This document shows positions 1 through 64,000 of a stretch of DNA of 64,000 nt, one piece after another. The notes under the pieces are model-generated. The model had not been told where the DNA came from. It saw only the letters and a program-made list of their open reading frames with translations, and made no database searches. Numbering within the stretch: the first letter of the stretch is position 1; each line of letters opens with the position of its first letter. The position numbers and the translations under genes are program-made. The DNA is from a virus, in IMG/VR virus record IMGVR_UViG_3300008110_000009. One strand, 5' to 3'.

Positions 1-3000
1 TCTAGCATCGACAACGGTTCCATTTATGTCTGTTCCTAATTGTTTAACTGGTATCGTGTCACCAGGTCTAATACATTGATGTAAGAATGTTAATCTAGCG
101 TTTAGTCCTTCTGGTGTCATTGAATGGAAAGCTGGATGAAAATATCTCAACTTTTCTTTTAGACTACCAAATACAACAGGATCTGTTTCTTCTAATTTCT
201 TAAAATAGAAACATTCAGAAAGAGCCTTCATTATAAGTTTCTTTACAACATCTAATGGTGGTTTTCTTTTTTTAGTTGTTGTAATTTCTGAAATATCTGT
301 TTTGCCTGGGGTTATTGTTGTTTCTCCGGGGATAAATCTAGTTTTCTTTTCTGGTTCTGTTTTATTAACTTGTTCATAAGTTATTTTAACACTCGCAGAT
401 CTACAATAAAAAGTAATTGGAGCGTATTTTTTTAAACCAGTTTTATTTTTAATTTCTTTACCAGTGCAATCATATGTTTCTGGTCCACTTGCTGTTGCTT
501 TTTCACCCTTGTTAACAAAGTCAACAACCATTGATCCTTCAATATCCTCACCATATCCTAACTTTTTAAGATCAATTGTTACCGTTTGATTGGTCTGTGC
601 TGGATTAGCATTTAATTCATCAATTGTTTTATCCCATTTATATTCAGGTATTGTATTTGAATCTTTTGAAATCGACTTTAATACATATTTTATCAAACTA
701 TCAGATCTTCTATGTGAAAGTTTAATATTGTATGAATCATCCGCAACAAATGATGTTGATGACTCAATAGTTAGTTTTATTTGTTTTATATTTTTCTTTT
801 CTAATTCTGATTTAAGTGTTGCTGTTGCCCCACTTATTATACCAAAATTTGTTTGTAGTTGTGTAAAAGCTGTATCAATTAAACCCTTTTTCTCATTTAT
901 TAATGTTTGAATTGAAATCGTACCTCCACTTGTTGGATCTTCTGTTCCAAATATTACAAATCTATCTGCTTTGTTATCTTTTGTATCAACGGTTAAAATA
1001 GTATTAAGACCACTAGCTAATTGATTTTTAAAATTTTCTTTATCTTTAATATAATCACTATATACTGAATCATATGATTGACTTTTAGCATCAATGTATA
1101 TGTTGCTTTTAGGGCCTGGAATATCATTTGGAAAATAAATTATATTATCAGCTAATACTTGGCCAAGGGTATTTCTACCATCCGCAGCTGGACTTTCAAT
1201 AGGTTCTTCTCTTCCTGGTTTTACAGTCACTTCACCAGCAACGCTATTAAATTCAAGTGATGTTGTTGTGTCTTCTCTTCTAAAATTTTCATCTTTTCTA
1301 TAATACTCAAGATAAGACATAATCAATTGAAGATCGGATGGATCTAATGTAATATATTTTCTAACTAAAGTATAAAAATCAACATCATAACATCCAGCAA
1401 AGAATGAATTTAAAAAGTTCTCAGCTTCTTCATCAGAAATTTCTTTAATTAATAAATTAAGAATACTCGGGTGGTCAACAACAACTTTAAAAGATATTGT
1501 ACCTGTTCTTTCTGTATTCTGATATGTGTATATCGGTTCTGGTCTACCTAGAAAATTATTTTTATCCCAGTTAGCTGTATTAGTTTCGTTTACCTTTAAA
1601 TCATATGGAGGAAACCACATAACACGGCCACCAGTAGCACCTCTTTCACATATAGGTAAATCATTAACAGTATATCCAAATTTGTTTGAAGTTTTCCATG
1701 CTAAATTCTCAATAGAAAACATATATTTTTTAGCTTTACCCTCTATACCGTCTATGTTAGTAGACCCAACAAAAGATCTATTACCATTTGACATGGGGGC
1801 TATATTTAAATTCCATGGTGTACTCATAACACTGTCTTCGATTTTTCTAATCGTTCCAGTTTTTTTCATGGTATCTGTATAGTTCATATAAGCCCTATCC
1901 TTTGTCCAAACTCTACAATATTCTGTACCATCTTGTACCCCCGTTGCTTTATCAACATATGCAATTGCTGAACCTCTTGATATAAATTTTGTACCCTCTT
2001 TAAAAACTCTTGAAGTTTGATCAATAACATTTGCAACATGTGATCTTGATTCACCACCATTCTTTGGTAATGAATTTAATAATTGTTGTGTTTTACCAAG
2101 TATTGAATCGTCTCTAAATTCCTGCTTTGTTGATAAGCTATCCTCAAGGATACCTCTCTCTGAAGAATATTCCGTATTGTTGGCACCTAATCTATTTTTT
2201 GAATTAATACTAAACCATGTTAATTTTCCCGGAATTGAACCTCTTTCTGAAATATTTTTCTCATTAGAAAATAACTCTGCAGCTTTTGAATCAAATTTAT
2301 ATGAAAGATAGTATGGGCTTAATACTTTATTTTGATTAAAATCTTCTAAAACATTTTTAATATCATCTCCTCTATCATCTCCGATATATGCTTTACCTTC
2401 TGGAGCTTCTCTACCTAATACTTTATTTATACCAGTAGCAACACTATCAACAAAATTGAATAGTTTACTTGTATTTTGTGATCTAGCTCTGGTTGTATAA
2501 TTTGGTGCATAAGTTGAAAAAGATAAATTATCAAATAAAACATCTTTTTGACCATCACTCAAATATTCAATCATTAAGTCTGATGGTTTTCTACTTGCCG
2601 CCGGTCTTCTTTGTATTCCTAATAATGAACCTAATACACCTGTAGCATCTTGAAATATTTTTCCTAATTCAGTTTTAGGTACTGGTCTGTTTACAACAGG
2701 GTTTGCTGGATTTGTTAAATAATCACCAGGTATTTCTGACCATGGAAATTCTATACCAGAAACTGTTTGTAAAAAATCTATTGCTTTGCCAGGTATAGTT
2801 TTTGCAACAGTAATCTTATAATTTTTTTCAATTAATCTTTCTCTACCTCTTATAATATTAATTGCAGATGAAAGATTACCATTAACGGCGTCTAATATTC
2901 TTGCTCTACCTTCTGTAGCTGTTTTTAAATTTTGCCTAATTCTAGATTGAACTGGACCGTCTGGTGATTCGGTTAAATGATAGTTGGCAAATTTTGCTAA

Positions 3001-3381
3001 TGTCGATTCAAATTCGTAATTACCAGAATTTAAAGCCCCAATAAGACTTCTACCTAATATACCGTCAGCTATTGGAAAATATGGATACAACCCTATATTA
3101 CCTGCTGGGTCAATTAAAATTCTTGTATTTTCTAAAACCTCATATTGACTATTTTCAGGTCCAAATCTATTACTACCATCTGTTGAAACTAATTGAGCAG
3201 CTCTAGATGTATCATCGTTTAATGTTACATCCCCTAAATCCCTATTGGCAATATTTCTGGTAGTTTGAATAGAGTAGTTAGATGTGTTAAAAGTTTGTGG
3301 ACCATTTGGCTTTTGTAGGGTCTTAGCTAATAACTCATCTCTAAGTTTTTTTGTAGAATTAAAATCTAAATAACTTGGCAT
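1..3381 (-). CDS. Large baseplate/tail-associated structural protein (partial, runs off left edge; absent from ORF track)
   Basis: ATG at 3381 (MPSYLDFNSTKKLRDELLAKTL...). The same frame reads ...LRYFHPAFHSMTPEGLNARLTFLHQCIRPGDTIP... at the window edge; only the two ends were translated by hand. Lies directly downstream of the tape measure gene, with the TATTTAT motif upstream. Confidence 0.7.
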   Translation of the reverse strand, partial: MPSYLDFNSTKKLRDELLAKTLQKPNGPQTFNTSNYSIQTTRNIANRDLGDVTLNDDTSRAAQLVSTDGSNRFGPENSQYEVLENTRILIDPAGNIGLYPYFPIADGILGRSLIGALNSGNYEFESTLAKFANYHLTESPDGPVQSRIRQNLKTATEGRARILDAVNGNLSSAINIIRGRERLIEKNYKITVAKTIPGKAIDFLQTVSGIEFPWSEIPGDYLTNPANPVVNRPVPKTELGKIFQDATGVLGSLLGIQRRPAASRKPSDLMIEYLSDGQKDVLFDNLSFSTYAPNYTTRARSQNTSKLFNFVDSVATGINKVLGREAPEGKAYIGDDRGDDIKNVLEDFNQNKVLSPYYLSYKFDSKAAELFSNEKNISERGSIPGKLTWFSINSKNRLGANNTEYSSERGILEDSLSTKQEFRDDSILGKTQQLLNSLPKNGGESRSHVANVIDQTSRVFKEGTKFISRGSAIAYVDKATGVQDGTEYCRVWTKDRAYMNYTDTMKKTGTIRKIEDSVMSTPWNLNIAPMSNGNRSFVGSTNIDGIEGKAKKYMFSIENLAWKTSNKFGYTVNDLPICERGATGGRVMWFPPYDLKVNETNTANWDKNNFLGRPEPIYTYQNTERTGTISFKVVVDHPSILNLLIKEISDEEAENFLNSFFAGCYDVDFYTLVRKYITLDPSDLQLIMSYLEYYRKDENFRREDTTTSLEFNSVAGEVTVKPGREEPIESPAADGRNTLGQVLADNIIYFPNDIPGPKSNIYIDAKSQSYDSVYSDYIKDKENFKNQLASGLNTILTVDTKDNKADRFVIFGTEDPTSGGTISIQTLINEKKGLIDTAFTQLQTNFGIISGATATLKSELEKKNIKQIKLTIESSTSFVADDSYNIKLSHRRSDSLIKYVLKSISKDSNTIPEYKWDKTIDELNANPAQTNQTVTIDLKKLGYGEDIEGSMVVDFVNKGEKATASGPETYDCTGKEIKNKTGLKKYAPITFYCRSASVKITYEQVNKTEPEKKTRFIPGETTITPGKTDISEITTTKKRKPPLDVVKKLIMKALSECFYFKKLEETDPVVFGSLKEKLRYFHPAFHSMTPEGLNARLTFLHQCIRPGDTIPVKQLGTDINGTVVDAR

Positions 3382-3420
3382 CTATTCTTTTATCTAATAA
3401 ATAGATAATTTATTATTTTA

Positions 3421-5376
3421 CTATGCGTATGTTTTGGTGCTTTTAACAATATTAGAAACAAATTCAGCCCTCATTTGTGGATTTTTAGATAGTTCATCAA
3501 CCACAATACCCGCTAATTGTGTGCTATTACTGTTTATATCCACTTTAATATCTACAGAGCCTGTAAAACCTTTTAATCCCTCATAAGCATCTTTACCCTT
3601 CTCTATACCTCTTTCAATTAATTCTTTTGCTTTTTCTAGGACCTCAGTTGCTTTTTCTTGAATATTCAAATCTTTAGTTATGTCACTTAGTTTTGTTTCT
3701 AAATACTTAATTGTCTCTTGTACCTCTTTTGGCATTCCCCCTTTTACTTTATCGATTATTTTGTCTAAAGCTTCGCCAGCGGCTCCTGTAGCCTCGCCAT
3801 ATACTTGTTTCATTGTTTGTGCACTGTTATTTTGAGTAGGGTTAATTTTTTCAGTAAAATCAACTGCCTTCTTCATTAAATTAGCGGCAGCATCTCCAGC
3901 TGGTCCACTTCTAACATCTTCCATTAATCTTAGATAAATGGCTGTCGCTACATTTAGTATTTTGGTTGTTTCGTTAAATTGATTTCTAGCAATATCTATT
4001 GGTTTTTCGTCTGCTGCTTTTTTCTGTAAATCCTGTAATTCTGCTAATTGTTTATCTGTTAAATCACTTAAACTAACAAAACCATCTTTAACATTGGTTA
4101 ACCCCATTTGTTGAACCATATTTTTAGGTATATCAAAACCAACTTTTCCATCTTTTATTGTTGCAATATTTGAAACAAATTCTCTTTGATCATCTGTTAA
4201 TGATGGGAACATATTCAACTCGCTCATTGCTTCAAATTTAGCAGCACCTTTAACCGCCATATTTGTCAATTCACCCATTGAAATACCTAAAGCATCAGAC
4301 ATTGCTTTTGCTCTTCTTAAATTGGCGCCACTTACTTCAAATCTTCCTTGTTCTGCATTGTATGTTGCTAAACTTCTTGCTGCCCCAATAATGCTTGTTT
4401 GTAACGATTCAACATTATTTGTTGCGTCGTACATTAATTTAATTGGGTCTGCTAAATCACCGACAGCACCACCAACAACTTGCAAATTAGCAGCTAAATT
4501 TATTGCACTTTCTGGATCATATAATTTATCAGCAACAGTAAAAATACTTTCCATATTTATTTTTAAAGCTTGAGCCTCTTGAACCATTTTACCTAAACCA
4601 GCTATTCCGTTTTGGAATCCAAATGCATTTAATTTACCAAGTTGACTTATTAAAGTTTCTGATGTGGCTTTTGCACTAAGGCCTAGTTTTATTGATCTTA
4701 AACCAATTTGTTCAATAGATTTTGCCGCCCCATCAAGACCAATTCCAACATTTCTAAAATTTTCAGCATTCTCTAATAATGTTTTTGAATTTTTTGTAAA
4801 CGCTAATGATGCAACCATCCCATTTGATATGGTTTTATCACTGTAGGCCGCCATCCTTTCAGAATTAACCATTAAAGACTCAACGGCGCTTACTGTTTCA
4901 TTTGTTGTAACACCAAATCGTTGAGCTTCAATCATAGCAAATCTGGTTGAATCCATCATTTCGGTAGCTATTCTACCAACATACCCACCAGATCCCCTTG
5001 TCTTTTCTAATAATTCAACATTTAATTTAGCAATATCACCTAGCAAGGCTTCACTTGTTGCAAGTCCAGCATCGAACATCCCAGATAATAACTCTAAAGG
5101 ATTAAATGTTGCCATTCCCTTTACGGTATCAATTATTTTTTTACCTGTTTCTGTATTAATCCTAGCTAAAGTCTGTGCTTGTTGATCTATAAAAGCAGCA
5201 CCTAGTGCACTTGCAATAGTATTACCACCGCTTGTGGTTTTTGATGTTGATTTAGAGGCTTTAGCTGCTGTATCAGCAATTGCACTAGCGTGTTTTTCTG
5301 ATGCTTTTTTTGCATCATCATCATCAATACCTAAACTTCTTAAAAAGTCGTAAAAATCTTTTTTTATGTCTGCCAT
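3421..5376 (-). CDS. Tape measure protein (putative)
   Basis: 651 aa, Ala/Gly/Leu-rich and helical; follows sheath, tube and chaperone in the canonical order. Confidence 0.75.
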   Translation of the reverse strand: MADIKKDFYDFLRSLGIDDDDAKKASEKHASAIADTAAKASKSTSKTTSGGNTIASALGAAFIDQQAQTLARINTETGKKIIDTVKGMATFNPLELLSGMFDAGLATSEALLGDIAKLNVELLEKTRGSGGYVGRIATEMMDSTRFAMIEAQRFGVTTNETVSAVESLMVNSERMAAYSDKTISNGMVASLAFTKNSKTLLENAENFRNVGIGLDGAAKSIEQIGLRSIKLGLSAKATSETLISQLGKLNAFGFQNGIAGLGKMVQEAQALKINMESIFTVADKLYDPESAINLAANLQVVGGAVGDLADPIKLMYDATNNVESLQTSIIGAARSLATYNAEQGRFEVSGANLRRAKAMSDALGISMGELTNMAVKGAAKFEAMSELNMFPSLTDDQREFVSNIATIKDGKVGFDIPKNMVQQMGLTNVKDGFVSLSDLTDKQLAELQDLQKKAADEKPIDIARNQFNETTKILNVATAIYLRLMEDVRSGPAGDAAANLMKKAVDFTEKINPTQNNSAQTMKQVYGEATGAAGEALDKIIDKVKGGMPKEVQETIKYLETKLSDITKDLNIQEKATEVLEKAKELIERGIEKGKDAYEGLKGFTGSVDIKVDINSNSTQLAGIVVDELSKNPQMRAEFVSNIVKSTKTYA

Positions 5377-5406
5377 ATTACTAGTGCTATAATATTATAA
5401 ATAGTT

Positions 5407-5550
5407 TTATTCAGTTTTTTGTAATATAGCATTAATCATACTTGTTCTTTCGTGAATTGGTAGAATTAAGATATCTTGATAACTAAATCCTCTTGATACA
5501 AGAAATAGTATTGTTTCTATTTGACTTTTTTTATATTCCGTAGAAGGGAC
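5407..5550 (-). CDS. Tail chaperone C-terminal extension / gp51-like small ORF (probably reached by frameshift)
   Basis: Open +1 frame overlapping the end of 5531..6271: ...VPSTEYKKSQIETILFLVSRGFSYQDILILPIHERTSMINAILQKTE*. No ATG near its 5' end. Confidence 0.6.
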   Translation of the reverse strand, partial: VPSTEYKKSQIETILFLVSRGFSYQDILILPIHERTSMINAILQKTE

Positions 5551-6271
5551 GAAAAAATTCCACCCCAAAGTCAACCAAAACTGGGACCTTTTCTCCTGAC
5601 GGGGCGATTACATCTACTATTAAGTCTAAACCTGGTTTATTTTCTGATACAAATTTTTTAAATTCTAACGAATCTTTAATTGGTAGATTTTGAATAAATT
5701 GATAAATAGCCATTTGATCTCTTTGACCTTCTACCGATTTTATCATCATTTCCAATCTTTTTGTATTAACAGGAGCAACGTTTGTGCCACTTGATTCTTT
5801 AATTAATTGTAATTCTTTTTCTTGTGTATTTGATAAAAACTTAAAAGTTACATTCTTTTTGGATACTGGAAGACTAAAAGTATATTCACCGTTAGCATCT
5901 GGTGTCAATTTAAAGTCTTTTACCTTTAAAACAGATAAATCTATTACAGTTTCAAATTGCTTTTTTGTTGCTGGGTCTGTAATTGTTACTGTATACTCAG
6001 TTCCAAATGCGGTATTTCTTAAAAATATTAATATTGCTTGTCTATCTTCTTCTACAATCTCATCAAAAGAAACATCTTTATCTAAAATTTTTCTTTTTAA
6101 TAATTCATCCACAACTGTTTCGGATTGAATCAGGTTTGGTGACATTAAAATATTTTCATCTGATGCAGTTAAGTATGCAACTCTTAATGATTTTCTTCCG
6201 TTGGAATAATGTACACCTTGAGAAGGTAATTGAACAACATCATACGCAACCATTGGGTTAATATTTTCCAT
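5531..6271 (-). CDS. Baseplate hub / tail assembly chaperone (T4 gp26-like)
   Basis: N-terminal LPSQG...LTASDENIL motif and C-terminal 'FGVEFFRP'; lies between tube and tape measure genes. Confidence 0.7.
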   Translation of the reverse strand: MENINPMVAYDVVQLPSQGVHYSNGRKSLRVAYLTASDENILMSPNLIQSETVVDELLKRKILDKDVSFDEIVEEDRQAILIFLRNTAFGTEYTVTITDPATKKQFETVIDLSVLKVKDFKLTPDANGEYTFSLPVSKKNVTFKFLSNTQEKELQLIKESSGTNVAPVNTKRLEMMIKSVEGQRDQMAIYQFIQNLPIKDSLEFKKFVSENKPGLDLIVDVIAPSGEKVPVLVDFGVEFFRPFYGI

Positions 6272-6332
6272 AATAGTATTGAATTCTTTTCTTTTAATAT
6301 AACTATAAAATAATTAAAAATCAACAGTGTAA

Positions 6333-6348
6333 GGTTTCACGTGGAACA
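6333..6348. promoter_or_regulatory. parS-like centromere site
   Basis: GGTTTCACGTGGAACA, a 15/16 match to bacterial parS TGTTTCACGTGGAACA; intergenic. Confidence 0.7.
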
Positions 6349-6378
6349 CTTGTTACAAGTAATTGATAATCAGTTAAA

Positions 6379-6415
6379 TAAAAATCCCACATCCGTTTTT
6401 CACGAATATGGGATT
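6379..6415 (-). terminator. Probable intrinsic terminator after tail tube gene
   Basis: Imperfect stem AATCCCATA...TGTGGGATT followed by a T-run on the minus strand. Confidence 0.5.
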
Positions 6416-6436
6416 ATAAATAAAACTATTTGAATA

Positions 6437-6925
6437 TTAGTAAACTTGGATACATCTATCCATTCTTAGTTCAGCATCGATTGAAGCTAAAGCATCTTCT
6501 GAATAGCTAAGATCACCAAAATTTAAACTTGTTAAGAAACAGCCTTCTAAAATCCACTTCTCAACAACAACCCCTGTTGGATCTAACATTTCAAGTTCTA
6601 CGTTCTTTTTATATCCTGCAGCATAGCCCATTCTACCGGTTACGGATTCAGCATGAAGACGGAACCATTCCATCAATGCTTGGGATGCAGATGGACCAAT
6701 TGGATCTTTAAAAGTAACCTTAATTGGGTCCCAGGTAAATCTACCTGCTACATATGTTGAAGTATTTAAAAACGGAATTTCAGTTGAATTAATTTTAGCA
6801 CTAGGACGGGATGTAGATGTTACATACCACTCGTTGATACCCAAAGATGATGGAAATCTTAGGATAAACCTATTTTTACGTTTCGGCTCATATGGAACCG
6901 GCATTTTCATTAATAAATCTGCCAT
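6437..6925 (-). CDS. Tail tube protein (T4 gp19-like)
   Basis: EPKRKNRF...YVAGRFTW...DPIGPS...GYKKNVELEMLDPTG...W.LEGCF; directly after the sheath gene. Confidence 0.9.
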   Translation of the reverse strand: MADLLMKMPVPYEPKRKNRFILRFPSSLGINEWYVTSTSRPSAKINSTEIPFLNTSTYVAGRFTWDPIKVTFKDPIGPSASQALMEWFRLHAESVTGRMGYAAGYKKNVELEMLDPTGVVVEKWILEGCFLTSLNFGDLSYSEDALASIDAELRMDRCIQVY

Positions 6926-7039
6926 TGTGTTTGTGTTATATTGTTTTGTTTATTTCTTTCCTTATAAATATATCAATATTAGAAATAAATTTATTTTTCA
7001 AAATACTTGACTTTTTGGAAAAAAATCGTTAGCTTTTTG

Positions 7040-7170
7040 CTACTACGTTACTAAAATACTAATGTTCTAATATTACTATTTTACTTTATTCTAATATTTC
7101 TATGTTCTATTATTTCTAATGTACTGATTTTCAATGTACTAATATTCTTTAATTACTACTTTATACTAAT
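7040..7170. repeat. Degenerate short-period repeat tract (TACTAAT/TTCTAAT-like units)
   Basis: About 14 variants of (T/G)(A/T)CT(A)AT at 8-10 nt spacing; G-poor plus strand; non-coding. Confidence 0.6.
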
Positions 7171-7199
7171 AAAAAAGGGATGGTTAAAAACCACCCCTT
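7171..7199 (-). terminator. Intrinsic terminator after sheath gene
   Basis: Minus strand AAGGGGTGG-TTTTTAA-CCATCCC-TTTTTT. Confidence 0.75.
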
Positions 7200-7219
7200 G
7201 TTCAGTCAGATTCTGACTA

Positions 7220-10063
7220 TTAGATATTCTCAAAAGAAGCTCCTGTTGGTGTAATAATAAACTCAACATCAATAAATTCTAACGCTCTTGTAGGTTTGAT
7301 GTAAATCTTACCTCTCAATGTGTTAGCATCAATATCTTCTGGATCGTTTGATACGCTTACACGGAAATCATAAAGACCTCTTTCTTTCTTAATTGATTCA
7401 AGAATTGGGTTAACCAATCTTAAGAACTCTTGTCTAACTTGATCATCGTTTTGTTCAAACAATAATCTTACAGCTACTGCAGATATTAACTTTCTTGCTC
7501 TTAATAATAATCTTCTTACGTTGATTCTATCAAGTGCTGATTCTCTAACTTGTAACGTTTTGTTACCCCAGATAATAGTACCTGTATCAGAGAATGTTGC
7601 AATTGGGTTAATTCTAGCTTTGTAAAGTTCATCTCTTTCATCAAGAGTTAACTTCTTAGTTGCTTTGATTGAGTTAACAAGACCTCTTGAATAACCAGCG
7701 ACCGCAAACCATGGGTAAGATACATTATCAGTTAATGCAATATTCTTCAATACTTCACCTGTTGGCGGAATATAAAGTTGTGTAGCGTTATCTGTATCTC
7801 TTACTTGAATCCAAGGCCAGTAAGTTGCTGAGTAGTTAGAATCGAATCCTAAATCATCTAAAGCACCAATTACTTCGTCAGCACCTGTTGTACCACTAAA
7901 GTTAGGAGCGTTGATGATATAAAGCGAGTCTGCTCTATCATTCTCAATAATATCAACCGCCTGATTTACAAGTGAGCTATGGTCATTCCAGTTAATACCT
8001 GGTGTAGCAAAAATATTAATATCAACAGCTTCAGGATTTTTGAATGTTTCAATACCTTGTAAAAATGCATAGTAATCTGAGTTACCAACTAAACTATTGA
8101 ATACACCGCCATTAGTTGTGTGCCCACTTATGTAAGTTGTCTTTCCGAAAATGAAACCATCTCCGTTTGATCTAACATTTCTATAGATATCCCAACCATC
8201 AAATCCACCAAATACTGGTAATGTAAATTTACGGAAATTAACACCATCTAATTTACCTTTATCAGTACCTTCTAAATCGTATGAAGTTGTTTTAAATAAT
8301 TTTTCACCAGTAGTTCCTGTAATATTTGCTGCGTTAACAGACAAGTGGAAACCAAAAGACGAATCAGTTGCATCGGTACCTTTAAATTTGAACATATCTC
8401 TATCGAAAATGAAGTGTTCATCTGTAGATAAACCTAATGTAACCTTCTTAACCTTATCACCATTTGTTGTTACAGGGGTTCCGTCTATATTGTAGTATAG
8501 AACATCACCAGCATCGTAGTATTTTGTTTTAAAACGAATACCACCAACATTAGCTTTTGTTGTTACGCCCTTGAAACCAGCTGGGATTGCATCTGTTGGA
8601 GCATCATCTGCCATAACCAACATAATGTACTTAGATCTTAATTCATATTCACCATCAGAAGTACCGATCTTTCTACCAACATAACCTGGAAGATCTGGAT
8701 TCATAGTACATCTACTATATTTTTCTAATACAACTTGATTTGCATCAGTATCGTTGAAATCACGAACAAGAACATCAAATTCACCTGTGTCTAAATCAAT
8801 ATTTTGAACAGTTACTTTAACTTCGTAATTAGATGCATCACCATCAGATATTGTTAAGAAACTGAATAGGTCAAATACCTTACCGCCCCTAACTTCAGAA
8901 ACGATGGTTGAAGATCCAGCCATATCCCACTGGGTCATGAAGTTATCACCTTCAGTTGCGTTTACAACTGTTGTACTTAAACCTCTAATTAAACCTTGTT
9001 CAAAAAGATTTGAAACTAAGTTTGGATATGCTTCGTGTACATATAATGGATATTCAATTTTATCTTTATCAAATACATCAGCACCAATTACCTTTGTAAG
9101 GTATTTTGTGGAAGTTTGATCTAAAGAACAATTAAATGTTCTAACATCACTATCGATATCAGTTACTTGAATTGTAAAGTCAGCTAAAGGATTGGTTGAT
9201 AATCCAGAGCCACTAACACTAACAGTTGTGCCGGTTACTCTATGTGTTAATACGTTTTGAATATAGTTACCTCTAGATCTTAATAAGCAAACTTGCATAT
9301 CATGATAATCAGTATTCAAAGACGCGTTATACTTAAATCTTGTAACGGTAAATTCTGAAGTACCAGTTGAGTAAACAAAAAGGTATGAATATACACCATC
9401 AATTGTTGAATCAGTAGAACCTGTTTTAGTATAGTAAACGTTGTACCAATCTTTATTATTGTTTGAGCCGATTGGTGAAACCAACTCTGTTCCTGTAAGT
9501 CCGCTAGTAGCAGATTCTGGAACTTCCCCAATTGTAAACCACTCGTTGTGTGCATAAACACCACCAGAATTGGTTGCTGCTACCAAGTAGTTAGTTATTG
9601 AAGAACCTTCTGTTGAAGTTTTTCCTGATAATTCAGCATAGATTGTGCTGCCTGTTACACCTGTTGTTGTTGGTATTAATGAAATACCTGCTGTTGATCC
9701 GCTTAGTGAACCAAGAGTTACACCGCCTAGAGCTTTGATACCCCAAGTTCTGCCTGGTTTATATCCAGTAAGTCCTAATACACGGGTTACAAATAATTGG
9801 TTTGACTCTTGTAAATAAGATTTCGCAACATATGGAAGTTCATATTTTGGATTTCCAGCACCATCTTTTGCGGGGCTAGTACCACCAAAATAAGTTCTAA
9901 ATTCATCAAAATTTGAAATTAGAATTGGTTCAAATGCTGGACCTTTCAAAGTCTCACCAACCAGACCCAATGTTGTAACACCTACACTTTGAGCTACGAA
10001 TGTTAAATCTTTCTCTGATGTATACACACCTGGAGAAACGAATACTCTGTTTGAATTTGCCAT
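7220..10063 (-). CDS. Tail sheath protein (T4 gp18-like)
   Basis: SPGVYTSEKD N-terminus; YWPW, PWFAVAGYSRG, RINPI, IWGNKTL, RINVRRL and LFEQND sheath motifs. Confidence 0.95.
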   Translation of the reverse strand: MANSNRVFVSPGVYTSEKDLTFVAQSVGVTTLGLVGETLKGPAFEPILISNFDEFRTYFGGTSPAKDGAGNPKYELPYVAKSYLQESNQLFVTRVLGLTGYKPGRTWGIKALGGVTLGSLSGSTAGISLIPTTTGVTGSTIYAELSGKTSTEGSSITNYLVAATNSGGVYAHNEWFTIGEVPESATSGLTGTELVSPIGSNNNKDWYNVYYTKTGSTDSTIDGVYSYLFVYSTGTSEFTVTRFKYNASLNTDYHDMQVCLLRSRGNYIQNVLTHRVTGTTVSVSGSGLSTNPLADFTIQVTDIDSDVRTFNCSLDQTSTKYLTKVIGADVFDKDKIEYPLYVHEAYPNLVSNLFEQGLIRGLSTTVVNATEGDNFMTQWDMAGSSTIVSEVRGGKVFDLFSFLTISDGDASNYEVKVTVQNIDLDTGEFDVLVRDFNDTDANQVVLEKYSRCTMNPDLPGYVGRKIGTSDGEYELRSKYIMLVMADDAPTDAIPAGFKGVTTKANVGGIRFKTKYYDAGDVLYYNIDGTPVTTNGDKVKKVTLGLSTDEHFIFDRDMFKFKGTDATDSSFGFHLSVNAANITGTTGEKLFKTTSYDLEGTDKGKLDGVNFRKFTLPVFGGFDGWDIYRNVRSNGDGFIFGKTTYISGHTTNGGVFNSLVGNSDYYAFLQGIETFKNPEAVDINIFATPGINWNDHSSLVNQAVDIIENDRADSLYIINAPNFSGTTGADEVIGALDDLGFDSNYSATYWPWIQVRDTDNATQLYIPPTGEVLKNIALTDNVSYPWFAVAGYSRGLVNSIKATKKLTLDERDELYKARINPIATFSDTGTIIWGNKTLQVRESALDRINVRRLLLRARKLISAVAVRLLFEQNDDQVRQEFLRLVNPILESIKKERGLYDFRVSVSNDPEDIDANTLRGKIYIKPTRALEFIDVEFIITPTGASFENI

Positions 10064-10189
10064 TGATAAATGTTTGGTTAATTAATTTTATTCTTATCAA
10101 ATAAATATCTTTGTTTTCAGCAAAGATTTCTGGATTTTTTCGTATTTATATCCTAATTTATCTTTTTATATCGTTATTTATCTTTAACC

Positions 10190-10348
10190 ATGGAAAAGAA
10201 AAGTAAAAACGTAAAAATCAGTGAAAAGCATCATGAAATGCTAAAAACCTATTGTGATAAGAAAGGTTTAAAAATTTATAAAGTTTTGGAAAAAATGATT
10301 GAAGAAATTGTTAAACCAAAGAAAACCGACATTTACGGAGAGGATTAA
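10190..10348 (+). CDS. Small ribbon-helix-helix-like DNA-binding protein (52 aa; absent from ORF track)
   Basis: MEKKSKNVKISEKHHEMLKTYCDKKGLKIYKVLEKMIEE...: a beta-strand followed by two helices; divergent from the sheath gene. Confidence 0.6.
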   Translation: MEKKSKNVKISEKHHEMLKTYCDKKGLKIYKVLEKMIEEIVKPKKTDIYGED

Positions 10349-11580
10349 TAGACATAGGTAACACCAATTTTAGATCCAAGAGTTGGTGAAAAGTTCAATT
10401 TAACCTGAGTAGAAGAGTTAACGTCAAACCCTTGACCCTCTTCTTCAACTAGTCCATTTATATCTAAACTAACAATACTATCTATTGCATTATTCAATGT
10501 AAAAATCAAAGAACCCCCATTATAGTTAAAGTATTCTGTAGTTACCTGTAATGTTTTACCATAGCTATCAACAAATACACTATTTCTACCTTTAAAATAT
10601 GTTATAGTAATAGTACTTCCTTCCGGAGGAGGTGACGCAAACGTTATTTTAGATGTTCCCGCTATATGAAAGAAATCGATATCTCTTTCTTGTAAGAGAC
10701 CATTAATTGAAACATTAAACAACATACTAATACTTTCACCAACACTAAATGCGGTCTGCATACCATCTGCAACAAATGTTCCAACAGTAATATCAATTCT
10801 TTTATTAATATATTTTTTTTGGAAATTCGTATTTTTAGCAAACTCGGTCATTAAGAAGAATCTACTAACAGCCGGCTTAACCTCAAATTCGTCTTGGTCT
10901 ATTAAGAATCCTAACATTGTGAATTGATAATTTTGAAGATAAAATCTACGCCCATCTATTTGTTCAATTGGTGAATTGTCTTCAACCTTATCCATTATAA
11001 TTGGGATGTAATGACCTTTTACCATGGTATAAGCCTGTCTAGAAGCAAACTTTTGAAGTATAATTTTATTAAATCTATTCAATTCCCTAAGTTTTGTACA
11101 AACTATAGTAACCTCAAAAGTAATATCTACCGGAACCGGTTGTGGTATTTTATATATGTCCGCACCCATTTGATTCCCGTTCCATGTTGCCACAGAAGCA
11201 TAATGAAATTGTAATCTTTCTGGAATTGTCCTGATAATAGAGGGGTTTGTCCCTGGCTGAACGTCCGGTCTTCTAATTACACCAATAAATGGAACCTTAA
11301 GATTTCCGTCATCATCCGAAAACTCCCAAGTATTCATAATTTGAGCCCATCTTTGTATTGTTAATATTTTTGGAATTACAGGAATTTTTTTACCATCAGA
11401 TATTACAATAAAATTTTTTGATACGAAATCTAACATTCCCGCATCCAGGTCATCATGTAAAACAGAATCTGGAAGATAAGAATCAGATTTTGTTATTTTA
11501 TCTAATAATTCTTCCCTTCTTTCTGTTAAGATTTTACCTTTGTAAATCTGTATATCTGTTTTTCTTTTAGGTATTCCCAT
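10345..11580 (-). CDS. Tail completion/sheath terminator-like protein with C-terminal beta-rich repeats
   Basis: Located between neck and sheath genes; 'PVPVDITFEV' motif; two 'INGL..E...F' repeats at the C-terminus. Confidence 0.55.
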   Translation of the reverse strand: MGIPKRKTDIQIYKGKILTERREELLDKITKSDSYLPDSVLHDDLDAGMLDFVSKNFIVISDGKKIPVIPKILTIQRWAQIMNTWEFSDDDGNLKVPFIGVIRRPDVQPGTNPSIIRTIPERLQFHYASVATWNGNQMGADIYKIPQPVPVDITFEVTIVCTKLRELNRFNKIILQKFASRQAYTMVKGHYIPIIMDKVEDNSPIEQIDGRRFYLQNYQFTMLGFLIDQDEFEVKPAVSRFFLMTEFAKNTNFQKKYINKRIDITVGTFVADGMQTAFSVGESISMLFNVSINGLLQERDIDFFHIAGTSKITFASPPPEGSTITITYFKGRNSVFVDSYGKTLQVTTEYFNYNGGSLIFTLNNAIDSIVSLDINGLVEEEGQGFDVNSSTQVKLNFSPTLGSKIGVTYVY

Positions 11581-11581
11581 T

Positions 11582-12094
11582 TTATACTCCTCTAAATTCT
11601 TGATCCTGTGCTATTGCACAAGTAATTGTTCTGTAATATGGTTTATAACCAAATAAATGATGTGAGTTATCTGAGGTAACCTTCCCATCATTAGTTACAG
11701 TATAATATCTTATTTTATTTTCTGACTCTGGATAACCTATATAATCCCCGTATTTTATATCTACACCAAGTTCTTCTAAATGTTTAATATAAACAGATAA
11801 TATTAAATTACCAGGCTCTAGGTATCTCAACATACCACCTTTATAACTTGAGTTTTTCGGGGCCTCCACTTTAACAAGTGCATTAAACTCAATTGGTGGA
11901 AAATATTTTATTTCGTCCTGCCCAACTTCTCCGTAAACATCATCCTTATCTGTCTTCTGTCTATCAACCCTATAAAGGACAAGTTTTTGATTTAAATCAC
12001 CATGTAAGTATTCCTGACCTATTTGGACTTGTAAATTAAAGTCTTCTTCAGAAAAGAATTTACTTAATCTGGTTATGGGTAGTTTATTGCTCAT
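11582..12094 (-). CDS. Neck / head-closure protein (gp14-like)
   Basis: Gene position and 'DDVYGE...F.PP.E..ALV' motif. Confidence 0.55.
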   Translation of the reverse strand: MSNKLPITRLSKFFSEEDFNLQVQIGQEYLHGDLNQKLVLYRVDRQKTDKDDVYGEVGQDEIKYFPPIEFNALVKVEAPKNSSYKGGMLRYLEPGNLILSVYIKHLEELGVDIKYGDYIGYPESENKIRYYTVTNDGKVTSDNSHHLFGYKPYYRTITCAIAQDQEFRGV

Positions 12095-12145
12095 ACCCTA
12101 TAAATAGTTTATAAAGTATTTAGAATTACTTATATTATATACTGT

Positions 12146-13897
12146 ATGGAAACTAAAATACCAGAAATTGTAGCGAGAGAGATACTTTTTTCATATGCTG
12201 GTTCTAATAACCATCTATTGGATTTGAAAAGGAAAGTTTTAGAGCTTAAAAACTATTCTTTAAGTAGACCGCAAGCGGACTACGTTATAAAATATGAAAA
12301 AGTAATACCTAAGGTTGCTAGGAAATGGGTTAAAGTATTTTCTTCTTTTGCTGAAAAGATGAGAGAAGATAGGTTGTTACCTATCGCCCCAGAACAAATA
12401 TGGGTAGAAAAACTATTATGTGAAACAGATAAGGCTTATCATATATGGGGTAAAGTTGTAGACGGAGATATACTTCACGCTTTTTGGGTTCCTAAAATTG
12501 CTATAATACCAGAAGAAAAAAAATTAAATAGAACTATTGATTATAGCCCATATGATAACAGGCCACCGATGGATCATCAAAAAGAAGCCATAGAGAAACT
12601 ATTAGCAAATGACAAATTTATTCTTGCAGATGATATGGGGCTTGGTAAAACCACAGCCGCGGTTATTGCCGCTTTGGAAAGTGGTGCTAAAAAAATATTA
12701 ATAGTTTGCCCAGCAACCCTAAAGATAAACTGGGAACGAGAAATTAAAAATTACACTGACAGAAGAATATTGGTAATTGAAGGTAGAAAGTGGGGTTCCA
12801 CTTTTGATTTCTACATTATCAATTATGATATTCTTAAAAATTTTCACACAACAGACAAAAGTGAAGATAGTGAAGCATATAAACTAATTGCAAACAATGG
12901 ATTTGATTTAGCAATTGTAGATGAAGCTCATTACATCTCAAATGCCACAGCACAGAGAACAAAACTATTAAATGATATATTGGGTTTAATTCCTAGGGTT
13001 TGGTTATTAACCGGAACCCCAATGACTTCTAGACCTATTAACTATTATAACTTATTAAAAATTGTTGAGTCGCCGTTAGCACTAAATTGGCAAAGCTATG
13101 TTAGAAGATATTGTGCTGGTTATCAGTTTAGGGTTGGTAATAGAAAAGTTTGGAATACTAGCGGAGCATCCAATCTAGATGAATTAAGGGAAAAGACTAA
13201 AAATCTTGTTTTAAGAAGAATGAAGACTGATATCTTGGATTTACCAGAAAAAATCATTACCCCTGTTTATCTAGAGCTTCAAAGTAAATTCTATGATAAT
13301 GAATTAGAAGACTTTATAAGAATATCTTCTGAAAACAAACAAAAAGAAAGTATATCGGTAACACTTAATCGTTTAATGAATATTAGACAATTAATTGCTA
13401 TGGAAAAAATACCATACACTTGTGAATTGATTGATAAGTTTATTGAACAAAATAAAAAAGTCATTGTGTTTACAAATTTTACTGCAAGCCTAGACGCGTT
13501 ACATGAAAAATACAAAAAGAACTCTGTAATTTTGGATGGTAGAATGAGTAAAGATAAAAGACAAGAAAGTGTTGATAAATTTCAAACAAATGATAAAATA
13601 AAAGTCTTTATCTCCAACATAGTTGCAGGTGGCGTAGGAATTACTTTAACGGCGGCTGAGGGGGTTATAATGAATGATCTATCATTTGTACCTGCCCACC
13701 ATTCACAAGCCGAGGATAGAGCTTATAGACACGGACAAACTAAAAGCGTTTTAGTTTATTATCCAGTATTTGATAATACAATTGAAATTCAAGTATACAA
13801 CATACTTCAGAAAAAGAAGAATATTATTGATCAAGTAATGGGTGACGGCGAATACGGAGATACGTTTGCTAGCGAATTACTTAAGAACTTATTATAG
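12146..13897 (+). CDS. SNF2-family (SMARCAL1/HARP-like) helicase
   Basis: LADDMGLGKT, DEAH, LTGTP, GGVGITLT and QAEDRAYRHGQ motifs. Confidence 0.92.
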   Translation: METKIPEIVAREILFSYAGSNNHLLDLKRKVLELKNYSLSRPQADYVIKYEKVIPKVARKWVKVFSSFAEKMREDRLLPIAPEQIWVEKLLCETDKAYHIWGKVVDGDILHAFWVPKIAIIPEEKKLNRTIDYSPYDNRPPMDHQKEAIEKLLANDKFILADDMGLGKTTAAVIAALESGAKKILIVCPATLKINWEREIKNYTDRRILVIEGRKWGSTFDFYIINYDILKNFHTTDKSEDSEAYKLIANNGFDLAIVDEAHYISNATAQRTKLLNDILGLIPRVWLLTGTPMTSRPINYYNLLKIVESPLALNWQSYVRRYCAGYQFRVGNRKVWNTSGASNLDELREKTKNLVLRRMKTDILDLPEKIITPVYLELQSKFYDNELEDFIRISSENKQKESISVTLNRLMNIRQLIAMEKIPYTCELIDKFIEQNKKVIVFTNFTASLDALHEKYKKNSVILDGRMSKDKRQESVDKFQTNDKIKVFISNIVAGGVGITLTAAEGVIMNDLSFVPAHHSQAEDRAYRHGQTKSVLVYYPVFDNTIEIQVYNILQKKKNIIDQVMGDGEYGDTFASELLKNLL

Positions 13898-13938
13898 TTT
13901 TATTTATAATCTGGTATTTATTAGTAAAAGCTATTTTA

Positions 13939-15054
13939 ATGAGTACTGTTATAAGCGCACCAGAAAAAGAGAAACTTTATAGTCAGATATTACACCTTTT
14001 GGGTATGCCAGTTAGAGGTGTTGAATTAACAGAAGAACAAATGGACTCGTTCCTTGAAATATCTGTAAGTGAATACGAACAACTAGTTAATGATTGGCTT
14101 ATTGAATCTCAATGGTCAGCCTTAGCTGGATTAGATGTAGACACACAATCTTTAACAAAAGCTTTTACTACTAGAGATATTAATTACGAAACTCAATATA
14201 CCTATTCTTACTCGAAAATTGTTGGTCTACAAGCAGGGGGCCCGTGGGAATTAAAAAAAGATTATATAACCCTAGAGCGCAATAAACAAATTTATGAAAT
14301 ACCAGCCGGAAGAGAAATAAATGAATTACTTTGGTTTTCAAGAGCTGAGCTAACTGATTCAATTGTTGACCCATTCTTAGGCGGTTTTGGCGGTCTTGGT
14401 GGTGTTGGTTTTGGTGGCGTAGGTGGTTTTGCTCAAGTTGGCGCTTCAGGATCTTACTTCTTATTACCAGCGTTTGATTTGTTATTAAGAATGCAAGATA
14501 GAAATATCAAAAATCGTTTAATTGGCGGGGATTTAACATATAGAATAACAGCTGGACCAAATGGTGTAAAATATGTGCACTTAATGAACGTGCCAGGTGG
14601 TAAATATGATTTTGGCTCAATACAAAACAACAATATTAAAGTCTGGTATTGGTATTATGATACTTTTGATAGAGATACCTGTTTAAAAGAAAATAAAGAT
14701 GTAGTTAGATTACCATCAGACGTTATGATGGACCAACTTCAATGGGACGAATTAAATAGACCGGCACAAAACTGGGTTAGAAAATATCTAATGACTTATT
14801 GTAAAGAAGCATTAGGCAGAATCTATGGTAAATTCTCTGGCGACCTAAAAGTACCAGATAGCGATGTTAAATTAGACTACACATCTCTTCTTACAGAAGC
14901 TAAAGATGAAAGACTTAAGTTAAATGAAGAATTAATGTTAAGACTTGAGAGACTTCGTCCAGACAAAATGCTTGAAAGAAAAGGTAATGAAGCTGAGAAC
15001 CTTAATAAGGCTCTCAAGTTCAGACCTATGACAAATCCATTTAATGTTATTTAA
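13939..15054 (+). CDS. Neck / head-tail adaptor protein (gp13-like)
   Basis: LGMPVRGVELTEEQ N-terminus and WVRKY...KEALGRI.GKFSG C-terminal motif typical of gp13-like neck proteins. Confidence 0.75.
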   Translation: MSTVISAPEKEKLYSQILHLLGMPVRGVELTEEQMDSFLEISVSEYEQLVNDWLIESQWSALAGLDVDTQSLTKAFTTRDINYETQYTYSYSKIVGLQAGGPWELKKDYITLERNKQIYEIPAGREINELLWFSRAELTDSIVDPFLGGFGGLGGVGFGGVGGFAQVGASGSYFLLPAFDLLLRMQDRNIKNRLIGGDLTYRITAGPNGVKYVHLMNVPGGKYDFGSIQNNNIKVWYWYYDTFDRDTCLKENKDVVRLPSDVMMDQLQWDELNRPAQNWVRKYLMTYCKEALGRIYGKFSGDLKVPDSDVKLDYTSLLTEAKDERLKLNEELMLRLERLRPDKMLERKGNEAENLNKALKFRPMTNPFNVI

Positions 15055-17957
15055 TCTGGTATAGCGGCATGTAATGCATAATCGTGAGAGTTTCTTTCGA
15101 TCATTTCATCCTCCTCGTGCTTCTCTTTGATACTTTCTGCTTGGAACGAAACAACTTTTCTATTGTACTCTATCCACTTTTGATCAACGTGTTTTAAACT
15201 ATCTTCAACGTACATAAAAAATGGATCTTTATTAATTCTATTCCAGAATATAACTTCACCGTCAGATAATGTCATTACTTCGTCTAAACTATCTTGGCCC
15301 TCTGTTTTTAATGGAAATCCTGAAACTAACTCACATTGTTTTTTTGTGAAGAAGATTCGTTTTGATGGATCATCAATCAATATATCTTCCCTAATTTCAG
15401 GTTTAAAAACAACCAACAATGGTTCAACCCTTTTGTTAAAAATACTAATGTATCTTGCAGCATTATAATCACCTGTCATATCAGGATTATTAACTAGATC
15501 ACGCTCGGTAATCATGTAACAATTAATTTGAATATAATCAGTTGGTAAAGGTTTACCATGTTTTGCAAAATATTCCTCTTGTTGTTTTTTTGTTGGCTTG
15601 GTTAGTTTTTGAACATCACCATCTCCTTTTTTAGAACCATTATTAACATAGTAAATTGTTTCACCTAAGGTTGCGGGATAGTTGTTTTCAAGAACCAATT
15701 CCATATGTGCTTGTCTTGACATTGCAGCACCAGACTTAGTTACTTTTTTACAATGTTTTTTGTAATCCTCTACACTTTGTTTAACACGAGCCTTATTTGC
15801 AATCTTTGTTAATGGTATTTGCTTGTTATAGATTTTTTCAATTGTTTCATAATACAAATTTAAAAATTCAACACCGTCACCATTAAGTAAATGAACTAAT
15901 CCTTGATCTAAAAACTCAACAACATATTGCTGAAGTTTTTTAGATTTGATTGTATTTCCAGTTAGTTTTATTTTTTCTTTACCTTTCTTGATAAGTTTAA
16001 TAATATAATTTTTACGAGAAACATTAATACAAGCTGGTGCCATATAGTCAATGTCTAAGCCCATTTCATTTCTCATAAACAAATCGTTGAATTCTGCAGT
16101 ATCTGCCTCAACACCACTATATTCCTTACCAGCTTCAACTAATTCGTTATTACCCTTACCGATATATTTGTGCTCGTTAATAGTTTCAGGTGTTTCAAAG
16201 TTAACACCATCAGTATCCATTACAAGAGGTTTATATCCTTTTTTCATAAAGAACATAATCATCATTCTTAAACACTGACGACCAGTACAGGTAATCATTT
16301 CACCCATATTCATATCTCCCCATGGAAATACCTGTGGTGCTGACAGCGATCCAAAATATGCGTTGATAAAAATTTTAATTGGTAACTGCTTTCTATCATA
16401 CATCTCAGCTTGTACCGGATCTTTATCTTTTAATTCCGCTGCTAATCTTTTGTATAAGATACGAATATTACGGAAATACTTTAACATTGATTTTTGTACC
16501 CCCATGATATCACAATCAGGGAATACATCGTATACAAGTTGAATAGATGGATAAAGTGACGCGTAGTCAAACTTAACAATATTCTTTGAATAACCAACTG
16601 TCAACAATCTTGACAAACCTCCGGTAATGCTTCTTTTTTCATCTTTAAGAGGGACGGCTAAATCATTTTCATAAGACCAAGCTAACATTAGAATTTTCCA
16701 AAGAGTAGCGGTACCCATTGTTGCAATTCTTTCATATGTTGTTGGGATCACCTTAGAAAGTAAAAACGTTGATTGACTAAAAGAATCATCAACAATCATT
16801 GTTTCATACAAGTCATCGTCAAGATATTGTTCTACAATTTTTCTACCTGGCCAAACTTCATATTTACCAGGGTATTTTTCTAATAAACCATCTGTTCCTG
16901 GTTCACCAATTTTTTTATATTTTCCTGTCTTAGGGTTTATGTAATAACTTTCGTTATCCAAATAAATTTTAGAAATGAAAGCACCATCAACGTACACACG
17001 ATTTGGTTTTTCTTTTTCTAGATACTTGGTAATATATTTCAGTCCCCAAGATTTAATTTCAGAATTAATCGCCTGTGCTCTACGAACAGAGTGCGCAATA
17101 TCAACCATGCTGAATCCCCATAAAACATATTGAGTATACGGTTCAACTTCGTTTGCCAATTTTAAAACACCATCTTTTGTTTTAATGCCACTTTTTGTAA
17201 AGATCTGAGTAGCCTTTTTGATATCCACACCAAGTAACTCTGCTCTTTTCATTATGAACGGTAAGTCGAATGCTGCAGAATTGTAACCACTAATAATTGT
17301 TGGTTTAAGGTCTTTTATAATTTTGAAAAATTCTTCGATACATTTTTTCTCACCATCTTCACCATATGCGTCCAATAGTTTTCTATAACCGCGATTATCT
17401 TTGATTCCAATCAAAATGATTTTATCATTCAACGGATCAAGACCCGTTGTCTCAATATCGAATACCATTCTATGAACTTCATTATAATCTTCAATACCCT
17501 TGAATAATCTTTTTTTCTTTTGAATAAGGTATTGTTCTACCGGCGTTAAAATAATAAACTGAGATTTGAAATTTTCTCCCCAAGGATCAATACCCCCATC
17601 TTTAAAAAATTTAATAAGCTCTTGGTATCCCTTCGTACTTTTAACCATATACTTTAAGCCGGCTTCCAATCTTTCATTTTCACCAGTTTGAAGTTTGGTG
17701 CTTAAAATACCATACTCACCCATTTTCTTTTTTTGAAGGGCTTTACTACCACCATAGAAATTGAACTCACTTAAATCACCCGCCCAAAGAAATGGTATGA
17801 AGGTGTCTTCGGTGACGTATTTTCCTCTTACGGGGTCTTGTATAATTTTGTAGATTTTGTTGGCCATGTAATCATACTCAACACCAACAATGTAGTTTTC
17901 CGGATCGGAACCGTTCAAGAAGCTCTCGATAACTTCTTGAGATATAATCTCTTGCAT
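15051..17957 (-). CDS. Family B DNA polymerase
   Basis: Exonuclease motifs FDIETTG and GYNSAAFD; polymerase motifs DYASLYPS, KIFINAYFG and MDTDG. Confidence 0.95.
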   Translation of the reverse strand: MQEIISQEVIESFLNGSDPENYIVGVEYDYMANKIYKIIQDPVRGKYVTEDTFIPFLWAGDLSEFNFYGGSKALQKKKMGEYGILSTKLQTGENERLEAGLKYMVKSTKGYQELIKFFKDGGIDPWGENFKSQFIILTPVEQYLIQKKKRLFKGIEDYNEVHRMVFDIETTGLDPLNDKIILIGIKDNRGYRKLLDAYGEDGEKKCIEEFFKIIKDLKPTIISGYNSAAFDLPFIMKRAELLGVDIKKATQIFTKSGIKTKDGVLKLANEVEPYTQYVLWGFSMVDIAHSVRRAQAINSEIKSWGLKYITKYLEKEKPNRVYVDGAFISKIYLDNESYYINPKTGKYKKIGEPGTDGLLEKYPGKYEVWPGRKIVEQYLDDDLYETMIVDDSFSQSTFLLSKVIPTTYERIATMGTATLWKILMLAWSYENDLAVPLKDEKRSITGGLSRLLTVGYSKNIVKFDYASLYPSIQLVYDVFPDCDIMGVQKSMLKYFRNIRILYKRLAAELKDKDPVQAEMYDRKQLPIKIFINAYFGSLSAPQVFPWGDMNMGEMITCTGRQCLRMMIMFFMKKGYKPLVMDTDGVNFETPETINEHKYIGKGNNELVEAGKEYSGVEADTAEFNDLFMRNEMGLDIDYMAPACINVSRKNYIIKLIKKGKEKIKLTGNTIKSKKLQQYVVEFLDQGLVHLLNGDGVEFLNLYYETIEKIYNKQIPLTKIANKARVKQSVEDYKKHCKKVTKSGAAMSRQAHMELVLENNYPATLGETIYYVNNGSKKGDGDVQKLTKPTKKQQEEYFAKHGKPLPTDYIQINCYMITERDLVNNPDMTGDYNAARYISIFNKRVEPLLVVFKPEIREDILIDDPSKRIFFTKKQCELVSGFPLKTEGQDSLDEVMTLSDGEVIFWNRINKDPFFMYVEDSLKHVDQKWIEYNRKVVSFQAESIKEKHEEDEMIERNSHDYALHAAIPD

Positions 17958-17969
17958 ATTTTATTTTTT

Positions 17970-18014
17970 GGGTGACACATTAGCTTACGGGGAAACCGTA
18001 ATTTGCCTTTACCC
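17970..18014 (-). promoter_or_regulatory. Structured 5' leader of DNA polymerase mRNA
   Basis: GGGT/ACCC, GGCA/TGTC (with G.U) and TTACGG/CCGTAA nested stems ending 12 nt before the ATG. Confidence 0.55.
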
Positions 18015-18048
18015 TGTAAATATACATAAAATTATGGATAAAAAAAAA

Positions 18049-18417
18049 TTAAATAATGTTAATGAATAATTTTTCTTTTACTGGTAATATGAGTTTTGTG
18101 GTTGGATTAGAATTAGTGTCTAAAAATTGAACAATAAATTTACCTTCATACTTACCAGGTTTTACAGTTTGAGCCTCTGTAAATCTGTAAGTTATATAAT
18201 ACTCATCTGTTGTTTGATTATACTTTTTCGTTCTAGTTGTGAGTAGTGCTGAACCATTAAGTATTATCGGTTCTTCAGTTTTATGATCATACATTTCAAA
18301 ACTAATATCGGAATTTTCCAATAGATCATTAAATGATGATTTATCATTTTTAGCGTCATCAATTAATCTCATTTTTAATATTGGATCTGAGGCTCCTTGT
18401 CTAATAAAAAATTCCAT
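18049..18417 (-). CDS. BppU-like beta-sandwich structural protein
   Basis: F.IRQG..P.L...L and Y.F...T...G.Y.G.F.V pattern; late motif upstream. Confidence 0.5.
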   Translation of the reverse strand: MEFFIRQGASDPILKMRLIDDAKNDKSSFNDLLENSDISFEMYDHKTEEPIILNGSALLTTRTKKYNQTTDEYYITYRFTEAQTVKPGKYEGKFIVQFLDTNSNPTTKLILPVKEKLFINII

Positions 18418-18429
18418 ATAAAATAAATA

Positions 18430-19344
18430 TTATGTTAATCTAATCATTACAAAACTACCACTTCTGTAAAGACCTTGTAATGGGACACCCGCTGCGGAAG
18501 CCTCAATATCGTTGTTAAAACTTGACGTCACTTGTGATAATATAGTAAATCCATCTACTTTTAATTCGTCTTGAAGTTTAACACTACCACTAAACTCATA
18601 TAGATAACCAGGTGTAACAGAGTTTGTGTTAAAAGAAATTTCGCTACCAGTATGAACCGTTATTTGTGGATTTTCCCAACTATTATTTGCGAATAGTTTT
18701 AATTCTGCTGGATGAGACGTTCCACCAACTGTTCCAACATATAAATCTTTACCAACGTTTAAAAGATATGCGTCATTTTCGTACCCAACGTAACCTCCAT
18801 TATACGTGCTAGAATTTATACCCAAATCAACAAAATGAACAGTTTCATTTCCATTGTCTGCAGTTAAAACCAAATCAGAACTAGCTAAACTTCCGGAATT
18901 AATATTTGTTATATTAACCTGAGCGTAATATTCGTTATTAGCTTCAAAATGTGTGATATTAAAACTACCTGAATTGGTTAAATGAAGCTTAGGTGTATCT
19001 GGGCTGCTGATTGGCATTTTATCACCCATCACAACAAAGCCCGAGACATATAGATTACCATTATCTTGAATATTATTTGCACGTAGGCTACCCGTAATAA
19101 GAAACGATCCAGTAAACTTATGGTTATCATCCAAGCTATCGCCAAAATTTGATGACCCACTAATTGTTAAGTCGCCTTTAATAACTTGACTTCCAGTGAA
19201 GACGTGTGAACCACTATCAACAAGAACTTGTCTAAGACTTTGAAGTGTAGATTTATATGTTGTACTACCCAATACAACCGGGGTAACGCCCGTTAAACTT
19301 GGTGCTAGTGAACTAGATAATTGGGAAATTTTTAATCCTGCCAT
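18430..19344 (-). CDS. Tail fibre/spike-related protein
   Basis: KISQL N-terminus; repeated FTGS/ISGS/ITGS beta-motifs; 'GVPLQGLYR' C-terminus. Confidence 0.6.
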   Translation of the reverse strand: MAGLKISQLSSSLAPSLTGVTPVVLGSTTYKSTLQSLRQVLVDSGSHVFTGSQVIKGDLTISGSSNFGDSLDDNHKFTGSFLITGSLRANNIQDNGNLYVSGFVVMGDKMPISSPDTPKLHLTNSGSFNITHFEANNEYYAQVNITNINSGSLASSDLVLTADNGNETVHFVDLGINSSTYNGGYVGYENDAYLLNVGKDLYVGTVGGTSHPAELKLFANNSWENPQITVHTGSEISFNTNSVTPGYLYEFSGSVKLQDELKVDGFTILSQVTSSFNNDIEASAAGVPLQGLYRSGSFVMIRLT

Positions 19345-19357
19345 TTAAATAAATATT

Positions 19358-20806
19358 TTAGTATAAAGCCATATTATCGTCTTCTGTTATTAAATATTCA
19401 CCGTTTTCAGCCAAAAGGCCATTTGTAACGTATGATATTAAATCGTCATCACAATCAATGCCGCATATAAAGAAGTCATAATTATTAATTCTTGTTAAGA
19501 AATTGTGTCTAACATGTACAAAGCCTAGCGGTTCTTCATAATATTTTATTGATTTAATATTAAAACAAGAAACCCCAGAATGTACATTATTCATTAACCC
19601 TGTTCCCCCACCCCACGATTGAATAAATGGTTGAACCCCTCTATTAGAAGCAACAACCTCTTCCCAGTTCTCTTTTTTATAAATTGGTCTACCATTTAAG
19701 TATATTTTAAGCGTCCCTAATCTTCTTTGTCTCTCATCTGCCCACTTTTTATTTAAAAATTCATATTTTTCTTCATATGTTGCTAATTGATTTGAGGTAA
19801 CCGCAGTTATCACTGTATCAGAATAGTCAGATATTTTAAAACCAAGCATATCATTCCATCCACCCATATTTTCAATATCACAATTATCATAATGTTTGTA
19901 TCTATCGAAAACAATGGTAATGTTAAAATCTTTGGTCAACCCAGTTGCACATAAAGTTGGGGTTTGATCCATATCTGTATAATATGTTTCCGTATAAGCG
20001 TCGTTAGCGCAATACCCCGAATATCGAATAGCGGTCCATTTTATTCTTCCATCAGAAGTAAACTGAAAAGATAAATTACTGTCAGCATAATCGGATGGGC
20101 TATTTGATCCTCTAGTTCCAAAATAATAGAAAACACCTCCGCTAGACCATGGCAACCCCTCCCTATTAAAAATAAAATCCAAAGTCCACCCACTAGCTGT
20201 TCTTCTTTCAATTGTTGAAGGACAATCTAAAAAGGGCTCTTTAAACTGATAAGCCCAAGGTTTGTTACTTAGTTTATTAGGTAAGCCGCAACAAGCATCT
20301 TCATCAGCCAAACGTAATGTGCATTTTAAAACATTTGTTGTTCCTGTTGTAAATCCCGTAATTACGGATATTTCATCTGGTGAAGTAAACCTAATATCTT
20401 TAGCTAAAGGTTGGTTAAATGCTGATATTGTAAAATAGTGCGTTTCTCCAGTAAAACCTGTGTACTTGTAAACGTCACTGTTTAATATGGTGTGCTGGTA
20501 ATTTGTTGATACGTGGTTTACAAAATTAGAATATGGCACAGTTAATGTTAATCCAGAATATTTGTAATTTGGATCATTAATGGTATTATTATACTCATTT
20601 AAGCTAATAGTGTTCCTTGAACAACTAAAATTAAGCAAAGATTGGTCTATTTTTAGTGTTTGATAGGTAATTGGTGTGGACAAATCCAATACATCGGTAT
20701 TATAATCGTCTGTTACTTTACTTATCTCATAATCATAAAATTCTGAACTATCTAATTTAGAATCCAATCTACTACCATAAAACTTTAAAATATTCTGGCT
20801 ATTCAT
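19358..20806 (-). CDS. Virion structural protein, lectin/glucanase-like C-terminal region
   Basis: Beta-rich, 'GTLKIYLNG'; C-terminal 'LLAENGEYLITED'. Start moved to the second ATG because a TATTTAT motif sits 6 nt upstream of it. Confidence 0.5.
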   Translation of the reverse strand: MNSQNILKFYGSRLDSKLDSSEFYDYEISKVTDDYNTDVLDLSTPITYQTLKIDQSLLNFSCSRNTISLNEYNNTINDPNYKYSGLTLTVPYSNFVNHVSTNYQHTILNSDVYKYTGFTGETHYFTISAFNQPLAKDIRFTSPDEISVITGFTTGTTNVLKCTLRLADEDACCGLPNKLSNKPWAYQFKEPFLDCPSTIERRTASGWTLDFIFNREGLPWSSGGVFYYFGTRGSNSPSDYADSNLSFQFTSDGRIKWTAIRYSGYCANDAYTETYYTDMDQTPTLCATGLTKDFNITIVFDRYKHYDNCDIENMGGWNDMLGFKISDYSDTVITAVTSNQLATYEEKYEFLNKKWADERQRRLGTLKIYLNGRPIYKKENWEEVVASNRGVQPFIQSWGGGTGLMNNVHSGVSCFNIKSIKYYEEPLGFVHVRHNFLTRINNYDFFICGIDCDDDLISYVTNGLLAENGEYLITEDDNMALY

Positions 20807-20859
20807 ATGTAGATAAATATCTTTCATAGGATTTGATATTTATATAAAAAACCGTTTAG

Positions 20860-21591
20860 ATGAATAATTTTATTAAACAAGTAATTGAAGAAAAGTTTGC
20901 ATCGAAGGCTCAGCAAAGATTTTTCTACGCTCAGGCTGGAAAAGGTGGCAAAAAGGGTAAGAAGTGGGCCAAGTGGGCTAAAGAATTTTCAGCTGATACC
21001 GATTTCAAAAAAATACCAGAAAAAATAGAAAAAGATGAAGAGATTGAAGAAATTGTAGACGATCAGGGTAATATCAAGAGAAGCGAGGTTCCTTTAGCTA
21101 TGAAAAAAAGTACAATAGGCTCTAAAAAAAGAACCGACAAGGTGGTTAAAACCGGAGCTGGCGCTATGGGTATTCATGGTGTTCACGGTACACATACATC
21201 ATTAAGATATTGGGCTGAATCTGATATGAGTGCTGCTTTAGGATATGACGACACCCTTGGTGATGACGCAACATATGATGAAGCTTATTCACATTTTACT
21301 AAAAAATTGGGTCTAAGCGATGAGGAAGCTAAAGAAAGACTAAAAGCTATGGGTTATATTCCTGGAGAAAAAGAATTAGTTAGATTGGTTGAAAATCCCA
21401 AAAAATTTATGCAAGATTATATTGAAAGTGTTCTTGTAAAAAAGGGTGACGATAAAGAAGTGATAGCAAAGGAGGAAGACGAAACCGAATTAAATCCATT
21501 AGTTAAGAAACAACTTGATTCTTTAAAGAAAAGTTTAAAAAATAATAATATACCAGTAGAAAAAATTGTAAACCATCTTAAAAGTGAATAA
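20860..21591 (+). CDS. Hypothetical late (probable head-associated) protein
   Basis: 'EEKFASKAQQRFFYA' N-terminal module; TATTTATA upstream. Confidence 0.5.
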   Translation: MNNFIKQVIEEKFASKAQQRFFYAQAGKGGKKGKKWAKWAKEFSADTDFKKIPEKIEKDEEIEEIVDDQGNIKRSEVPLAMKKSTIGSKKRTDKVVKTGAGAMGIHGVHGTHTSLRYWAESDMSAALGYDDTLGDDATYDEAYSHFTKKLGLSDEEAKERLKAMGYIPGEKELVRLVENPKKFMQDYIESVLVKKGDDKEVIAKEEDETELNPLVKKQLDSLKKSLKNNNIPVEKIVNHLKSE

Positions 21592-22075
21592 TCAATTAAA
21601 AGATAACGTTTACGATGTTCCGAATGATATTTTAGAAAAAATCAATTCGGTACTTTCCTCAGTTAACGATGATTCCCACGGGGTTCAACGAGCTAAAACG
21701 CTTTGTTCTGAAAAGAAAGTAACATATGGTCAACTAAAAAGGATTATACACGATATAAAAACAATCGATAAAGAAAAAGACAAATTAAGGTACGAATTGT
21801 ATGGTGGTGAGTTAATGGAAAAATGGGCAAAACAATTTTTAGATGGTCAAAGAGGTTTGATTAAATCAAAAAAACAATCTTCTCAAAAAATAAACAATTT
21901 GACGGGAATGAATGGTATGAGAAAAAATCCTTTTTTATCTACACATAAAAAGGCGGAAGAGAAACCATCGTATAAAAATTTTTTAAAATCTAATTCAGAC
22001 AAAACATCAATATCACCAATAACCTCTGTCGGTATTTTTGAAGAGATCGAAAGAATAAAAAAATTAATGTTATAA
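21584..22075 (+). CDS. Hypothetical protein with C-terminal EEIERIKKLM helix
   Basis: ORF track; overlaps the end of the upstream gene. Confidence 0.55.
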   Translation: MNNQLKDNVYDVPNDILEKINSVLSSVNDDSHGVQRAKTLCSEKKVTYGQLKRIIHDIKTIDKEKDKLRYELYGGELMEKWAKQFLDGQRGLIKSKKQSSQKINNLTGMNGMRKNPFLSTHKKAEEKPSYKNFLKSNSDKTSISPITSVGIFEEIERIKKLML

Positions 22076-22078
22076 AGT

Positions 22079-22732
22079 ATGCCAACACAATTAGAAATAA
22101 TCGCAGAAAAACAAAGACAAGAGCATTTATCTAGAAACTCATACATCGATAAGAACGGTTATGCTACAACTCATGAAAATGCATTATCTACCGGAGACGA
22201 TAAGGGTAAGGGAGAAACAAACACAATTGGATCGGCGACAGACATCCAAACTAGAATAAACAATTTGGTTAAAAACCCATATTCTGCGGACAAACGCTAT
22301 GATTCAAATAATCCAAACGCATTATCCGATGGTGATGAGAAAGGTAAAGGTGAAACTTTGACAATAGGTTCTAAAACAGATATAAACACCAGAACCGAAT
22401 TATTATCTAAAAACATATATAGTAACGTTAAGGGATATGGCGTAACAAACCCAAATGCTGTTTCTGATGGTGACGAAAAGGGTAAAGGTGAAAACAATGG
22501 AAAAGTTGGATCACTAACAGATATAAACACCAGAACAGAATTAGTAAACAAAAATGTTTATAATGGTCAAAATGGTTATTCTAGTGTTCACCCAAATGCA
22601 CTATCTGATGGGGATATAAAAGGAAAGGGTGAAATCAACACGCAAATAGGTTCTTCTGTGGATATTAATAATAGAATAGAATCAGTAGCAAGAAACAAAT
22701 ACGGAGAAACAAAAAAATATCCAGATTTTTAA
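22079..22732 (+). CDS. Protein with four ~39-aa tandem repeats
   Basis: Repeat NALS(D/T)GD(E/D/I)KGKGE...IGS..DINTR....KN.Y occurs four times. Confidence 0.75.
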   Translation: MPTQLEIIAEKQRQEHLSRNSYIDKNGYATTHENALSTGDDKGKGETNTIGSATDIQTRINNLVKNPYSADKRYDSNNPNALSDGDEKGKGETLTIGSKTDINTRTELLSKNIYSNVKGYGVTNPNAVSDGDEKGKGENNGKVGSLTDINTRTELVNKNVYNGQNGYSSVHPNALSDGDIKGKGEINTQIGSSVDINNRIESVARNKYGETKKYPDF

Positions 22733-22733
22733 T

Positions 22734-23735
22734 ATGAAGTTAGAAGAAATTATTGAGGAACAAAACGAAGGGATATTAAAAACAACTAAAAATAAGCCTC
22801 TAGTTGATGCTATTGTAAATAGACATCCAATTACCTTTTATTATAGTGGCCCAAGAAAACCCAAAAAGAAAAGTGTTAAAGCGGGATATAGAGTAAAAGC
22901 AGAACCAGTTGCACTTGGGGCACATAAAAGTACTGGTAATTTATTAGTTAGAGCGTATATTGACGACCCCTCAACTTCAAAAAGAGGAACCCCCGGTAAA
23001 GTTGGGAAAGAAAAATCCAATTATGGTTGGAGAACGTTTTTAGCGGCTAGAATGTCAAATGTTCAAGTTGTTAAGGATGAAACTTTTAATACAATTAGAG
23101 AAAAATATAATGGAGGAGGTGATGATAAATCAATGAGTGTTACATACGTAAGCACCGACTTTTCTAAAACCCCACCTAAACCAAGAATTGGTGACATAAA
23201 AAAACCATCAAAAACGCCAAGCATAGAGCCTGAAAAACCGAAACCAGCAACAATAACAAAACAGGCAAGAAACGTAGATGCAGAACTAAAAAAATTCGAC
23301 GTCGAATTAGATACAATTGAAAAGGATATTAAAACAAATTTAGATGGTTACAAAGCAAATAAAGGTAAACCAGAAGAAGTAAAATTTATTCAACAATTAA
23401 AAGACCTTAACAAGAAAAAAGATGAGCTTTTAAATAAAATTGCTGATACTATTGAAAATATTGGTAAAGATGTTAAGCCTGAAGATAAAAGTAAAATAAG
23501 TAACTTTACTAGGAGAGTTTCAGCAAAGAAAAAAGATCCAGAAACGTTGATCCCAACACCAACGGAAAAACCATCTAAAAAACCAAATCAAAAAGATCAG
23601 GAACCAGAGAATAAAGAGAAAAAGTTACCTGAAATTCCTAAAAAACAAAAGCCAACAAACGAGCCAGAAGATAATCGTTATGATTTAAATGAAGAATTTG
23701 TAAACAGAGTAAAAAAACTTATTACATATTTTTAA
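22734..23735 (+). CDS. WYL-domain protein with Lys/Pro-rich C-terminal region
   Basis: DAI....ITFYY...R..EP..LG......L.RAY...WRTF...RM..V pattern of WYL domains. Confidence 0.65.
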   Translation: MKLEEIIEEQNEGILKTTKNKPLVDAIVNRHPITFYYSGPRKPKKKSVKAGYRVKAEPVALGAHKSTGNLLVRAYIDDPSTSKRGTPGKVGKEKSNYGWRTFLAARMSNVQVVKDETFNTIREKYNGGGDDKSMSVTYVSTDFSKTPPKPRIGDIKKPSKTPSIEPEKPKPATITKQARNVDAELKKFDVELDTIEKDIKTNLDGYKANKGKPEEVKFIQQLKDLNKKKDELLNKIADTIENIGKDVKPEDKSKISNFTRRVSAKKKDPETLIPTPTEKPSKKPNQKDQEPENKEKKLPEIPKKQKPTNEPEDNRYDLNEEFVNRVKKLITYF

Positions 23736-23774
23736 CTTTATTTTAATCAAATAAACAAATATATTTATAATATT

Positions 23775-24332
23775 ATGGGAAACGGAGCAATATCAGAAAA
23801 CGACTTAATGCACAAATTAGTGCAAGCAAAAAAAGTAATGAATAAAGTTGATGGTGGTAACTTTGAAAGAGGCCACATTAATGAAGACATTTTAAGAAGT
23901 GCACCAGAAGATATTTCTGAACAATCTGCCCCGCCAACTAGACAAATGGCGCCCCCAAGCGTTGATAGAATTCAACAATCAAAATTACCAGATCATATTA
24001 AAAAAGCTATGATCGATAACCCAATTCCACAGATTTCTTTAAATGAAACATTAGATATGGATTTCGTTAAAGGAGCTAAAAAATTAATGGAAAGAGAAGG
24101 TTTAGCAAAACCAACCCCACAACAAAAAAGTTCAGGCACAATAACAAACTCAAATATTGACATGAACGCAATCGCCACATTAATTGAAAATACAGTTAGA
24201 AAGGTTATGGATGAAAAATTAAATCAAATCCTTACTGCACAGCAAACAACATCAATTAATGAAAATCTAGTTTTAAAAGTTGGTGATTCAGTATTCAAGG
24301 GTAAAATCACAGGCGTAAATAAAGCCAAGTAA
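23775..24332 (+). CDS. Conserved-looking hypothetical late protein
   Basis: 'SKLPDHIKKAMIDNPI' motif; TATTTAT 6 nt upstream. Confidence 0.55.
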   Translation: MGNGAISENDLMHKLVQAKKVMNKVDGGNFERGHINEDILRSAPEDISEQSAPPTRQMAPPSVDRIQQSKLPDHIKKAMIDNPIPQISLNETLDMDFVKGAKKLMEREGLAKPTPQQKSSGTITNSNIDMNAIATLIENTVRKVMDEKLNQILTAQQTTSINENLVLKVGDSVFKGKITGVNKAK

Positions 24333-24383
24333 AGTTCACTTTTAATTTAAAATTTCTTATAATAGACATATAAGATCACAAAA

Positions 24384-25610
24384 ATGTCTAAAATAAGAAT
24401 ATTAGCAATTCCATCTGATGGCCACGGTGTTGGCAAATACAGAGTACTAGATCCATTTAAATTTATTGGAAATAATCATTCTGACGATATCCATGTTGAT
24501 ATTGTTATGAATCTAGAAGATAATGATAGCGTGTTTGATAACTATGATATTGTTCTTTTTCATAGTTTTATACACATGGTACCATTTGAAAGAAATTTGG
24601 AAAGAATTGAATGGTTAAAAAGAAGAGGTATTAAAGTTATTATGGATATTGATGATTTTTGGAATGTGGACCAAAGACATCCAATGTATGAGCAAATTAA
24701 AAAACAAAAGATTGCGGAAAAAAAGATTGCATTTTTAAAAGCGGCAGACTACATCACTTGTACAACTGAATTTTTTGCAAACGAAATCAAGAAAAGATTA
24801 GGTGTTAAAAATGTTATTGTATTCCCAAATGCTGTAGATGAAGAAGAGCAACAATTTAAGTCCAACCCATTAAAGTCTGATAAAATAAGATTTGGATGGT
24901 TAGGAGGCTCATCACACTTATATGATATCGAATTAATGAAAAGTGGTATTGAATCTATTCAAAACGAGTACAAAAATAAAACTCAATTTGTTTTATGTGG
25001 ATTCGATTTAAGAGGAAGTGTTCACGAGATTAATAAATCAACCGGAGAGGTTACACAAAGGCCAATACAACCACATGAAACTGTATGGTCTAAATATGAA
25101 AGTATTTTTACCTCTGGGTATAAAGTATTAGATGAAAACTATAGAAATTTTTTACTTTCATATGCACAAGCAGATTACCCTTCAATGGATGTACCATATC
25201 TCAGAAGATGGACACAGGATATCACCAAATATGCATTAAATTACAATTACTTTGATGTTTCATTAGCCCCACTACTTGAATCTCATTTTAATTCATGTAA
25301 ATCACAATTAAAAATTATTGAAGCGGGGTTTCATAAAAAAGCTATAATTGCTAGTGAAACCATGCCCTATACTATGGATTTAGTATCCGCAGTAAATGAA
25401 GGTAAATTTAACGATGGAGGTAATGCACTTCTTGTATCAGCAAGAAAAAATCACAAAGACTGGGCAAAACACATGAAAAGATTGATAGATAACCCAAACA
25501 TGATTGAAGACTTGGGTAATAGATTATACGAAACAGTTAAAGACAAATATTCTTTAAAAAAAGTATGTAATGATCGAGTTCAATTCTTCAAATCTATTGT
25601 TAACAAATAG
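24384..25610 (+). CDS. Glycosyltransferase (GT-B, family 4-like)
   Basis: DIDD, GWLGGSSH and 'DVSLAPL...FNSCKSQLKIIEAG' motifs. Confidence 0.85.
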   Translation: MSKIRILAIPSDGHGVGKYRVLDPFKFIGNNHSDDIHVDIVMNLEDNDSVFDNYDIVLFHSFIHMVPFERNLERIEWLKRRGIKVIMDIDDFWNVDQRHPMYEQIKKQKIAEKKIAFLKAADYITCTTEFFANEIKKRLGVKNVIVFPNAVDEEEQQFKSNPLKSDKIRFGWLGGSSHLYDIELMKSGIESIQNEYKNKTQFVLCGFDLRGSVHEINKSTGEVTQRPIQPHETVWSKYESIFTSGYKVLDENYRNFLLSYAQADYPSMDVPYLRRWTQDITKYALNYNYFDVSLAPLLESHFNSCKSQLKIIEAGFHKKAIIASETMPYTMDLVSAVNEGKFNDGGNALLVSARKNHKDWAKHMKRLIDNPNMIEDLGNRLYETVKDKYSLKKVCNDRVQFFKSIVNK

Positions 25611-25612
25611 TT

Positions 25613-25644
25613 TTTGGTTTTTTGAAAAAAAAGACTTATATTAG
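25613..25644 (+). promoter_or_regulatory. Bacteroidota-type primary sigma promoter
   Basis: TTTG-N20-TATATTAG, one mismatch to TAnnTTTG. Confidence 0.5.
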
Positions 25645-25668
25645 TTAATAACATTAAAACTAAAAATT

Positions 25669-25899
25669 ATGTATTATTTAATTACTATCGGTTACGAAAC
25701 CGAACAAATGGACAGAGAGGGTAACCCTAGAATCAAAAAAGTTAAATACGTGCTTCAAGCTGAATCTGTTGAAGAAGCTACTATGGTTGCCGCCAAATAT
25801 AGGGCTGGTGACATTAGAGGTAGTGAAAGCTTGAGCGTAGTAAAGATGCCGATTGAATGTGTAATAGACGAGAAAAACACTCCGGAATATTACAAGTAA
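25669..25899 (+). CDS. DUF4494-like small protein
   Basis: Y...I.YE......G..KKVKY.L.AES..EA pattern, like Bacteroidota DUF4494. Confidence 0.55.
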   Translation: MYYLITIGYETEQMDREGNPRIKKVKYVLQAESVEEATMVAAKYRAGDIRGSESLSVVKMPIECVIDEKNTPEYYK

Positions 25900-25900
25900 A

Positions 25901-26470
25901 ATGATTTCGAAAGAAAAAATTGAAAAAAATAAAAAGAAGTTTCTTGAAGTAAATGAAACTTATGGCATTTTTACAAAAGAGTTAGAAGAATTTCTGGGTG
26001 ATGATTTTTTTCATTGCCCAGCTTCTCCTTCTCTTGATTTATACGGAGCATACCCAGGCGGACTACTAGATCATTTATTAAAAGTTTGTAAATTTTCATT
26101 ATATATAAATGATATTTTACCCGAAAAAATAAAAATTGAAAAAAATAAAATAATAAAAACTGTTTTTTTATCACAAATCGGAAAAGTTTTTCTATTTAAA
26201 CCAAACCCAAGTGAATGGCATAGAATCAATCAAGGTAAAATGTATGTTTACCAAACTGAAAATATGATTGCAATGAAGGCTGGCGAGAGAAGTGCTTTCT
26301 ATGCTTTAAAATATGGATGTAATTTAGATGATGACGAATATCAAGCAATAATAAATGTTGATAAAGACTCTGATGATAAAATGGCAAAGTGGCACTCATC
26401 GATCTTATCACAGATACTAAAACACGGTTTTGAATTAGCACTAATAGAAGAAAAATATGGAAACAAATAA
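25901..26470 (+). CDS. HD-domain-like protein (degenerate HD motif)
   Basis: CPAS...GAYPGGLLDH.L.V is retained, but the expected HDIGK reads SQIGK. Confidence 0.6.
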   Translation: MISKEKIEKNKKKFLEVNETYGIFTKELEEFLGDDFFHCPASPSLDLYGAYPGGLLDHLLKVCKFSLYINDILPEKIKIEKNKIIKTVFLSQIGKVFLFKPNPSEWHRINQGKMYVYQTENMIAMKAGERSAFYALKYGCNLDDDEYQAIINVDKDSDDKMAKWHSSILSQILKHGFELALIEEKYGNK

Positions 26471-27074
26471 CAACTTTTTAAGTATTTTAGATAAACTAAA
26501 AGAATACGAAGCATTACTTTCCAAAGATGATGATTCTGAATTAGACGAAGAGTTGGTTAAACAAATTAACCAGACACTTGATGAATTGAATGAAGAGGTT
26601 TATTCAGCTCAAGCAAAAGAGCTATCATCATTCTCTGTTAAGTTTATTAATAAATCAACAAACGAAGATCCAAAATTTGCATATGAGGGAGATAGTGGAT
26701 TTGATCTTAGAGCGGACATTGAAGAGCCAATCATAATCCAACCATCTAAAAGAGCATTGATACCAACTGGTTTATATTTTGAATTAGTTAAAGGTATTGA
26801 AATACAGGTTAGACCAAGAAGTGGGTTAGCTGTTAAGCACGGAATAACAGTTTTAAATAGTCCAGGTACTGTTGATAGTCACTATAGAGGAGAGGTTAAA
26901 GTACCATTAATCAACCTAGGTGAGGAACCTTTTAAGATCGAAAAAGGTGATAGAATTGCTCAGGGGGTTATAATGCCAGTATTCGGTGAAGGTAAGATTA
27001 CATTAGCAAAATCAGACCAAATTAACGATACAACAAGAGGTGAGGGTGGCTTTAATTCTAGTGGAATTAAGTGA
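26457..27074 (+). CDS. dut: dUTPase (trimeric) with acidic N-terminal extension
   Basis: SGFDL, RPRSGLA, GTVDSHYRGE, DRIAQ and RGEGGFNSSG motifs. Confidence 0.95.
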   Translation: METNNNFLSILDKLKEYEALLSKDDDSELDEELVKQINQTLDELNEEVYSAQAKELSSFSVKFINKSTNEDPKFAYEGDSGFDLRADIEEPIIIQPSKRALIPTGLYFELVKGIEIQVRPRSGLAVKHGITVLNSPGTVDSHYRGEVKVPLINLGEEPFKIEKGDRIAQGVIMPVFGEGKITLAKSDQINDTTRGEGGFNSSGIK

Positions 27075-27119
27075 TATTTATATGGGTGAGAATAACTGTT
27101 AATTTTAAAATTTAAAATT

Positions 27120-27833
27120 TTGATAAAATCGAAAAACAAAGCCGCCGTTATAGAGGAGAAGAAAACACCACATAAACAAAGAATTAGAGAGATCATTAAA
27201 AAACCCAAGGAAAAATTTTTAACACAGTCACAAGAAGAGTATTGGAAAATATTGGGTGAAAATCAAATAACATTATGTTTTGGGCCTGCTGGGGTAGGTA
27301 AGTCATATATAGCAATGAAAAGAGCTATTGATTTACTTTGGGACGATGATAACAAATATGAAAAAATAATCATTGTTAGACCAGCAGTTGAAGCTGAAGA
27401 AAAACTAGGTTCACTACCAGGTGGGTTAGAAGAAAAATTAGATCCATACATTTATCCCTCATATTATCTTTTAAATAAAATAATAGGTAAAGAAGCTAGA
27501 GAGCGAATGAAAGATGAAGGGTATATTGAAGTTGCTGCTTTGGCTTATATGAGAGGATGGAATGTTGATAATACTATTCTTGTTTTTGAAGAAGCTCAAA
27601 ACGCAACACCAGCACAAATAAAATTACTTTTAACGCGTATTGGTTTCAATTCTAAATTTTTCTTATCCGGAGATTTAGAACAATCAGATAAATTCAAAGA
27701 TAAAACTAAAACCGGTCTATATGACGCTAAAAAAAGACTAGATGGGGTTAGAGGAATTGGCATATTTGAATTTGGTAATGAAGATATCGTTAGAAACCCA
27801 ATTATTAGCGAAATTTTAAAGAGATACGAGTAA
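27120..27833 (+). CDS. phoH: PhoH-like ATPase
   Basis: GPAGVGKS, RPAVEAEEKLGSLPG, YMRG, EEAQN, GDLEQSD and IVRN motifs. Confidence 0.93.
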   Translation: MIKSKNKAAVIEEKKTPHKQRIREIIKKPKEKFLTQSQEEYWKILGENQITLCFGPAGVGKSYIAMKRAIDLLWDDDNKYEKIIIVRPAVEAEEKLGSLPGGLEEKLDPYIYPSYYLLNKIIGKEARERMKDEGYIEVAALAYMRGWNVDNTILVFEEAQNATPAQIKLLLTRIGFNSKFFLSGDLEQSDKFKDKTKTGLYDAKKRLDGVRGIGIFEFGNEDIVRNPIISEILKRYE

Positions 27834-27876
27834 ATAGATATTTACTTTATTAAATTTTAACCCTATCTTTTGAAGT

Positions 27877-28518
27877 ATGAATATATATATTTCAATAGAT
27901 GGGGTTTTACGTAATTTCGTAAACAGGTTTCACTACCATTATGAAAACGCATACATTGATGTTGATGTTGATGCAAGTGAAGACAAGTTTGATTATAAAG
28001 TAGTTGAACCAATTACTAATCTTGATCTTTCTAATCATTTTATATTTCAATCAAAAGAACAAAAAGATTACTTTCAGTATATTGAATATCCAATGGAACT
28101 TTATGGGCACTCCCCAGTAAGTTATATCAATGTTTATAATGAGTTCAATAAACTAGTGTATGATCATAAAGATGATAATGTTACGCTTGTTGGTTTGGAT
28201 GAATTTGGCAAAGCTAGACCAGCCACCTTATTTTTTTTATCACGAAGTGGTTTTATGCCAAACAACATCAAATTTGTATCAAGTAAAGATTTAGATACGG
28301 AATGGAGAAACGTCGACATATGGATATCAGATTCAAAAATTATTTTAGATAATAAACCGGATAATAAAGAGTTTATTTTATTTGAAACCCCATATAATCA
28401 ATTCTTTACTTATGAGAAAAAAATAAATAAATTAAGTGATATCACCATAGGAAATGGTGATATATTAATTAACCCAAAAGAAGAACAAAAATTAATAATA
28501 GATGGCGGAATTTTATAA
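27877..28518 (+). CDS. HAD/5'-nucleotidase-like protein (degenerate DxD)
   Basis: 'IYISIDGVLRNF' (first Asp replaced by Ser) and 'PYN' C-terminal motif. Confidence 0.55.
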   Translation: MNIYISIDGVLRNFVNRFHYHYENAYIDVDVDASEDKFDYKVVEPITNLDLSNHFIFQSKEQKDYFQYIEYPMELYGHSPVSYINVYNEFNKLVYDHKDDNVTLVGLDEFGKARPATLFFLSRSGFMPNNIKFVSSKDLDTEWRNVDIWISDSKIILDNKPDNKEFILFETPYNQFFTYEKKINKLSDITIGNGDILINPKEEQKLIIDGGIL

Positions 28519-28786
28519 TAAAAACTACTACATCGATATCGATGGTATGATCGATAAATGTAGGACAGGAGGTACGCTTCAGGATGAAGACGGAAAAGAT
28601 GTGATGGAAATAAACGTCTTTAAATACGAACTTTTAAAGATGATGATTGATAGAGTATTAAATGAGATTGATGATATTGATGATGATGATGTGTTATCAT
28701 CATTAAAGCCAAGTCAAAGTTCAGTATCGTTCAATTTAGCATTTAATACCCTAATCCAATATGGAATAATAAACGAAGAAACATAA
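28502..28786 (+). CDS. Hypothetical protein
   Basis: ORF track, in operon. Confidence 0.55.
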   Translation: MAEFYNKNYYIDIDGMIDKCRTGGTLQDEDGKDVMEINVFKYELLKMMIDRVLNEIDDIDDDDVLSSLKPSQSSVSFNLAFNTLIQYGIINEET

Positions 28787-28790
28787 AAAA

Positions 28791-29858
28791 ATGAGTGAAA
28801 AATTAAAAAACATCGAAAAATTACAAGATGCACTTTCTAGAATAGAATCTAAAGAAAATAAAATTTATTTTTTATGCTATGACACTAGAAATAATGCTAA
28901 AGCTTCTGTAAAACATATCTATGATATGGCCCTCTTTTTAAAAGAGGCTGGAATGGACAGCAAAATATTAGTTGAAGACAAAAACTATAGCGGGGTGTCT
29001 AGCTGGTTGGGAGATAAATACAATGAGATACCTGTAGTTTCAATCAAAGATGATAAAATTGAAATGTCAATCGACGACGTTTTGGTTATCCCAGAACAAT
29101 ATTCAAATGTGTTGCAACAATTAGCGAATATTAGATGTACTAAAATAATGTTAGTGCAACAAAAAGAATACATGTTTGATTCTCTACCTATCGGCAGCCG
29201 TTGGAGTGATTTTGGGATTGAAAAAGTTATTACTACTACAGAAGCAGCTAAAAAATATATTCTAGAATATTTTCCAGAATCACTAGTATTTGTTATACCA
29301 CCAGTAATTGAAGATTATTTTAGTAAAAGTGAAAAATTACAAAAACCATATATTGGTATTAGTATAAGAGACAGAGTAAAACATAGGAAAATTATATCTG
29401 AATTTTATTTAAAATACCCGCAATTAAGGTGGGTTACTTTTAAAGATATGGTACAAATGACAAACGAAGAGTTTGCAAATTCTCTAAAAGAATGTTTTGT
29501 TTCTTTATGGCTTGATGATGATAGTACATTTGGTACTTTCCCATTAGAATCCATGAAGTGTAATATCCCCGTAATAGGTAAAATACCTTCTACAGAACCA
29601 GATTGGTTGACTGAAAATGGTATATGGACATATGATGAAAGTAAATTAGTAGAATTGCTTGGCACATATTCTTTAGCATGGTTAGAAGGTGTTGGAATTA
29701 CAGATGAAGTTAAAGAAAAAATGGCAAGTACATTAATACCATATGAAAAAGAAATAACAAAAAACAACACCATAAACGTATTTCAATCCTTTAATAATAA
29801 AAGAGTTGAGACAATAACAAAAGCATTAGAAAAATTAAAAGAAGAAGAAGTTGTATGA
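28791..29858 (+). CDS. Glycosyltransferase-like (GT-B) protein
   Basis: 'VIPE' and 'STFGTFPLESMKCNIPVIG', equivalent to the EgFGlpplEAM motif. Confidence 0.7.
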   Translation: MSEKLKNIEKLQDALSRIESKENKIYFLCYDTRNNAKASVKHIYDMALFLKEAGMDSKILVEDKNYSGVSSWLGDKYNEIPVVSIKDDKIEMSIDDVLVIPEQYSNVLQQLANIRCTKIMLVQQKEYMFDSLPIGSRWSDFGIEKVITTTEAAKKYILEYFPESLVFVIPPVIEDYFSKSEKLQKPYIGISIRDRVKHRKIISEFYLKYPQLRWVTFKDMVQMTNEEFANSLKECFVSLWLDDDSTFGTFPLESMKCNIPVIGKIPSTEPDWLTENGIWTYDESKLVELLGTYSLAWLEGVGITDEVKEKMASTLIPYEKEITKNNTINVFQSFNNKRVETITKALEKLKEEEVV

Positions 29859-30640
29859 AAAATATCACAGTAATATTACCGGTTCATAAATTAAACGAAG
29901 ATTATAAAGAAATGTTATTTTATTCTGTTGAATCTGTAAAACAATTTTATAACGATGTTAAACTACTAATTGTGGCCCCAGCAAATCTTAAGAAGGATTT
30001 GTCAGATATAGATCTAGGTCAAAAATTAGAAATAAAATATCATTACCATAATGAAAGCGCCGATTTCTGTAGTCAAATAAACGAAGGAGCTAAAATTTGT
30101 GATACAGAATGGTTTTCAATTTTAGAGGTTGATGATGAATATCAAAAGATCTGGTTAACAAGTGTAAATGAATACATGAATGAATACCCAGAAGCACAAG
30201 TATTCTTACCAATCGTAAAGGATATTGATGAAACTGGTAAATTTACAAATTTTACAAATGAATCCGTTTGGGCATATGGGTTTTCAGAAACACAAGGGTT
30301 TTTAGATAACGAAGTTCTAATGGAATTTCAAAGCTACCAAATAAGTGGCGGGGTTTACAAAACAAAAACATTTTTAGAATTCGGCGGCTTAAAAGAAAAT
30401 ATCAAATTAACATTTGGCTACGAATTGTTATTAAGATTAACCCATAATGGTGTGAAAATTGTTGTTGTCCCAAGAATAGGATACAGACATGTAAACTTAA
30501 GAGAAGATTCCCTTTTCTGGAAATACAAAAATGATCAAGAAATAAAACTAGGAGAAAAAGAGGCCAAGTTTTGGATTGATACAGCAAAAAAAGAATTTTT
30601 CTTCACCAATAAACGAGAAGTAAATTATAGTGAAGCTTAA
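29855..30640 (+). CDS. Glycosyltransferase family 2-like
   Basis: ITVILPVH, 'INEG', 'EWFSILEVDD' and 'ELLLRL' GT-A motifs. Confidence 0.8.
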   Translation: MKNITVILPVHKLNEDYKEMLFYSVESVKQFYNDVKLLIVAPANLKKDLSDIDLGQKLEIKYHYHNESADFCSQINEGAKICDTEWFSILEVDDEYQKIWLTSVNEYMNEYPEAQVFLPIVKDIDETGKFTNFTNESVWAYGFSETQGFLDNEVLMEFQSYQISGGVYKTKTFLEFGGLKENIKLTFGYELLLRLTHNGVKIVVVPRIGYRHVNLREDSLFWKYKNDQEIKLGEKEAKFWIDTAKKEFFFTNKREVNYSEA

Positions 30641-31338
30641 TGCCAAGAAAACGTACCCAAAAAGTTTATTTTGGGGAGGATCAAGAGAAGGCGGTAGTTA
30701 GATACTTAGAAAGTTCAGACGACGCAGAAAGAAACAAGATATTCAATGAATATTTACGAGAACCCCTAGTAATAATGGTTGAGAGTATCATAAGAAGATA
30801 CAAACTATACAGAAAAGATTTTGAATTTGAGGACTTGCATACTGATACTATGTCTTTCCTTATAACAAAAATTAACAAATTCGACCATACAAAAAACCAT
30901 AAAGCATATTCCTATTTTGGAACCATTTGTAAGAATTACTTAATGGGCGCCATTCAAAAGGATACCAAAGATACAAACAGAAGTGTCTCTTATGAAGATA
31001 TATCCGAAGACATTGAGACACGTATTGATTTTTCATATACTATAGACGACTATCACGTTGATTATTCTGATGTTATAATTGCTTTAACTAATAAATTAGA
31101 AGACTTTATTGAAACAGAAGAATTGACCGACAATGAAAAGAAGTTAGGTTATGCTCTGTTAGAAATTTTTACCAATTTTGAGAGAATATTTCAAATAGGT
31201 GATGGTAATAAGTTTAATAAAAACCTGATTTTACTGTCTTTAAGAGAAATGACATCACTTTCAACCAAAGAGATACGTGTTTCGTTAAAAAGATATAAAA
31301 ACCTATATGATGGTATATTAGGCGGATTTTTAGATTAA
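30640..31338 (+). CDS. Late-transcription sigma factor (T4 gp55-like)
   Basis: 'KFD..KNHKAYSYFGTICKN', resembling the gp55 region-2 motif. Confidence 0.7.
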   Translation: MPRKRTQKVYFGEDQEKAVVRYLESSDDAERNKIFNEYLREPLVIMVESIIRRYKLYRKDFEFEDLHTDTMSFLITKINKFDHTKNHKAYSYFGTICKNYLMGAIQKDTKDTNRSVSYEDISEDIETRIDFSYTIDDYHVDYSDVIIALTNKLEDFIETEELTDNEKKLGYALLEIFTNFERIFQIGDGNKFNKNLILLSLREMTSLSTKEIRVSLKRYKNLYDGILGGFLD

Positions 31339-31353
31339 ATCTATTTATTATTT

Positions 31354-31731
31354 ATGAGACCACCGAGAAAAACATTATCATTAGACACCGACTCAGCCTT
31401 GGCTCTAATGCAGGAGATTTATAACGATATTGTGGAACAAAAAAATACGGCCACATTGATCATGAAAAAGATGCTTTCTTTTATGAAAGAATCTGAAGAT
31501 ATGTCCGTTATTGGGCCCGTAATTAAAGAACAACAAAAGATTCTTAATGAATGTACAGAAAAGAAAATATCATTAGTTAAAATCCAAAATACCCTAATCC
31601 AAAAGGGTGCCGGCTCCGACGGTAAGTTTGCACCAGGTAAAATGACTTTAACCGATGAAGATAGAGAGCTTCTAGAAAAATTAATGGACGATGATAAAGA
31701 TAAAAATAGAGGTGAAAAATTTGAAATATAA
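31354..31731 (+). CDS. Hypothetical coiled-coil late protein (small terminase candidate)
   Basis: Helical, 125 aa, TATTTAT 5 nt upstream; function is inference only. Confidence 0.4.
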   Translation: MRPPRKTLSLDTDSALALMQEIYNDIVEQKNTATLIMKKMLSFMKESEDMSVIGPVIKEQQKILNECTEKKISLVKIQNTLIQKGAGSDGKFAPGKMTLTDEDRELLEKLMDDDKDKNRGEKFEI

Positions 31732-33623
31732 TGTACGATTTAAAAGAAAAAGAAAGTCAAATTAAATCAAAGTTTAATGCGATTCAATCAGCAGCAGACT
31801 TAAAAAAAAACGTTGATAGTAGTTTAAAAAAATTTGATGACAGTATCGAAAACCTACAAGGTCAAATCGGTAGTACACTGGAGGGGTTTACCTCAAAAGC
31901 TAAACAAAAATTACCAAATACAGACAATGTATTTGAAAAAATCTCAAGTAGTTTAGAACAAATTTTACCCAAAAAAAGTGGGGAAAGTTTATTAAGAACA
32001 ACAACAAGAGAGTCAATTAAAAAAACATCAGTTTTAATTAAACCTATTTTTTTAGACAATCTTAGAAAGTTGTTTTTTGCAAATGACAACGATTTTGGTT
32101 GTGGAACACAAACATTAATGCCATATAGTGGGCTCACTATATCCCCCAAAGAATTTGATCCATTAGATATTTTACAAACAAGCCCTTTTGATAATTTAGG
32201 TAAAATTGCTTATGAAGGACAACAATCACCAAGTAAAATAAAAATGAATAGAGTTTTTTATGACACATTTTCTACAAGCCCATACAATTTTATTGCTGAA
32301 GACGAAACACAACTATTTCAAATGAATTGGAATGCGGGAATACAAAAATATCAAATATCTGGAATAGATACCAATATTTTAACGGTCGATCAATTTATTA
32401 CAAAATATTACGAGTCAATAGAATTCCCTAGATTGACAGATGTTATAAAAAATACTTTTGCAGTTATGTTTCCAATTGGGGATATATTGTCTGTAAGTCA
32501 AAACAATAAAAGCAATCCAGCATTTGACAGCACCTTAGGCAAACTAATAAAGAGTATTGATAAAATAATGGGGTTTTGTGATGATAATAATGTTGAATTG
32601 AAACAAAATCCAGTTAATCAATTTTCTGAACGAGAATCTGAATTTACATTTTTTGATTTTGATGATATTGAAGGAATAGATTTAGATGATGAAAATAGAA
32701 GGCTTAACAAAGTATTAAGATTTACCGACTGTAACAATTTTGAAATTCCAATGAATCAAAAAATTGTTGAGGATTTTGCTTTTTATGCGTCGACTAAGAA
32801 TGAAGTTGAAGTTTATAAAGCATTTGATGATGCTTTAGCAAAAACAGCAAAAGACGCTGCGAGTAAAAACATATCAATACCATTTCCAAATTTTTCATTA
32901 AATCTTAATAAGTTATCATTAAAAGGTATGTTAAGATCTTTACTAGCTGTTGTAATTTCACCAAAATTCATATTTCCAATTGTTCTTTTGTGGAAAATGT
33001 TCAAAGAAGCATCGGTCAATGCTTTTGTACAAGTAAAAACATTATTAAAAAATATTTCAAAATTCTTACAAAATACCCTAAGAGACATTTTTAATAAATT
33101 CTTAGAAATATTTTGGAAATTAATGAAACCAATATTGGCCCTTGTTATTAAAGACTTGATTAAAAGAATTATGAAAAATTCTAAATCAAAAATGAAAAGA
33201 ATATTGCTCGCTCTTATTGATATACTAGCCATGGCAATACCATTTATTGGTATTAAAAGTTGTGAAGATTTTTATAATGCAATATTACAAGTCTTAAACT
33301 ATATAAGGGTAGGTGTAAGTCAAAAAATAAACGGCCTATTACTACAGCTAAGTAAAAGATTGCCAGGGTATAGCGAAGATAGGGCAGCAATGAATGCAGC
33401 AGAATTTTTAGAAGCTAACGGAATACCAACAGGGGATCTATTTGGCCAAGAAAATAATGTTATGAAATTTGTTTCATCAATATTAAAGGGGCATCAAAAA
33501 GAAATGGATGAAAACTCATTTGTACAAGTTAGTTTAGACTATGCACAAATACCTGTTGCTCCTCTTGGAGGTGTGGCTGTCGTTCCGCCAGGATTATTAA
33601 AAGCGCACGGTAAATTAACATAA
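31731..33623 (+). CDS. Hypothetical structural protein with hydrophobic C-terminal helices
   Basis: 630 aa ORF upstream of the gp5-like gene. Confidence 0.5.
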   Translation: MYDLKEKESQIKSKFNAIQSAADLKKNVDSSLKKFDDSIENLQGQIGSTLEGFTSKAKQKLPNTDNVFEKISSSLEQILPKKSGESLLRTTTRESIKKTSVLIKPIFLDNLRKLFFANDNDFGCGTQTLMPYSGLTISPKEFDPLDILQTSPFDNLGKIAYEGQQSPSKIKMNRVFYDTFSTSPYNFIAEDETQLFQMNWNAGIQKYQISGIDTNILTVDQFITKYYESIEFPRLTDVIKNTFAVMFPIGDILSVSQNNKSNPAFDSTLGKLIKSIDKIMGFCDDNNVELKQNPVNQFSERESEFTFFDFDDIEGIDLDDENRRLNKVLRFTDCNNFEIPMNQKIVEDFAFYASTKNEVEVYKAFDDALAKTAKDAASKNISIPFPNFSLNLNKLSLKGMLRSLLAVVISPKFIFPIVLLWKMFKEASVNAFVQVKTLLKNISKFLQNTLRDIFNKFLEIFWKLMKPILALVIKDLIKRIMKNSKSKMKRILLALIDILAMAIPFIGIKSCEDFYNAILQVLNYIRVGVSQKINGLLLQLSKRLPGYSEDRAAMNAAEFLEANGIPTGDLFGQENNVMKFVSSILKGHQKEMDENSFVQVSLDYAQIPVAPLGGVAVVPPGLLKAHGKLT

Positions 33624-33624
33624 T

Positions 33625-33822
33625 ATGGATAAACAAAAATTTATAGAAATTGCAAACGATTCAGAAAACAGAAGTAACAAGGACCTTGTTGAGGCAAGAG
33701 ATTTTTTTATTTCTGAATTTGATGAGTTAAAAACATTAATTATAGATTTAACTAGAAAACTAGAAGGTGTTGAAATATTATATAATAAAATTAATGGCGA
33801 ATTAAATAAAAGATATAAATGA
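33625..33822 (+). CDS. Hypothetical protein
   Basis: 65 aa, tightly coupled in operon. Confidence 0.5.
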   Translation: MDKQKFIEIANDSENRSNKDLVEARDFFISEFDELKTLIIDLTRKLEGVEILYNKINGELNKRYK

Positions 33823-35309
33823 AAATAATTGATATTGGTATATGCATTGATAACAAAGACCCTAGAGGTTTTGGTAGAATTAGAGCTAGAAACACTGAAG
33901 AACAAGATAGTGTGAGAGCCAATGCTATTCCTGTTTGGGAACAATGGTCAAAGGATGACCCATTTGTTTATTCACCATTTTTACCAAATCATATTAATAT
34001 TATACCTCAGGTAGAGCAAGCGGTAAAGATCATAAGATATGATGATACTAAAGCCATGCAAAACCAAGAATATATCCCTGGCCCATACACAACCCCACAC
34101 AATTTTACATATCAAAATGAATTATCTCAACTAACAGAAACATCGCTGGGTCAAAGAGGTGAAAAAACCCCAGCAATAAAATCATTTACTGGTGATAAAA
34201 GAGTGTTTGATGATGGGTTTTTAAGACCCGAATCTGTTGGTAGTTTACCAAAAATAGAAGACGTAGGTATTAGTGGCAATTATGGTTCTGACATTATTTT
34301 AACAGAACATGGTGTACAATTAAGGGCTGGTAAATTAATTGATAAATCAGGAGCAACAAAAAAACAAAGGGAAGATTTAGAACTCTATCCAATGTATTCC
34401 AAAAAACACTCTAAATTATCTTTAAAAAAATTTCCAACAACAGTTAAACTTGACAGAAAAGTTATTGAAGAATCGATAATTCCTAGTGTGGAGATTAAAC
34501 ATGTTTTTGAATATGATTTGGATAGTCTTACTGCACCAACCTTGGTAACATATTCATTGTATAGAATTGAAAGATCAGAAGGGGATAGGTATAAGTCTGA
34601 TGTTTTTACTATTAACACAGAATTAAATAGCGAGACATCCAAGCTAATATATAGTGAAACAATAACATTGACTTCCGCTACAACATCTGAAAAACTACAA
34701 GAAGCGTATATTCAAATTAGAGATTTTATCTCTAAATTAGATAGAGAGAAAATGAATGCTACCGTATCGTCACTAAACGATGAGTATGCTCATCCTTTAT
34801 ATTTTAGACCTAAAACTAATTTAAGAATACAACCAAATTCTAAGTCTTTTTTAGAAAACATAACATATCTTGATAAAACAAATGGTTTTGGTTTTTTATA
34901 TAGTCAAAACTCCTCTGATATTCAACCAGAAGTAAAAAAAGTCGAAGTCCCATACTTAAAAAAAATTAGTGAAACAGACCAAAGCTTTGCTGCAATCACA
35001 GCCGATCAAATCATGTACCTATCAACAAGTTCAGCTGGTACAGATGGAAAACAAGTTGATTTTGGGGCACTAAACAAATATGAATATACCCAGGAAGATT
35101 ATGTTATGAGAATATTACCAAACACATTTTCAACCGTAAGGGGAGAAAAACTAATAGAAATATTAGATTTAATGACCCTAATATTATTAAACCACGTACA
35201 TGGTATTGTAACCCCACCAAAGTACTTCCAATCCACAATGGACGAATTAAAGAGATTAATATCTCGAGCAAAACAAGATATGGTAAATGCCTCGATAAGA
35301 ATAAACTAA
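33819..35309 (+). CDS. Baseplate central spike/hub protein (gp5/VgrG OB-fold-like)
   Basis: 'G.CIDNKDPRGFGRIRA', 'P.LP.HINIIP...QAV'; C-terminal 'RGEKL...NHVH'. Confidence 0.7.
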   Translation: MKIIDIGICIDNKDPRGFGRIRARNTEEQDSVRANAIPVWEQWSKDDPFVYSPFLPNHINIIPQVEQAVKIIRYDDTKAMQNQEYIPGPYTTPHNFTYQNELSQLTETSLGQRGEKTPAIKSFTGDKRVFDDGFLRPESVGSLPKIEDVGISGNYGSDIILTEHGVQLRAGKLIDKSGATKKQREDLELYPMYSKKHSKLSLKKFPTTVKLDRKVIEESIIPSVEIKHVFEYDLDSLTAPTLVTYSLYRIERSEGDRYKSDVFTINTELNSETSKLIYSETITLTSATTSEKLQEAYIQIRDFISKLDREKMNATVSSLNDEYAHPLYFRPKTNLRIQPNSKSFLENITYLDKTNGFGFLYSQNSSDIQPEVKKVEVPYLKKISETDQSFAAITADQIMYLSTSSAGTDGKQVDFGALNKYEYTQEDYVMRILPNTFSTVRGEKLIEILDLMTLILLNHVHGIVTPPKYFQSTMDELKRLISRAKQDMVNASIRIN

Positions 35310-35332
35310 TATGATATTTATTAAATAAAAAG

Positions 35333-36706
35333 ATGTCATATTTCCGTTCATATTTCGAGAAAAACAACACCATATTAAAGGATTCACAGGTTAATACAGC
35401 TAAAAATCCTAATACCGAGCTCATATATGGTTCGATCTTCTCAAAATTTCTTTTTAAAATTAATTTTAATAACTTAAAGGGAAAAGTAGATTCTGGTGAA
35501 TTCGTTGTTACTAGCGAAACAAAACACACACTACATTTAACAAATACCATTTTTGGTGATGAAACCTTACTTAGACAAAAAAACGGTAGGGGTAGGGATA
35601 GGACATCATCTTTTGATCTAATATTATTTAAAATAAATGAGTTTTGGGACGAAGGTGTGGGGTTTGATTATGAAGATCAAGTTTTTGACTTTGCAGATGG
35701 TAACAACGTGTTTGATGAAAGACCCTCAAACTGGTTTAATAGAACAACATTGAATAGCTGGGCTAATCAGGGTGTTTACACAAATAACCCAACAATAGTT
35801 GAAACAATACATTTTGATAACGGTAACGAAGACATTAATGTCGATATTACAGATTATGTAAACGGTGTAATAGTATCCGGAAATACCGATCATGGTTTAG
35901 GGTTGGCATTTGCTGTTTTATATCAAGATATAGATGCTGAGGTAGACCAATCTGTCGCTTTTTTTACTAGATATACTCAAACATTTTTTGAACCATACGT
36001 TGAGAGTTTTTTTAATGATACTATTGATGATAATAGACAAAATTTCATAGAAAAAACCACTCAAAATTTATATCTATACGTCACAAAAGGAACAAACTTT
36101 TATGATTTAGATTTCTTACCTACCGTTGATATTACCGATGCCAATGGTAATGTTATTACTGGTTTAGGTAACCTAACAACAACCAAAGTAAAAAGAGGGG
36201 TGTATAAGGTAACATTTGGTTTAGACGGTGTTTTATGTGATGGAAAAAGATTTTATTATGATAAATGGAAAGGATTAAGTTTAGATGGTGTTTCTATAAA
36301 CAATGTATCACAAAAATTTGTTCCAAGACCTTATTCATCAAAGTTCTCTGTTGGGGAAAACGAAACAGATGTCCAAAGATATTCTGTTCAGTTTTTTGGT
36401 ATTAGATTAAATGAAAAAATAAAGAGAGCTGAAATAAGGAAGATTGTAACAACTTTTAGATCTATTGATGTTCCTAAAAATGTTTTATTTGACGAAGTTT
36501 ATTATAGGGTCTACATCAAAGAAGGTAAAACAAATGTAAACGTATTTGACTGGACTCTAATGGACAAAACAAATGAAAATTCATTTATGTTAGATACTTC
36601 ATATTTAATCCCTAGAGAATATTATCTAGAAATTAAAGGTAAAATGCATAATGAGTTTATTTATTATAACGACGTAATAAAGTTTGAGATTGTCTCAGAA
36701 AAATAA
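35333..36706 (+). CDS. Virion structural protein
   Basis: Beta-rich, 'WDEGVGFDY' and 'FF.RYTQTFFEP'; late motif upstream. Confidence 0.55.
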   Translation: MSYFRSYFEKNNTILKDSQVNTAKNPNTELIYGSIFSKFLFKINFNNLKGKVDSGEFVVTSETKHTLHLTNTIFGDETLLRQKNGRGRDRTSSFDLILFKINEFWDEGVGFDYEDQVFDFADGNNVFDERPSNWFNRTTLNSWANQGVYTNNPTIVETIHFDNGNEDINVDITDYVNGVIVSGNTDHGLGLAFAVLYQDIDAEVDQSVAFFTRYTQTFFEPYVESFFNDTIDDNRQNFIEKTTQNLYLYVTKGTNFYDLDFLPTVDITDANGNVITGLGNLTTTKVKRGVYKVTFGLDGVLCDGKRFYYDKWKGLSLDGVSINNVSQKFVPRPYSSKFSVGENETDVQRYSVQFFGIRLNEKIKRAEIRKIVTTFRSIDVPKNVLFDEVYYRVYIKEGKTNVNVFDWTLMDKTNENSFMLDTSYLIPREYYLEIKGKMHNEFIYYNDVIKFEIVSEK

Positions 36707-36721
36707 AACTATTTATATATT

Positions 36722-37165
36722 ATGGACATTAAAAATATTGTAAAAAAGCATCTATTAGAAGCATTAGAAGAAGGTGGAGAAAAACCAGAGAATTATATGT
36801 TCTTTGGTAATATACAGCAAATGGCTAGACAATGTGAGCTTTTAATGAAAGAAGATCACAATCGTATTGATTCTATTTTAAAAGAACACGATTGGGCTCA
36901 AGATCATATCGCAGAAGCAAAAAGTTTATTAGACCAAGTTTTCGACTTCCTAATGAACGAAACCACTCGCTCTGAAGAATCACTAAATGAAGTTGAAGAA
37001 GAAATCGACGAAAGTAAAAATTGTCCAACTAATCCAGCAAAATGGGCGGCGTCAAAAGCAGCTGCTAAAGCAAAATTTGATGTATATCCTTCAGCATATG
37101 CAAATGGTTGGGCCGCAAAAAATTATAAAGCAAAAGGCGGTGGATGGAGAAAATGCAAAAAATAA
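36722..37165 (+). CDS. Hypothetical modular late protein
   Basis: 'DWAQDHI' module plus basic C-terminal 'YPSAYANGW...YKAKGGGWR' module. Confidence 0.55.
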   Translation: MDIKNIVKKHLLEALEEGGEKPENYMFFGNIQQMARQCELLMKEDHNRIDSILKEHDWAQDHIAEAKSLLDQVFDFLMNETTRSEESLNEVEEEIDESKNCPTNPAKWAASKAAAKAKFDVYPSAYANGWAAKNYKAKGGGWRKCKK

Positions 37166-37169
37166 TGCT

Positions 37170-38153
37170 ATGAAAATACTGGTAAACGAAGAAGATTTAA
37201 AATATATTGAAGAATCAATCATGAATGGTGAGATTCTTAAAGAAGATCTTAGAAGATGGTTTAAAGAAAAATGGGTTGATGTATCTAGAAAGGTTGATGG
37301 AAAGCACCCACCATGTGGAAGAAAAGACGCAAACGGAAAAGCATACCCAAAATGTAGACCATCTAAAAAAGTTTCAAAAGAAACCCCAAAAGTCGCATCC
37401 TCTTATGATAAAAAAGAGAAAAAAGCGATGACTGCACAAAAAAGACGTGCAGAAAAGAAAGAACCAAAGTCTGGAAAGGGTAATAAACCAACTTTTGCAC
37501 GTTTTGACGAAAGTATTAATAAAGACCAAATTGTAAATCTAGTTTTAAACACACTAAATGAGGTTAAAATTGACAATAGAGGCCCAAAAATGGCTATAAA
37601 TGAGTCAAAAAACATGATTTCAGAGTCTATATCATATCACATAAACAATAATTTACCAATTACCGAAAATGTTTATAGAATTTACTCAGAGGAATTCTTT
37701 AAACTTTATACTGAAGCCAAAAATCTAATGAAAAATGGTGTTGTAGAGTTTTTTGGTGACGATTTAGACCTATTACATACCAATATTGGAGAAATCGGGA
37801 TATATGAGGGGGCTGAAGTTTATTTAGACATACCATTTGTTGATGGAGAAGAGGAATACCTGGTTGAAGCTAAACATAGAGGTAGAAATGTTAAATTAAA
37901 TAAACCATTTAGAACATCGGGCGGTCCTAAAAAATTTGCAGTTTACGTAAAAACGCCTAGCGGGAACATAAAAAAGGTAACTTTTGGTGATCCTAATTTA
38001 AGAGTTAGAAGTTCTAACAAAAAAGCAGCTAAATCTTTTAGAGCTAGACACAAATGTGCTCAGAAAAAAGACAGAACAACCGCCGGTTACTGGAGCTGCA
38101 ATATATCTAGATATAGAAAAGCGTTAGGTATCAAATCTAAAAATCCCTGGTAA
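37170..38153 (+). CDS. Modular basic late protein
   Basis: 'LRRWFKEKWVDV..HPPCGR..YPKCRP' and 'KKFAVYVK..VTFGDP..FRARHKC..AGYWSC' modules. Start moved to ATG 37170 to avoid a long overlap. Confidence 0.6.
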   Translation: MKILVNEEDLKYIEESIMNGEILKEDLRRWFKEKWVDVSRKVDGKHPPCGRKDANGKAYPKCRPSKKVSKETPKVASSYDKKEKKAMTAQKRRAEKKEPKSGKGNKPTFARFDESINKDQIVNLVLNTLNEVKIDNRGPKMAINESKNMISESISYHINNNLPITENVYRIYSEEFFKLYTEAKNLMKNGVVEFFGDDLDLLHTNIGEIGIYEGAEVYLDIPFVDGEEEYLVEAKHRGRNVKLNKPFRTSGGPKKFAVYVKTPSGNIKKVTFGDPNLRVRSSNKKAAKSFRARHKCAQKKDRTTAGYWSCNISRYRKALGIKSKNPW

Positions 38154-38443
38154 TGAAAAATAACGGCGATTCCTTGCCTTTTGACGAAAAATTAAAGGGA
38201 ATATACAATTACAGAAAATTTAGCTCAGAATTGGACGAAAATGAGCTTAAATGGCATTTTGATGAACAAGATCGTATAGTTGTTTGCGAACATGAAACCG
38301 ATTGGTGTATTCAGATGGACAATAGGCTACCCATTAAGATCCAAAAAAACGTCGAGTATTTTATACCGGAAGGTGAATATCATAGGATTATAAAAGGTAC
38401 TGGTGATTTAACTGTTAGAGTCCTTAAATTAAACGCATTTTAG
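38153..38443 (+). CDS. Cupin-like small protein
   Basis: 'KWHFDEQDR' and 'IPEGEYHRIIKG' cupin His motifs. Confidence 0.6.
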   Translation: MKNNGDSLPFDEKLKGIYNYRKFSSELDENELKWHFDEQDRIVVCEHETDWCIQMDNRLPIKIQKNVEYFIPEGEYHRIIKGTGDLTVRVLKLNAF

Positions 38444-38738
38444 ACCAATACCATATTCTATTATCAGAATATCTCCCCAGGCTCTTAGCCTCTTTTTTTT
38501 CAATTAATTTACCAATTTGTAAGATATCTGTTTGATTTCTAATGTCTATACCAATATTAAACCCCCCATCAGACTTCTCATAAGTGGTTTCTCTCATTGG
38601 TTCTACATACTTACCCTCATCATAAAGTTTAAGCATTTTAACCATCTCATCCTTTTTCATTTTACATTCTATACCCCTCTGGTATATCATTTTTTCAAGA
38701 ACGTCTGTTCGGAGCTTGCTGTAATCCGTTTCACTCAT
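38424..38738 (-). CDS. Hypothetical early protein (SAP/HeH-like N-terminus)
   Basis: MSETDYSKLRTDVLEK...RGI...KKDEMV; start placed just after the host-type promoter. Confidence 0.5.
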   Translation of the reverse strand: MSETDYSKLRTDVLEKMIYQRGIECKMKKDEMVKMLKLYDEGKYVEPMRETTYEKSDGGFNIGIDIRNQTDILQIGKLIEKKEAKSLGRYSDNRIWYWSKMRLI

Positions 38739-38743
38739 AAATG

Positions 38744-38775
38744 CAAAAATAAAGAATATTTTGGAATATTCCAAA
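38744..38775 (-). promoter_or_regulatory. Bacteroidota primary sigma promoter
   Basis: TTTG-N20-TATTTTTG, an exact -33/-7 consensus match. Confidence 0.7.
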
Positions 38776-38778
38776 AAT

Positions 38779-38808
38779 AAAAAACCCCCCGAATTCGGAG
38801 GGTCTTTT
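38779..38808 (-). terminator. Intrinsic terminator after major capsid gene
   Basis: GACCCTCCGAATTCGGGGGGTT followed by a T-run on the minus strand. Confidence 0.8.
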
Positions 38809-38825
38809 ATTATAGACAATTAAGA

Positions 38826-40568
38826 TTATCTTAAAGTATCCAAGCTGAATGTGTTCAAACCACTTACGTTGATCACACCGAAGTAACGGTTGTTAACCAT
38901 TTTCTTCGCGTATCTTGTCATGATACCTTTGATAGGTGTCATGTTAAATGGATTGTACATAGTTGGGGTTAATTGTAGAGGCACATATGGTGCATAAATA
39001 TAACCAGCATCCAATAATGATTTACCTTTGTGACCGATCACAATCTTACCTGCTGGTAAATATGGATCACGGTATACTTGGTAACGACCAGCTAATGAAC
39101 CGATTTTTTCAATACCCATGTTGTATTGATCTTGCTCAGGAGCGGCATTTGATACGTGGAAATATTCTAAATCGTCGAATACTGCAGAAACTTCTGAAGA
39201 TACTACGATCCAGTTAGCGCCACCTCTCAATGTTGTTTTATGGATTTGAGCAGAAATTTGGTTGATTTTAGTAACCAAAGTTTGGTTCCAGTCTTTCTGA
39301 GTGTAACCCATAAATGGTGTTCCACCAGTTGCACCGTACTTCCACTCATTGTAATCCCACTTAGCTGTCCAAGCAGCACCTTTTCTAAGGTCACGTAAAA
39401 TTTCACGGTCAACCTCAGCAGCGATTTGCTCAGATAATAAAGCTGTTAATTCAGCTTCAGCATCGATGTTATGGAACGCAGATACGTCCTGTGCTAATTC
39501 TGGAGACCAGCTAGCTCTTAATTTTCTTTCAGTAACTGATACTGTTACAGAAGCTAAGTCGAAAGAAACCTCACCGATTTCATCTTCGAATTCTAAAGTA
39601 TCATACACTCTGTAAGTTACTTTGAAGTTAGCTAATGCTAAGTCGTTAGAACTGAAGTCAGCAGCAGCGAAACCGCTTGTTGCGCTATATGACTCTAAGT
39701 CAACGTTAAGGTAGATTTTACCTTCTTCGTCACAAATATCTTGGAATCTGTTAAGACCAGAACCACCTTTTACACCATACTCAACGATACCTTTACCATA
39801 TTTTTGAGTTACAATGTTAAAGTTTTTAACACCGTTGTTAGCAGTTGTGTTACCAGTAATTTCAACTTGTAGAGATGCTAAGAACTCTTCAGTATCCATT
39901 GCGTTACCGTTTACACCTACTAATTTACCTTGACCGTCTTTAGTGAAACCAGAAAGAACGATGATTGCGCTAGATACAGATGCACCACTTAGAGCAGTTG
40001 CACTTGTAGAAGCAACACCACTAGAGAATGTTACGAACGCATGAGGGTTTACTTCACTTACAGTGAAAGATCCTTTTGAATAATCAAATAGACCTTGATC
40101 AGCTGCATCTGAAGACTCATAGAAACGATCGTAAAGACTTCTAGCACTTGTAGTACCTGTGTCATAACCTAAGCTAGCAGCATCGTTGTTGCTTGGCATA
40201 CCAAACGGTGCTAAGTGTGCGTTAGATTGTCTTTCTTGGATTTTAGGTACAAAGTAGAACAATTTACCGATTGGTAAGTTCATAGCCTGTACAGAAACGA
40301 TGTCATTCGCTAATAATTTAGAGAAAACACGGCGGATAATTGGGAATACCACTGTCTCGAAAGAACCTGAAGAGTCAGAAACTGCTGCTTCGTTGATTAA
40401 ATAAGACGCTTGGTTTTCGTATAACTGCGCGATGTTATCTTTTTGATGGCCGTCAAGACCTTCTAGGAATCCTAAGTCTTCCCATTTTTTGATAGTATCT
40501 TCTTTGATAACACGAAGGTGCTTAAGACCGATGTTACCAACCATACCTGATTCTAATAATGCTCCCAT
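38826..40568 (-). CDS. Major capsid protein (T4 gp23-like)
   Basis: IVSVQAM..P.G, RKLRASWSPELAQD, DAEAELTALLSEQIAAEVDRE, YAPYVPL and GIMTRY motifs. Confidence 0.97.
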   Translation of the reverse strand: MGALLESGMVGNIGLKHLRVIKEDTIKKWEDLGFLEGLDGHQKDNIAQLYENQASYLINEAAVSDSSGSFETVVFPIIRRVFSKLLANDIVSVQAMNLPIGKLFYFVPKIQERQSNAHLAPFGMPSNNDAASLGYDTGTTSARSLYDRFYESSDAADQGLFDYSKGSFTVSEVNPHAFVTFSSGVASTSATALSGASVSSAIIVLSGFTKDGQGKLVGVNGNAMDTEEFLASLQVEITGNTTANNGVKNFNIVTQKYGKGIVEYGVKGGSGLNRFQDICDEEGKIYLNVDLESYSATSGFAAADFSSNDLALANFKVTYRVYDTLEFEDEIGEVSFDLASVTVSVTERKLRASWSPELAQDVSAFHNIDAEAELTALLSEQIAAEVDREILRDLRKGAAWTAKWDYNEWKYGATGGTPFMGYTQKDWNQTLVTKINQISAQIHKTTLRGGANWIVVSSEVSAVFDDLEYFHVSNAAPEQDQYNMGIEKIGSLAGRYQVYRDPYLPAGKIVIGHKGKSLLDAGYIYAPYVPLQLTPTMYNPFNMTPIKGIMTRYAKKMVNNRYFGVINVSGLNTFSLDTLR

Positions 40569-40601
40569 TTTTTTGGATTTTATTTGTTTAGTTTTATTTT
40601 A

Positions 40602-41807
40602 TTATTTTAACTTACTCATTAAGTCCTTCATTCTTCTGAATTGTGGGTTTTCATAAGCTTTTGACTCTGCCAACATTTCTTGTGAAGATGAGCTTGAAGG
40701 AGTAGTTGCAATTTTTTCAACAACAGACTCGGTTACTGGTTTTTTAGTTTCAAGTTCTGCTTTGATAGAATTGTATAGATTTTTAGATTCGTTTATAGTT
40801 GAAATTGAATCAAATCTTTTTAAAATATTCAATTTCTCCTGTTTTGTAGTTGAATGTTCAGTAAATAAACGTGTTGCATAAGCAAGATTAGCATTAAACA
40901 CAGCAACTTCATTAAGTTTTTCTTTGAAAAGAACTAAAGCTTTTTTGTATTCAGAATTTTGCTTTTTAAGATTCTCAACCTCTTCGTTGATTGCTCCAGC
41001 AGCAAATACTTTCTTACTTTTTAAACCAGCTCTATCAGATCCACCCTTATCACCATGTTTATTCCATTTGGTTCTAGCAGCTTCTGTCGCTTCAACCTCC
41101 ATAGCATCTTCTTCAGCCATTTCCGATTCTTTTTCAGAATCTTCAACGTCTTCGTCATCTAATTCGATTTCGTAAACAGTTTCTTCGCTACCGTCTTCAC
41201 CTTCTGCAACTTCTTCAATAGACTCTTCCTCATTCCAGTCTTCAGGTATTTCAATTTCTTCTTCTTCAGAAACTTCACCTTCTTCCTCTTCTTCGGATTC
41301 GTCTAATTTAATGATGTATTCATCGTCCTCATCTTTAAGTTCGATGTTGTTACCATCTTTTTTAACAACTATACCATCTTCATCAGACATAGCTTTGAAA
41401 ACTTTTAAAACTTCCTCATCAGAAGCTCCTGTCATATCAAGCATATCATCATCAGCTGGCTCGCCCATTGATGGCATATCATCCATTGCTGGAGATTCGT
41501 CATCAACATTTTTTGATGGTTCATCATTTATCGAGGGTATTTCATCATCATCAGCTTCCTCAGCATCATCTTCCTCTTCTTCATCGGAAGCTGGCTGTTC
41601 TGACATGTCTTTTGATTCCTCTTCTTCAGGATTCATAGCTTCTTCTTCAGCAGCTACTTCTTCCTCTTCTTCTTCTGACTCTTTAAGCAACTCATTTAGT
41701 TCTTGCTTCATTACTGAAGAAAGTATACCTTTTGCATTTTGCTTTACTGCTTCTTCAAGTGTATTAACTTGAAGCAACGCTTGTTCTAGAATAGATTTTT
41801 CGGTCAT
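40602..41807 (-). CDS. Prohead core/scaffold protein (gp22-like)
   Basis: Highly acidic with coiled-coil C-terminus; lies between protease and capsid genes. Confidence 0.8.
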   Translation of the reverse strand: MTEKSILEQALLQVNTLEEAVKQNAKGILSSVMKQELNELLKESEEEEEEVAAEEEAMNPEEEESKDMSEQPASDEEEEDDAEEADDDEIPSINDEPSKNVDDESPAMDDMPSMGEPADDDMLDMTGASDEEVLKVFKAMSDEDGIVVKKDGNNIELKDEDDEYIIKLDESEEEEEGEVSEEEEIEIPEDWNEEESIEEVAEGEDGSEETVYEIELDDEDVEDSEKESEMAEEDAMEVEATEAARTKWNKHGDKGGSDRAGLKSKKVFAAGAINEEVENLKKQNSEYKKALVLFKEKLNEVAVFNANLAYATRLFTEHSTTKQEKLNILKRFDSISTINESKNLYNSIKAELETKKPVTESVVEKIATTPSSSSSQEMLAESKAYENPQFRRMKDLMSKLK

Positions 41808-41898
41808 CTTTTTATTTGATTTACTATATAAATATGCGTATAATCAAAAAAATCTACTTCTCAATATTGAAAAGAATGATTTTTTCTCGTTTTTATTA

Positions 41899-42588
41899 TT
41901 ATTTTGTTAAAAAAGAATCTAGTTTACCCATTAGTTTTTTCATCCTATCTTCAACGACCGGTCTTTCTTCAACAGTTTCGTTGAACTTATCCTTATCATT
42001 AATATCTTGGAATACATATGCACCAGGTGTTGATGGTGAAGACACTAAGTCAAAACAAACTAACTCAAAATCGTCTTGTACAATATTTTGACCTTTAATT
42101 TGTTTTAATGATCCAACCCCTCTAGATGATATACCTAGAGTAACCCCATTTAGTATTAGCATAGCCGCCTGGTCTCCCTTGCAGCTAACTATACCCATTT
42201 TTTTCCAACCAGGTGATGTTAAAATTTTTATTTTACCCATTAAGGTTTTTCCTTCCCACCACGTTTCTAAAATTGTGTGAGAAACTCTATCAAGATCGAT
42301 TAGAGATGAGGATGGGTGATTTAATTCGTTTAATGCAGATCCCTTTTTTATAATTGTTTGGTATTTTTCATTTTCCCTTTTTAATAAATTTTCAGGGTAA
42401 ATTCTACCATTTTTATTTGGGGTATCAAACTTTTGTAAAACAGCATACAGAATAAGGTCCTGATCGGTATCCTTATTCTGCATTTCTGTAATAATATTCT
42501 TGTTTTTATAATCTTCGGGTGATATGTGACCAGCATCATATTCAATCAAAATGCCTTTACCCGTTTCATTTGGTCCCAATACTTTCAT
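41899..42588 (-). CDS. Prohead protease (gp21-like)
   Basis: NKNGRIYP, ELNHP, VSH, GISSRGVGS and DLVSSPSTPGA motifs. Confidence 0.93.
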   Translation of the reverse strand: MKVLGPNETGKGILIEYDAGHISPEDYKNKNIITEMQNKDTDQDLILYAVLQKFDTPNKNGRIYPENLLKRENEKYQTIIKKGSALNELNHPSSSLIDLDRVSHTILETWWEGKTLMGKIKILTSPGWKKMGIVSCKGDQAAMLILNGVTLGISSRGVGSLKQIKGQNIVQDDFELVCFDLVSSPSTPGAYVFQDINDKDKFNETVEERPVVEDRMKKLMGKLDSFLTK

Positions 42589-42632
42589 TTATAGATATAT
42601 TAATATATCATATAAATACAAGCATTTTTGAA

Positions 42633-43061
42633 TCAAATCTTAGATTTGCTAAAATTGAACAAGCTTTTGTCAGATAAACACTTTTCAATTGAAGAATAAA
42701 GAAAGGTTTTTAATATTGATTTAATACTCTGAGATTTTACATCAAAAAAATTATCAACAAATAATGTGATCTCTAAATTCATAAAAGATCTCTTATTCAT
42801 TTTTATCCCCTTTGTTCTAATATCAAGATCAACTATACTTTCTTTTTTAAAATAACCATTAAAATCGTGTGTTCTTATTAGTTCTTTTATAGATTTCCTA
42901 GCAAAAGAAATTGTTTTGTCAAAATCTAATTCTTCGTTTTCAGGTTCAACCCAAGCATTTAATTTTAAGTAAATGGTTTTTAAATTTTTAAAGTCTACAG
43001 TACCATAACCAATTTTTACTTCTTTATAATCCCCTAGAGGAATATATTTCCCGATTTTCAT
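42633..43061 (-). CDS. Hypothetical protein
   Basis: 142 aa ORF. Confidence 0.55.
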   Translation of the reverse strand: MKIGKYIPLGDYKEVKIGYGTVDFKNLKTIYLKLNAWVEPENEELDFDKTISFARKSIKELIRTHDFNGYFKKESIVDLDIRTKGIKMNKRSFMNLEITLFVDNFFDVKSQSIKSILKTFLYSSIEKCLSDKSLFNFSKSKI

Positions 43062-43143
43062 TAACTTTTTACATAATTTTATTTATATTATGGTGTAATA
43101 TAATAATAACTAAAAATTTTTAATTTTCCAAAAAATTGTATTA

Positions 43144-43150
43144 TATTTAT
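43144..43150 (+). promoter_or_regulatory. Late promoter motif TATTTAT (example of ~20 copies)
   Basis: Found on the coding strand upstream of structural genes on both strands; see findings. Confidence 0.65.
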
Positions 43151-43155
43151 TTTAT

Positions 43156-43350
43156 ATGATTATAATTGACTTAAAAAAAGAAAAAAACATTGAGTCTGCT
43201 TTAAGAACTTACAAATATAAAGTTCAAAGAATAAAGCAGGTTCAAAAGTTAAGGGAGAGACAAGAATTTGTCAAACCATCAGTAAAAAGGCGCGCTGAAA
43301 TTCGCAAAGCGATATATGTGCAAAAAATCAAAAATGGTCTCGATAATTAA
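43156..43350 (+). CDS. rpsU: 30S ribosomal protein bS21 (phage-encoded)
   Basis: IESALR.YK.KV......LRERQEFVKPSVKRR...KA.Y; 64 aa, Bacteroidota type. Confidence 0.92.
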   Translation: MIIIDLKKEKNIESALRTYKYKVQRIKQVQKLRERQEFVKPSVKRRAEIRKAIYVQKIKNGLDN

Positions 43351-43365
43351 TCAAGACCATTTTTT
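43330..43365. terminator. Inverted repeat over convergent stop codons (bidirectional terminator candidate)
   Basis: AAAAATGGTCTCGA-TAATTAA-TCAAGACCATTTTT. Confidence 0.6.
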
Positions 43366-44090
43366 AATTCTATCAATCTGAAGTAATTTAATCTGGAAAC
43401 TTCTTTTGTGTTAACTTCTTGTTTAACTCTATTAAGTTTTTCGTTCATTTCTTTGTCATTCGATTCTACTAAAAGACCTTCAATTTTATTATTGATACCT
43501 TCTTTCAGTTCGGTTGTTTTAACAACAAGCTCATCATTTGATAATGACATAATATCTTTAAATTCTTTCTTTTGTTCTTCGTTTAAATTATTAGAATATA
43601 AAACATTAAAATTGTTTGCCAATACCCCGTAAAGAAGACTTTCATTAACAGTAAAAGGCTCATTACCTTTTGTTGCAATATCTTTTTTCTTTGTTAAATG
43701 CTCAACTAATTTCTTTTTCGCGACAACTTTGCTTTCAATATTTGATAATGTATCTTTTGAAAATAGTTGATCCAAAGACTCGTATAATTCATTACTATCT
43801 GAAGATATATTACCTAATTTTTTATCTAGTTTTTTACAAAAATCAGTAATTTCACTAATTGTTGATTGGCTATTTACCATATTCTCCAACCCCTCAATAT
43901 ATAGCTTTGCGGTTTCTTTATCCTCAATATATTTGTTTTCGATCTCCTCATAAAACAAATACATCTCTTTGAACTTCTTGTTCTCAAGTACGGTTTTAAT
44001 AATATCTTTTATTTCAGATTTATTCTTGCTGCCGTATGATTCGGTCAACTTCTTTAACAGTTTAGTTTTAATGATACCAACTTTGCTCAT
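43347..44090 (-). CDS. Hypothetical helical protein downstream of portal
   Basis: 247 aa ORF in the head module. Confidence 0.6.
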   Translation of the reverse strand: MSKVGIIKTKLLKKLTESYGSKNKSEIKDIIKTVLENKKFKEMYLFYEEIENKYIEDKETAKLYIEGLENMVNSQSTISEITDFCKKLDKKLGNISSDSNELYESLDQLFSKDTLSNIESKVVAKKKLVEHLTKKKDIATKGNEPFTVNESLLYGVLANNFNVLYSNNLNEEQKKEFKDIMSLSNDELVVKTTELKEGINNKIEGLLVESNDKEMNEKLNRVKQEVNTKEVSRLNYFRLIELKNGLD

Positions 44091-44092
44091 TT

Positions 44093-45889
44093 TTATTGGT
44101 TTAATATGTCTTTTAATTTATTTTCTATTTCATAAATATTCTTCTTAGCTTTATCTAGATCAAATAAATCTGAAATGTCGTCACTTTCTCCTAGAATATT
44201 ATTCATTTTTATTTTTCTACTTTCACTTAATGGTTCTGCTGGTGCTGAATCGCCGCCCCCTGATGGTGGTGGTGATGTCATATCCATTCCAGAATCCCCA
44301 CCCTCAGCTGCTGCCGCATCTACTTTTGCTCTTTCTTCTTCTGGTATACCATACTTAGAATCTACCTCATCAAATACACCAGATCTTGGGATGATCTTAG
44401 CTGTATTTGTTAATTCAGCCCCCATAGCTCTTTCAAGTCTTTGTTGCTGAAGATCAAGTATAACTTCATTATCACTCATACCCAAGATATTTTTCTTAGC
44501 CCAAGTATGTGAAACAGGTAGAATACCAACTTGTGATTGATCCGAAGTGGCGTCTTTGTAAAGTGTCACCTTTTCTTTCCATTGCTCAATCTTTAATAGA
44601 TCCGCTTGTGAAGATGGATTAGTTAAACCTAATGTAAAGTTTTCTAATTCGTCTTCTAAACCTAAAAGATATAAGTGAATTAATGCTATTTTATTTAATT
44701 CTTGAACTAAAGATTTTTGAACTCTATTAATTGTTCTTGCAAAACGAATGTCCATTAATGCAAGATTTTTACCGTCGCCAACAACTTCTTCAAAACCTAA
44801 AAACGCTTTAGGTATTCTAAGTGCAGCTAATAGTTTCTTTTGAATATACTCAATATCGGCAATCTCGCCTAAGTTTTGTGCTCCTGCTAAAGTCTCAATT
44901 GGACTAGGTGCAGCTGGATCACGAACTGGTATAAAATAATCTTGATCAATAGCCATCTGATTATATCTCATATCGACTTGACCATTTCTTTGGTCAACAA
45001 CAGTGTCTCTTTTGAATTTACTTGCAACACGTTGTACATATGCTTCAATATCTTTATCATCCATGTTACCAACAAACACCTTAAACACTCTTCTTTCGGG
45101 CGCTCTTGATGTTCTATAAATCAACATAGCATCTTCAGCTAAAAGTAATTGTTTCCAAATTCTTCTAACTTTATCTAACATTGATGTACCATAAGGAAGT
45201 TTTCTATCATCTCCTAATAATCTAAAATGAGCTACTTCCCATGATTGAAATTCCATGTCTTTGTTTTTCCATGTAAAACGCAATTCACGAATTGGCATTC
45301 TAATTTCACCTTGATTAGGTGTTCTTGTTTGAGCTCCCTCCCATCTTTCAATTTCAATATTTGGTAATTGCTGACAACCAACAACCCCCTTTTCTGGATC
45401 ACTTTTTAAGTAAACAAAGTTATCACCATACTTACATAAGTTTCTAGCCCACATTTGAAGATTGGTGTTTATATCCAACCTATTTTCAAATAAATCTGTT
45501 AAAATATTTTTTACTCGCGTAGATTCTGAATAAACGCTTAAGATAGTCCCTTTTTCTGATATTGTTGTAGACTCTTCAGAATATATATCCAAAGCGGCTG
45601 ATATCTCAGGAGTAAATTCCATCGACTCAAAATCATAATACGCTGCCAATCTATTTGGTTCGTAATAAACAGACTGATTATATAATGAATTATCTAATTT
45701 AGTCCATTTATCAAAAAGAAATTGCGATTGCTGCGCTTGCAGTTTCGCCTTTTCAAATTCAACTGGATCATCCGTTTTTAATAACTCTTCTCTTGAAAAA
45801 TTAAAGGAAGGTGGATTTTGATCCCCTTTGTTTTGAAACCCAAATACTTTGGTTAACCTCTGATAAATGGTCAAGTCTTGATTCGCCAT
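44093..45889 (-). CDS. Portal protein (T4 gp20-like)
   Basis: LAEDAMLIYRTSRAPERRVF, QDYFIP, IETLAG and DI.YIQKKL motifs. Confidence 0.95.
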   Translation of the reverse strand: MANQDLTIYQRLTKVFGFQNKGDQNPPSFNFSREELLKTDDPVEFEKAKLQAQQSQFLFDKWTKLDNSLYNQSVYYEPNRLAAYYDFESMEFTPEISAALDIYSEESTTISEKGTILSVYSESTRVKNILTDLFENRLDINTNLQMWARNLCKYGDNFVYLKSDPEKGVVGCQQLPNIEIERWEGAQTRTPNQGEIRMPIRELRFTWKNKDMEFQSWEVAHFRLLGDDRKLPYGTSMLDKVRRIWKQLLLAEDAMLIYRTSRAPERRVFKVFVGNMDDKDIEAYVQRVASKFKRDTVVDQRNGQVDMRYNQMAIDQDYFIPVRDPAAPSPIETLAGAQNLGEIADIEYIQKKLLAALRIPKAFLGFEEVVGDGKNLALMDIRFARTINRVQKSLVQELNKIALIHLYLLGLEDELENFTLGLTNPSSQADLLKIEQWKEKVTLYKDATSDQSQVGILPVSHTWAKKNILGMSDNEVILDLQQQRLERAMGAELTNTAKIIPRSGVFDEVDSKYGIPEEERAKVDAAAAEGGDSGMDMTSPPPSGGGDSAPAEPLSESRKIKMNNILGESDDISDLFDLDKAKKNIYEIENKLKDILNQ

Positions 45890-45933
45890 ACTATATAAAT
45901 ACTATTCTATTTAATCTAATTAAAATTTAAGGA

Positions 45934-47686
45934 TTAATCAACCCTTTTTTTGCCACCAAACAACCATGAATATTGATTATATTGTTCTTTAGCGGGTACA
46001 TTGGATGTAGATGACTTGGCATATGGTGAACTATCTATTTGCATCATCCCTACTTGATCAAAAGAAGTGCCATAAGAATATACGTTACTCTGCGGTGCTT
46101 CATATGTTCTTTCTGACATCACCCAAGATTCAAGCATAGCTTTATTCTGTTGTTCGTTTCTTTTAAGTTGTGTAAATGATATGTCACCGGCGTACATTGC
46201 AATAGCAATACTCATAATCGCGTCATCATGAGCTCCTTTCATGTGATTTGGTTTACCATTAATATAAACGAATGTATTAAGTTCATTTAGTAACCTGTGT
46301 GACCTGATTATAAAATCGTGTCTTAATTGTTCTTCAAAACAAGCAACTATTTGAGTTCTTTTGTTATTAAAGTTTATACCAGGTATTTTTTCCAACGCTT
46401 TATGATTGTATTCCCACATATTCTTTGTGTTAAACCCATCAATAAACAAATCCCTATAATTCATCTCCTGCAACTTCCTTGATGTTGCTACACCCATTCC
46501 TCCTGTTATATCAATAACAATGAACGCGTTATAAAGAATACCCCACAATATATTCTAACACCTGCTCCCTTGAATCAAAGTCAATAATATTAATGGAAGA
46601 AAAGTCATCACTATCACCTCTGCTAACATCCACCCCCATAATATATCTATGCCCCTCTTCTGGATCTTTCCATTGCCATAATGTACCTTGCATGTATTTT
46701 TCCTTGGGAGGTTTAACCATTGTTTTAGCAATTCTTTCCATTGTTTCAGAAGGAATAACGCTGTCACCAGATCCCAAGAAGTCACACTCTAATTCTTGTG
46801 CAATTTTTCTTTTATCATACTTGAATTTTTTAGACATAGATTCAAACCAACTTGAATATGGTTTATAACCCTGGTCCATATATTCTTGATATTTCATTAG
46901 ATCATAGTCCGGATCATTAAGTGTGATTTCCTCATCATTATATTGTTCCCTATTCAACATATAATGAACAATATCATCTACTTTTAACCAAGCTAAATCT
47001 TTTGTATATCTTGGGTCTTTGAACCATCTTAAATCCGTTATATGAAAATCATTAATACCTCTAATAGCTTGTTCATAAACACCGTAATATATTGGGTCAT
47101 AACCGTTTGGTGTTGAAATTAATATGATTTTACCTCCGGTTGATAACGATGCCATAGATGCTGCCCAAAAGTCTTCACCAGCTTCAATATATGCGGCCTC
47201 ATCAAAAACTAATATGGTTGGTGTGTAACCACGTAACGCATCTGATGATGTAGCAACAGCTTTAACCTCACAACCATTATTTAATCTAAATCTACTTTCA
47301 GAGTTTTTATCAGGATGAAACCCAACATTAATCCAATCTGGCCACTGATCCAAAAACATTCTCACTTTATTAGCCATTTCTATTGCGGTATCTCTTTTAT
47401 TCGCAATAATCAACACTCTTTCGGGGTTTTCTGGTTTTGCTAATTGTAATTTCTTAGAAATCCAAGCAGCAGTAACAGTAGATACACCAGCTTGTCTATA
47501 TTTTCTTGTGATATTTTCATTAAATTGTTCGTAATCGTTTAGTAATTGTATTTGATCTGGAAACAACTCTAGAGGTACAAATTTCTTTTGTGTGTTGTCA
47601 TATGTTTGAAGATACGTTTTAAGCGCGTAAGGTGTATCTTTCATTACACGTGCATATTCTTTTAATTGTTCAATTTTGTTGTTCAT
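45934..47686 (-). pseudogene. Terminase large subunit (gp17-like), split by an apparent frameshifting deletion at ~46546
   Basis: ATPase part (KYRQAGVST, FDEAA, ISTPNG) and start of the nuclease (GVDVSRG..DDFS) in 46529..47686. The rest of the nuclease (…HDDAIMS) is in another frame, 45934..46545. Confidence 0.8.
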
Positions 47687-47699
47687 ATATATAAATACA

Positions 47700-47723
47700 A
47701 AAGGTGTCGAATTCGACACCTTT
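47700..47723. terminator. Perfect 24-nt palindrome / terminator
   Basis: AAAGGTGTCGAATTCGACACCTTT. Confidence 0.7.
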
Positions 47724-47744
47724 AAGTTAATTTAGATTTTTTTA

Positions 47745-49034
47745 TTAGCTTGGTAAATCAATACCTAAATCACCTAGAAATCCTAATAAATCATCTGTAT
47801 CGGTATTATCTGATGTTTTATTTAATTCATCATCAAATTGTTTCATTGATTGTCTATAGTCATAATCATTGATCTCACCATTTATCATTTGATAAAGCAA
47901 ACCCATCAATCTTTTTCCATTTTCAGATCCAGATAAAACTTCTTTTAAGAATACTAAAAATTCTTTAGCTGGTTTAGCAACGATTTTTTGAAATAAAATT
48001 AATTGCATACCAACTTTATCCTCGTCTGTTATGATTTCTTCAGGAAAAGCATTTTTTATAATGTCCCATATAGCTGGGCCCAATCTAAAATCCCAAATTT
48101 CTTGTTGTAACGTGTCTTCAAGTTCAATTACCTTTGATGCAATTTCTTTATCTTTAGGTTGCCCATGTAATGCTGCAATTACTTCATACGTTCCTTTCAT
48201 TAATTCGTGTACTAAAATAGGAAAACTAATTGCAGTTGCAACAACTCTTGGCGGCGTTTCGTTTGGAAAAATTCTTTCCTTGCCTCCCGCCATAGGTGTG
48301 CCACCACCGCCACTTAAACCAAGTTGATAGTTACCTCTTTGCCATAACATCGCTTCTGATGAAGACATAAGTGTTCCATATAAAGCGGCGATATTTCTTT
48401 CACCTGTAATTTCAATTAATCGTTCGTTTGCGTAATTATACATGTAATGACCTTTTGATGATGCTCCCGCCATCATAGCATTGATCATTCTTCTTTTCGC
48501 TCTTTCTAATGTAAGGTCCTCAACATCATCTAATATTTCTTTATCTAGTTCGATTTCTTCTGGTTCCATCTCATCAGGGTTTTTATTTTCAAACCCTTCT
48601 TCATCAGGTCTATCGATTGACGCTTCATAAACTATATCACCTTCTTCAACCCCAAGTTCCTTCATTACTAATTCTATCGCTAAATTTTCCAATTCCCCTC
48701 TATGTCTCAGCTCAATATTATAAATTCTATATGAAACTTCCATCATTGTGTTTAAAATACTCTGAGCATTTCCAGAAGAAAGTGGTGGTAATCCCGTGTA
48801 TCTTCTTACATTAGCAACAATTTGTTTATATCTTTCTGAAGCTAGAAGTTCTTCAAAATTTGAATGTGGTTCATTAACACTCTGTGGAAAATTTACCTTT
48901 TTAAAAGGATGTTCTCTAGTTTGTAAATCACGTTGAATATCAGGATGTGGCCTATCAGCCGAATCAAAAGTCATTGGCATTTCATTAAGATTTTCTTTCA
49001 ATCTTAATAATAACTCTTTTTTAGTAATTTTCAT
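47745..49034 (-). CDS. Conserved-looking hypothetical late protein
   Basis: 429 aa; 'FPILVHELMKG', 'EDTL..E.WD.RLGP.IW'. Confidence 0.6.
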   Translation of the reverse strand: MKITKKELLLRLKENLNEMPMTFDSADRPHPDIQRDLQTREHPFKKVNFPQSVNEPHSNFEELLASERYKQIVANVRRYTGLPPLSSGNAQSILNTMMEVSYRIYNIELRHRGELENLAIELVMKELGVEEGDIVYEASIDRPDEEGFENKNPDEMEPEEIELDKEILDDVEDLTLERAKRRMINAMMAGASSKGHYMYNYANERLIEITGERNIAALYGTLMSSSEAMLWQRGNYQLGLSGGGGTPMAGGKERIFPNETPPRVVATAISFPILVHELMKGTYEVIAALHGQPKDKEIASKVIELEDTLQQEIWDFRLGPAIWDIIKNAFPEEIITDEDKVGMQLILFQKIVAKPAKEFLVFLKEVLSGSENGKRLMGLLYQMINGEINDYDYRQSMKQFDDELNKTSDNTDTDDLLGFLGDLGIDLPS

Positions 49035-49041
49035 AGTCTAA

Positions 49042-49566
49042 TTATTCAGCTGCCATTGGCATTGAATTCAATTTTTTAGTTTTAGCTTTTGGTCTTGGGT
49101 CTACAGCAGGTTCTTCATTAGGATTTCTAAAAGGAGCCCTTCTAGGATCTCTTTCAGGTCTATCTACATCAGGGGTTTCTTTTGGTGGAGCATCAATTCC
49201 TGGTGCATCTTTTTCTGGCGCTTCTTTTTCACCCGCACTAATAATACTATCAAAACTCATAAATTCAGGAATTCTTGGTACATTCTTCTCAGATAATTCA
49301 ACATCAGATTCATTTAGTGGTATAACCTCATCTTCCTTAACTTCAATTTTTGTTTTATCAACTTTTGGATCTTTTAGTATGCTATTCAATGTGGCAACAT
49401 CTTTTGGATCTTTACTATTATAAACAGTTTTTGTTGTTGTAACTGTTTGAGCTTCTTTCAAAACTTTATTAGCAAATTTCTCTAATTGGATATCATTAAA
49501 TTTAACTAATGTTTTTTCTGTAAATCCTTCAGACATTAGTTTTTCTATTAATTGAGCTCTATTCAT
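49042..49566 (-). CDS. Hypothetical protein, Pro-rich C-terminus
   Basis: ORF track, in operon. Confidence 0.55.
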   Translation of the reverse strand: MNRAQLIEKLMSEGFTEKTLVKFNDIQLEKFANKVLKEAQTVTTTKTVYNSKDPKDVATLNSILKDPKVDKTKIEVKEDEVIPLNESDVELSEKNVPRIPEFMSFDSIISAGEKEAPEKDAPGIDAPPKETPDVDRPERDPRRAPFRNPNEEPAVDPRPKAKTKKLNSMPMAAE

Positions 49567-49964
49567 TTTAATTTAAAATTTATTTCTTCGTTAATTAATC
49601 TAAGCCCCTTTGTTGCTAATTTGGTAGTAACACTTTCTAATTCTTCAGCAAAATGAAAAGAGAGTCTTATTGGCCTCTCTTCCGCTTCCATATCAAAAAC
49701 TTCCCACCCTAAAGCAACAATCCCATCAACAGCGTCGATTACACCAAAATAGTCAGAATTTTGCACTAGTTCAAGTTTTAAATCAGAATTTTTTAACAAC
49801 CCAACTAGATCTATACTATCAACTTCCGGTGGTATCGCTCTACCTGCAGACGGGATTATAAACCACTCTTCAACCAATGTGTCTGGATCATTACCAAAGA
49901 TAAATTCGTATTGTCTCTGGCCTTTATAATCTTGACCCAGTTCATTGATATAGAGTAGATACAT
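49563..49964 (-). CDS. Hypothetical protein
   Basis: ORF track, translationally coupled. Confidence 0.6.
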   Translation of the reverse strand: MYLLYINELGQDYKGQRQYEFIFGNDPDTLVEEWFIIPSAGRAIPPEVDSIDLVGLLKNSDLKLELVQNSDYFGVIDAVDGIVALGWEVFDMEAEERPIRLSFHFAEELESVTTKLATKGLRLINEEINFKLK

Positions 49965-50977
49965 TATTCAAAGTATTTGCTTAATGTTGTATTAATACTT
50001 TCGTTTATTTCTTTTAATTCTGGGGTGATATCCATGTTGATTTCCTCAACCTCTGGTTCTTTATCATCCTCACCATCGGTACCAAATACCATGAATTCAC
50101 CTAAATCTTGTTCTTCTTGTTCTTCGCCTCCAATTTTAGAATTAATCAATTCTTCTAATTTAGAAATTCTTTCAGCTAAATCATCTTCTGGTGCTGGTGC
50201 TGGTTCTTCTTCTGGTTCTGGCTCTTCTTCAGGGGCTGGTTCTTCACTTGGCGCTGGTTCGGCTCCAGCTTCTTCATCTCTTTCAAACTTTTTACCGATT
50301 TCCTCGATATCGTCATCTTCCAATTTGTCAAGATCAACAGCAGATATAACCATGTTTAAAACATACTTAATATCGTCACTTTCCATTTTCGGTTGTTGGT
50401 CTCTTAATTCTTGACCAAGCTTACCTGCAAATTTTTGTATTTCAGCCATATAATCTGATCTCTTACCTTCTTCAGGAGACATTGCTGGATCAGACTCTGG
50501 TGCCGCTGCTGGCTCATCTGATGACATTTCAGGTGCTGGTTCAGCACTTGGTTCTGGTTCATTTGATGATGGTAATGCCGCTGGTATATCATTAACAGCG
50601 TCTTGTGGAAGCGAAGCTTCTTCTTTAGGTTTGTTTGCTTTTAAAACATACTTCGTTACTTCTTCGTTTAATTCTTGAGATTTTAACAACTCAAGTCTTT
50701 TTAACGCTTCAGCATAAGATGTGAATCTATTTTTATTTTTCATAAACAAACCACCAATATAATCTAGTGTTTGTTCGTTTAGACCCTTTTTTACATAATA
50801 ACCATCTTTTTCTCTAACGATGCCATAAACGCCGTTAGAACTTTCTTTTACCAATTCAGCAGTTTTACTCTGATTTGAATTAGATGATTTTTGATTGTAG
50901 TAAGCCAATTCAAGGATTCTTTTGATCTTATCGTCTCCTTGCAGCTTTTCACTACCTACAGGTTTTAAATCTCCCAT
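49964..50977 (-). CDS. Acidic, Pro/Glu-rich hypothetical late protein
   Basis: 337 aa; TATTTAT upstream at 51012-51018. Confidence 0.6.
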   Translation of the reverse strand: MGDLKPVGSEKLQGDDKIKRILELAYYNQKSSNSNQSKTAELVKESSNGVYGIVREKDGYYVKKGLNEQTLDYIGGLFMKNKNRFTSYAEALKRLELLKSQELNEEVTKYVLKANKPKEEASLPQDAVNDIPAALPSSNEPEPSAEPAPEMSSDEPAAAPESDPAMSPEEGKRSDYMAEIQKFAGKLGQELRDQQPKMESDDIKYVLNMVISAVDLDKLEDDDIEEIGKKFERDEEAGAEPAPSEEPAPEEEPEPEEEPAPAPEDDLAERISKLEELINSKIGGEEQEEQDLGEFMVFGTDGEDDKEPEVEEINMDITPELKEINESINTTLSKYFE

Positions 50978-51049
50978 TGTATTAATATTAAAATAAGCTT
51001 ATTCTTAATCAATAAATATTAAATAAAAGGAAAAAAATACAGTTAGCAA

Positions 51050-51841
51050 TTATGGGAGGGATAATTTTTTGTTAGAGACATCCTTTTTCAGGTCCATTAA
51101 TTTTTCAATGTAACCATTTCTTCTCAATAACTTGAATGTTAAATTTTCATATGAATACTCCCCACCACTTGTTAAACCACTCTTTCTAAACTTTTTAAGT
51201 TTATCTCTTAAGCCTAATATTTGTTTAGTAACGTCTTCTCCCGAATTAAAATTATTAATTAATGCGTCGATTTTTTTTGCAAAGTACTCCCCTTTATTTA
51301 AAATTTGATTAGTATCGATGTTTTCCTTTTTTACCGAGGGTTCTACAATCCATTCATTATTTAATATTGAATAAACGCCAGTAGATGAGTGCTCTTCATC
51401 AATATCCTGTACATATATCTCAACATCAAACCCTTTTATTTTTATATCATTTTGTTCGTTCCACAACCCTTTTTTAGAGTCAAAAAACTCTTTTACAATA
51501 TCATTTAGTATTGATGAACTAGTTTTATCTCCTTCATTTAACTCATCCATATCAACTAAAATATGTAAATCAACATCAGAATATTCGGACCAATTGTAAT
51601 TAGCTAATGAACCAGTTAATATAACATCATGAATAAAGAAGTCCACCCCAGCAAAATCAATAAAATTATCTGTTATTTCTAATAGTCTATCAACAATTTC
51701 TTTCTTCATTGTATATGAACCATTAGCCCCCATGTCAAATATAAGTGGACACAAATGATCCTTAATCTGAAAAGATCTAATGATTTTTTTATCTACCTCA
51801 GGATCAGATAATTCTAAAAGTTCGTCTATCAAGTTGGCCAT
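51050..51841 (-). CDS. Pol-beta superfamily nucleotidyltransferase
   Basis: GS.ANYNW..YSDVDLH motif and a third acidic residue in 'VEIYVQ'. Confidence 0.8.
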   Translation of the reverse strand: MANLIDELLELSDPEVDKKIIRSFQIKDHLCPLIFDMGANGSYTMKKEIVDRLLEITDNFIDFAGVDFFIHDVILTGSLANYNWSEYSDVDLHILVDMDELNEGDKTSSSILNDIVKEFFDSKKGLWNEQNDIKIKGFDVEIYVQDIDEEHSSTGVYSILNNEWIVEPSVKKENIDTNQILNKGEYFAKKIDALINNFNSGEDVTKQILGLRDKLKKFRKSGLTSGGEYSYENLTFKLLRRNGYIEKLMDLKKDVSNKKLSLP

Positions 51842-52086
51842 TAACTAATTTTTTTAAAACTATATTTTGTTTTAATGTTTGAATTTAAAAACGAACCTTG
51901 AGAATCACTCATTCTAAATTTCGTGAAAAGCTCCCAGGGCACGCCCTCATATTCATAAATACTCCCATTATTAAACACAATAGTCAATAAAGACGTTTCC
52001 GTGTTATAAGTTGCGGATTTAATATTTGTTGACTTGATATCAACATGAATTAACTTCCCATCAATTTTTTCTGATATAATTCCCAT
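51841..52086 (-). CDS. KTSC domain protein
   Basis: STNIKSA.Y.....L.I.F.NG.IYEY.GVP......F....S.G.F.N..IK..Y pattern. Confidence 0.88.
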   Translation of the reverse strand: MGIISEKIDGKLIHVDIKSTNIKSATYNTETSLLTIVFNNGSIYEYEGVPWELFTKFRMSDSQGSFLNSNIKTKYSFKKIS

Positions 52087-52122
52087 AGTCTCTTTTTATT
52101 AAAATATACGAGTTTTAAAAAT

Positions 52123-52151
52123 AAAAAAAAAGCCCCGATTAACGAGGCTTT
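52123..52151 (-). terminator. Intrinsic terminator after hsp20
   Basis: AAAGCCTCG-TTAAT-CGGGGC-TTTTTTTTT on the minus strand. Confidence 0.75.
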
Positions 52152-52170
52152 AAAATAAACACAATAAATG

Positions 52171-52539
52171 TTAATTAAGTGAAATCAACCTTTCTAAAGA
52201 CTTTTTCTTGTCTATCGGTAATGTTAATTCTAAAATACCATTTTCAACTTTTCCAATGATATCTTTCTCCTTAACATCATCAGGAATGGTATAGTTTTTC
52301 ACAAAGCTTTCAACAAAATGTGTTTTTTCATCTTTCTCTTCTTTTTCAAAAGAAATTCTCAATACACCATCTTTTGTTGAAATTTTTAGGTCATCCTTTG
52401 TTAAACCAGGAACAGACAAGAAAACTTTATACTCGCTTTCATTTTTGCGAATAGTTGATTTTGGGCTTAGTGTTGGGTGAGCACTATCAAAGACTCTATC
52501 CACAACATCAAAAAACGGATCTCTAAATAATGTAATCAT
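52171..52539 (-). CDS. Small heat shock protein (Hsp20)
   Basis: VPGL.K.DL.I...DGVL.I; 'F...YTIP.DV....I.G..ENGIL.L.LP'. Confidence 0.92.
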   Translation of the reverse strand: MITLFRDPFFDVVDRVFDSAHPTLSPKSTIRKNESEYKVFLSVPGLTKDDLKISTKDGVLRISFEKEEKDEKTHFVESFVKNYTIPDDVKEKDIIGKVENGILELTLPIDKKKSLERLISLN

Positions 52540-52566
52540 AGTTTTATAAATTTTTATTTGATATTA

Positions 52567-52637
52567 ACAATTTTTTTGCCAACAAACATGTTATGACATT
52601 TAGTCATATTTTTTTAAAACAATTAGACATTTTGTCA
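52567..52637 (-). promoter_or_regulatory. Sigma54-type promoter plus two TGACA-N3-TGTCA-like boxes upstream of hsp20
   Basis: TGGC-N7-TTGT at 52581..52567 with exact -24/-12 spacing; boxes at 52594-52606 and 52625-52637. Confidence 0.55.
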
Positions 52638-52696
52638 ATTACTAAGTTTTTTTTTATGAAAAAAAATCCGTATGTTTGTTTATAAATCAAAATGTT

Positions 52697-54715
52697 ATGC
52701 CAGTAGACTTCGAATACGAGGAGAATCAAAGAACAAACCCCAAAAACAGGAAAAGCACTTCAGGAACACCAATTCTTGATAATTTTTCTAGAGACCTTAT
52801 TAAGCTAGCTCAAGAAGGTAAAATTGACCCTATAGTTGGTAGAGACAAGGAAGTGAAAAGAATTGCGCAGATTCTTTCAAGAAAAAAGAAAAACAACGCG
52901 GTTATTGTTGGTGACGCCGGTGTGGGTAAATCAGCGTTAGTTGAAAAACTAGCATTGATGATATCAAAAGGCGACTGCCCTTCAAATTTACTTGACAAAC
53001 GAATAGTATCATTAGATTTAACATCACTAGTTGCAGGTACAAAATATCGGGGGCAATTTGAAGAAAGAATAAAAGCTATATTACATGAATTACAAGACAA
53101 TCCAGACGTTGTTGTGTTTATCGATGAATTACACACAATGGTTGGCGCTGGTAATGCTAGTGGATCAATGGATGCCGCAAATATTCTAAAACCAGCATTA
53201 GCTAGAGGTGAAATTCAATGTATAGGTGCAACAACTTTTGATGAATTCAAAAAACATATTGAAAAAGATGGTGCGTTAGTTAGGAGATTTCAAAAAATTA
53301 TTTTAAAGGAGCCAACCGAATCAGAAACAGTTGAAATATTAAATAATTTGCAAAAATCATATGAAGAATATCATAAGGTTTCATACGGAAGCGAAGTTGT
53401 TGAAACAATTGTAAGATTATCCGGAAGATATATGACTGACAAACAATTTCCAGATAAAGCAATTGATGTACTTGATGAATTAGGTTCAGAAAAACGAGTA
53501 ATAACAAAAATTCCAGAAGTCATTGAAAAGCTGAAAAAAGAAATAGAAGAAATTAGAGAAAGAAAACTAGAAGTTGTTAAAAGCCAAAATTACGAGCAGG
53601 CCGCAAAGCTTAGAGATGAAGAAAAAAAAGCGGTTAAAAAATTAGAAGACGAAAAAAGTAAATGGCTCGACAAGCAAAAAGGTAATCTAATACCCGTTAG
53701 TGTAGAAGATGTCTATGATATTATTTCAAATATTACTGGAATCCCCATTACAAAAATAGATAGTAATGAAGTAAATAACCTATTAAATTTAGAGGTTGAT
53801 TTATCTAAAAAAGTTATAGGCCAAGAAGATGCTATTTCGATCATATCTAAAGCAATTAGAAGAAATAGAGTTGGTATAAAAGATAATAAAAAACCAATTG
53901 GTTCTTTCATATTTCTGGGATCAACAGGTGTTGGTAAAACATATCTTGCCAAAAGCTTGGCACAATTAATATTTGGGTCAGATGATAAGGTTATTCGTGT
54001 TGATATGAGTGAGTATATGGAGAAGCATACTGTATCTAGATTAATCGGTTCTCCTCCCGGTTATGTTGGTTATGATGAAGGTGGACAATTAACTGAAAAA
54101 GTTAAAAATAACCCATTTGCTGTGATATTGTTTGATGAGATTGAAAAAGCACACAAAGATGTTTTCAACATTCTTTTACAAATTTTAGACGAAGGGCATT
54201 TAACAGATTCATTCGGTCGAAAAGTTAATTTCACAAATACCTTAATTATTATGACATCAAATGTTGGCGCAAAGAAAGTATCTGAATTTGGTGGGGGCGT
54301 CGGGTTTTCAACTAGCAGTAGTGAAACACAGCAGTACGAGGTTAGAAAAACTATGATTCAAAAATCTCTTAAGCAACAGTTTAATCCAGAATTTTTAAAC
54401 AGAATTGATGATATCATTTTATTCAATCCTTTAAATGAGGATTCGTTAAGAAAAATTGTTTCATTAGAAATTAATAAATTAGTTACTAGGTTACAAGAAA
54501 AAAAATACATCATAGCTTTTGATGATTCTGTTCTAACGGAAATCATAAAAAGAAATAAAGATGAGGAATATGGGGCAAGACCAATAAAAAGAATAATCCA
54601 ATCTTTATGTGAAGATTTTCTTAGTGATCAAATACTAATGGGTAATATTAAAGAAAACAAAGCTGTTAAAGTGGTTTTTAAAGAAAAAATGATTTTAAAA
54701 ACAAAAATCATATAA
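52697..54715 (+). CDS. Clp/Hsp100 ATPase (ClpC/ClpB-like, lacking the N-terminal repeat domain)
   Basis: Two AAA+ modules (GDAGVGKS/IDE; GSTGVGKT/FDEIEKAH) and a UVR-like linker; TATGTTTG -7 box at 52671. Confidence 0.92.
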   Translation: MPVDFEYEENQRTNPKNRKSTSGTPILDNFSRDLIKLAQEGKIDPIVGRDKEVKRIAQILSRKKKNNAVIVGDAGVGKSALVEKLALMISKGDCPSNLLDKRIVSLDLTSLVAGTKYRGQFEERIKAILHELQDNPDVVVFIDELHTMVGAGNASGSMDAANILKPALARGEIQCIGATTFDEFKKHIEKDGALVRRFQKIILKEPTESETVEILNNLQKSYEEYHKVSYGSEVVETIVRLSGRYMTDKQFPDKAIDVLDELGSEKRVITKIPEVIEKLKKEIEEIRERKLEVVKSQNYEQAAKLRDEEKKAVKKLEDEKSKWLDKQKGNLIPVSVEDVYDIISNITGIPITKIDSNEVNNLLNLEVDLSKKVIGQEDAISIISKAIRRNRVGIKDNKKPIGSFIFLGSTGVGKTYLAKSLAQLIFGSDDKVIRVDMSEYMEKHTVSRLIGSPPGYVGYDEGGQLTEKVKNNPFAVILFDEIEKAHKDVFNILLQILDEGHLTDSFGRKVNFTNTLIIMTSNVGAKKVSEFGGGVGFSTSSSETQQYEVRKTMIQKSLKQQFNPEFLNRIDDIILFNPLNEDSLRKIVSLEINKLVTRLQEKKYIIAFDDSVLTEIIKRNKDEEYGARPIKRIIQSLCEDFLSDQILMGNIKENKAVKVVFKEKMILKTKII

Positions 54716-54764
54716 TTTTTAACTAAATATTTGACTTTTTGTGAAAATCACATATATTTATATG

Positions 54765-54868
54765 CTTGAGGTTCTCTTTGTCGATTACCTTTTCGTTTTT
54801 TTCATAAGTAAGCGGGGTTGAACCCGCCGAAAGACCTTAAAACCCCGACATCCTGTTGGGGTTTTTTA
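54765..54868 (+). ncRNA. Candidate small RNA 1
   Basis: Upstream TTTG-N19-TATATTTA overlapping TATTTATA; no ORF; stems AGG..TCTTT/AAAGACCT and GCGGG/CCCGC; terminator AAAACCCC..GGGGTTTTTT. Confidence 0.5.
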
Positions 54869-54914
54869 TTTTATATTTTGTTTTATCAATATTTTCCCGT
54901 ATATTTAAGATAGT

Positions 54915-55106
54915 ATGAAAAAATATACATTGATTTTCGCTCTTGGTGTAGCACTTACACTAACAGCATGTGGTTCAGGATCTGCCACAAACGAAGCAAC
55001 AGATTCAACTGCTGCACAAGTTGATACAGCTGCTGTTACCACAGCTGACTCAACGGTAAGCACAACGGAAGCTCCAGCTGCACCAGCAACTGAAGTAGTA
55101 AAATAA
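54915..55106 (+). CDS. Small Ala/Thr-rich lipoprotein
   Basis: Lipobox LTAC; own promoter (TTTG-N19-TATATTTA) and terminator at 55107-55140. Confidence 0.8.
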   Translation: MKKYTLIFALGVALTLTACGSGSATNEATDSTAAQVDTAAVTTADSTVSTTEAPAAPATEVVK

Positions 55107-55140
55107 GAAAGGGGCCAGGTTACTGGCCCTTTTATTTTTT
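55107..55140 (+). terminator. Intrinsic terminator
   Basis: AAGGGGCCAG-GTTA-CTGGCCCTTTTATTTTT. Confidence 0.8.
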
Positions 55141-55156
55141 TAAATGACCACTAATA

Positions 55157-55495
55157 ATGAAAAATTTTGTTTGTAGTATCTGCAATAAGGACACTTCGAA
55201 TGTAGATATTGACTATTTGGTTGGTTTTGACCATCTATCATGTGTCCTAGAAACAGAAAAATCAAATCAGACTGAGCTATGCGTTTTATGTGGCGCAGTT
55301 ACCCCATATAAATTTTATGAGCATGTTGATATGAGATACGGGTACGTTGAGGGCTGTGGACAATTATGTGAAAAATGCTATAATATGGGTACTGATAGGG
55401 AACAAATGCTGGTACCGACCAGTATAGTAAAAAACACCTCAAACGACGCTGAATTAGGTGCAAAAGTTAGAAGACTTTACTGGGAATCAAGATAA
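55157..55495 (+). CDS. Cys-rich (zinc-finger-like) hypothetical protein
   Basis: CxxC, HxxC, CxxC, CxxC pairs. Confidence 0.6.
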   Translation: MKNFVCSICNKDTSNVDIDYLVGFDHLSCVLETEKSNQTELCVLCGAVTPYKFYEHVDMRYGYVEGCGQLCEKCYNMGTDREQMLVPTSIVKNTSNDAELGAKVRRLYWESR

Positions 55496-55543
55496 TTTGT
55501 TTTTTTGATTTTTTTTGTTTATTTTTATACTATAAACAGACAA

Positions 55544-55720
55544 ATGAAAAAGGACCCACAAACTAAAATCTTGTTCATTGTTACCATTATCATGCTTGTA
55601 ATGGTTTTTTTTATTGCTAAACACTACAGAGATGAGGTGTATGCTTTAAAGATAGAAATTAAAAAACTCGAAATACTTATAGAAAAGCATGGAAGAAATG
55701 ACAGTACAATACAAAGGTGA
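55544..55720 (+). CDS. Small single-TM protein
   Basis: Hydrophobic segment followed by a coiled coil. Confidence 0.45.
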   Translation: MKKDPQTKILFIVTIIMLVMVFFIAKHYRDEVYALKIEIKKLEILIEKHGRNDSTIQR

Positions 55721-56120
55721 TTTAATATTACTTAGAGGAATCCCTGGTTCCGGTAAATCAACCTTAGGAGAAATTATTTTACAAACCACTCAACAACAAA
55801 AGCCAGATGTACTATCTGCAGATAATTTTTTTGTTGATGAAAATGGTGTTTATAATTTTGACTCGAATAAACTTAAGGAAGCACATAACATGTGTCAACA
55901 AAAGTGTGCGGAAAGAATGCGTTTAGAATTTTCTAAAATTGTTGTTGCAAACACCTTTACACAAGAATGGGAAATGCAACCATACTTTGAAATGGCAAAA
56001 AGGTACGGTTACAGAATCCACACATTAATTGTTGAGAATAGACACGGTAGTAAGAACATACATAATGTTCCGGATGACAAACTGGAACAAATGAAAGATC
56101 GATTCGAAATCTCTCTTTAA
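55689..56120 (+). CDS. P-loop polynucleotide kinase-like protein
   Basis: LLRGIPGSGKST, SADNFF, VANTF and HNVP motifs. Confidence 0.85.
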   Translation: MEEMTVQYKGDLILLRGIPGSGKSTLGEIILQTTQQQKPDVLSADNFFVDENGVYNFDSNKLKEAHNMCQQKCAERMRLEFSKIVVANTFTQEWEMQPYFEMAKRYGYRIHTLIVENRHGSKNIHNVPDDKLEQMKDRFEISL

Positions 56121-56169
56121 GTGAGTAAATTTATTGTTTCATACTTTAACCAACCCCCAAAAAATCGTA

Positions 56170-57219
56170 ATGGATTTTTTAAACAAATTAGAAAAATACT
56201 ATCAAAATGGTTTGCTTTTAAAACAAACCCATCCAAGATACGATCTAACAATATGGAACTACACCCCTAAAGTTCAATATGAACGACTATGGGATGATAT
56301 TACGTTACAATGCCGAGGACTGGTTACTAACTCAGAAGGTAAAATTATTGCAAGACCATTTAAGAAATTCTTCAACTACGAGGAACATAAACCAGAAGAT
56401 ATTCCAAATGAGGATTACGTTGTTTATGAAAAATTAGATGGATCACTAGGTATCCTTTTTAATTATAAAAATGAATGGATTTTAGCGACTCGTGGTTCTT
56501 TTACATCGCCCCAAGCAATCAAAGGAAAAGAAATACTCGAAAGACACGATATTAGCGCATGGAGAAAAGATAACACATATCTATTTGAAATAATTTACCC
56601 TGAAAATAGAATTGTTGTTGATTATGGTGATGAAGAAAAGCTAGTTGTTATTGGTGGTATTCATACTGAGACTAGCGAAGAAATACCTGACAGTAGTTTG
56701 TTTTGGACACAAGATTCTGGTTTTGAAGTTGTTACAACATATAAAACCTGGGGGGAAGGGTATGACCTACTTAAAGAAGAAATAAGTAAAGACAAAGAAG
56801 GTTATGTGATTCGATTTAAAAATGGTTTTAGAATGAAAATAAAGGGGGAAGAATATGTGCGTCTTCACCGGATATTGACCAATATCTCAAATAGGGATAT
56901 TTGGGAATACTTAAAAGAAAATAAATCATTTAACGATATTATTGATAAAGTCCCGGATGAATTTTATGAGTGGGTTAAGAACACCGCTGATAGTATGGTA
57001 AAACAATATGAGAGTATTGAAAAAAAATCTTTAATTGATTTTGCCAATATCCAAAAAAACACTAATATTGAGGATAGAAAAAGTTTTGCATTAGAAGCAT
57101 TAAAATGTGATAACCCTTCCATTTTATTTTCTATGCTAGACAAAAAATATTATGGAGACATAATATGGAAAATTATTTACCCAACTTATTCAAAACCCTT
57201 TAAAAATGATGAAAACTGA
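56170..57219 (+). CDS. RNA ligase (T4 Rnl1-like)
   Basis: CRGLV, RPF.KFFN, EKLDGSL, TRGSF, FEII, EGYV and MKIK motifs. Confidence 0.9.
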   Translation: MDFLNKLEKYYQNGLLLKQTHPRYDLTIWNYTPKVQYERLWDDITLQCRGLVTNSEGKIIARPFKKFFNYEEHKPEDIPNEDYVVYEKLDGSLGILFNYKNEWILATRGSFTSPQAIKGKEILERHDISAWRKDNTYLFEIIYPENRIVVDYGDEEKLVVIGGIHTETSEEIPDSSLFWTQDSGFEVVTTYKTWGEGYDLLKEEISKDKEGYVIRFKNGFRMKIKGEEYVRLHRILTNISNRDIWEYLKENKSFNDIIDKVPDEFYEWVKNTADSMVKQYESIEKKSLIDFANIQKNTNIEDRKSFALEALKCDNPSILFSMLDKKYYGDIIWKIIYPTYSKPFKNDEN

Positions 57220-57544
57220 GAAAGACAAATTTAATGTTCACGTAAAAGGAAAGTACAAAAATTTTGAAGATTTTTTGGATAGAAACAAAGACCTCATTTA
57301 TGGAGGTGTCATTGATTCTTTTAAAGAACTTCTCGGGTCCAGAAAAAGAAAAATTAAGTACACCGTAAATGCAACAGTAAAGCTTGACACCAATGAGATT
57401 GTAGAATGGAAAACAGAATTTTTATTGGTTAAGAATGAACCAGATATTCTGGTAGAACACATTATGCCTCATTTTGAGGAACAAGAAGATTATGAAAAAT
57501 GTTCTGAAATATTAAATTTACACAAAGAGTTGACAAATAAATAA
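57206..57544 (+). CDS. Hypothetical protein (C-terminal 'EDYEKC' UVR-like helix)
   Basis: ORF track. Confidence 0.55.
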   Translation: MMKTEKDKFNVHVKGKYKNFEDFLDRNKDLIYGGVIDSFKELLGSRKRKIKYTVNATVKLDTNEIVEWKTEFLLVKNEPDILVEHIMPHFEEQEDYEKCSEILNLHKELTNK

Positions 57545-57564
57545 AAATATGGTATATTAGTTTA

Positions 57565-57637
57565 TAAGCGTATAATAGAGGTACGTTTAGTCATTTCTTG
57601 CCAAAGAAAGCCCCCATTTCTACGGGGGTTTTCATTT
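57565..57637 (+). ncRNA. Candidate small RNA 2
   Basis: TTGACA-N17-TATATT promoter at 57530-57558, followed by three consecutive hairpins ending in a terminator. Confidence 0.45.
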
Positions 57638-59089
57638 TTATAACATTAATCTAGATCCAACTAAAAAATTGTGCATAATTGGTGTGCCAGGAGCCGTATT
57701 TAAATTTGCTTTATAATTTAAACTCAAACCAAACCTTCTAGTTATTTTATAATCAAAACTACTACCTAGTAAAAAACCAAAATGTCTATTTACAGTTGTT
57801 TGCCCCGTTACTGTATTATATGATATTGGTGAAGACATCATAAACACTTGTGGCGATACCGTTATTTTTTTATTATATTGATATGGTTTTGTCCAAAAAA
57901 CAACCATTGAGGATGATAAAGACATATCATACTTTTTTTCTATATTTTTTGTGAATAAAGAAATCAAACCAACATTATAACCATACGTTCCTCTTTTTAT
58001 ATGTGGTTTAATCCAAGTATACCCCATTAAATTCATCAATGTACCATTTAAATACGCAAACGTTGATGAATAGCTATTAATTGCACTCAGTTTACCATTT
58101 TTAAAATCCATTTTTGTCATTCCACCCGAAAGAGCAAATTGATTTAAAGAAGACCATATCATTGCATTAGCACTATAAGTTTTATCCCCCATCAGAGACG
58201 ATTTACTCAACCCCAAAGATAAAATAACATCAAATTTTCCATCTATATTTTGTGCACTTGTTAGATCGGAGGCTAATAATAGTGGATTCATATTTTGTTG
58301 TTTCTTTTTTTCTTCTTTTTTCTCTTCTTTTTTTTCTTCTTTAGAATCCTCTTTTTTCTCTTCTTTCTTTTCTTCTGACTTAGATTCCTCTTTCTTTTCT
58401 TCACTTTTGCTTTCTGATTTTGATTCTTCTTTAGATTCGGATTTACTTTCTGACTTTGTTTCTGACTTAGATTCACTTTTTTGTTCGGATGACGATGAAC
58501 CACCACCACTCTTATTATCAGATGATGAAGATGAAGAAGAAGAACCGCTTGAAGACGAAGATGAACCACTTGCACCCGAAGAAGATGTTGACGCAGACGC
58601 ACCACTACTTGCCGCAGAGCTACCAGCAGAGCTCGCCGAAGACGATGCAGCAGATGAAGCCGAAGACGATGCAGCAGATGAAGCCGAAGAGCTTGCGGCC
58701 GCTGAAGCTGATGAACTAGCGGCAGAATTAGCGGCTTGAGATGCCGCTTGTGATGCGGCCTGAGATGCTGCTTGTGAAGCCGCTTGACTAACAGCTTGTG
58801 TTACTGTCTGTTGAACAACAACATTTGTTGGGCATGCCCTTGAGCTATACGCCGCATATGTTGCTTGTAGCCAAACCTGCATTGCCCCACCCTGAACTTC
58901 AATTGCTGTAAATGTTCTAATTTGGTCATAAAAAGAAACAACAGCATTTCCATTTACATATGTTGTTGTTGCTACTTTTATTTCACCAGTACATTTATCA
59001 ACAAATGTTTGTGTAAATGTTTGAGCATTAATCTTACTAGAACATAAGATTATAAAAAATATGAAATAAATAAATTTATTTTTTTTCAA
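57638..59089 (-). CDS. Secreted protein: signal peptide, Ser/Ala-rich and Glu/Lys-rich linker, C-terminal outer-membrane beta-barrel
   Basis: Signal ending INA-Q; SQAA/SSSA repeats; about 220 aa of alternating amphipathic strands at the C-terminus. Confidence 0.7.
   Translation of the reverse strand: MKKNKFIYFIFFIILCSSKINAQTFTQTFVDKCTGEIKVATTTYVNGNAVVSFYDQIRTFTAIEVQGGAMQVWLQATYAAYSSRACPTNVVVQQTVTQAVSQAASQAASQAASQAASQAANSAASSSASAAASSSASSAASSSASSAASSSASSAGSSAASSGASASTSSSGASGSSSSSSGSSSSSSSSDNKSGGGSSSSEQKSESKSETKSESKSESKEESKSESKSEEKKEESKSEEKKEEKKEDSKEEKKEEKKEEKKKQQNMNPLLLASDLTSAQNIDGKFDVILSLGLSKSSLMGDKTYSANAMIWSSLNQFALSGGMTKMDFKNGKLSAINSYSSTFAYLNGTLMNLMGYTWIKPHIKRGTYGYNVGLISLFTKNIEKKYDMSLSSSMVVFWTKPYQYNKKITVSPQVFMMSSPISYNTVTGQTTVNRHFGFLLGSSFDYKITRRFGLSLNYKANLNTAPGTPIMHNFLVGSRLML
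58635..58690. repeat. Perfect 24-nt tandem repeat (2.3 copies) in Ser/Ala linker
   Basis: Unit GCCGAAGACGATGCAGCAGATGAA. Confidence 0.85.
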
Positions 59090-59093
59090 TTAC

Positions 59094-59918
59094 TTAAAAG
59101 TTAAGACCTAATCCAAATGTTCCGTTTCTTTGAACTGGATCATAATCAAATTTTATTGTTGCATTTTTTAAATCGTGCAACGCGCCTATTTTTACAGTTG
59201 TGAAACGATCGCTGTATTTTGGGAATGTAATGTACCCAATATCATCTTTACCTCTATATTTAACAAACTCATTTGCTGTCCCTAACATAAAATGAACACC
59301 GGTTCTTTTTATTCTTTTACCAACCCCAATATAAAAAGAACTTAGTTTAACATAATCATTAACAAGTGGAAAATCAACTTGTGTTATTGTACCATAAGGG
59401 AAAAATGTTGAATTGTCTCTCTCATATGTTGTATTAAATTCAGTAATAAAGTAACCCTTATTTCCAATGGTGAAAAAACCGCCAATTTGTTTATCTGTTG
59501 TTTTTTGTAAACCAAAACTTATAATAGGTTTTTTTCCTCTTATTGTATCCCTTTTACCATCACCGTAAACGTAAACTCTAGCTGGTTGTCTATACCCCCA
59601 ATCATTCCAGTACCACATAGGAGAATAAAAATTCCATCCAAATGCTGGCGCCCCCCATAAGTCCCACCTATTCCACCCCCATCCAAATCTAGGGCCATAA
59701 AGCCAAGGATCGCGCACAATAATGTTAGAGCCTGGCTTCGTTGTTTGTGGTCTATTAAATTCTTTAGGATTAGTATTTCTCCACATACTAATATCGCTTC
59801 TTTGCCCCTGAATTGATGGTGTACTAGGAACTCTTGATGGCGAATTAGATCTCCATGAACTTGTTTGGCCAAAAATTAAAGCTGGTAATAAAATCAGTAC
59901 GAATAATATCTTTTTCAT
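59094..59918 (-). CDS. Predicted outer-membrane beta-barrel protein with Trp/Gly/Pro-rich N-terminal region
   Basis: Signal peptide; C-terminal 'GTFGLGLNF' BAM-type terminal Phe. Confidence 0.7.
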   Translation of the reverse strand: MKKILFVLILLPALIFGQTSSWRSNSPSRVPSTPSIQGQRSDISMWRNTNPKEFNRPQTTKPGSNIIVRDPWLYGPRFGWGWNRWDLWGAPAFGWNFYSPMWYWNDWGYRQPARVYVYGDGKRDTIRGKKPIISFGLQKTTDKQIGGFFTIGNKGYFITEFNTTYERDNSTFFPYGTITQVDFPLVNDYVKLSSFYIGVGKRIKRTGVHFMLGTANEFVKYRGKDDIGYITFPKYSDRFTTVKIGALHDLKNATIKFDYDPVQRNGTFGLGLNF

Positions 59919-59948
59919 AACTCTAATATTTTATATTATATAAATATC

Positions 59949-59976
59949 AAAAAAGGGGAGTCTTAGACCCCCCTTT
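59949..59976 (-). terminator. Intrinsic terminator after CsgG-like gene
   Basis: AAAGGGGG-TCTAAGAC-TCCCC-TTTTTT on the minus strand. Confidence 0.7.
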
Positions 59977-60001
59977 ATTATATATCTTTAATATTGATAT
60001 T

Positions 60002-60721
60002 TTATTTTGTAAAAATCCCCTTTTTAATCATTCTATCAAGAATGTTAGCACAAGCAATATCTAGCGCCTTTTTGGTTGCAATTGAAATTGTTGATTGATT
60101 AAACTTTATAGGATCAACCGTTGCGTCTGATAACAAAGTAAGTTCACGGCTTGTTTTAGCTTCACCCAATCCAGATGCCCCAAACATGGCACCAGTTTCA
60201 GCATCTGTAAATCTTACTTGAAGTCCTATACGTGTAACCATATTATCTTTAATACCGTCCTTAAGATTGATTGTTTCATCTTCTGATATTGAATAATCAT
60301 AACATTCAATAGTCACAAAATATTTTGCTAATCTGATCTTACCTCTACCGTCTAGTTTATCTTCTGAAATACCAGCCTGAGACGCTTGGAATTGTTTAAC
60401 CATCCTATTTTTAATTTCTGTTTTATCTTCGGTAAAAATAAAACGATTAAGATTTTCCAAATATTCCATAGAAATATTTGCAACCCCTAGACCAACTCTT
60501 TTTTCTTTCAATTCTGGGTACATTTCATATACCTCATCGGATATGCCCGCTTTTAATATTTGAATTGGGATTTGCGGGCCATCATAATCCATAAATGCAG
60601 AAATATCTTTTTTCTTTTCAAATTCTGCTTTATATTCTTCTGTTTTAGTTTTACCAATTGTTTGTGCTTGTAAAGTTATACCAATTAGCATAACGCTTAG
60701 AAATAGAAATATTTTTTTCAT
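60002..60721 (-). CDS. CsgG/HfaB-like (curli-channel family) secreted protein
   Basis: Signal peptide (LQA-Q); 'GVANI..EYL....RF...E', 'AKYFV...YD' and 'LQVRFTDAETG....SG.GEA' CsgG-family pattern. Confidence 0.65.
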   Translation of the reverse strand: MKKIFLFLSVMLIGITLQAQTIGKTKTEEYKAEFEKKKDISAFMDYDGPQIPIQILKAGISDEVYEMYPELKEKRVGLGVANISMEYLENLNRFIFTEDKTEIKNRMVKQFQASQAGISEDKLDGRGKIRLAKYFVTIECYDYSISEDETINLKDGIKDNMVTRIGLQVRFTDAETGAMFGASGLGEAKTSRELTLLSDATVDPIKFNQSTISIATKKALDIACANILDRMIKKGIFTK

Positions 60722-60772
60722 GTTAGTTGTTTTAAAATAAATATAAATGGGGAATGTTAACTCCCCCATTTT

Positions 60773-60991
60773 TTACTTATCATACCAAATGTTTTCTGGA
60801 TTATTTTTAAAGGTGCCATCAACTTTCCAAGATATTTCATTAGAAATTTTTGTCATTTTATCCTCCTGATCTGTTGCCACCAAAAATACCGCATATAATT
60901 GGAAAGCAAGTGCAAACATAATCCACGTACCAGTTAAGATTAAAAATGTATTTACCACCACATTTTTAGTTCTTGCCATTAAATTTTTCAT
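60773..60991 (-). CDS. Small membrane protein
   Basis: One long hydrophobic segment. Confidence 0.55.
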   Translation of the reverse strand: MKNLMARTKNVVVNTFLILTGTWIMFALAFQLYAVFLVATDQEDKMTKISNEISWKVDGTFKNNPENIWYDK

Positions 60992-61012
60992 CTTTAATAT
61001 GTGTTAGAGTTT

Positions 61013-61273
61013 TTATCCCTCCATTTCTTCTTCTTTTTTAGCATTCTTGTTGTTGATCCACTTATCTACGGATGCAATACCGAACGCTCCAAGAGTGATG
61101 ACTAAAAAGCCATCAAAAATGAATTCGTTTATTACTAATGGTTTACCCATATAGCCTGTTACTAAATCAACAACTAGCGCAATTACCATACATACAAAAG
61201 ATGCAAAGCCAACTACAGATTTTTCGTTAATAGAGTTGTTGTCATTAAATAATTCCTTTAAGAAACTTGCCAT
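61013..61273 (-). CDS. Two-TM holin-like membrane protein
   Basis: Two TM segments and a charged C-terminal tail; 86 aa. Confidence 0.55.
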   Translation of the reverse strand: MASFLKELFNDNNSINEKSVVGFASFVCMVIALVVDLVTGYMGKPLVINEFIFDGFLVITLGAFGIASVDKWINNKNAKKEEEMEG

Positions 61274-61300
61274 GTTTTTTAATTTTTCTGCGTTTATTTA

Positions 61301-61954
61301 TTAACCCTCATCCTCGCCAAGATCTGGGTCTTTTATTTTACCACATTTAAGGCATTCTAAATCACCATCACCATCCGCATCGCCCCATACGTGCTCACAT
61401 TGTCTATGTGCAAAGTACATGTCTATTTTACCATCCCCATCAAAATCAACACCATCCATCACACCATCACCATCTTCATCTACCTCAACACCAGTTCTAG
61501 GACTAGATGCTTCTTTTCCTATTGGTGGAACTTCGGAACTAATCGGTACCTGTTCAAACATATCATTTACCTTAGGCTCGTTTTTCATGTTTTCAACTGC
61601 TTTAGCAAATGCTTCAGGGATAATAGGGGTTGGGGGTTGGTTATTTACAGGCATATCAGCTGTGTTACTTAAAGAAACACCATCTTCTTCATCCATCTTT
61701 TGAACCAACATTTTATCCTTATCAGTATCACTAAACCAATAGTCGATAATCTTACCATAAGAACCGATAAAGGCACCTAATAATAAAAGGAGAAGTTCTT
61801 TCCATTCCCCACTAATTGCGGTTTGACCAATAATAGCACCAAATATGCCCATTATAATGATCATAAATCCGCCCAATACAATCGCAGTGATGAACCACCT
61901 ACGTTTCATCATACTACCTAATAATTCTCTAAATCCGCTTGGTTTTTGTTCCAT
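61301..61954 (-). CDS. Two-TM membrane protein with DxDGDG Ca-binding motifs and a C/H zinc site
   Basis: DEDGDG, DFDGDG, DADGDG; CEH...CLKC. Confidence 0.65.
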   Translation of the reverse strand: MEQKPSGFRELLGSMMKRRWFITAIVLGGFMIIIMGIFGAIIGQTAISGEWKELLLLLLGAFIGSYGKIIDYWFSDTDKDKMLVQKMDEEDGVSLSNTADMPVNNQPPTPIIPEAFAKAVENMKNEPKVNDMFEQVPISSEVPPIGKEASSPRTGVEVDEDGDGVMDGVDFDGDGKIDMYFAHRQCEHVWGDADGDGDLECLKCGKIKDPDLGEDEG

Positions 61955-61960
61955 ATATTA

Positions 61961-62284
61961 TTACCATTTTGGTGCTTCTTCCTTAAACTCATCCCCTTCC
62001 TTTTTCTTATGTTTTGGTTGAGCTGCTGGTGAAGTTGGTTTTTCTACCACTCTTTCTTTGATTATGGTTGTATTACCGCCTGCGGCTTGTTGTTGTTGGT
62101 TTGAATTGGTAATATTGATTACTGGTGCTGGTGCGGCTGCTGGTGCGGCTTCTTTATCACCACCACCCATTAATGTTGTTAACCACACACCACCTGCGGT
62201 TACCACAGTACCTGCCACGCCTACAATTGTTTTTTTAAGACTTGACCAAGTACCTTCATTTGTGTTTTCTACTTCTTCTGACAT
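61961..62284 (-). CDS. Single-TM protein with Ala/Pro/Gln-rich tail
   Basis: ORF track; TM around residues 19-38. Confidence 0.6.
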   Translation of the reverse strand: MSEEVENTNEGTWSSLKKTIVGVAGTVVTAGGVWLTTLMGGGDKEAAPAAAPAPVINITNSNQQQQAAGGNTTIIKERVVEKPTSPAAQPKHKKKEGDEFKEEAPKW

Positions 62285-62305
62285 AAAATTTAAATTTAAT
62301 TTGTT

Positions 62306-62674
62306 TTATAGTTTATTAAAATCTGCGATCCCTAGCATCTTATCATTCGAATCAAAAAGTCCGATTCTATATGCCGATCTAGGTAAGGCCGTTGTATATA
62401 CTTTCAAAATATTATCACCAGCTTTAACGGTGGTAACCTCTTTTGAAACTACTTTATTTCCAATATCAAGTATTTTTATTGTAACGCTTCCACTATATTC
62501 TGTTTTAACATTCATGGCAACCTCAGTTGTTACAAAAGAAGATTCAAGCTTTATGCCTGCAGAATTAGCAATTTTTAGATCTGGTTTAACAGATACTTCA
62601 GGAATTAATAAGTCGTCTTTATGACAACCGGCAAATAATAGAGTTATTGCCGTTAAGATTAATAGTTTTTTCAT
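62306..62674 (-). CDS. Lipoprotein with T9SS-CTD-like Ig domain
   Basis: Lipobox FAGC followed by HKDD; 'TIKILDIGNKVVSK...GDN.LKV.T.ALP...Y'. Confidence 0.65.
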   Translation of the reverse strand: MKKLLILTAITLLFAGCHKDDLLIPEVSVKPDLKIANSAGIKLESSFVTTEVAMNVKTEYSGSVTIKILDIGNKVVSKEVTTVKAGDNILKVYTTALPRSAYRIGLFDSNDKMLGIADFNKL

Positions 62675-63030
62675 TTCGCGATAATAGTTGTTTTATTCAT
62701 TTCTTTTTTATTGCCGTCTTCTAATACTAAATATAAATACTTGGATGGAAGTGATTTTGTATATATTTTAATTTTATTTGCCCCAATTATGCCTTTTATT
62801 TTTTCCTTACTTAAGACCTGGCCACTTGACTTATCCACTATTTTTAGAACGTAAACGCTGTCTGAGGTTAATTTAAACATCACCTCTTCCCCGTCAGTTA
62901 TTGATGATTCAGATGTTAAAAATATGTCAGTTAAAGGCTTTGGCTGTGGTGGGATAGGTTCTATATCCATTTTTGTACACCCAATTGTAGCCAAAATACA
63001 ACACAGTACTATTATTTTAAACTTTTTCAT
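62671..63030 (-). CDS. Lipoprotein, paralog of 62306..62674
   Basis: Lipobox TIGC; 'LKIVD..SGQVLSKE....G.NKIKIYTKSLP'. Confidence 0.65.
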   Translation of the reverse strand: MKKFKIIVLCCILATIGCTKMDIEPIPPQPKPLTDIFLTSESSITDGEEVMFKLTSDSVYVLKIVDKSSGQVLSKEKIKGIIGANKIKIYTKSLPSKYLYLVLEDGNKKEMNKTTIIAK

Positions 63031-63033
63031 ATA

Positions 63034-63927
63034 TTAAAATTGAAAATTTGTCCCTACCATAAACATTATTGGATTTTCTTTTTTATAACCTACCGATTCA
63101 ACTAAGGAATCCCAAGTTGTATTGTATCTTATGTTGGTATTCAACACAAATCTTTTAGTTATTTTCCAATCTAAAGATGTTCCATAATAAAGATCCATAT
63201 TAAAATTTTTCACATACCCAAAATTATAATCAATCCCTTCTTTATATTTTTTATAAGCGTCACCCATAGCAAATATTTGTGGAGAAATATTGACCACTTT
63301 TGTTTTTATGGTATAAGTGTACATTAACATCCCCCTCAAGGTAAGTTCGTTTGATGAGGGTATTGTTGGATATATTAAATCTAAAAAATTACCGTTTTCA
63401 TCAACAGTATATTCACCTTCCCACTCGCCTTGATAGGAATCCCAAAATGTTTTAGATACAATAAGGCTATAACCAAATGTCCCCCACTTTTTTGTTCGGT
63501 GAACATCTATTAGTGAAATATTAATATCTTTTTGGAAGTTAAAATCAGTTGAGTAAAATGTTTGTAACGTAGTGGTCCTCTTTTCTGTATTTCTTGACAA
63601 ACCGTAACCCATACCATAGTATTTCCAAGTAGGATTAATTGACACAGCAAAAGAGTGTCCCCATTTACCATTTAAAGACAGTTTACTATACCCTAAATTT
63701 AATGTAGTGGAAACTTGTCTACCAATTATACCAACCGATAAGTTTGATGATGATAATATATCTTTTGAAAAATCAATATAAGATTCTAAAATACCCAAAT
63801 CGTTCCAATCATCAGTTTCTTCAAACAACTCTCTGTTTGTTAATTCCAATGTGTCAGGTGTTGATATTTGTGCAGTTGAAACAAAACTGATACAAAGTAG
63901 CGATAATATGATTATTAGTTTTTTCAC
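63034..63927 (-). CDS. Predicted outer-membrane beta-barrel, paralog of the C-terminal domain of 57638..59089
   Basis: Signal STA-Q; shared SPQ.F and 'G.S.D.KIT.RF.L..N' motifs; terminal Phe. Confidence 0.7.
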   Translation of the reverse strand: MKKLIIILSLLCISFVSTAQISTPDTLELTNRELFEETDDWNDLGILESYIDFSKDILSSSNLSVGIIGRQVSTTLNLGYSKLSLNGKWGHSFAVSINPTWKYYGMGYGLSRNTEKRTTTLQTFYSTDFNFQKDINISLIDVHRTKKWGTFGYSLIVSKTFWDSYQGEWEGEYTVDENGNFLDLIYPTIPSSNELTLRGMLMYTYTIKTKVVNISPQIFAMGDAYKKYKEGIDYNFGYVKNFNMDLYYGTSLDWKITKRFVLNTNIRYNTTWDSLVESVGYKKENPIMFMVGTNFQF

Positions 63928-64000
63928 CTATATTATAAATTCAATAATTTACTTTTTAACTCTCTATAAAAAACACTTAAAATACTCAAATGGTCAAAGA

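Follow-up and report, generated by a model that had tools for sequence, protein, structure and literature searches.

Late genes and their TATTTAT boxes

The DNA analysed here, hereafter the window, is a stretch of 64,000 nucleotides with 32% G+C from an uncultured freshwater phage of Flavobacterium-type bacteria. It is a member of the bS21-encoding freshwater Bacteroidota myophages (Chen et al. 2022, PMC9723584): the gene order at 38826-47686, with bS21 (43156-43350) on the opposite strand, reproduces the block of large terminase (TerL), portal, bS21, protease and major capsid protein (MCP) genes common to the window and those phages. In the phages of that study, bS21 and the structural genes are co-transcribed late and the region is not a single operon; promoters, leaders and sigma factors find no mention there (PMC9723584), and the promoter box and the fused box-ATG layout described below are additions to it.

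The initial annotation had named ten genes whose ATG stands only 4-6 nt behind a TATTTAT motif. All ten gaps, taken as the distance from the last T of TATTTAT to the A of the ATG, are present on the coding strand exactly as it listed them.

12092-12106, minus strand: box 12100-12106, 5-nt spacer, ATG (12094) of a 170-aa protein
18415-18429, minus strand: box 18423-18429, 5-nt spacer, ATG (18417) of a 122-aa protein
19342-19355, minus strand: box 19349-19355, 4-nt spacer, ATG (19344) of a 304-aa protein
20804-20819, minus strand: box 20813-20819, 6-nt spacer, ATG (20806) of a 482-aa protein
23762-23777, plus strand: box 23762-23768, 6-nt spacer, ATG (23775) of a 185-aa protein
31342-31356, plus strand: box 31342-31348, 5-nt spacer, ATG (31354) of a 125-aa protein
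36710-36724, plus strand: box 36710-36716, 5-nt spacer, ATG (36722) of a 147-aa protein
43144-43350, plus strand: box 43144-43150, 5-nt spacer, bS21 gene 43156-43350 (64 aa)
45887-45901, minus strand: box 45895-45901, 5-nt spacer, ATG of the portal gene (44093-45889)
47684-47723, minus strand: terminator hairpin 47700-47723, box 47691-47697, 4-nt spacer, ATG (47686) of the large terminase

A function was assigned to three of these ten genes. The portal protein matches phrog_213 (E 8.8e-63) and TerL matches phrog_2. The bS21 gene, which lies antisense inside the head module, matches PF01165 with 41.9 bits (residues 4-56 against model positions 2-54), and since the match begins at residue 4 its N-terminus is complete. 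Two start codons, neither of which is that of the longest ORF, called for a choice: 20806 was preferred to the upstream in-frame ATG at 20827 because the latter is not conserved in relatives, and 47686 to a GTG at 47719 because this GTG sits within the terminator hairpin.

The boxes occur in varied surroundings. Gene 12094 is the first of a divergent unit, and the 53-nt divergent region at 20806 holds a second, outward-facing box (20837-20843) for the gene starting at 20860. The box of gene 18417 comes directly after the stop codon of the upstream gene; the site of gene 31354 lies 15 nt behind the candidate sigma gene described below and carries a second, overlapping TATTTAT at 31349-31355. 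At the terminase, the T-tail of an intrinsic terminator, found in a terminator scan, runs into the box.

The same box also stands further away from its gene. Leaders rich in A had been proposed for the tail sheath, tail tube and scaffold genes, and we found them there with gaps of 37, 38 and 20 nt, respectively.

10061-10107, minus strand: box 10101-10107, 37 nt upstream of the tail sheath ATG
6923-6970, minus strand: box 6964-6970, 38 nt upstream of the tail tube ATG
41805-41834, minus strand: box 41828-41834, T at +5, A at +6, A-rich leader to the scaffold ATG, gap 20

Downstream of the scaffold gene comes the major capsid gene, which has no box of its own.

Placement and spacing of the box

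In the window as a whole, TATTTAT is not enriched (43 copies against 48 expected). Sense-oriented positions at most 60 nt upstream of ORFs with 80 aa or more account for 25 of the 43 copies. Of nine control heptamers with a similar composition, seven have 6-10 copies in such positions; the remaining two controls, which overlap TATTTAT or share its letters, reach 14 and 18. At a gap of 4-6 nt the box precedes nine such ORFs, or ten when the 64-aa bS21 is counted, and the control heptamers 0-3, the value of 3 belonging to a heptamer that overlaps TATTTAT. The distribution of gaps in the window is split into ten sites at 4-6 nt, none at 0-3 or 7-10 nt and 12 at 11-38 nt; for at least 10 of the 22 promoter-gene pairs to fall in a 3-nt bin of 41 positions, the binomial P is 1.2e-6.

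On the coding strand the consensus of the box is VTATTTATW. Position tables revealed no conserved -35 element; upstream, at a distance of 17-19 nt from the box, they show only a weak tract rich in T. In consisting of a single -10-type box, the arrangement resembles a T4-type late promoter. The box adjoins intrinsic terminators at 47700, 59946 and 60743 and is absent before the replication genes of the window, PolB and SNF2 helicase.

Conservation of the gap and geometry of the start

Is the short gap also found in related phages? Among 493 distinct contexts from 126 related loci, 186 have a gap of 4-6 nt, 3 of 0-3 nt, 6 of 7-10 nt and 287 of 11-45 nt. The histogram of motif-to-ATG spacing that the initial annotation had proposed as a check is thus bimodal both in the window and across these loci, and very short leaders are avoided, the pattern looked for in leaderless mRNAs.

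Taken gene by gene, the gap of 4-6 nt recurs at the portal in 45 of 45 distinct relatives with 16 different spacers, and at the terminase in 29 of 30, where the whole hairpin-box-ATG layout is conserved; in an RNA contig of a relative, similarity to the terminase site breaks off exactly at 47697. Gene 12094 has it in 6/6 distinct relatives, gene 19344 (gap 4) in 11/11, gene 20806 (gap 6) in 13/13, gene 23775 in 5/7 with an aligned ATG, gene 31354 (gap 4) in 8/11 and gene 36722 (gap 4-5) in 11/16, the last with 14 different spacers. For gene 18417, the box is retained in half of the 12 relatives, and the other six have a stop codon beside the ATG or a TATTAT variant. Lowest is bS21, with a gap of 4-6 nt in only 11 of 46 distinct relatives; in the others, the box reads TACTTAT, a leader of 13-20 nt intervenes, or an A-run comes after a box of the form TATATTT. 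Among the leadered genes, the scaffold retains its box in relatives while the gap drifts between 18 and 27 nt, and the gaps of the protease (13-23) and of g35333 (11-19) drift as well. In the short-gap genes, the spacing is constrained and the spacer sequence is free.

The bases behind the box point to a position for the start. In 275 long-gap sites, +5 is T in 64% and +6 is A in 83%, and a pyrimidine-A step with its A at +6 is found in 61%, compared with a background of 10-20%. In the short-gap genes, the A of the ATG occupies +5, +6 or +7, and a pyrimidine precedes the ATG in 86%, compared with 37% for other genes. The commonest gap across the family is 4, which puts the A of the ATG at +5, one base short of the conserved A of the leadered sites. 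The start codon is ATG in all 197 short-gap orthologue contexts, in keeping with the poor use that leaderless mRNAs make of starts other than AUG. No purine-rich Shine-Dalgarno element fits the spacers of 4-6 nt.

A candidate late sigma factor

30640-31338, plus strand: candidate phage sigma factor, 232 aa, from profile and structure matches

The protein matches phrog_234, 'late sigma transcription factor' (E 6.6e-4), and reaches 23.2 bits with PF04542 (Sigma70_r2), just below the cut-off of 24. More than 7,900 homologues were found; the top 120 have at least 82% identity, and several carry PF04542. In a profile comparison, the best solved match is T4 gp55 (7d7c_F, E 0.0017, residues 18-140). 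Among the best 20 Foldseek matches, 18 are chains of sigma factors and the other two are integrative models; all have E above 0.001, and the structure model used is poor (pLDDT 62). The scores behind the sigma assignment are thus weak. A homologue is also present in the Flavobacterium phage immuto, discussed below. This strongly conserved candidate is probably the reader of the late box.

Interpretation and alternatives

We consider it likely that VTATTTATW is a -10-only late promoter which starts about 45% of the late messages at the AUG. The initial annotation had suggested a -10-type box with transcription starting at or next to the AUG, and the comparison with relatives supports this suggestion along several lines: the gap is frozen while the spacers vary, the bins at 0-3 and 7-10 nt are nearly empty, leadered sites show the pyrimidine-A step, a conserved terminator abuts the terminase box, and the phage carries a candidate gene for a gp55-like sigma factor. 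The late box would be read by the host RNA polymerase together with the phage's own diverged, distantly gp55-like sigma factor (30640-31338), and transcription would begin at an A preceded by a pyrimidine, 5-7 nt downstream of the box. For 12 of the 22 late units, the message would continue from this A with a leader of some 5-33 nt that is rich in A and free of Shine-Dalgarno sequences, the usual situation in Bacteroidota. For the remaining ten, among them portal, large terminase and bS21, the start A would be the A of the ATG itself, leaving no leader or one of at most 1-2 nt, and host ribosomes would translate these mRNAs via a leaderless route. In F. johnsoniae, a host-type bacterium, the -7 promoter element lies 4-5 nt upstream of the transcription start, a distance that agrees with the short gaps of the phage, and 87% of leaders exceed 10 nt (PMC6847099). 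Leaders as short as 10 nt are thus the exception in that species. This counts against our reading, in which efficient leaderless translation is presumed for the host group.

Alternatively, the box could be a promoter element of the initiator or downstream type, with transcription starting inside or upstream of the box itself. Instead of being leaderless, the short-gap genes would then have short leaders measuring 6-15 nt. The metatranscriptome data, which consist of assembled contigs and as such cannot show RNA ends, might be read in this way. Contigs of relatives with 90-95% identity bridge the box-ATG junction at 31354, 36722, 43156 and 47686; therefore some RNA, be it a read-through transcript, or contaminating DNA includes sequence upstream of these ATGs. 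One contig of a relative ends at 45897, within the portal box, although contig ends are not RNA ends. The one-base offset between the conserved A of leadered sites and the A of the gap-4 ATGs would also agree with a start elsewhere. However, such a start leaves unexplained why the bins at 0-3 and 7-10 nt are nearly empty, why the gap is frozen in the short class only and why a pyrimidine precedes the short-gap ATGs. At the terminase there is no room for an upstream start, as only 2 nt separate the terminator stem from the box. We regard this alternative as unlikely.

The initial annotation went further and proposed a two-tier translation programme, with leaderless low-copy and leadered high-copy proteins, tuned by the phage's bS21. 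The copy-number division holds for portal and terminase, which are low-copy and short-gap, and for sheath, tube and scaffold/MCP, which are leadered; it fails for likely low-copy proteins in the leadered class, i.e. a head-tail adaptor-like protein (13939) and a protein of at least 1127 aa (1-3381). For a role of bS21 speaks the clade comparison: 38% of sites are short-gap in the bS21 clade, as opposed to 3% in the Immutovirus clade, which has the same box and a sigma homologue. Yet this is a single phylogenetic contrast, bS21 itself is short-gap in the minority of relatives given above, and the most abundant proteins of the phage are leadered and would gain nothing from a bS21 that favours leaderless mRNAs; published data that tie bS21 to leaderless initiation in Bacteroidota were not found. 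Such a programme thus appears rather improbable. We would speculate with equal reserve that the fused box-ATG layout is a derived trait of the bS21 clade, functionally tied to the phage bS21. Ribosomes carrying phage bS21 would then treat mRNAs that leave the platform and exit channel empty differently from the leadered mRNAs of the host, and the phage would thereby possess a switch at the level of translation, in a phylum where Shine-Dalgarno pairing is not in use.

Could the box instead act on the RNA, as a processing site (e.g. for an AU-specific endoribonuclease) or as an AU-rich enhancer of translation, within polycistronic late transcripts whose start is elsewhere? Five of the ten boxes with a short gap do lie in intergenic spacers of 12-44 nt within same-strand gene rows, RNA contigs cross several of the junctions, and a spacing of 4-6 nt resembles that of a Shine-Dalgarno element. 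However, UAUUUAU is unable to pair with the anti-Shine-Dalgarno sequence, and a spacing-dependent enhancer fits poorly with a box that mostly stands 11-45 nt from the ATG. The box also heads divergent units (12094/12146, 20806/20860 and 43156) and follows terminators, i.e. positions at which a promoter is needed and nothing else is conserved, and a candidate for a dedicated sigma factor co-occurs with it in two clades. We therefore see little chance for an action on the RNA.

That the pattern arises by chance in AT-rich intergenic DNA or from misassigned start codons, for which the low G+C content and the lack of an overall enrichment of the heptamer might be quoted, is exceedingly improbable and is refuted as far as the sequence data reach: control heptamers show no peak at 4-6 nt and the binomial P given above is minute, relatives with protein identities as low as 30-75% still have the layout, synonymous changes set in from codon 2 on, in-frame stops lie upstream, and the S21 Pfam model begins at residue 4.

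Comparison with known systems

The late promoters of T4 consist of a lone 8-bp box at -10 (PMC2988020, PMC7892883). The late box of the window resembles this system in being a lone, AT-rich 8-bp box at the -10 position, without a -35 element, before virion and packaging genes. The phage-encoded sigma candidate may be a further parallel, as it is small and diverged, has a putative region-2 domain and finds its best solved match in gp55. The late box of the window differs in sequence: the coding strand carries VTATTTATW and not the TATAAATA consensus, six of eight positions being identical and positions 4 and 5 being T instead of A, so that TATTTATW corresponds to the T4 box read from the opposite strand. 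The candidate sigma factor is longer than T4 gp55 (232 vs 185 aa). For a clamp of the gp45 type, a search of two related records (about 250 kb apiece, with an estimated completeness of about 75%) gave no PF09116 match. T4 late mRNAs carry Shine-Dalgarno leaders, whereas in nearly half of the late units here the box is fused to the ATG.

The '-7' element of Bacteroidota sigma-A, TAHHTTTG, lies 4-5 nt from the transcription start (PMC6847099). The phage box occupies the same position and has a similar length, and T-12, A-11, T-8 and T-6 can be aligned; it differs in having A and not T at -7, and A or T and not the nearly invariant G at -5. The box is thus distinct from TAHHTTTG with its near-invariant T-7 and G-5, and the window holds fewer copies of this host-type element than expected (57 as compared with 78).

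A published precedent for leaderless phage transcripts is provided by the Thermus phages phiYS40 and Lalka27a. There, most transcripts are leaderless and their starts were mapped, as opposed to a predicted share of about 45% of the late units here. The host phylum of the Thermus phages uses leaderless mRNAs widely, unlike the host group here, which is mostly leadered.

A further comparison is with the cultured Flavobacterium phage vB_FspM_immuto (Immutovirus), in which the same VTATTTAT box precedes structural genes, including the portal gene and the terminase gene, where it comes after a terminator. In this phage, portal and terminase are leadered, with gaps of 19 and 21, and across the Immutovirus clade the portal gap is 14-32 nt in 66 of 66 contexts. 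bS21 was found neither in the cultured Immutovirus genome nor within 8 kb of the portal in the clade.

In summary, the reading of VTATTTATW as a -10-only late promoter would provide the bS21-encoding freshwater phages, which are abundant, with a defined promoter for their late genes and with a candidate for the sigma factor. If true, it would mean systematic leaderless initiation, at portal and terminase among others, in a phylum without Shine-Dalgarno recognition and with mostly long, A-rich leaders. Sister clades that have the promoter in common and differ in bS21 and in leader use would offer a sharp test of the role of phage bS21.

Results

Placement of the late box in the window

The window has a G+C content of 32% and is devoid of Shine-Dalgarno sequences. 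The late box TATTTAT (VTATTTAT[W]), a proposed -10-type promoter, occurs in it 43 times against 48 expected and is thus not enriched overall. Yet 25 of the 43 copies are sense-oriented and lie at most 60 nt upstream of an ORF of 80 aa or more. Of nine control heptamers similar in composition, seven give 6-10 copies in the same placement, and the remaining two, TTTATAT and ATTTATT, which overlap the motif or have letters in common with it, give 14 and 18. At nine of these ORFs (ten with the 64-aa bS21) we found a gap of 4-6 nt between the last T of the box and the A of the ATG, compared with zero to three in the controls, where the three belong to ATTTATT. Indeed, the ten TATTTAT-ATG sites of the initial annotation (starts at 12094, 18417, 19344, 20806, 23775, 31354, 36722, 43156 for bS21, 45889 for portal and 47686 for terminase) are all present on the coding strand, with gaps as described there. 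Among the real genes of the window, ten fall at gaps of 4-6 (short-gap genes), none at 0-3 or 7-10 and twelve at 11-38 (leadered genes); the binomial probability that a 3-nt bin holds 10 or more of the 22 is 1.2e-6.

A-rich leaders separate the box from the ATG of the sheath (gap 37; PF04984, phrog_23), tube (gap 38; phrog_4542) and scaffold (gap 20) genes, and the MCP gene, which comes after the scaffold gene, has no box of its own. No box was found in front of the PolB and SNF2 helicase genes; since the box stands at structural genes and is absent there, the label 'late' appears reasonable. A T4 late box acting from the opposite strand is ruled out, as in all 22 units the box points the same way as the gene it precedes. 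A host-type Bacteroidota -7 element (TAHHTTTG) is likewise ruled out as the late promoter, because positions -7 and -5 differ and the element is depleted in the window (57 copies versus 78 ± 8.5 in shuffles, with at least 57 in all 100 shuffles).

Two local features accompany the boxes. At 31342-31355 (+) two boxes overlap (TATTTATTATTTATG), the second running into the ATG, and relatives mostly have a single box with a gap of 4. A weak T-rich tract (55-61% T) lies 17-19 nt upstream of the box in both short-gap and long-gap classes, and could be a faint upstream element or just the tail of preceding terminators.

Conservation of the spacing

Is this spacing retained in related phages? We gathered 126 related loci from IMG/VR (portal identity 75-100%, other anchor proteins down to 35%) and located the orthologous starts by tblastn.

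Distinct contexts in related loci with a box-to-ATG gap of 4-6 nt, by start coordinate of the gene in the window
45889, portal: 45 of 45
47686, terminase: 29 of 30
20806: 13 of 13, always 6
19344: 11 of 11, always 4
12094: 6 of 6
31354: 8 of 11
36722: 11 of 16

The spacer sequence is unconstrained (16 different spacers for portal alone), and conservation is poor in the DNA that precedes the box. In leadered genes the box is kept and the gap drifts, over 13-23 nt for the protease, 18-27 for the scaffold and 11-19 for the gene starting at 35333. Across 493 distinct box-ORF contexts, gaps of 4, 5 and 6 account for 107, 52 and 27; three contexts have a gap of 0-3 and six one of 7-10, and a broad class extends over 11-45; control heptamers in the related loci gave no peak comparable to that at 4-6. 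The gap-4 pattern alone was found 9 and 7 times in two related records of ~250 kb, versus 2 and 1 times for the reversed control.

Probable site of transcription initiation

A pyrimidine at -1 followed by a purine at +1 is the usual signature of a transcription start. Across 275 leadered sites, T stands fifth after the box in 64% and A sixth in 83%; 61% have a pyrimidine-A step with its A at +6, versus 10-20% at neighbouring positions and after control heptamers, and in 81% the A of such a step lies at +5 to +7. In the short-gap genes it is the A of the ATG that falls at +5 to +7. Among 197 short-gap orthologue contexts the start codon is always ATG, and the base preceding it is a pyrimidine in 86%, versus 37% in other genes. 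The correspondence has a one-base mismatch, in that the commonest gap in the phage family, 4, places the A at +5 while the leadered consensus has it at +6. The host agrees in spacing: in Flavobacterium johnsoniae, the distance from the -7 element TAHHTTTG to the mapped start is 4-5 nt (PMC6847099).

The terminase junction bears on the same point. A conserved 10-bp hairpin ends 2 nt upstream of its box and the T-tail enters the box; a terminator in this position implies that, short of read-through, transcription begins anew in the few bases directly preceding the ATG. Boxes directly downstream of terminators occur also at 59946 and 60743. There, terminator hairpins at 59919-59975 and 60744-60775 (-) are followed 2-3 nt on by a late box, forming terminase-like junctions, but with leaders of 21 and 15 nt. 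The short-gap genes at 12094 and 20806 and bS21 head divergent units, and in their intergenic regions of 51-94 nt the boxes are the only conserved elements. Judging from sequence, we consider it probable, with some room for doubt, that transcripts of the short-gap genes are leaderless and start at the AUG, as initially proposed.

Parts of the head region are present in twenty metatranscriptome runs. We examined four of these through assembled (Logan) contigs of relatives 90-95% identical to the window, which show neither RNA ends, strand nor DNA carry-over. Some RNA contigs span the box-ATG junctions at 31354, 36722, 43156 and 47686, so that read-through RNA across such junctions may exist. 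Contigs also stop at 45897, within the portal box, at 43077/43079 and at 36726, positions that are not readable as RNA ends; in one further contig the similarity to the window is lost precisely at the upstream boundary of the terminase box, and adapter-joined ends at 41801 and 38844-38848 match no predicted start. Because the contigs are blind to RNA ends, they speak neither for nor against initiation at the AUG.

A candidate sigma factor for the late box

A 232-aa protein encoded at 30640-31338 is a candidate reader of the late box, with weak but mutually consistent scores. It matches phrog_234, 'late sigma transcription factor' (E 6.6e-4), and reaches 23.2 bits against Sigma70_r2, just below the Pfam cut-off of 24. 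Homologues number more than 7,900; identity is 82% or higher throughout the best 120, several of which carry PF04542, and the JGI name is 'specialized sigma subunit'. With a 20-member profile, the best solved chain was T4 gp55 (7d7c_F, E 0.0017, residues 18-140). The AlphaFold2 model is poor (pLDDT 62), and of its 20 best Foldseek matches 18 are sigma-factor chains and two are integrative models, all with E values above 0.001. A search with PF09116 for the gp45 clamp in the incomplete records of two relatives gave no match.

Flavobacterium phage vB_FspM_immuto (MW353175.1), the closest cultured phage at the DNA level, yet a distant one, has a homologue of the candidate (31% identity, E 1e-13) and the same VTATTTAT box in front of portal, terminase and other structural genes. 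Box and sigma homologue thus co-occur in two clades. One immuto gene, immuto26A_186 (45 aa), shows a gap of 4.

bS21 and the sister clade

The head module of the window (TerL, which is split, portal, bS21 on the opposite strand, protease, scaffold, MCP) matches the defining layout of the bS21-encoding freshwater Bacteroidota phages (Chen et al. 2022, PMC9723584), a description that nowhere mentions promoters, UTRs, sigma factors or leaderless mRNAs. The TerL gene itself (45934-47719, -) is broken near 46545 into ORFs of 385 and 204 aa, where relatives have a single ORF of 589-597 aa; the window is ~41 nt shorter there than the two related loci L001 and L002, which shifts the frame. Its terL DNA is 87-90% identical to that of L001, while the portal protein is 100% identical, and the split may reflect mosaicism, faulty assembly or a defective variant.

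Is the leaderless layout coupled to the phage-encoded bS21? In 81 loci of the sister Immutovirus clade, all 66 portal contexts are leadered (gap 14-32), and short gaps make up 9 of 261 box-ORF contexts (3%); in the bS21 clade the share is 186 of 493 (38%). Neither within 8 kb of portal in the Immutovirus clade nor in the cultured immuto genome did we find a bS21 gene. This favours a link to bS21, as a single phylogenetic contrast in which regions were sampled unequally. On the other hand, the most abundant phage proteins are leadered, which argues against bS21 simply favouring leaderless mRNAs, and the published literature does not connect bS21 with leaderless initiation in Bacteroidota. We regard the coupling as speculative and improbable.

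The bS21 gene itself has a short gap in just 11 of 46 distinct relatives; in the others the box is altered to TACTTAT, the leader is 13-20 nt long, or an A-run follows a box of the form TATATTT. The last arrangement replaces the late box in more distant relatives (e.g. L020, L035, L037 and L060-L071), and in those phages bS21 may be expressed from another promoter class, at another time. In the window, a second plus-strand copy of TATTTAT (43080-43086) lies in the divergent region (43062-43155) between bS21 and its neighbour gene (42633-43061, -). Its minus strand reads TATAAATA, 18 nt upstream of the neighbour's ATG; RNA contigs of two runs end at 43077 and 43079.

Discussion

The initial annotation further proposed that low-copy proteins are leaderless and high-copy proteins leadered, a rule that we find partly supported. 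The low-copy portal and terminase do have short gaps, and sheath, tube and scaffold/MCP do have leaders, but so do a head-tail-adaptor-like protein (13939, gap 17) and a protein of at least 1127 aa (gap 15). The baseplate-hub-like protein (5531) has no box upstream of its start. For seven of the ten short-gap genes, neither Pfam nor PHROGs yielded an assigned function.

An abundant, already described phage group thereby gains a concrete late box together with a candidate sigma factor; in the literature, neither TATTTAT nor leaderless mRNAs are tied to Flavobacterium phages. The contrast with the sister clade makes a role of phage bS21 testable, and immuto, cultured with Flavobacterium sp. LMO8, and its clade offer a possible laboratory system for this promoter.

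Among known systems, T4 is the model for a phage sigma factor reading a late promoter that consists of a -10 element only: there, a single box of 8 bp lies roughly one helical turn upstream of the start, without a -35 element (PMC2988020, PMC7892883). The box of the window differs from the T4 late box TATAAATA at positions 4 and 5 only. Leaderless transcripts with mapped starts have been published for the Thermus phages phiYS40 and Lalka27a. In F. johnsoniae, 87% of leaders exceed 10 nt (PMC6847099), and here a box fused to the ATG appears to be used systematically in a host phylum with mostly long leaders.

Follow-up and report, generated by a model that had tools for sequence, protein, structure and literature searches.

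Introduction

Several described envelope systems resemble the phage locus analysed here. CsgG (PF03783; PDB 4UV3, 4UV2, 6L7A) is the secretion channel of the curli or type VIII system of E. coli, to which CsgE, CsgF, CsgA and CsgB also belong. Clusters of CsgG and CsgF genes have also been published for phages, namely the pelagimyophages of the HTVC008M group and the Methylophilales phage Melnitz (PMC7029224, PMC9004378). PelC-PelB and LptE-LptD each combine an alpha/beta lipoprotein with an outer-membrane barrel, and type Va autotransporters are ordered as signal peptide, N-terminal exported part, linker and 12-strand C-terminal barrel. We describe here a phage gene cluster that encodes a remote CsgG homologue. 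We propose that its products form a putative outer-membrane or surface assembly, installed by the phage, that would re-dress the envelope of the infected Bacteroidota host, and we put the probability of this reading at about one half.

Results

The window, that is the whole stretch of 64,000 nucleotides that was analysed, is phage DNA, as genes for a tail sheath, a major head protein, a portal and a DNA polymerase are all present. It comes from a large myophage of Flavobacterium-type bacteria that belongs to the bS21 clade of freshwater phages. In agreement with the preliminary description, ten consecutive co-oriented ORFs occupy positions 57638-63927 of the minus strand, and all ten have an export or membrane feature: Sec signals in g1, g8, g9 and g10, lipoboxes in g2 and g3 and TM segments in g4-g7. 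Together they make up two-thirds of a conserved phage module, its downstream part. The features are as follows.

63034..63927, minus strand: g1, 297 aa, signal peptide and predicted outer-membrane beta-barrel with C-terminal Phe, paralogue of the g10 barrel; accessory
62671..63030, minus strand: g2, 119 aa lipoprotein with lipobox IGC and a small beta-rich domain
62306..62674, minus strand: g3, 122 aa lipoprotein with lipobox AGC followed by HKDD, paralogue of g2
61961..62284, minus strand: g4, 107 aa, predicted bitopic inner-membrane protein (TM segment); core gene
61301..61954, minus strand: g5, 217 aa, predicted inner-membrane protein with two hydrophobic segments (TM segments); core gene
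61013..61273, minus strand: g6, 86 aa, small membrane protein (TM) with two hydrophobic segments and charged C-terminus
60773..60991, minus strand: g7, 72 aa, small membrane protein (TM)
60745-60771, minus strand: GC-rich, terminator-like hairpin between g7 and g8, followed by TATTTAT
60737-60743, minus strand: TATTTAT ahead of the CsgG-like gene g8 (motif search)
60002..60721, minus strand: g8, 239 aa, predicted CsgG fold, non-lipidated, ORF open to 60769; core gene
59952-59976, minus strand: GC-rich, terminator-like hairpin with T-run after g8, followed by TATTTAT
59940-59946, minus strand: TATTTAT ahead of g9 (motif search)
59094..59918, minus strand: g9, 274 aa, exported orphan (signal peptide), fold unverified
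57638..59089, minus strand: g10, 483 aa, stalked outer-membrane barrel protein (signal peptide, predicted fold); core gene
57606-57633, no strand assigned: two-way hairpin terminator that closes the cluster against convergent plus-strand genes (hairpin search)

The terminator-like hairpins on both sides of g8 imply that the ten genes are transcribed here as three units or more. Both minus-strand TATTTAT motifs lie where they had been reported. Across the window the motif is not enriched (43 found, 48 expected). Just upstream of gene starts it is strongly strand-biased, with 20 copies on the same strand against 3 on the opposite one, so that a promoter reading is reasonable. The tail sheath and portal genes are among those with a same-strand copy upstream, and the copy ahead of g8 is kept in only 25 of 81 relatives. 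This motif, common to structural genes, suggests that the module may be expressed late.

80+ viral contigs have the module with its gene order kept, and so does Flavobacterium phage immuto. Among the 40 relative loci with full flanks that were used for gene-presence counts, g4 and g8 occur in all, g10 in 37 and g5 in 36, followed by the accessories g2/g3 (34), g1 (24) and g9 (20). Hence, g4, g5, g8 and g10 are an invariant core that is co-conserved across many independent viral contigs, while g1, g2, g3, g6, g7 and g9 are exchangeable. Immuto and diverged contigs share the trio of g4, CsgG-like protein and g10 at 35-68% identity, with counterparts of g4 in immuto (gp16) and L006 and of g10 in immuto (gp18), L005 and L006. 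Outside phage records a close copy was found in six MAG contigs only and in no cultured bacterial genome, which rules out a host operon or a chimera.

As had been suspected, the cluster continues past the right edge of the window in relatives. Upstream, the module there opens with a short paralogue of the CsgG-like protein (profile comparisons with the CsgG-like family: 95%, E 2e-8; 99.6%, E 9e-25) and secreted proteins with signal peptides and lectin C or cohesin domains; in immuto, gp15 combines a cohesin with a T9SS sorting domain. Other lineages have insertions at the same site, including a TonB-receptor-like barrel with a lipoprotein, a lipase, a glycosyltransferase and an LpxH-type phosphoesterase. 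The lectin/cohesin genes would lie beyond the window, so that only the comparison with relatives suggests that this genome carries them too.

The CsgG-like gene g8 likely starts with the ATG at 60721, rather than at 60769. Its product has no match in Pfam, including Pfam CsgG, PHROG or NCBIfam; however, 18 of 35 distant homologues match PF03783, and hhalign aligns g8 with E. coli CsgG over its full length (95% probability, E 2e-8). With the AlphaFold2 model (pLDDT 83), CsgG tops the Foldseek list (E 7e-9) and VIA-align superimposes 184-194 residues (Z 12-13.5), ~3 Z units better than for PelC, LptE, CT253 and the like. The nearest named cluster in the ESM Atlas is again CsgG (TM 0.63). Judged by its relatives, profiles and predicted fold, g8 is a true but remote CsgG homologue. 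The predicted structure bears out the CsgG fold, and the earlier label of a CsgG-family gene holds for fold and remote homology, but not as a direct family-database match. The Sec signal of g8 has no lipobox, the element by which CsgG, PelC and LptE reach the outer membrane. Across the whole family, the hairpins fall short of those in curli CsgG by 5-8 residues and are more polar, which makes a membrane-spanning pore, and a role as outer-membrane channel, doubtful. At the position of the CsgG constriction loop the alignment shows a conserved YPEL loop. No CsgA-, CsgB-, CsgE- or CsgF-like gene is detectable in the window, in line with the first reading.

Sequence and modelling indicate that the two outer-membrane barrels, g1 and g10, are real. 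In g10 the signal peptide is followed by an N-domain of ~70 aa with two conserved Cys, a disordered stalk of ~180 aa (Ala/Ser, poly-Ser, KSE, KEE), a conserved junction, NPxLxASDL, and residues 270-481, which are modelled as a 12-strand barrel (pLDDT 75-88). Every top fold match of this barrel is an outer-membrane barrel (Z 11-15, Foldseek E ~1e-4), among them NanC, TamA, FapF, autotransporter beta-domains and PelB. The motifs SPQxF, GxSxDxKITxRFxLxxN and F[LM]VG are present in both proteins, and their paralogy (BLASTP E 1e-5) extends over the whole barrel in profile-profile comparison (96.6%, E 6e-10, 204 columns). All 872 homologues of g1 are viral-type. The third barrel that had been assigned to g9 could not be confirmed. 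This protein, with a P/Q/W/G-rich N-terminal and a beta-rich C-terminal half, has no match in families or the PDB and is unrelated to the other two barrels in profile comparison; its final Phe varies, many homologues terminating in GLNNK. The one pointer to OMP barrels is a weak language-model lead.

The lipoproteins g2 and g3 are paralogous (E 8e-6), as described before. Eleven of 23 homologues match DUF3244 and 11 of 23 Por_Secre_tail, all below threshold, and hhalign of g3 with a true T9SS CTD gives 15% only; the T9SS-CTD/DUF3244/Ig-like signal is weak. The HKDD behind the g3 lipobox resembles a Bacteroidota surface-export signal. In g4 the N-terminus and TM are conserved and the tail is of low complexity. 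An invariant stretch of 42 residues in g5 comprises TM2 and the juxtamembrane region. The protein also has DxDGDG loops, and its conserved Cys/His motif, H-C-H...C-x2-C, hints at a domain in the cytoplasm, for which a model of surface display alone has no explanation.

Discussion

Comparison with curli CsgG reveals a fold that is alike nearly throughout, a common constriction-loop counterpart and common export to the envelope, at ~10% identity and without a direct Pfam match. In contrast to CsgG, g8 has a Sec signal without lipobox, and both barrel-forming hairpins are shorter and polar. Instead of CsgE, CsgF, CsgA and CsgB, the module comprises the short paralogue, beta-barrels and lectins. 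The pelagimyophage and Melnitz clusters likewise have a CsgG-type gene in a variable region of large aquatic myophages and no curlin subunits. However, they encode a recognisable proteobacterial-type CsgG and CsgF, unlike g8, while the module has barrels, a stalk protein, lipoproteins and lectins as partners and Bacteroidota as hosts. A tblastn search with g8 against 50,697 phage records matched only immuto phages, and hence there is no detectable sequence link to the pelagimyophage or Melnitz CsgG. The preliminary description as an undescribed system has to be toned down, since phage CsgG/CsgF clusters as such were already published (PMC7029224, PMC9004378).

With PelC-PelB and LptE-LptD the module shares a protein of this fold class and a barrel that are encoded side by side and co-conserved, g8 matching PelC/LptE with Z 9-10 and g10 the PelB barrel with Z 14.4. 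However, the g8 match is weaker than that to CsgG, g8 is not lipidated, the pairing with a barrel is by analogy and the cargo of those systems, exopolysaccharide and LPS, is not indicated for the module. The order of parts in g10 is that of a type Va autotransporter, and the Hbp, EspP and BrkA beta-domains as well as FapF are among its fold matches. Yet it has no Pfam Autotransporter match, its "passenger" domain (70 aa) sits on 180 aa of disordered stalk instead of being a beta-helix, and the barrel matches are generic, with NanC, TamA, CymA and OmpG equal or better. The nearest cellular relatives of g8 (~30-35% identity) belong to bacterial gene pairs for a short (~175 aa) and a long (~230 aa) CsgG-like protein, the same two-paralogue set as in the module of relatives; behind one of these pairs lies a gene for a DUF3187 barrel. 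The long forms, in contrast to g8, mostly bear a lipobox, and a stalk protein and lectins were not seen.

If the CsgG-like protein, alone or with its short paralogue, spanned the outer membrane as a type VIII-like channel, its cargo might be the unfolded g10 stalk or the P/Q/W/G-rich half of g9, building a fibre or coat. CsgG itself is the best fold and profile match over the full length, hairpin regions included, the YPEL loop sits at the constriction loop, and the two genes downstream of g8 encode long low-complexity exported segments. Nevertheless, we regard both channel and cargo as unlikely, because g8 has no lipobox, the TM1-like hairpin is ~5 residues shorter and charged family-wide, the TM2-like one is also shorter, homologues of CsgE/F/A/B were not found and amyloid-type repeats were not seen. 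To a similarly small chance we put superinfection exclusion by blocking, in which envelope proteins would jam or mask receptor machinery (T9SS, gliding adhesins) without own export. Flavobacterium phages often need gliding or T9SS surface proteins, g2, g3 and g9 evolve fast, g2 and g3 match Por_Secre_tail and DUF3244 weakly but repeatedly, and the Lys-Asp-Asp behind the g3 lipid Cys would suit surface export. However, the CTD matches stay below threshold (15% with a true CTD), the core genes g4, g5, g8 and g10 have no obvious blocking role, and exclusion genes are usually early, while the motif here is that of structural genes.

Export of a phage-made glycan through the outer membrane by a ring and barrel of the PelC/PelB type, with lectins to keep the polymer on the cell, appears improbable. 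It would fit PelC and PelB among the fold matches, the lectin genes of relatives, the glycosyltransferase and LpxH-type enzyme that some lineages insert and the many polysaccharide genes reported for the bS21-phage clade (PMC9723584), but g8 is clearly closer to CsgG (Z 13.5) than to PelC (Z 10), the barrel matches are generic, and genes for Wza, PelB-TPR or a polymerase were not seen within the module. A part in lysis or its timing has been speculated for CsgG and CsgF of phage Melnitz (PMC9004378), and here a lysis or egress device could be imagined with the small membrane proteins as holins and the barrel and membrane proteins as spanin-like links. The holin-like layout of g6 (two hydrophobic segments, charged tail), the type II topology of g4, comparable to an i-spanin, and the late-type motif agree with this, yet we consider it about as improbable as glycan export. 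The module and adjoining genes contain no endolysin, and lectins, lipoproteins and two barrels would not be needed. All three related near-complete genomes encode an Amidase_2 at a distance of 80-200 kb from the module; in L098, the one neighbourhood that was read, it lies beside multi-TM and signal/TM coiled-coil proteins, in what looks like a normal lysis cassette. Egress, one of the roles proposed initially, is weakened by this separate cassette in relatives.

We thus favour a re-dressing of the infected cell, in which the module would put phage-made proteins into the Bacteroidota envelope. The CsgG-fold g8, perhaps with the short paralogue, may form a ring at the outer membrane, on the side of the periplasm, and pair with the barrels, comparable to PelC with PelB, LptE with LptD and CsgG with its own barrel. 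Ring and barrels could then serve as a platform to insert, export or anchor phage surface parts, such as the stalked g10 with its putative disulfide-type N-domain, the lipoproteins and the lectin/cohesin scaffold, and this would fall late in infection. These parts may join into one trans-envelope machine. The likely pay-off would be that other phages or own progeny are kept off the cell, or that cells stick together. Divergence differs strongly within the module: g8 is its best-conserved gene (79-95% identity, 80 loci), whereas g9 (~39%) and g2 (~45% among relatives) evolve fast, as expected of exposed parts.

Distribution and conservation of the module

The ten ORFs arranged in tandem on the minus strand at 57638-63927 form a real and widespread feature, a variant of the phage CsgG theme with a putative role in the envelope. 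Sec-type signals are found at the N-termini of g1, g8, g9 and g10, lipoboxes in the lipoproteins g2 and g3, and one or two hydrophobic segments in the membrane proteins g4 to g7. The genes discussed in most detail are:

63034-63927, minus strand: g1, predicted barrel protein
61301-61954, minus strand: g5, membrane protein with an invariant 42-residue stretch and a conserved His/Cys motif
60002-60721, minus strand: g8, CsgG-like protein
59094-59918, minus strand: g9, orphan exported protein
57638-59089, minus strand: g10, predicted barrel protein

Since genes for a tail sheath, a major head protein, a portal, a DNA polymerase and a helicase are encoded elsewhere in the window, it belongs to a myophage. 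The gene order of the cluster recurs in freshwater metagenome contigs of 227-268 kb, which share flanking genes for an RNA ligase, an AAA kinase, a Clp-type ATPase and Hsp20. Such genomes have been assigned to a clade of freshwater Bacteroidota phages that encode bS21, in a paper that does not mention the cluster (PMC9723584), and we found no description of this Bacteroidota-phage module in the literature.

Conservation was analyzed in 80 fetched IMG/VR loci, of which the 40 with full flanks were used for presence counts. The genes are indeed co-conserved, with a core present in 36-40 of these 40 loci (g4 and g8 in all 40, g10 in 37, g5 in 36). The accessory genes are found less regularly: g2 and g3 in 34/40 loci, g1 in 24, g9 in 20, and g6 and g7 in 18. 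Identity among relatives is 79-95% for g8, about 39% for g9 and about 45% for g2. The data thus support an envelope module in which the core is fixed and the outer parts are exchangeable and evolve fast.

Among 50,697 records, a match was obtained for a single cultured phage group, that of the Flavobacterium phage immuto, whose gp16-18 correspond to g4, the CsgG-like protein (52% identical to g8) and g10. The same trio occurs in a marine contig (L005) and a diverged contig (L006). A scan of genome contigs revealed no close copy in cultured bacterial genomes, just six MAG contigs with the trio, three of them binned as Bacteroidota. Module contigs L091, L095 and L096 are binned as Thiobacillus, Micavibrio and Sphingomonadaceae MAGs; these are probably mis-binned phage contigs. 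Immuto gp14 was considered as a g8-like protein and rejected, the likeness being confined to the signal peptide.

The CsgG-like protein

The CsgG fold of g8 and its distant homology to CsgG can be regarded as established, because family matches of relatives, profile alignment and predicted structure agree. The protein itself has no match in Pfam (E<=1), PHROGs or NCBIfam, and neither g8 nor its family profile gave anything useful against the PDB by sequence. Close relatives in public metagenomes number more than 6,000, with 220 representatives at the 50% identity level. In a set of 35 diverse, full-length distant homologues, 18 match the Pfam family CsgG (PF03783; best 1.9e-17) and six match LpoB. 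The g8 family profile aligns with E. coli CsgG over its full length (hhalign, 95% probability, E 2e-8). For the AlphaFold2 model (pLDDT 83), Foldseek places CsgG on top (4UV3/4UV2, E 7e-9), and the structure comparison VIA-align aligns 184-194 residues with CsgG at Z 12-13.5 and rmsd 3.4-3.8, about 3 Z units above the next group (CT253, PelC, LptE, FlgT and HpaA). CsgG is also the nearest named cluster in the ESM Atlas (TM 0.63). Hence, the assignment of g8 to the CsgG family in the preliminary description is correct as to fold, with the homology being remote and a direct match to a family model at threshold being absent.

The traits that define a curli (type VIII secretion) channel, namely the lipid anchor, the membrane hairpins and the Csg partners, are nevertheless missing or doubtful in g8. 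Its signal peptide ends in LQAQT and no lipobox Cys is present; close phage relatives (the copy in locus L023) likewise lack it, and distant cellular relatives mostly have the GC. In CsgG, two long, amphipathic beta-hairpins build the 36-strand membrane barrel. In the hhalign alignment with CsgG, the TM1-equivalent is five residues shorter and reads SEDETINLKDGIKDN, and the TM2-equivalent is shorter as well. The short hairpins, polar and reduced by about 5-8 residues, are found in all 35 family members. A conserved YPEL loop of the family aligns with the CsgG constriction loop. As had been noticed at the outset, no curli partner is encoded: none of the ten proteins matches CsgE, CsgF, CsgA or CsgB at E<=1, and none of these was seen in the modules of relatives.

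Barrel proteins and the orphan g9

The view that g1 and g10 are paralogous barrels is well supported. The g10 model, built on 38 sequences, has the following layout:

g10 residues 23-82: small N-domain with two conserved Cys
g10 residues 87-266: disordered stretch with Ala/Ser, poly-Ser, KSE and KEE repeats
g10 junction: NPxLxASDL, nearly invariant
g10 residues 270-481: predicted barrel with twelve long strands, pLDDT 75-88

The disordered stretch differs in length between relatives. All strong fold matches of g10 are outer-membrane barrels: Foldseek returned NanC, TamA, FapF and autotransporter beta-domains (E about 1e-4 to 1e-3), and VIA-align CymA, PelB, OmpG and FhaC (Z 13.8-15.2). The barrel of g10 and g1 are related across the whole length of g1 (BLASTP E 1e-5; hhalign 96.6%, E 6e-10, 204 columns). 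When the g10 N-domain was sought as a stand-alone or re-used unit, solely contig-end fragments of its own family turned up. A complex prediction with three g8 copies and the g10 N-domain yielded a score of 0.01 and a mark of 0.32, values that speak neither for nor against a complex; the g10 barrel would be the better partner for such a prediction. A role of g1 as adaptor of upstream cargo, by PorP/SprF or type B CTD pairing, was dropped after no NCBIfam match was obtained.

The third barrel, proposed to be g9 with a terminal Phe, was not confirmed. No Pfam or PHROG match was obtained for g9, nor any PDB match, with the family profile also run against the PDB, and the g9 profile is unrelated to that of the g10 barrel. 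Many homologues end in GLNNK instead of Phe, and the numerous invariant polar residues are unusual for a barrel. A weak language-model lead ties g9 to OMP barrel families.

Lipoproteins and membrane proteins

The lipoproteins g2 and g3 are paralogues, as had been proposed (E 8e-6), and both have lipoboxes. Eleven of 23 homologues match DUF3244 and eleven of 23 match a T9SS sorting domain (best 0.0014), in both cases below threshold. Comparison of g2/g3 with the true CTD of immuto gp15 gave an hhalign probability of 15%, which is not significant. Because of these sub-threshold matches and the non-significant profile comparison, the CTD-like reading is a lead only. The CTD-like domain makes up the entire mature lipoprotein and is no tail on a cargo, in contrast to the type A sorting domain (PF18962/TIGR04183), which is placed at the C-terminus of a cargo protein. 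In g3-type proteins, Lys-Asp-Asp follows the lipid Cys, which we take to resemble the Bacteroidota surface-export signal.

The invariant 42 residues of g5 comprise the second hydrophobic segment and the acidic/basic stretch beyond it. Both these residues and an H-x2-C-x-H...C-x2-C motif are kept in relatives whose identity elsewhere is just 55-77%, a conservation that suggests a specific, perhaps cytoplasmic, binding partner. The DxDGDG loops of g5 had raised the idea of a dockerin for cohesin proteins, which was abandoned: the loops are absent from two lineages, and the His/Cys motif next to them points to a cytoplasmic domain.

Extension of the module in related phages, and cellular relatives

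The suspected continuation beyond the right edge of the window is found in relatives. In the present genome, the last 73 bases of the window hold just the tail of an unrelated small ORF. The module of relatives starts upstream with a protein of about 180 aa, followed by two proteins of about 550 and 765 aa. The latter two both have signal peptides, and the larger one carries lectin C and cohesin signals. Profile comparisons show the ~180-aa proteins to be short paralogues of the CsgG-like protein: their family matches a short-form family (95%, E 2e-8) that takes in immuto gp19 and bacterial proteins, and this family in turn matches that of g8 (99.6%, E 9e-25). Next to the immuto genes are those for a lectin protein and for a cohesin protein that bears a T9SS type A sorting domain. 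Among cellular sequences, the closest relatives of g8 likewise adjoin a short paralogue. Some phage relatives have further envelope genes inserted, either after those for the membrane proteins and ahead of the CsgG-like gene, or past the latter. The loci of these insertions, and of the cellular pairs, are:

L050:3469-6920 and L085:8013-11683: TonB-dependent-receptor-like protein (Plug + OMP_b-brl_3, 750-825 aa) and 400-aa lipoprotein
L011:6248-6991: class 3 lipase, same place
L061:5481-6937: family 2 glycosyltransferase beside LpxH-type metallophosphoesterase, same place
L054:9515-10150: secreted non-specific endonuclease, same place
L088:3-1296, L089:5474-6684 and L090:1-2732: cellular pairs of short (~175 aa) and long (~230 aa) CsgG-like proteins, in one case followed by a DUF3187 barrel

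Transcription signals

The putative late motif TATTTAT is present at both sites named in the preliminary description, ahead of g8 and g9. Over the whole window it shows no enrichment (43 copies versus 48 expected). In the 45 nt ahead of start codons, 20 copies are on the strand of the gene and three on the other, and the sheath and portal genes are among those preceded by the motif. Among relatives, it is retained ahead of g8 in 25/81 and ahead of g9 in 25/43. GC-rich hairpins with T-runs lie on either side of g8, indicating that g8 is its own unit here. On the plus strand at 57530-57637, a near-consensus sigma-70-like box (TTGACA-17-TATATT) is directed towards the bidirectional terminator at the end of the cluster.

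Functional interpretation

Proteins of the g8 fold class work with barrels in three ways: CsgG provides the barrel itself, PelC forms a ring at PelB, and LptE acts as a plug in LptD. In every occurrence of the module, g8 is accompanied by a gene for a barrel protein. For these two reasons we favour, by analogy, a role in which the ring and the barrels would constitute an outer-membrane platform for inserting or anchoring surface parts encoded by the phage itself. A genuine secretion pore formed by g8 would fit its CsgG fold, but is less likely because the lipid anchor is missing and the hairpins are short and polar. A role in lysis is a weakened alternative as well. No lysin family is found among the ten proteins, and in all three related genomes searched an Amidase_2 gene lies 80-200 kb away from the module. 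In L098, the only neighbourhood read, this amidase is flanked by multi-TM and signal/TM coiled-coil proteins of its own, and together they probably make up a lysis cassette remote from the module:

L098:115-2964 (related phage genome G003, ~279-281 kb): Amidase_2 protein of 201 aa; 236-aa multi-TM protein with coiled-coil tail; 95-aa and 116-aa TM/coiled-coil proteins and 141-aa protein with signal peptide and C-terminal TM, in spanin-like layouts

In the three genomes, Glucosaminidase, SLT and Peptidase_M15_4 gave no match, and Phage_lysozyme gave one, within a 486-aa ORF.

The platform might take a more specific form, which we put forward as a long shot: long and short CsgG-like proteins would build a hetero-oligomeric ring, docked on dedicated 12-strand barrels, that threads or anchors unfolded, low-complexity polypeptides of the phage and a lectin/cohesin scaffold onto the Bacteroidota surface. 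In that case, the short-plus-long pairs of cellular genomes would represent an unrecognised bacterial secretion or anchoring system as well.

CsgG and CsgF genes without curlin subunits, of unknown function, have been described in pelagimyophages and phage Melnitz (PMC7029224, PMC9004378). The idea is shared with the module studied here, but the parts are not: CsgF is absent, the partners and the host phylum are different, and no sequence link between g8 and those phage genes is detectable among the 50,697 records. Similar to type Va autotransporters, modelled g10 combines an exported N-terminal part, a linker and a C-terminal 12-strand barrel; however, it has no Pfam match and thus no PF03797, and it scores no higher with autotransporter beta-domains (3AEH, 8QN4, 3QQ2) than with NanC, TamA, CymA or OmpG. 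With respect to PelBC and LptDE, g8 resembles PelC and LptE (Z 9-10) and g10 resembles PelB (Z 14.4), and the adjacency of g8 and a barrel gene is conserved; the likeness thus concerns fold and gene order.

The module occurs in one of the commonest groups of large freshwater phages, and 6-12 kb given to exported proteins would amount to a change of the host surface on a scale rarely documented. Its role would bear on competition between Bacteroidota phages, on the contacts of infected cells with particles and with one another, and on the functions of CsgG-fold proteins beyond curli. A cultured model, immuto grown on Flavobacterium sp. LMO8, makes the question testable. The wider family takes in the cellular short-plus-long CsgG-like pairs, and some of the long cellular forms (P0225, P0236 and P0260) are fused to a caspase (Peptidase_C14) domain.
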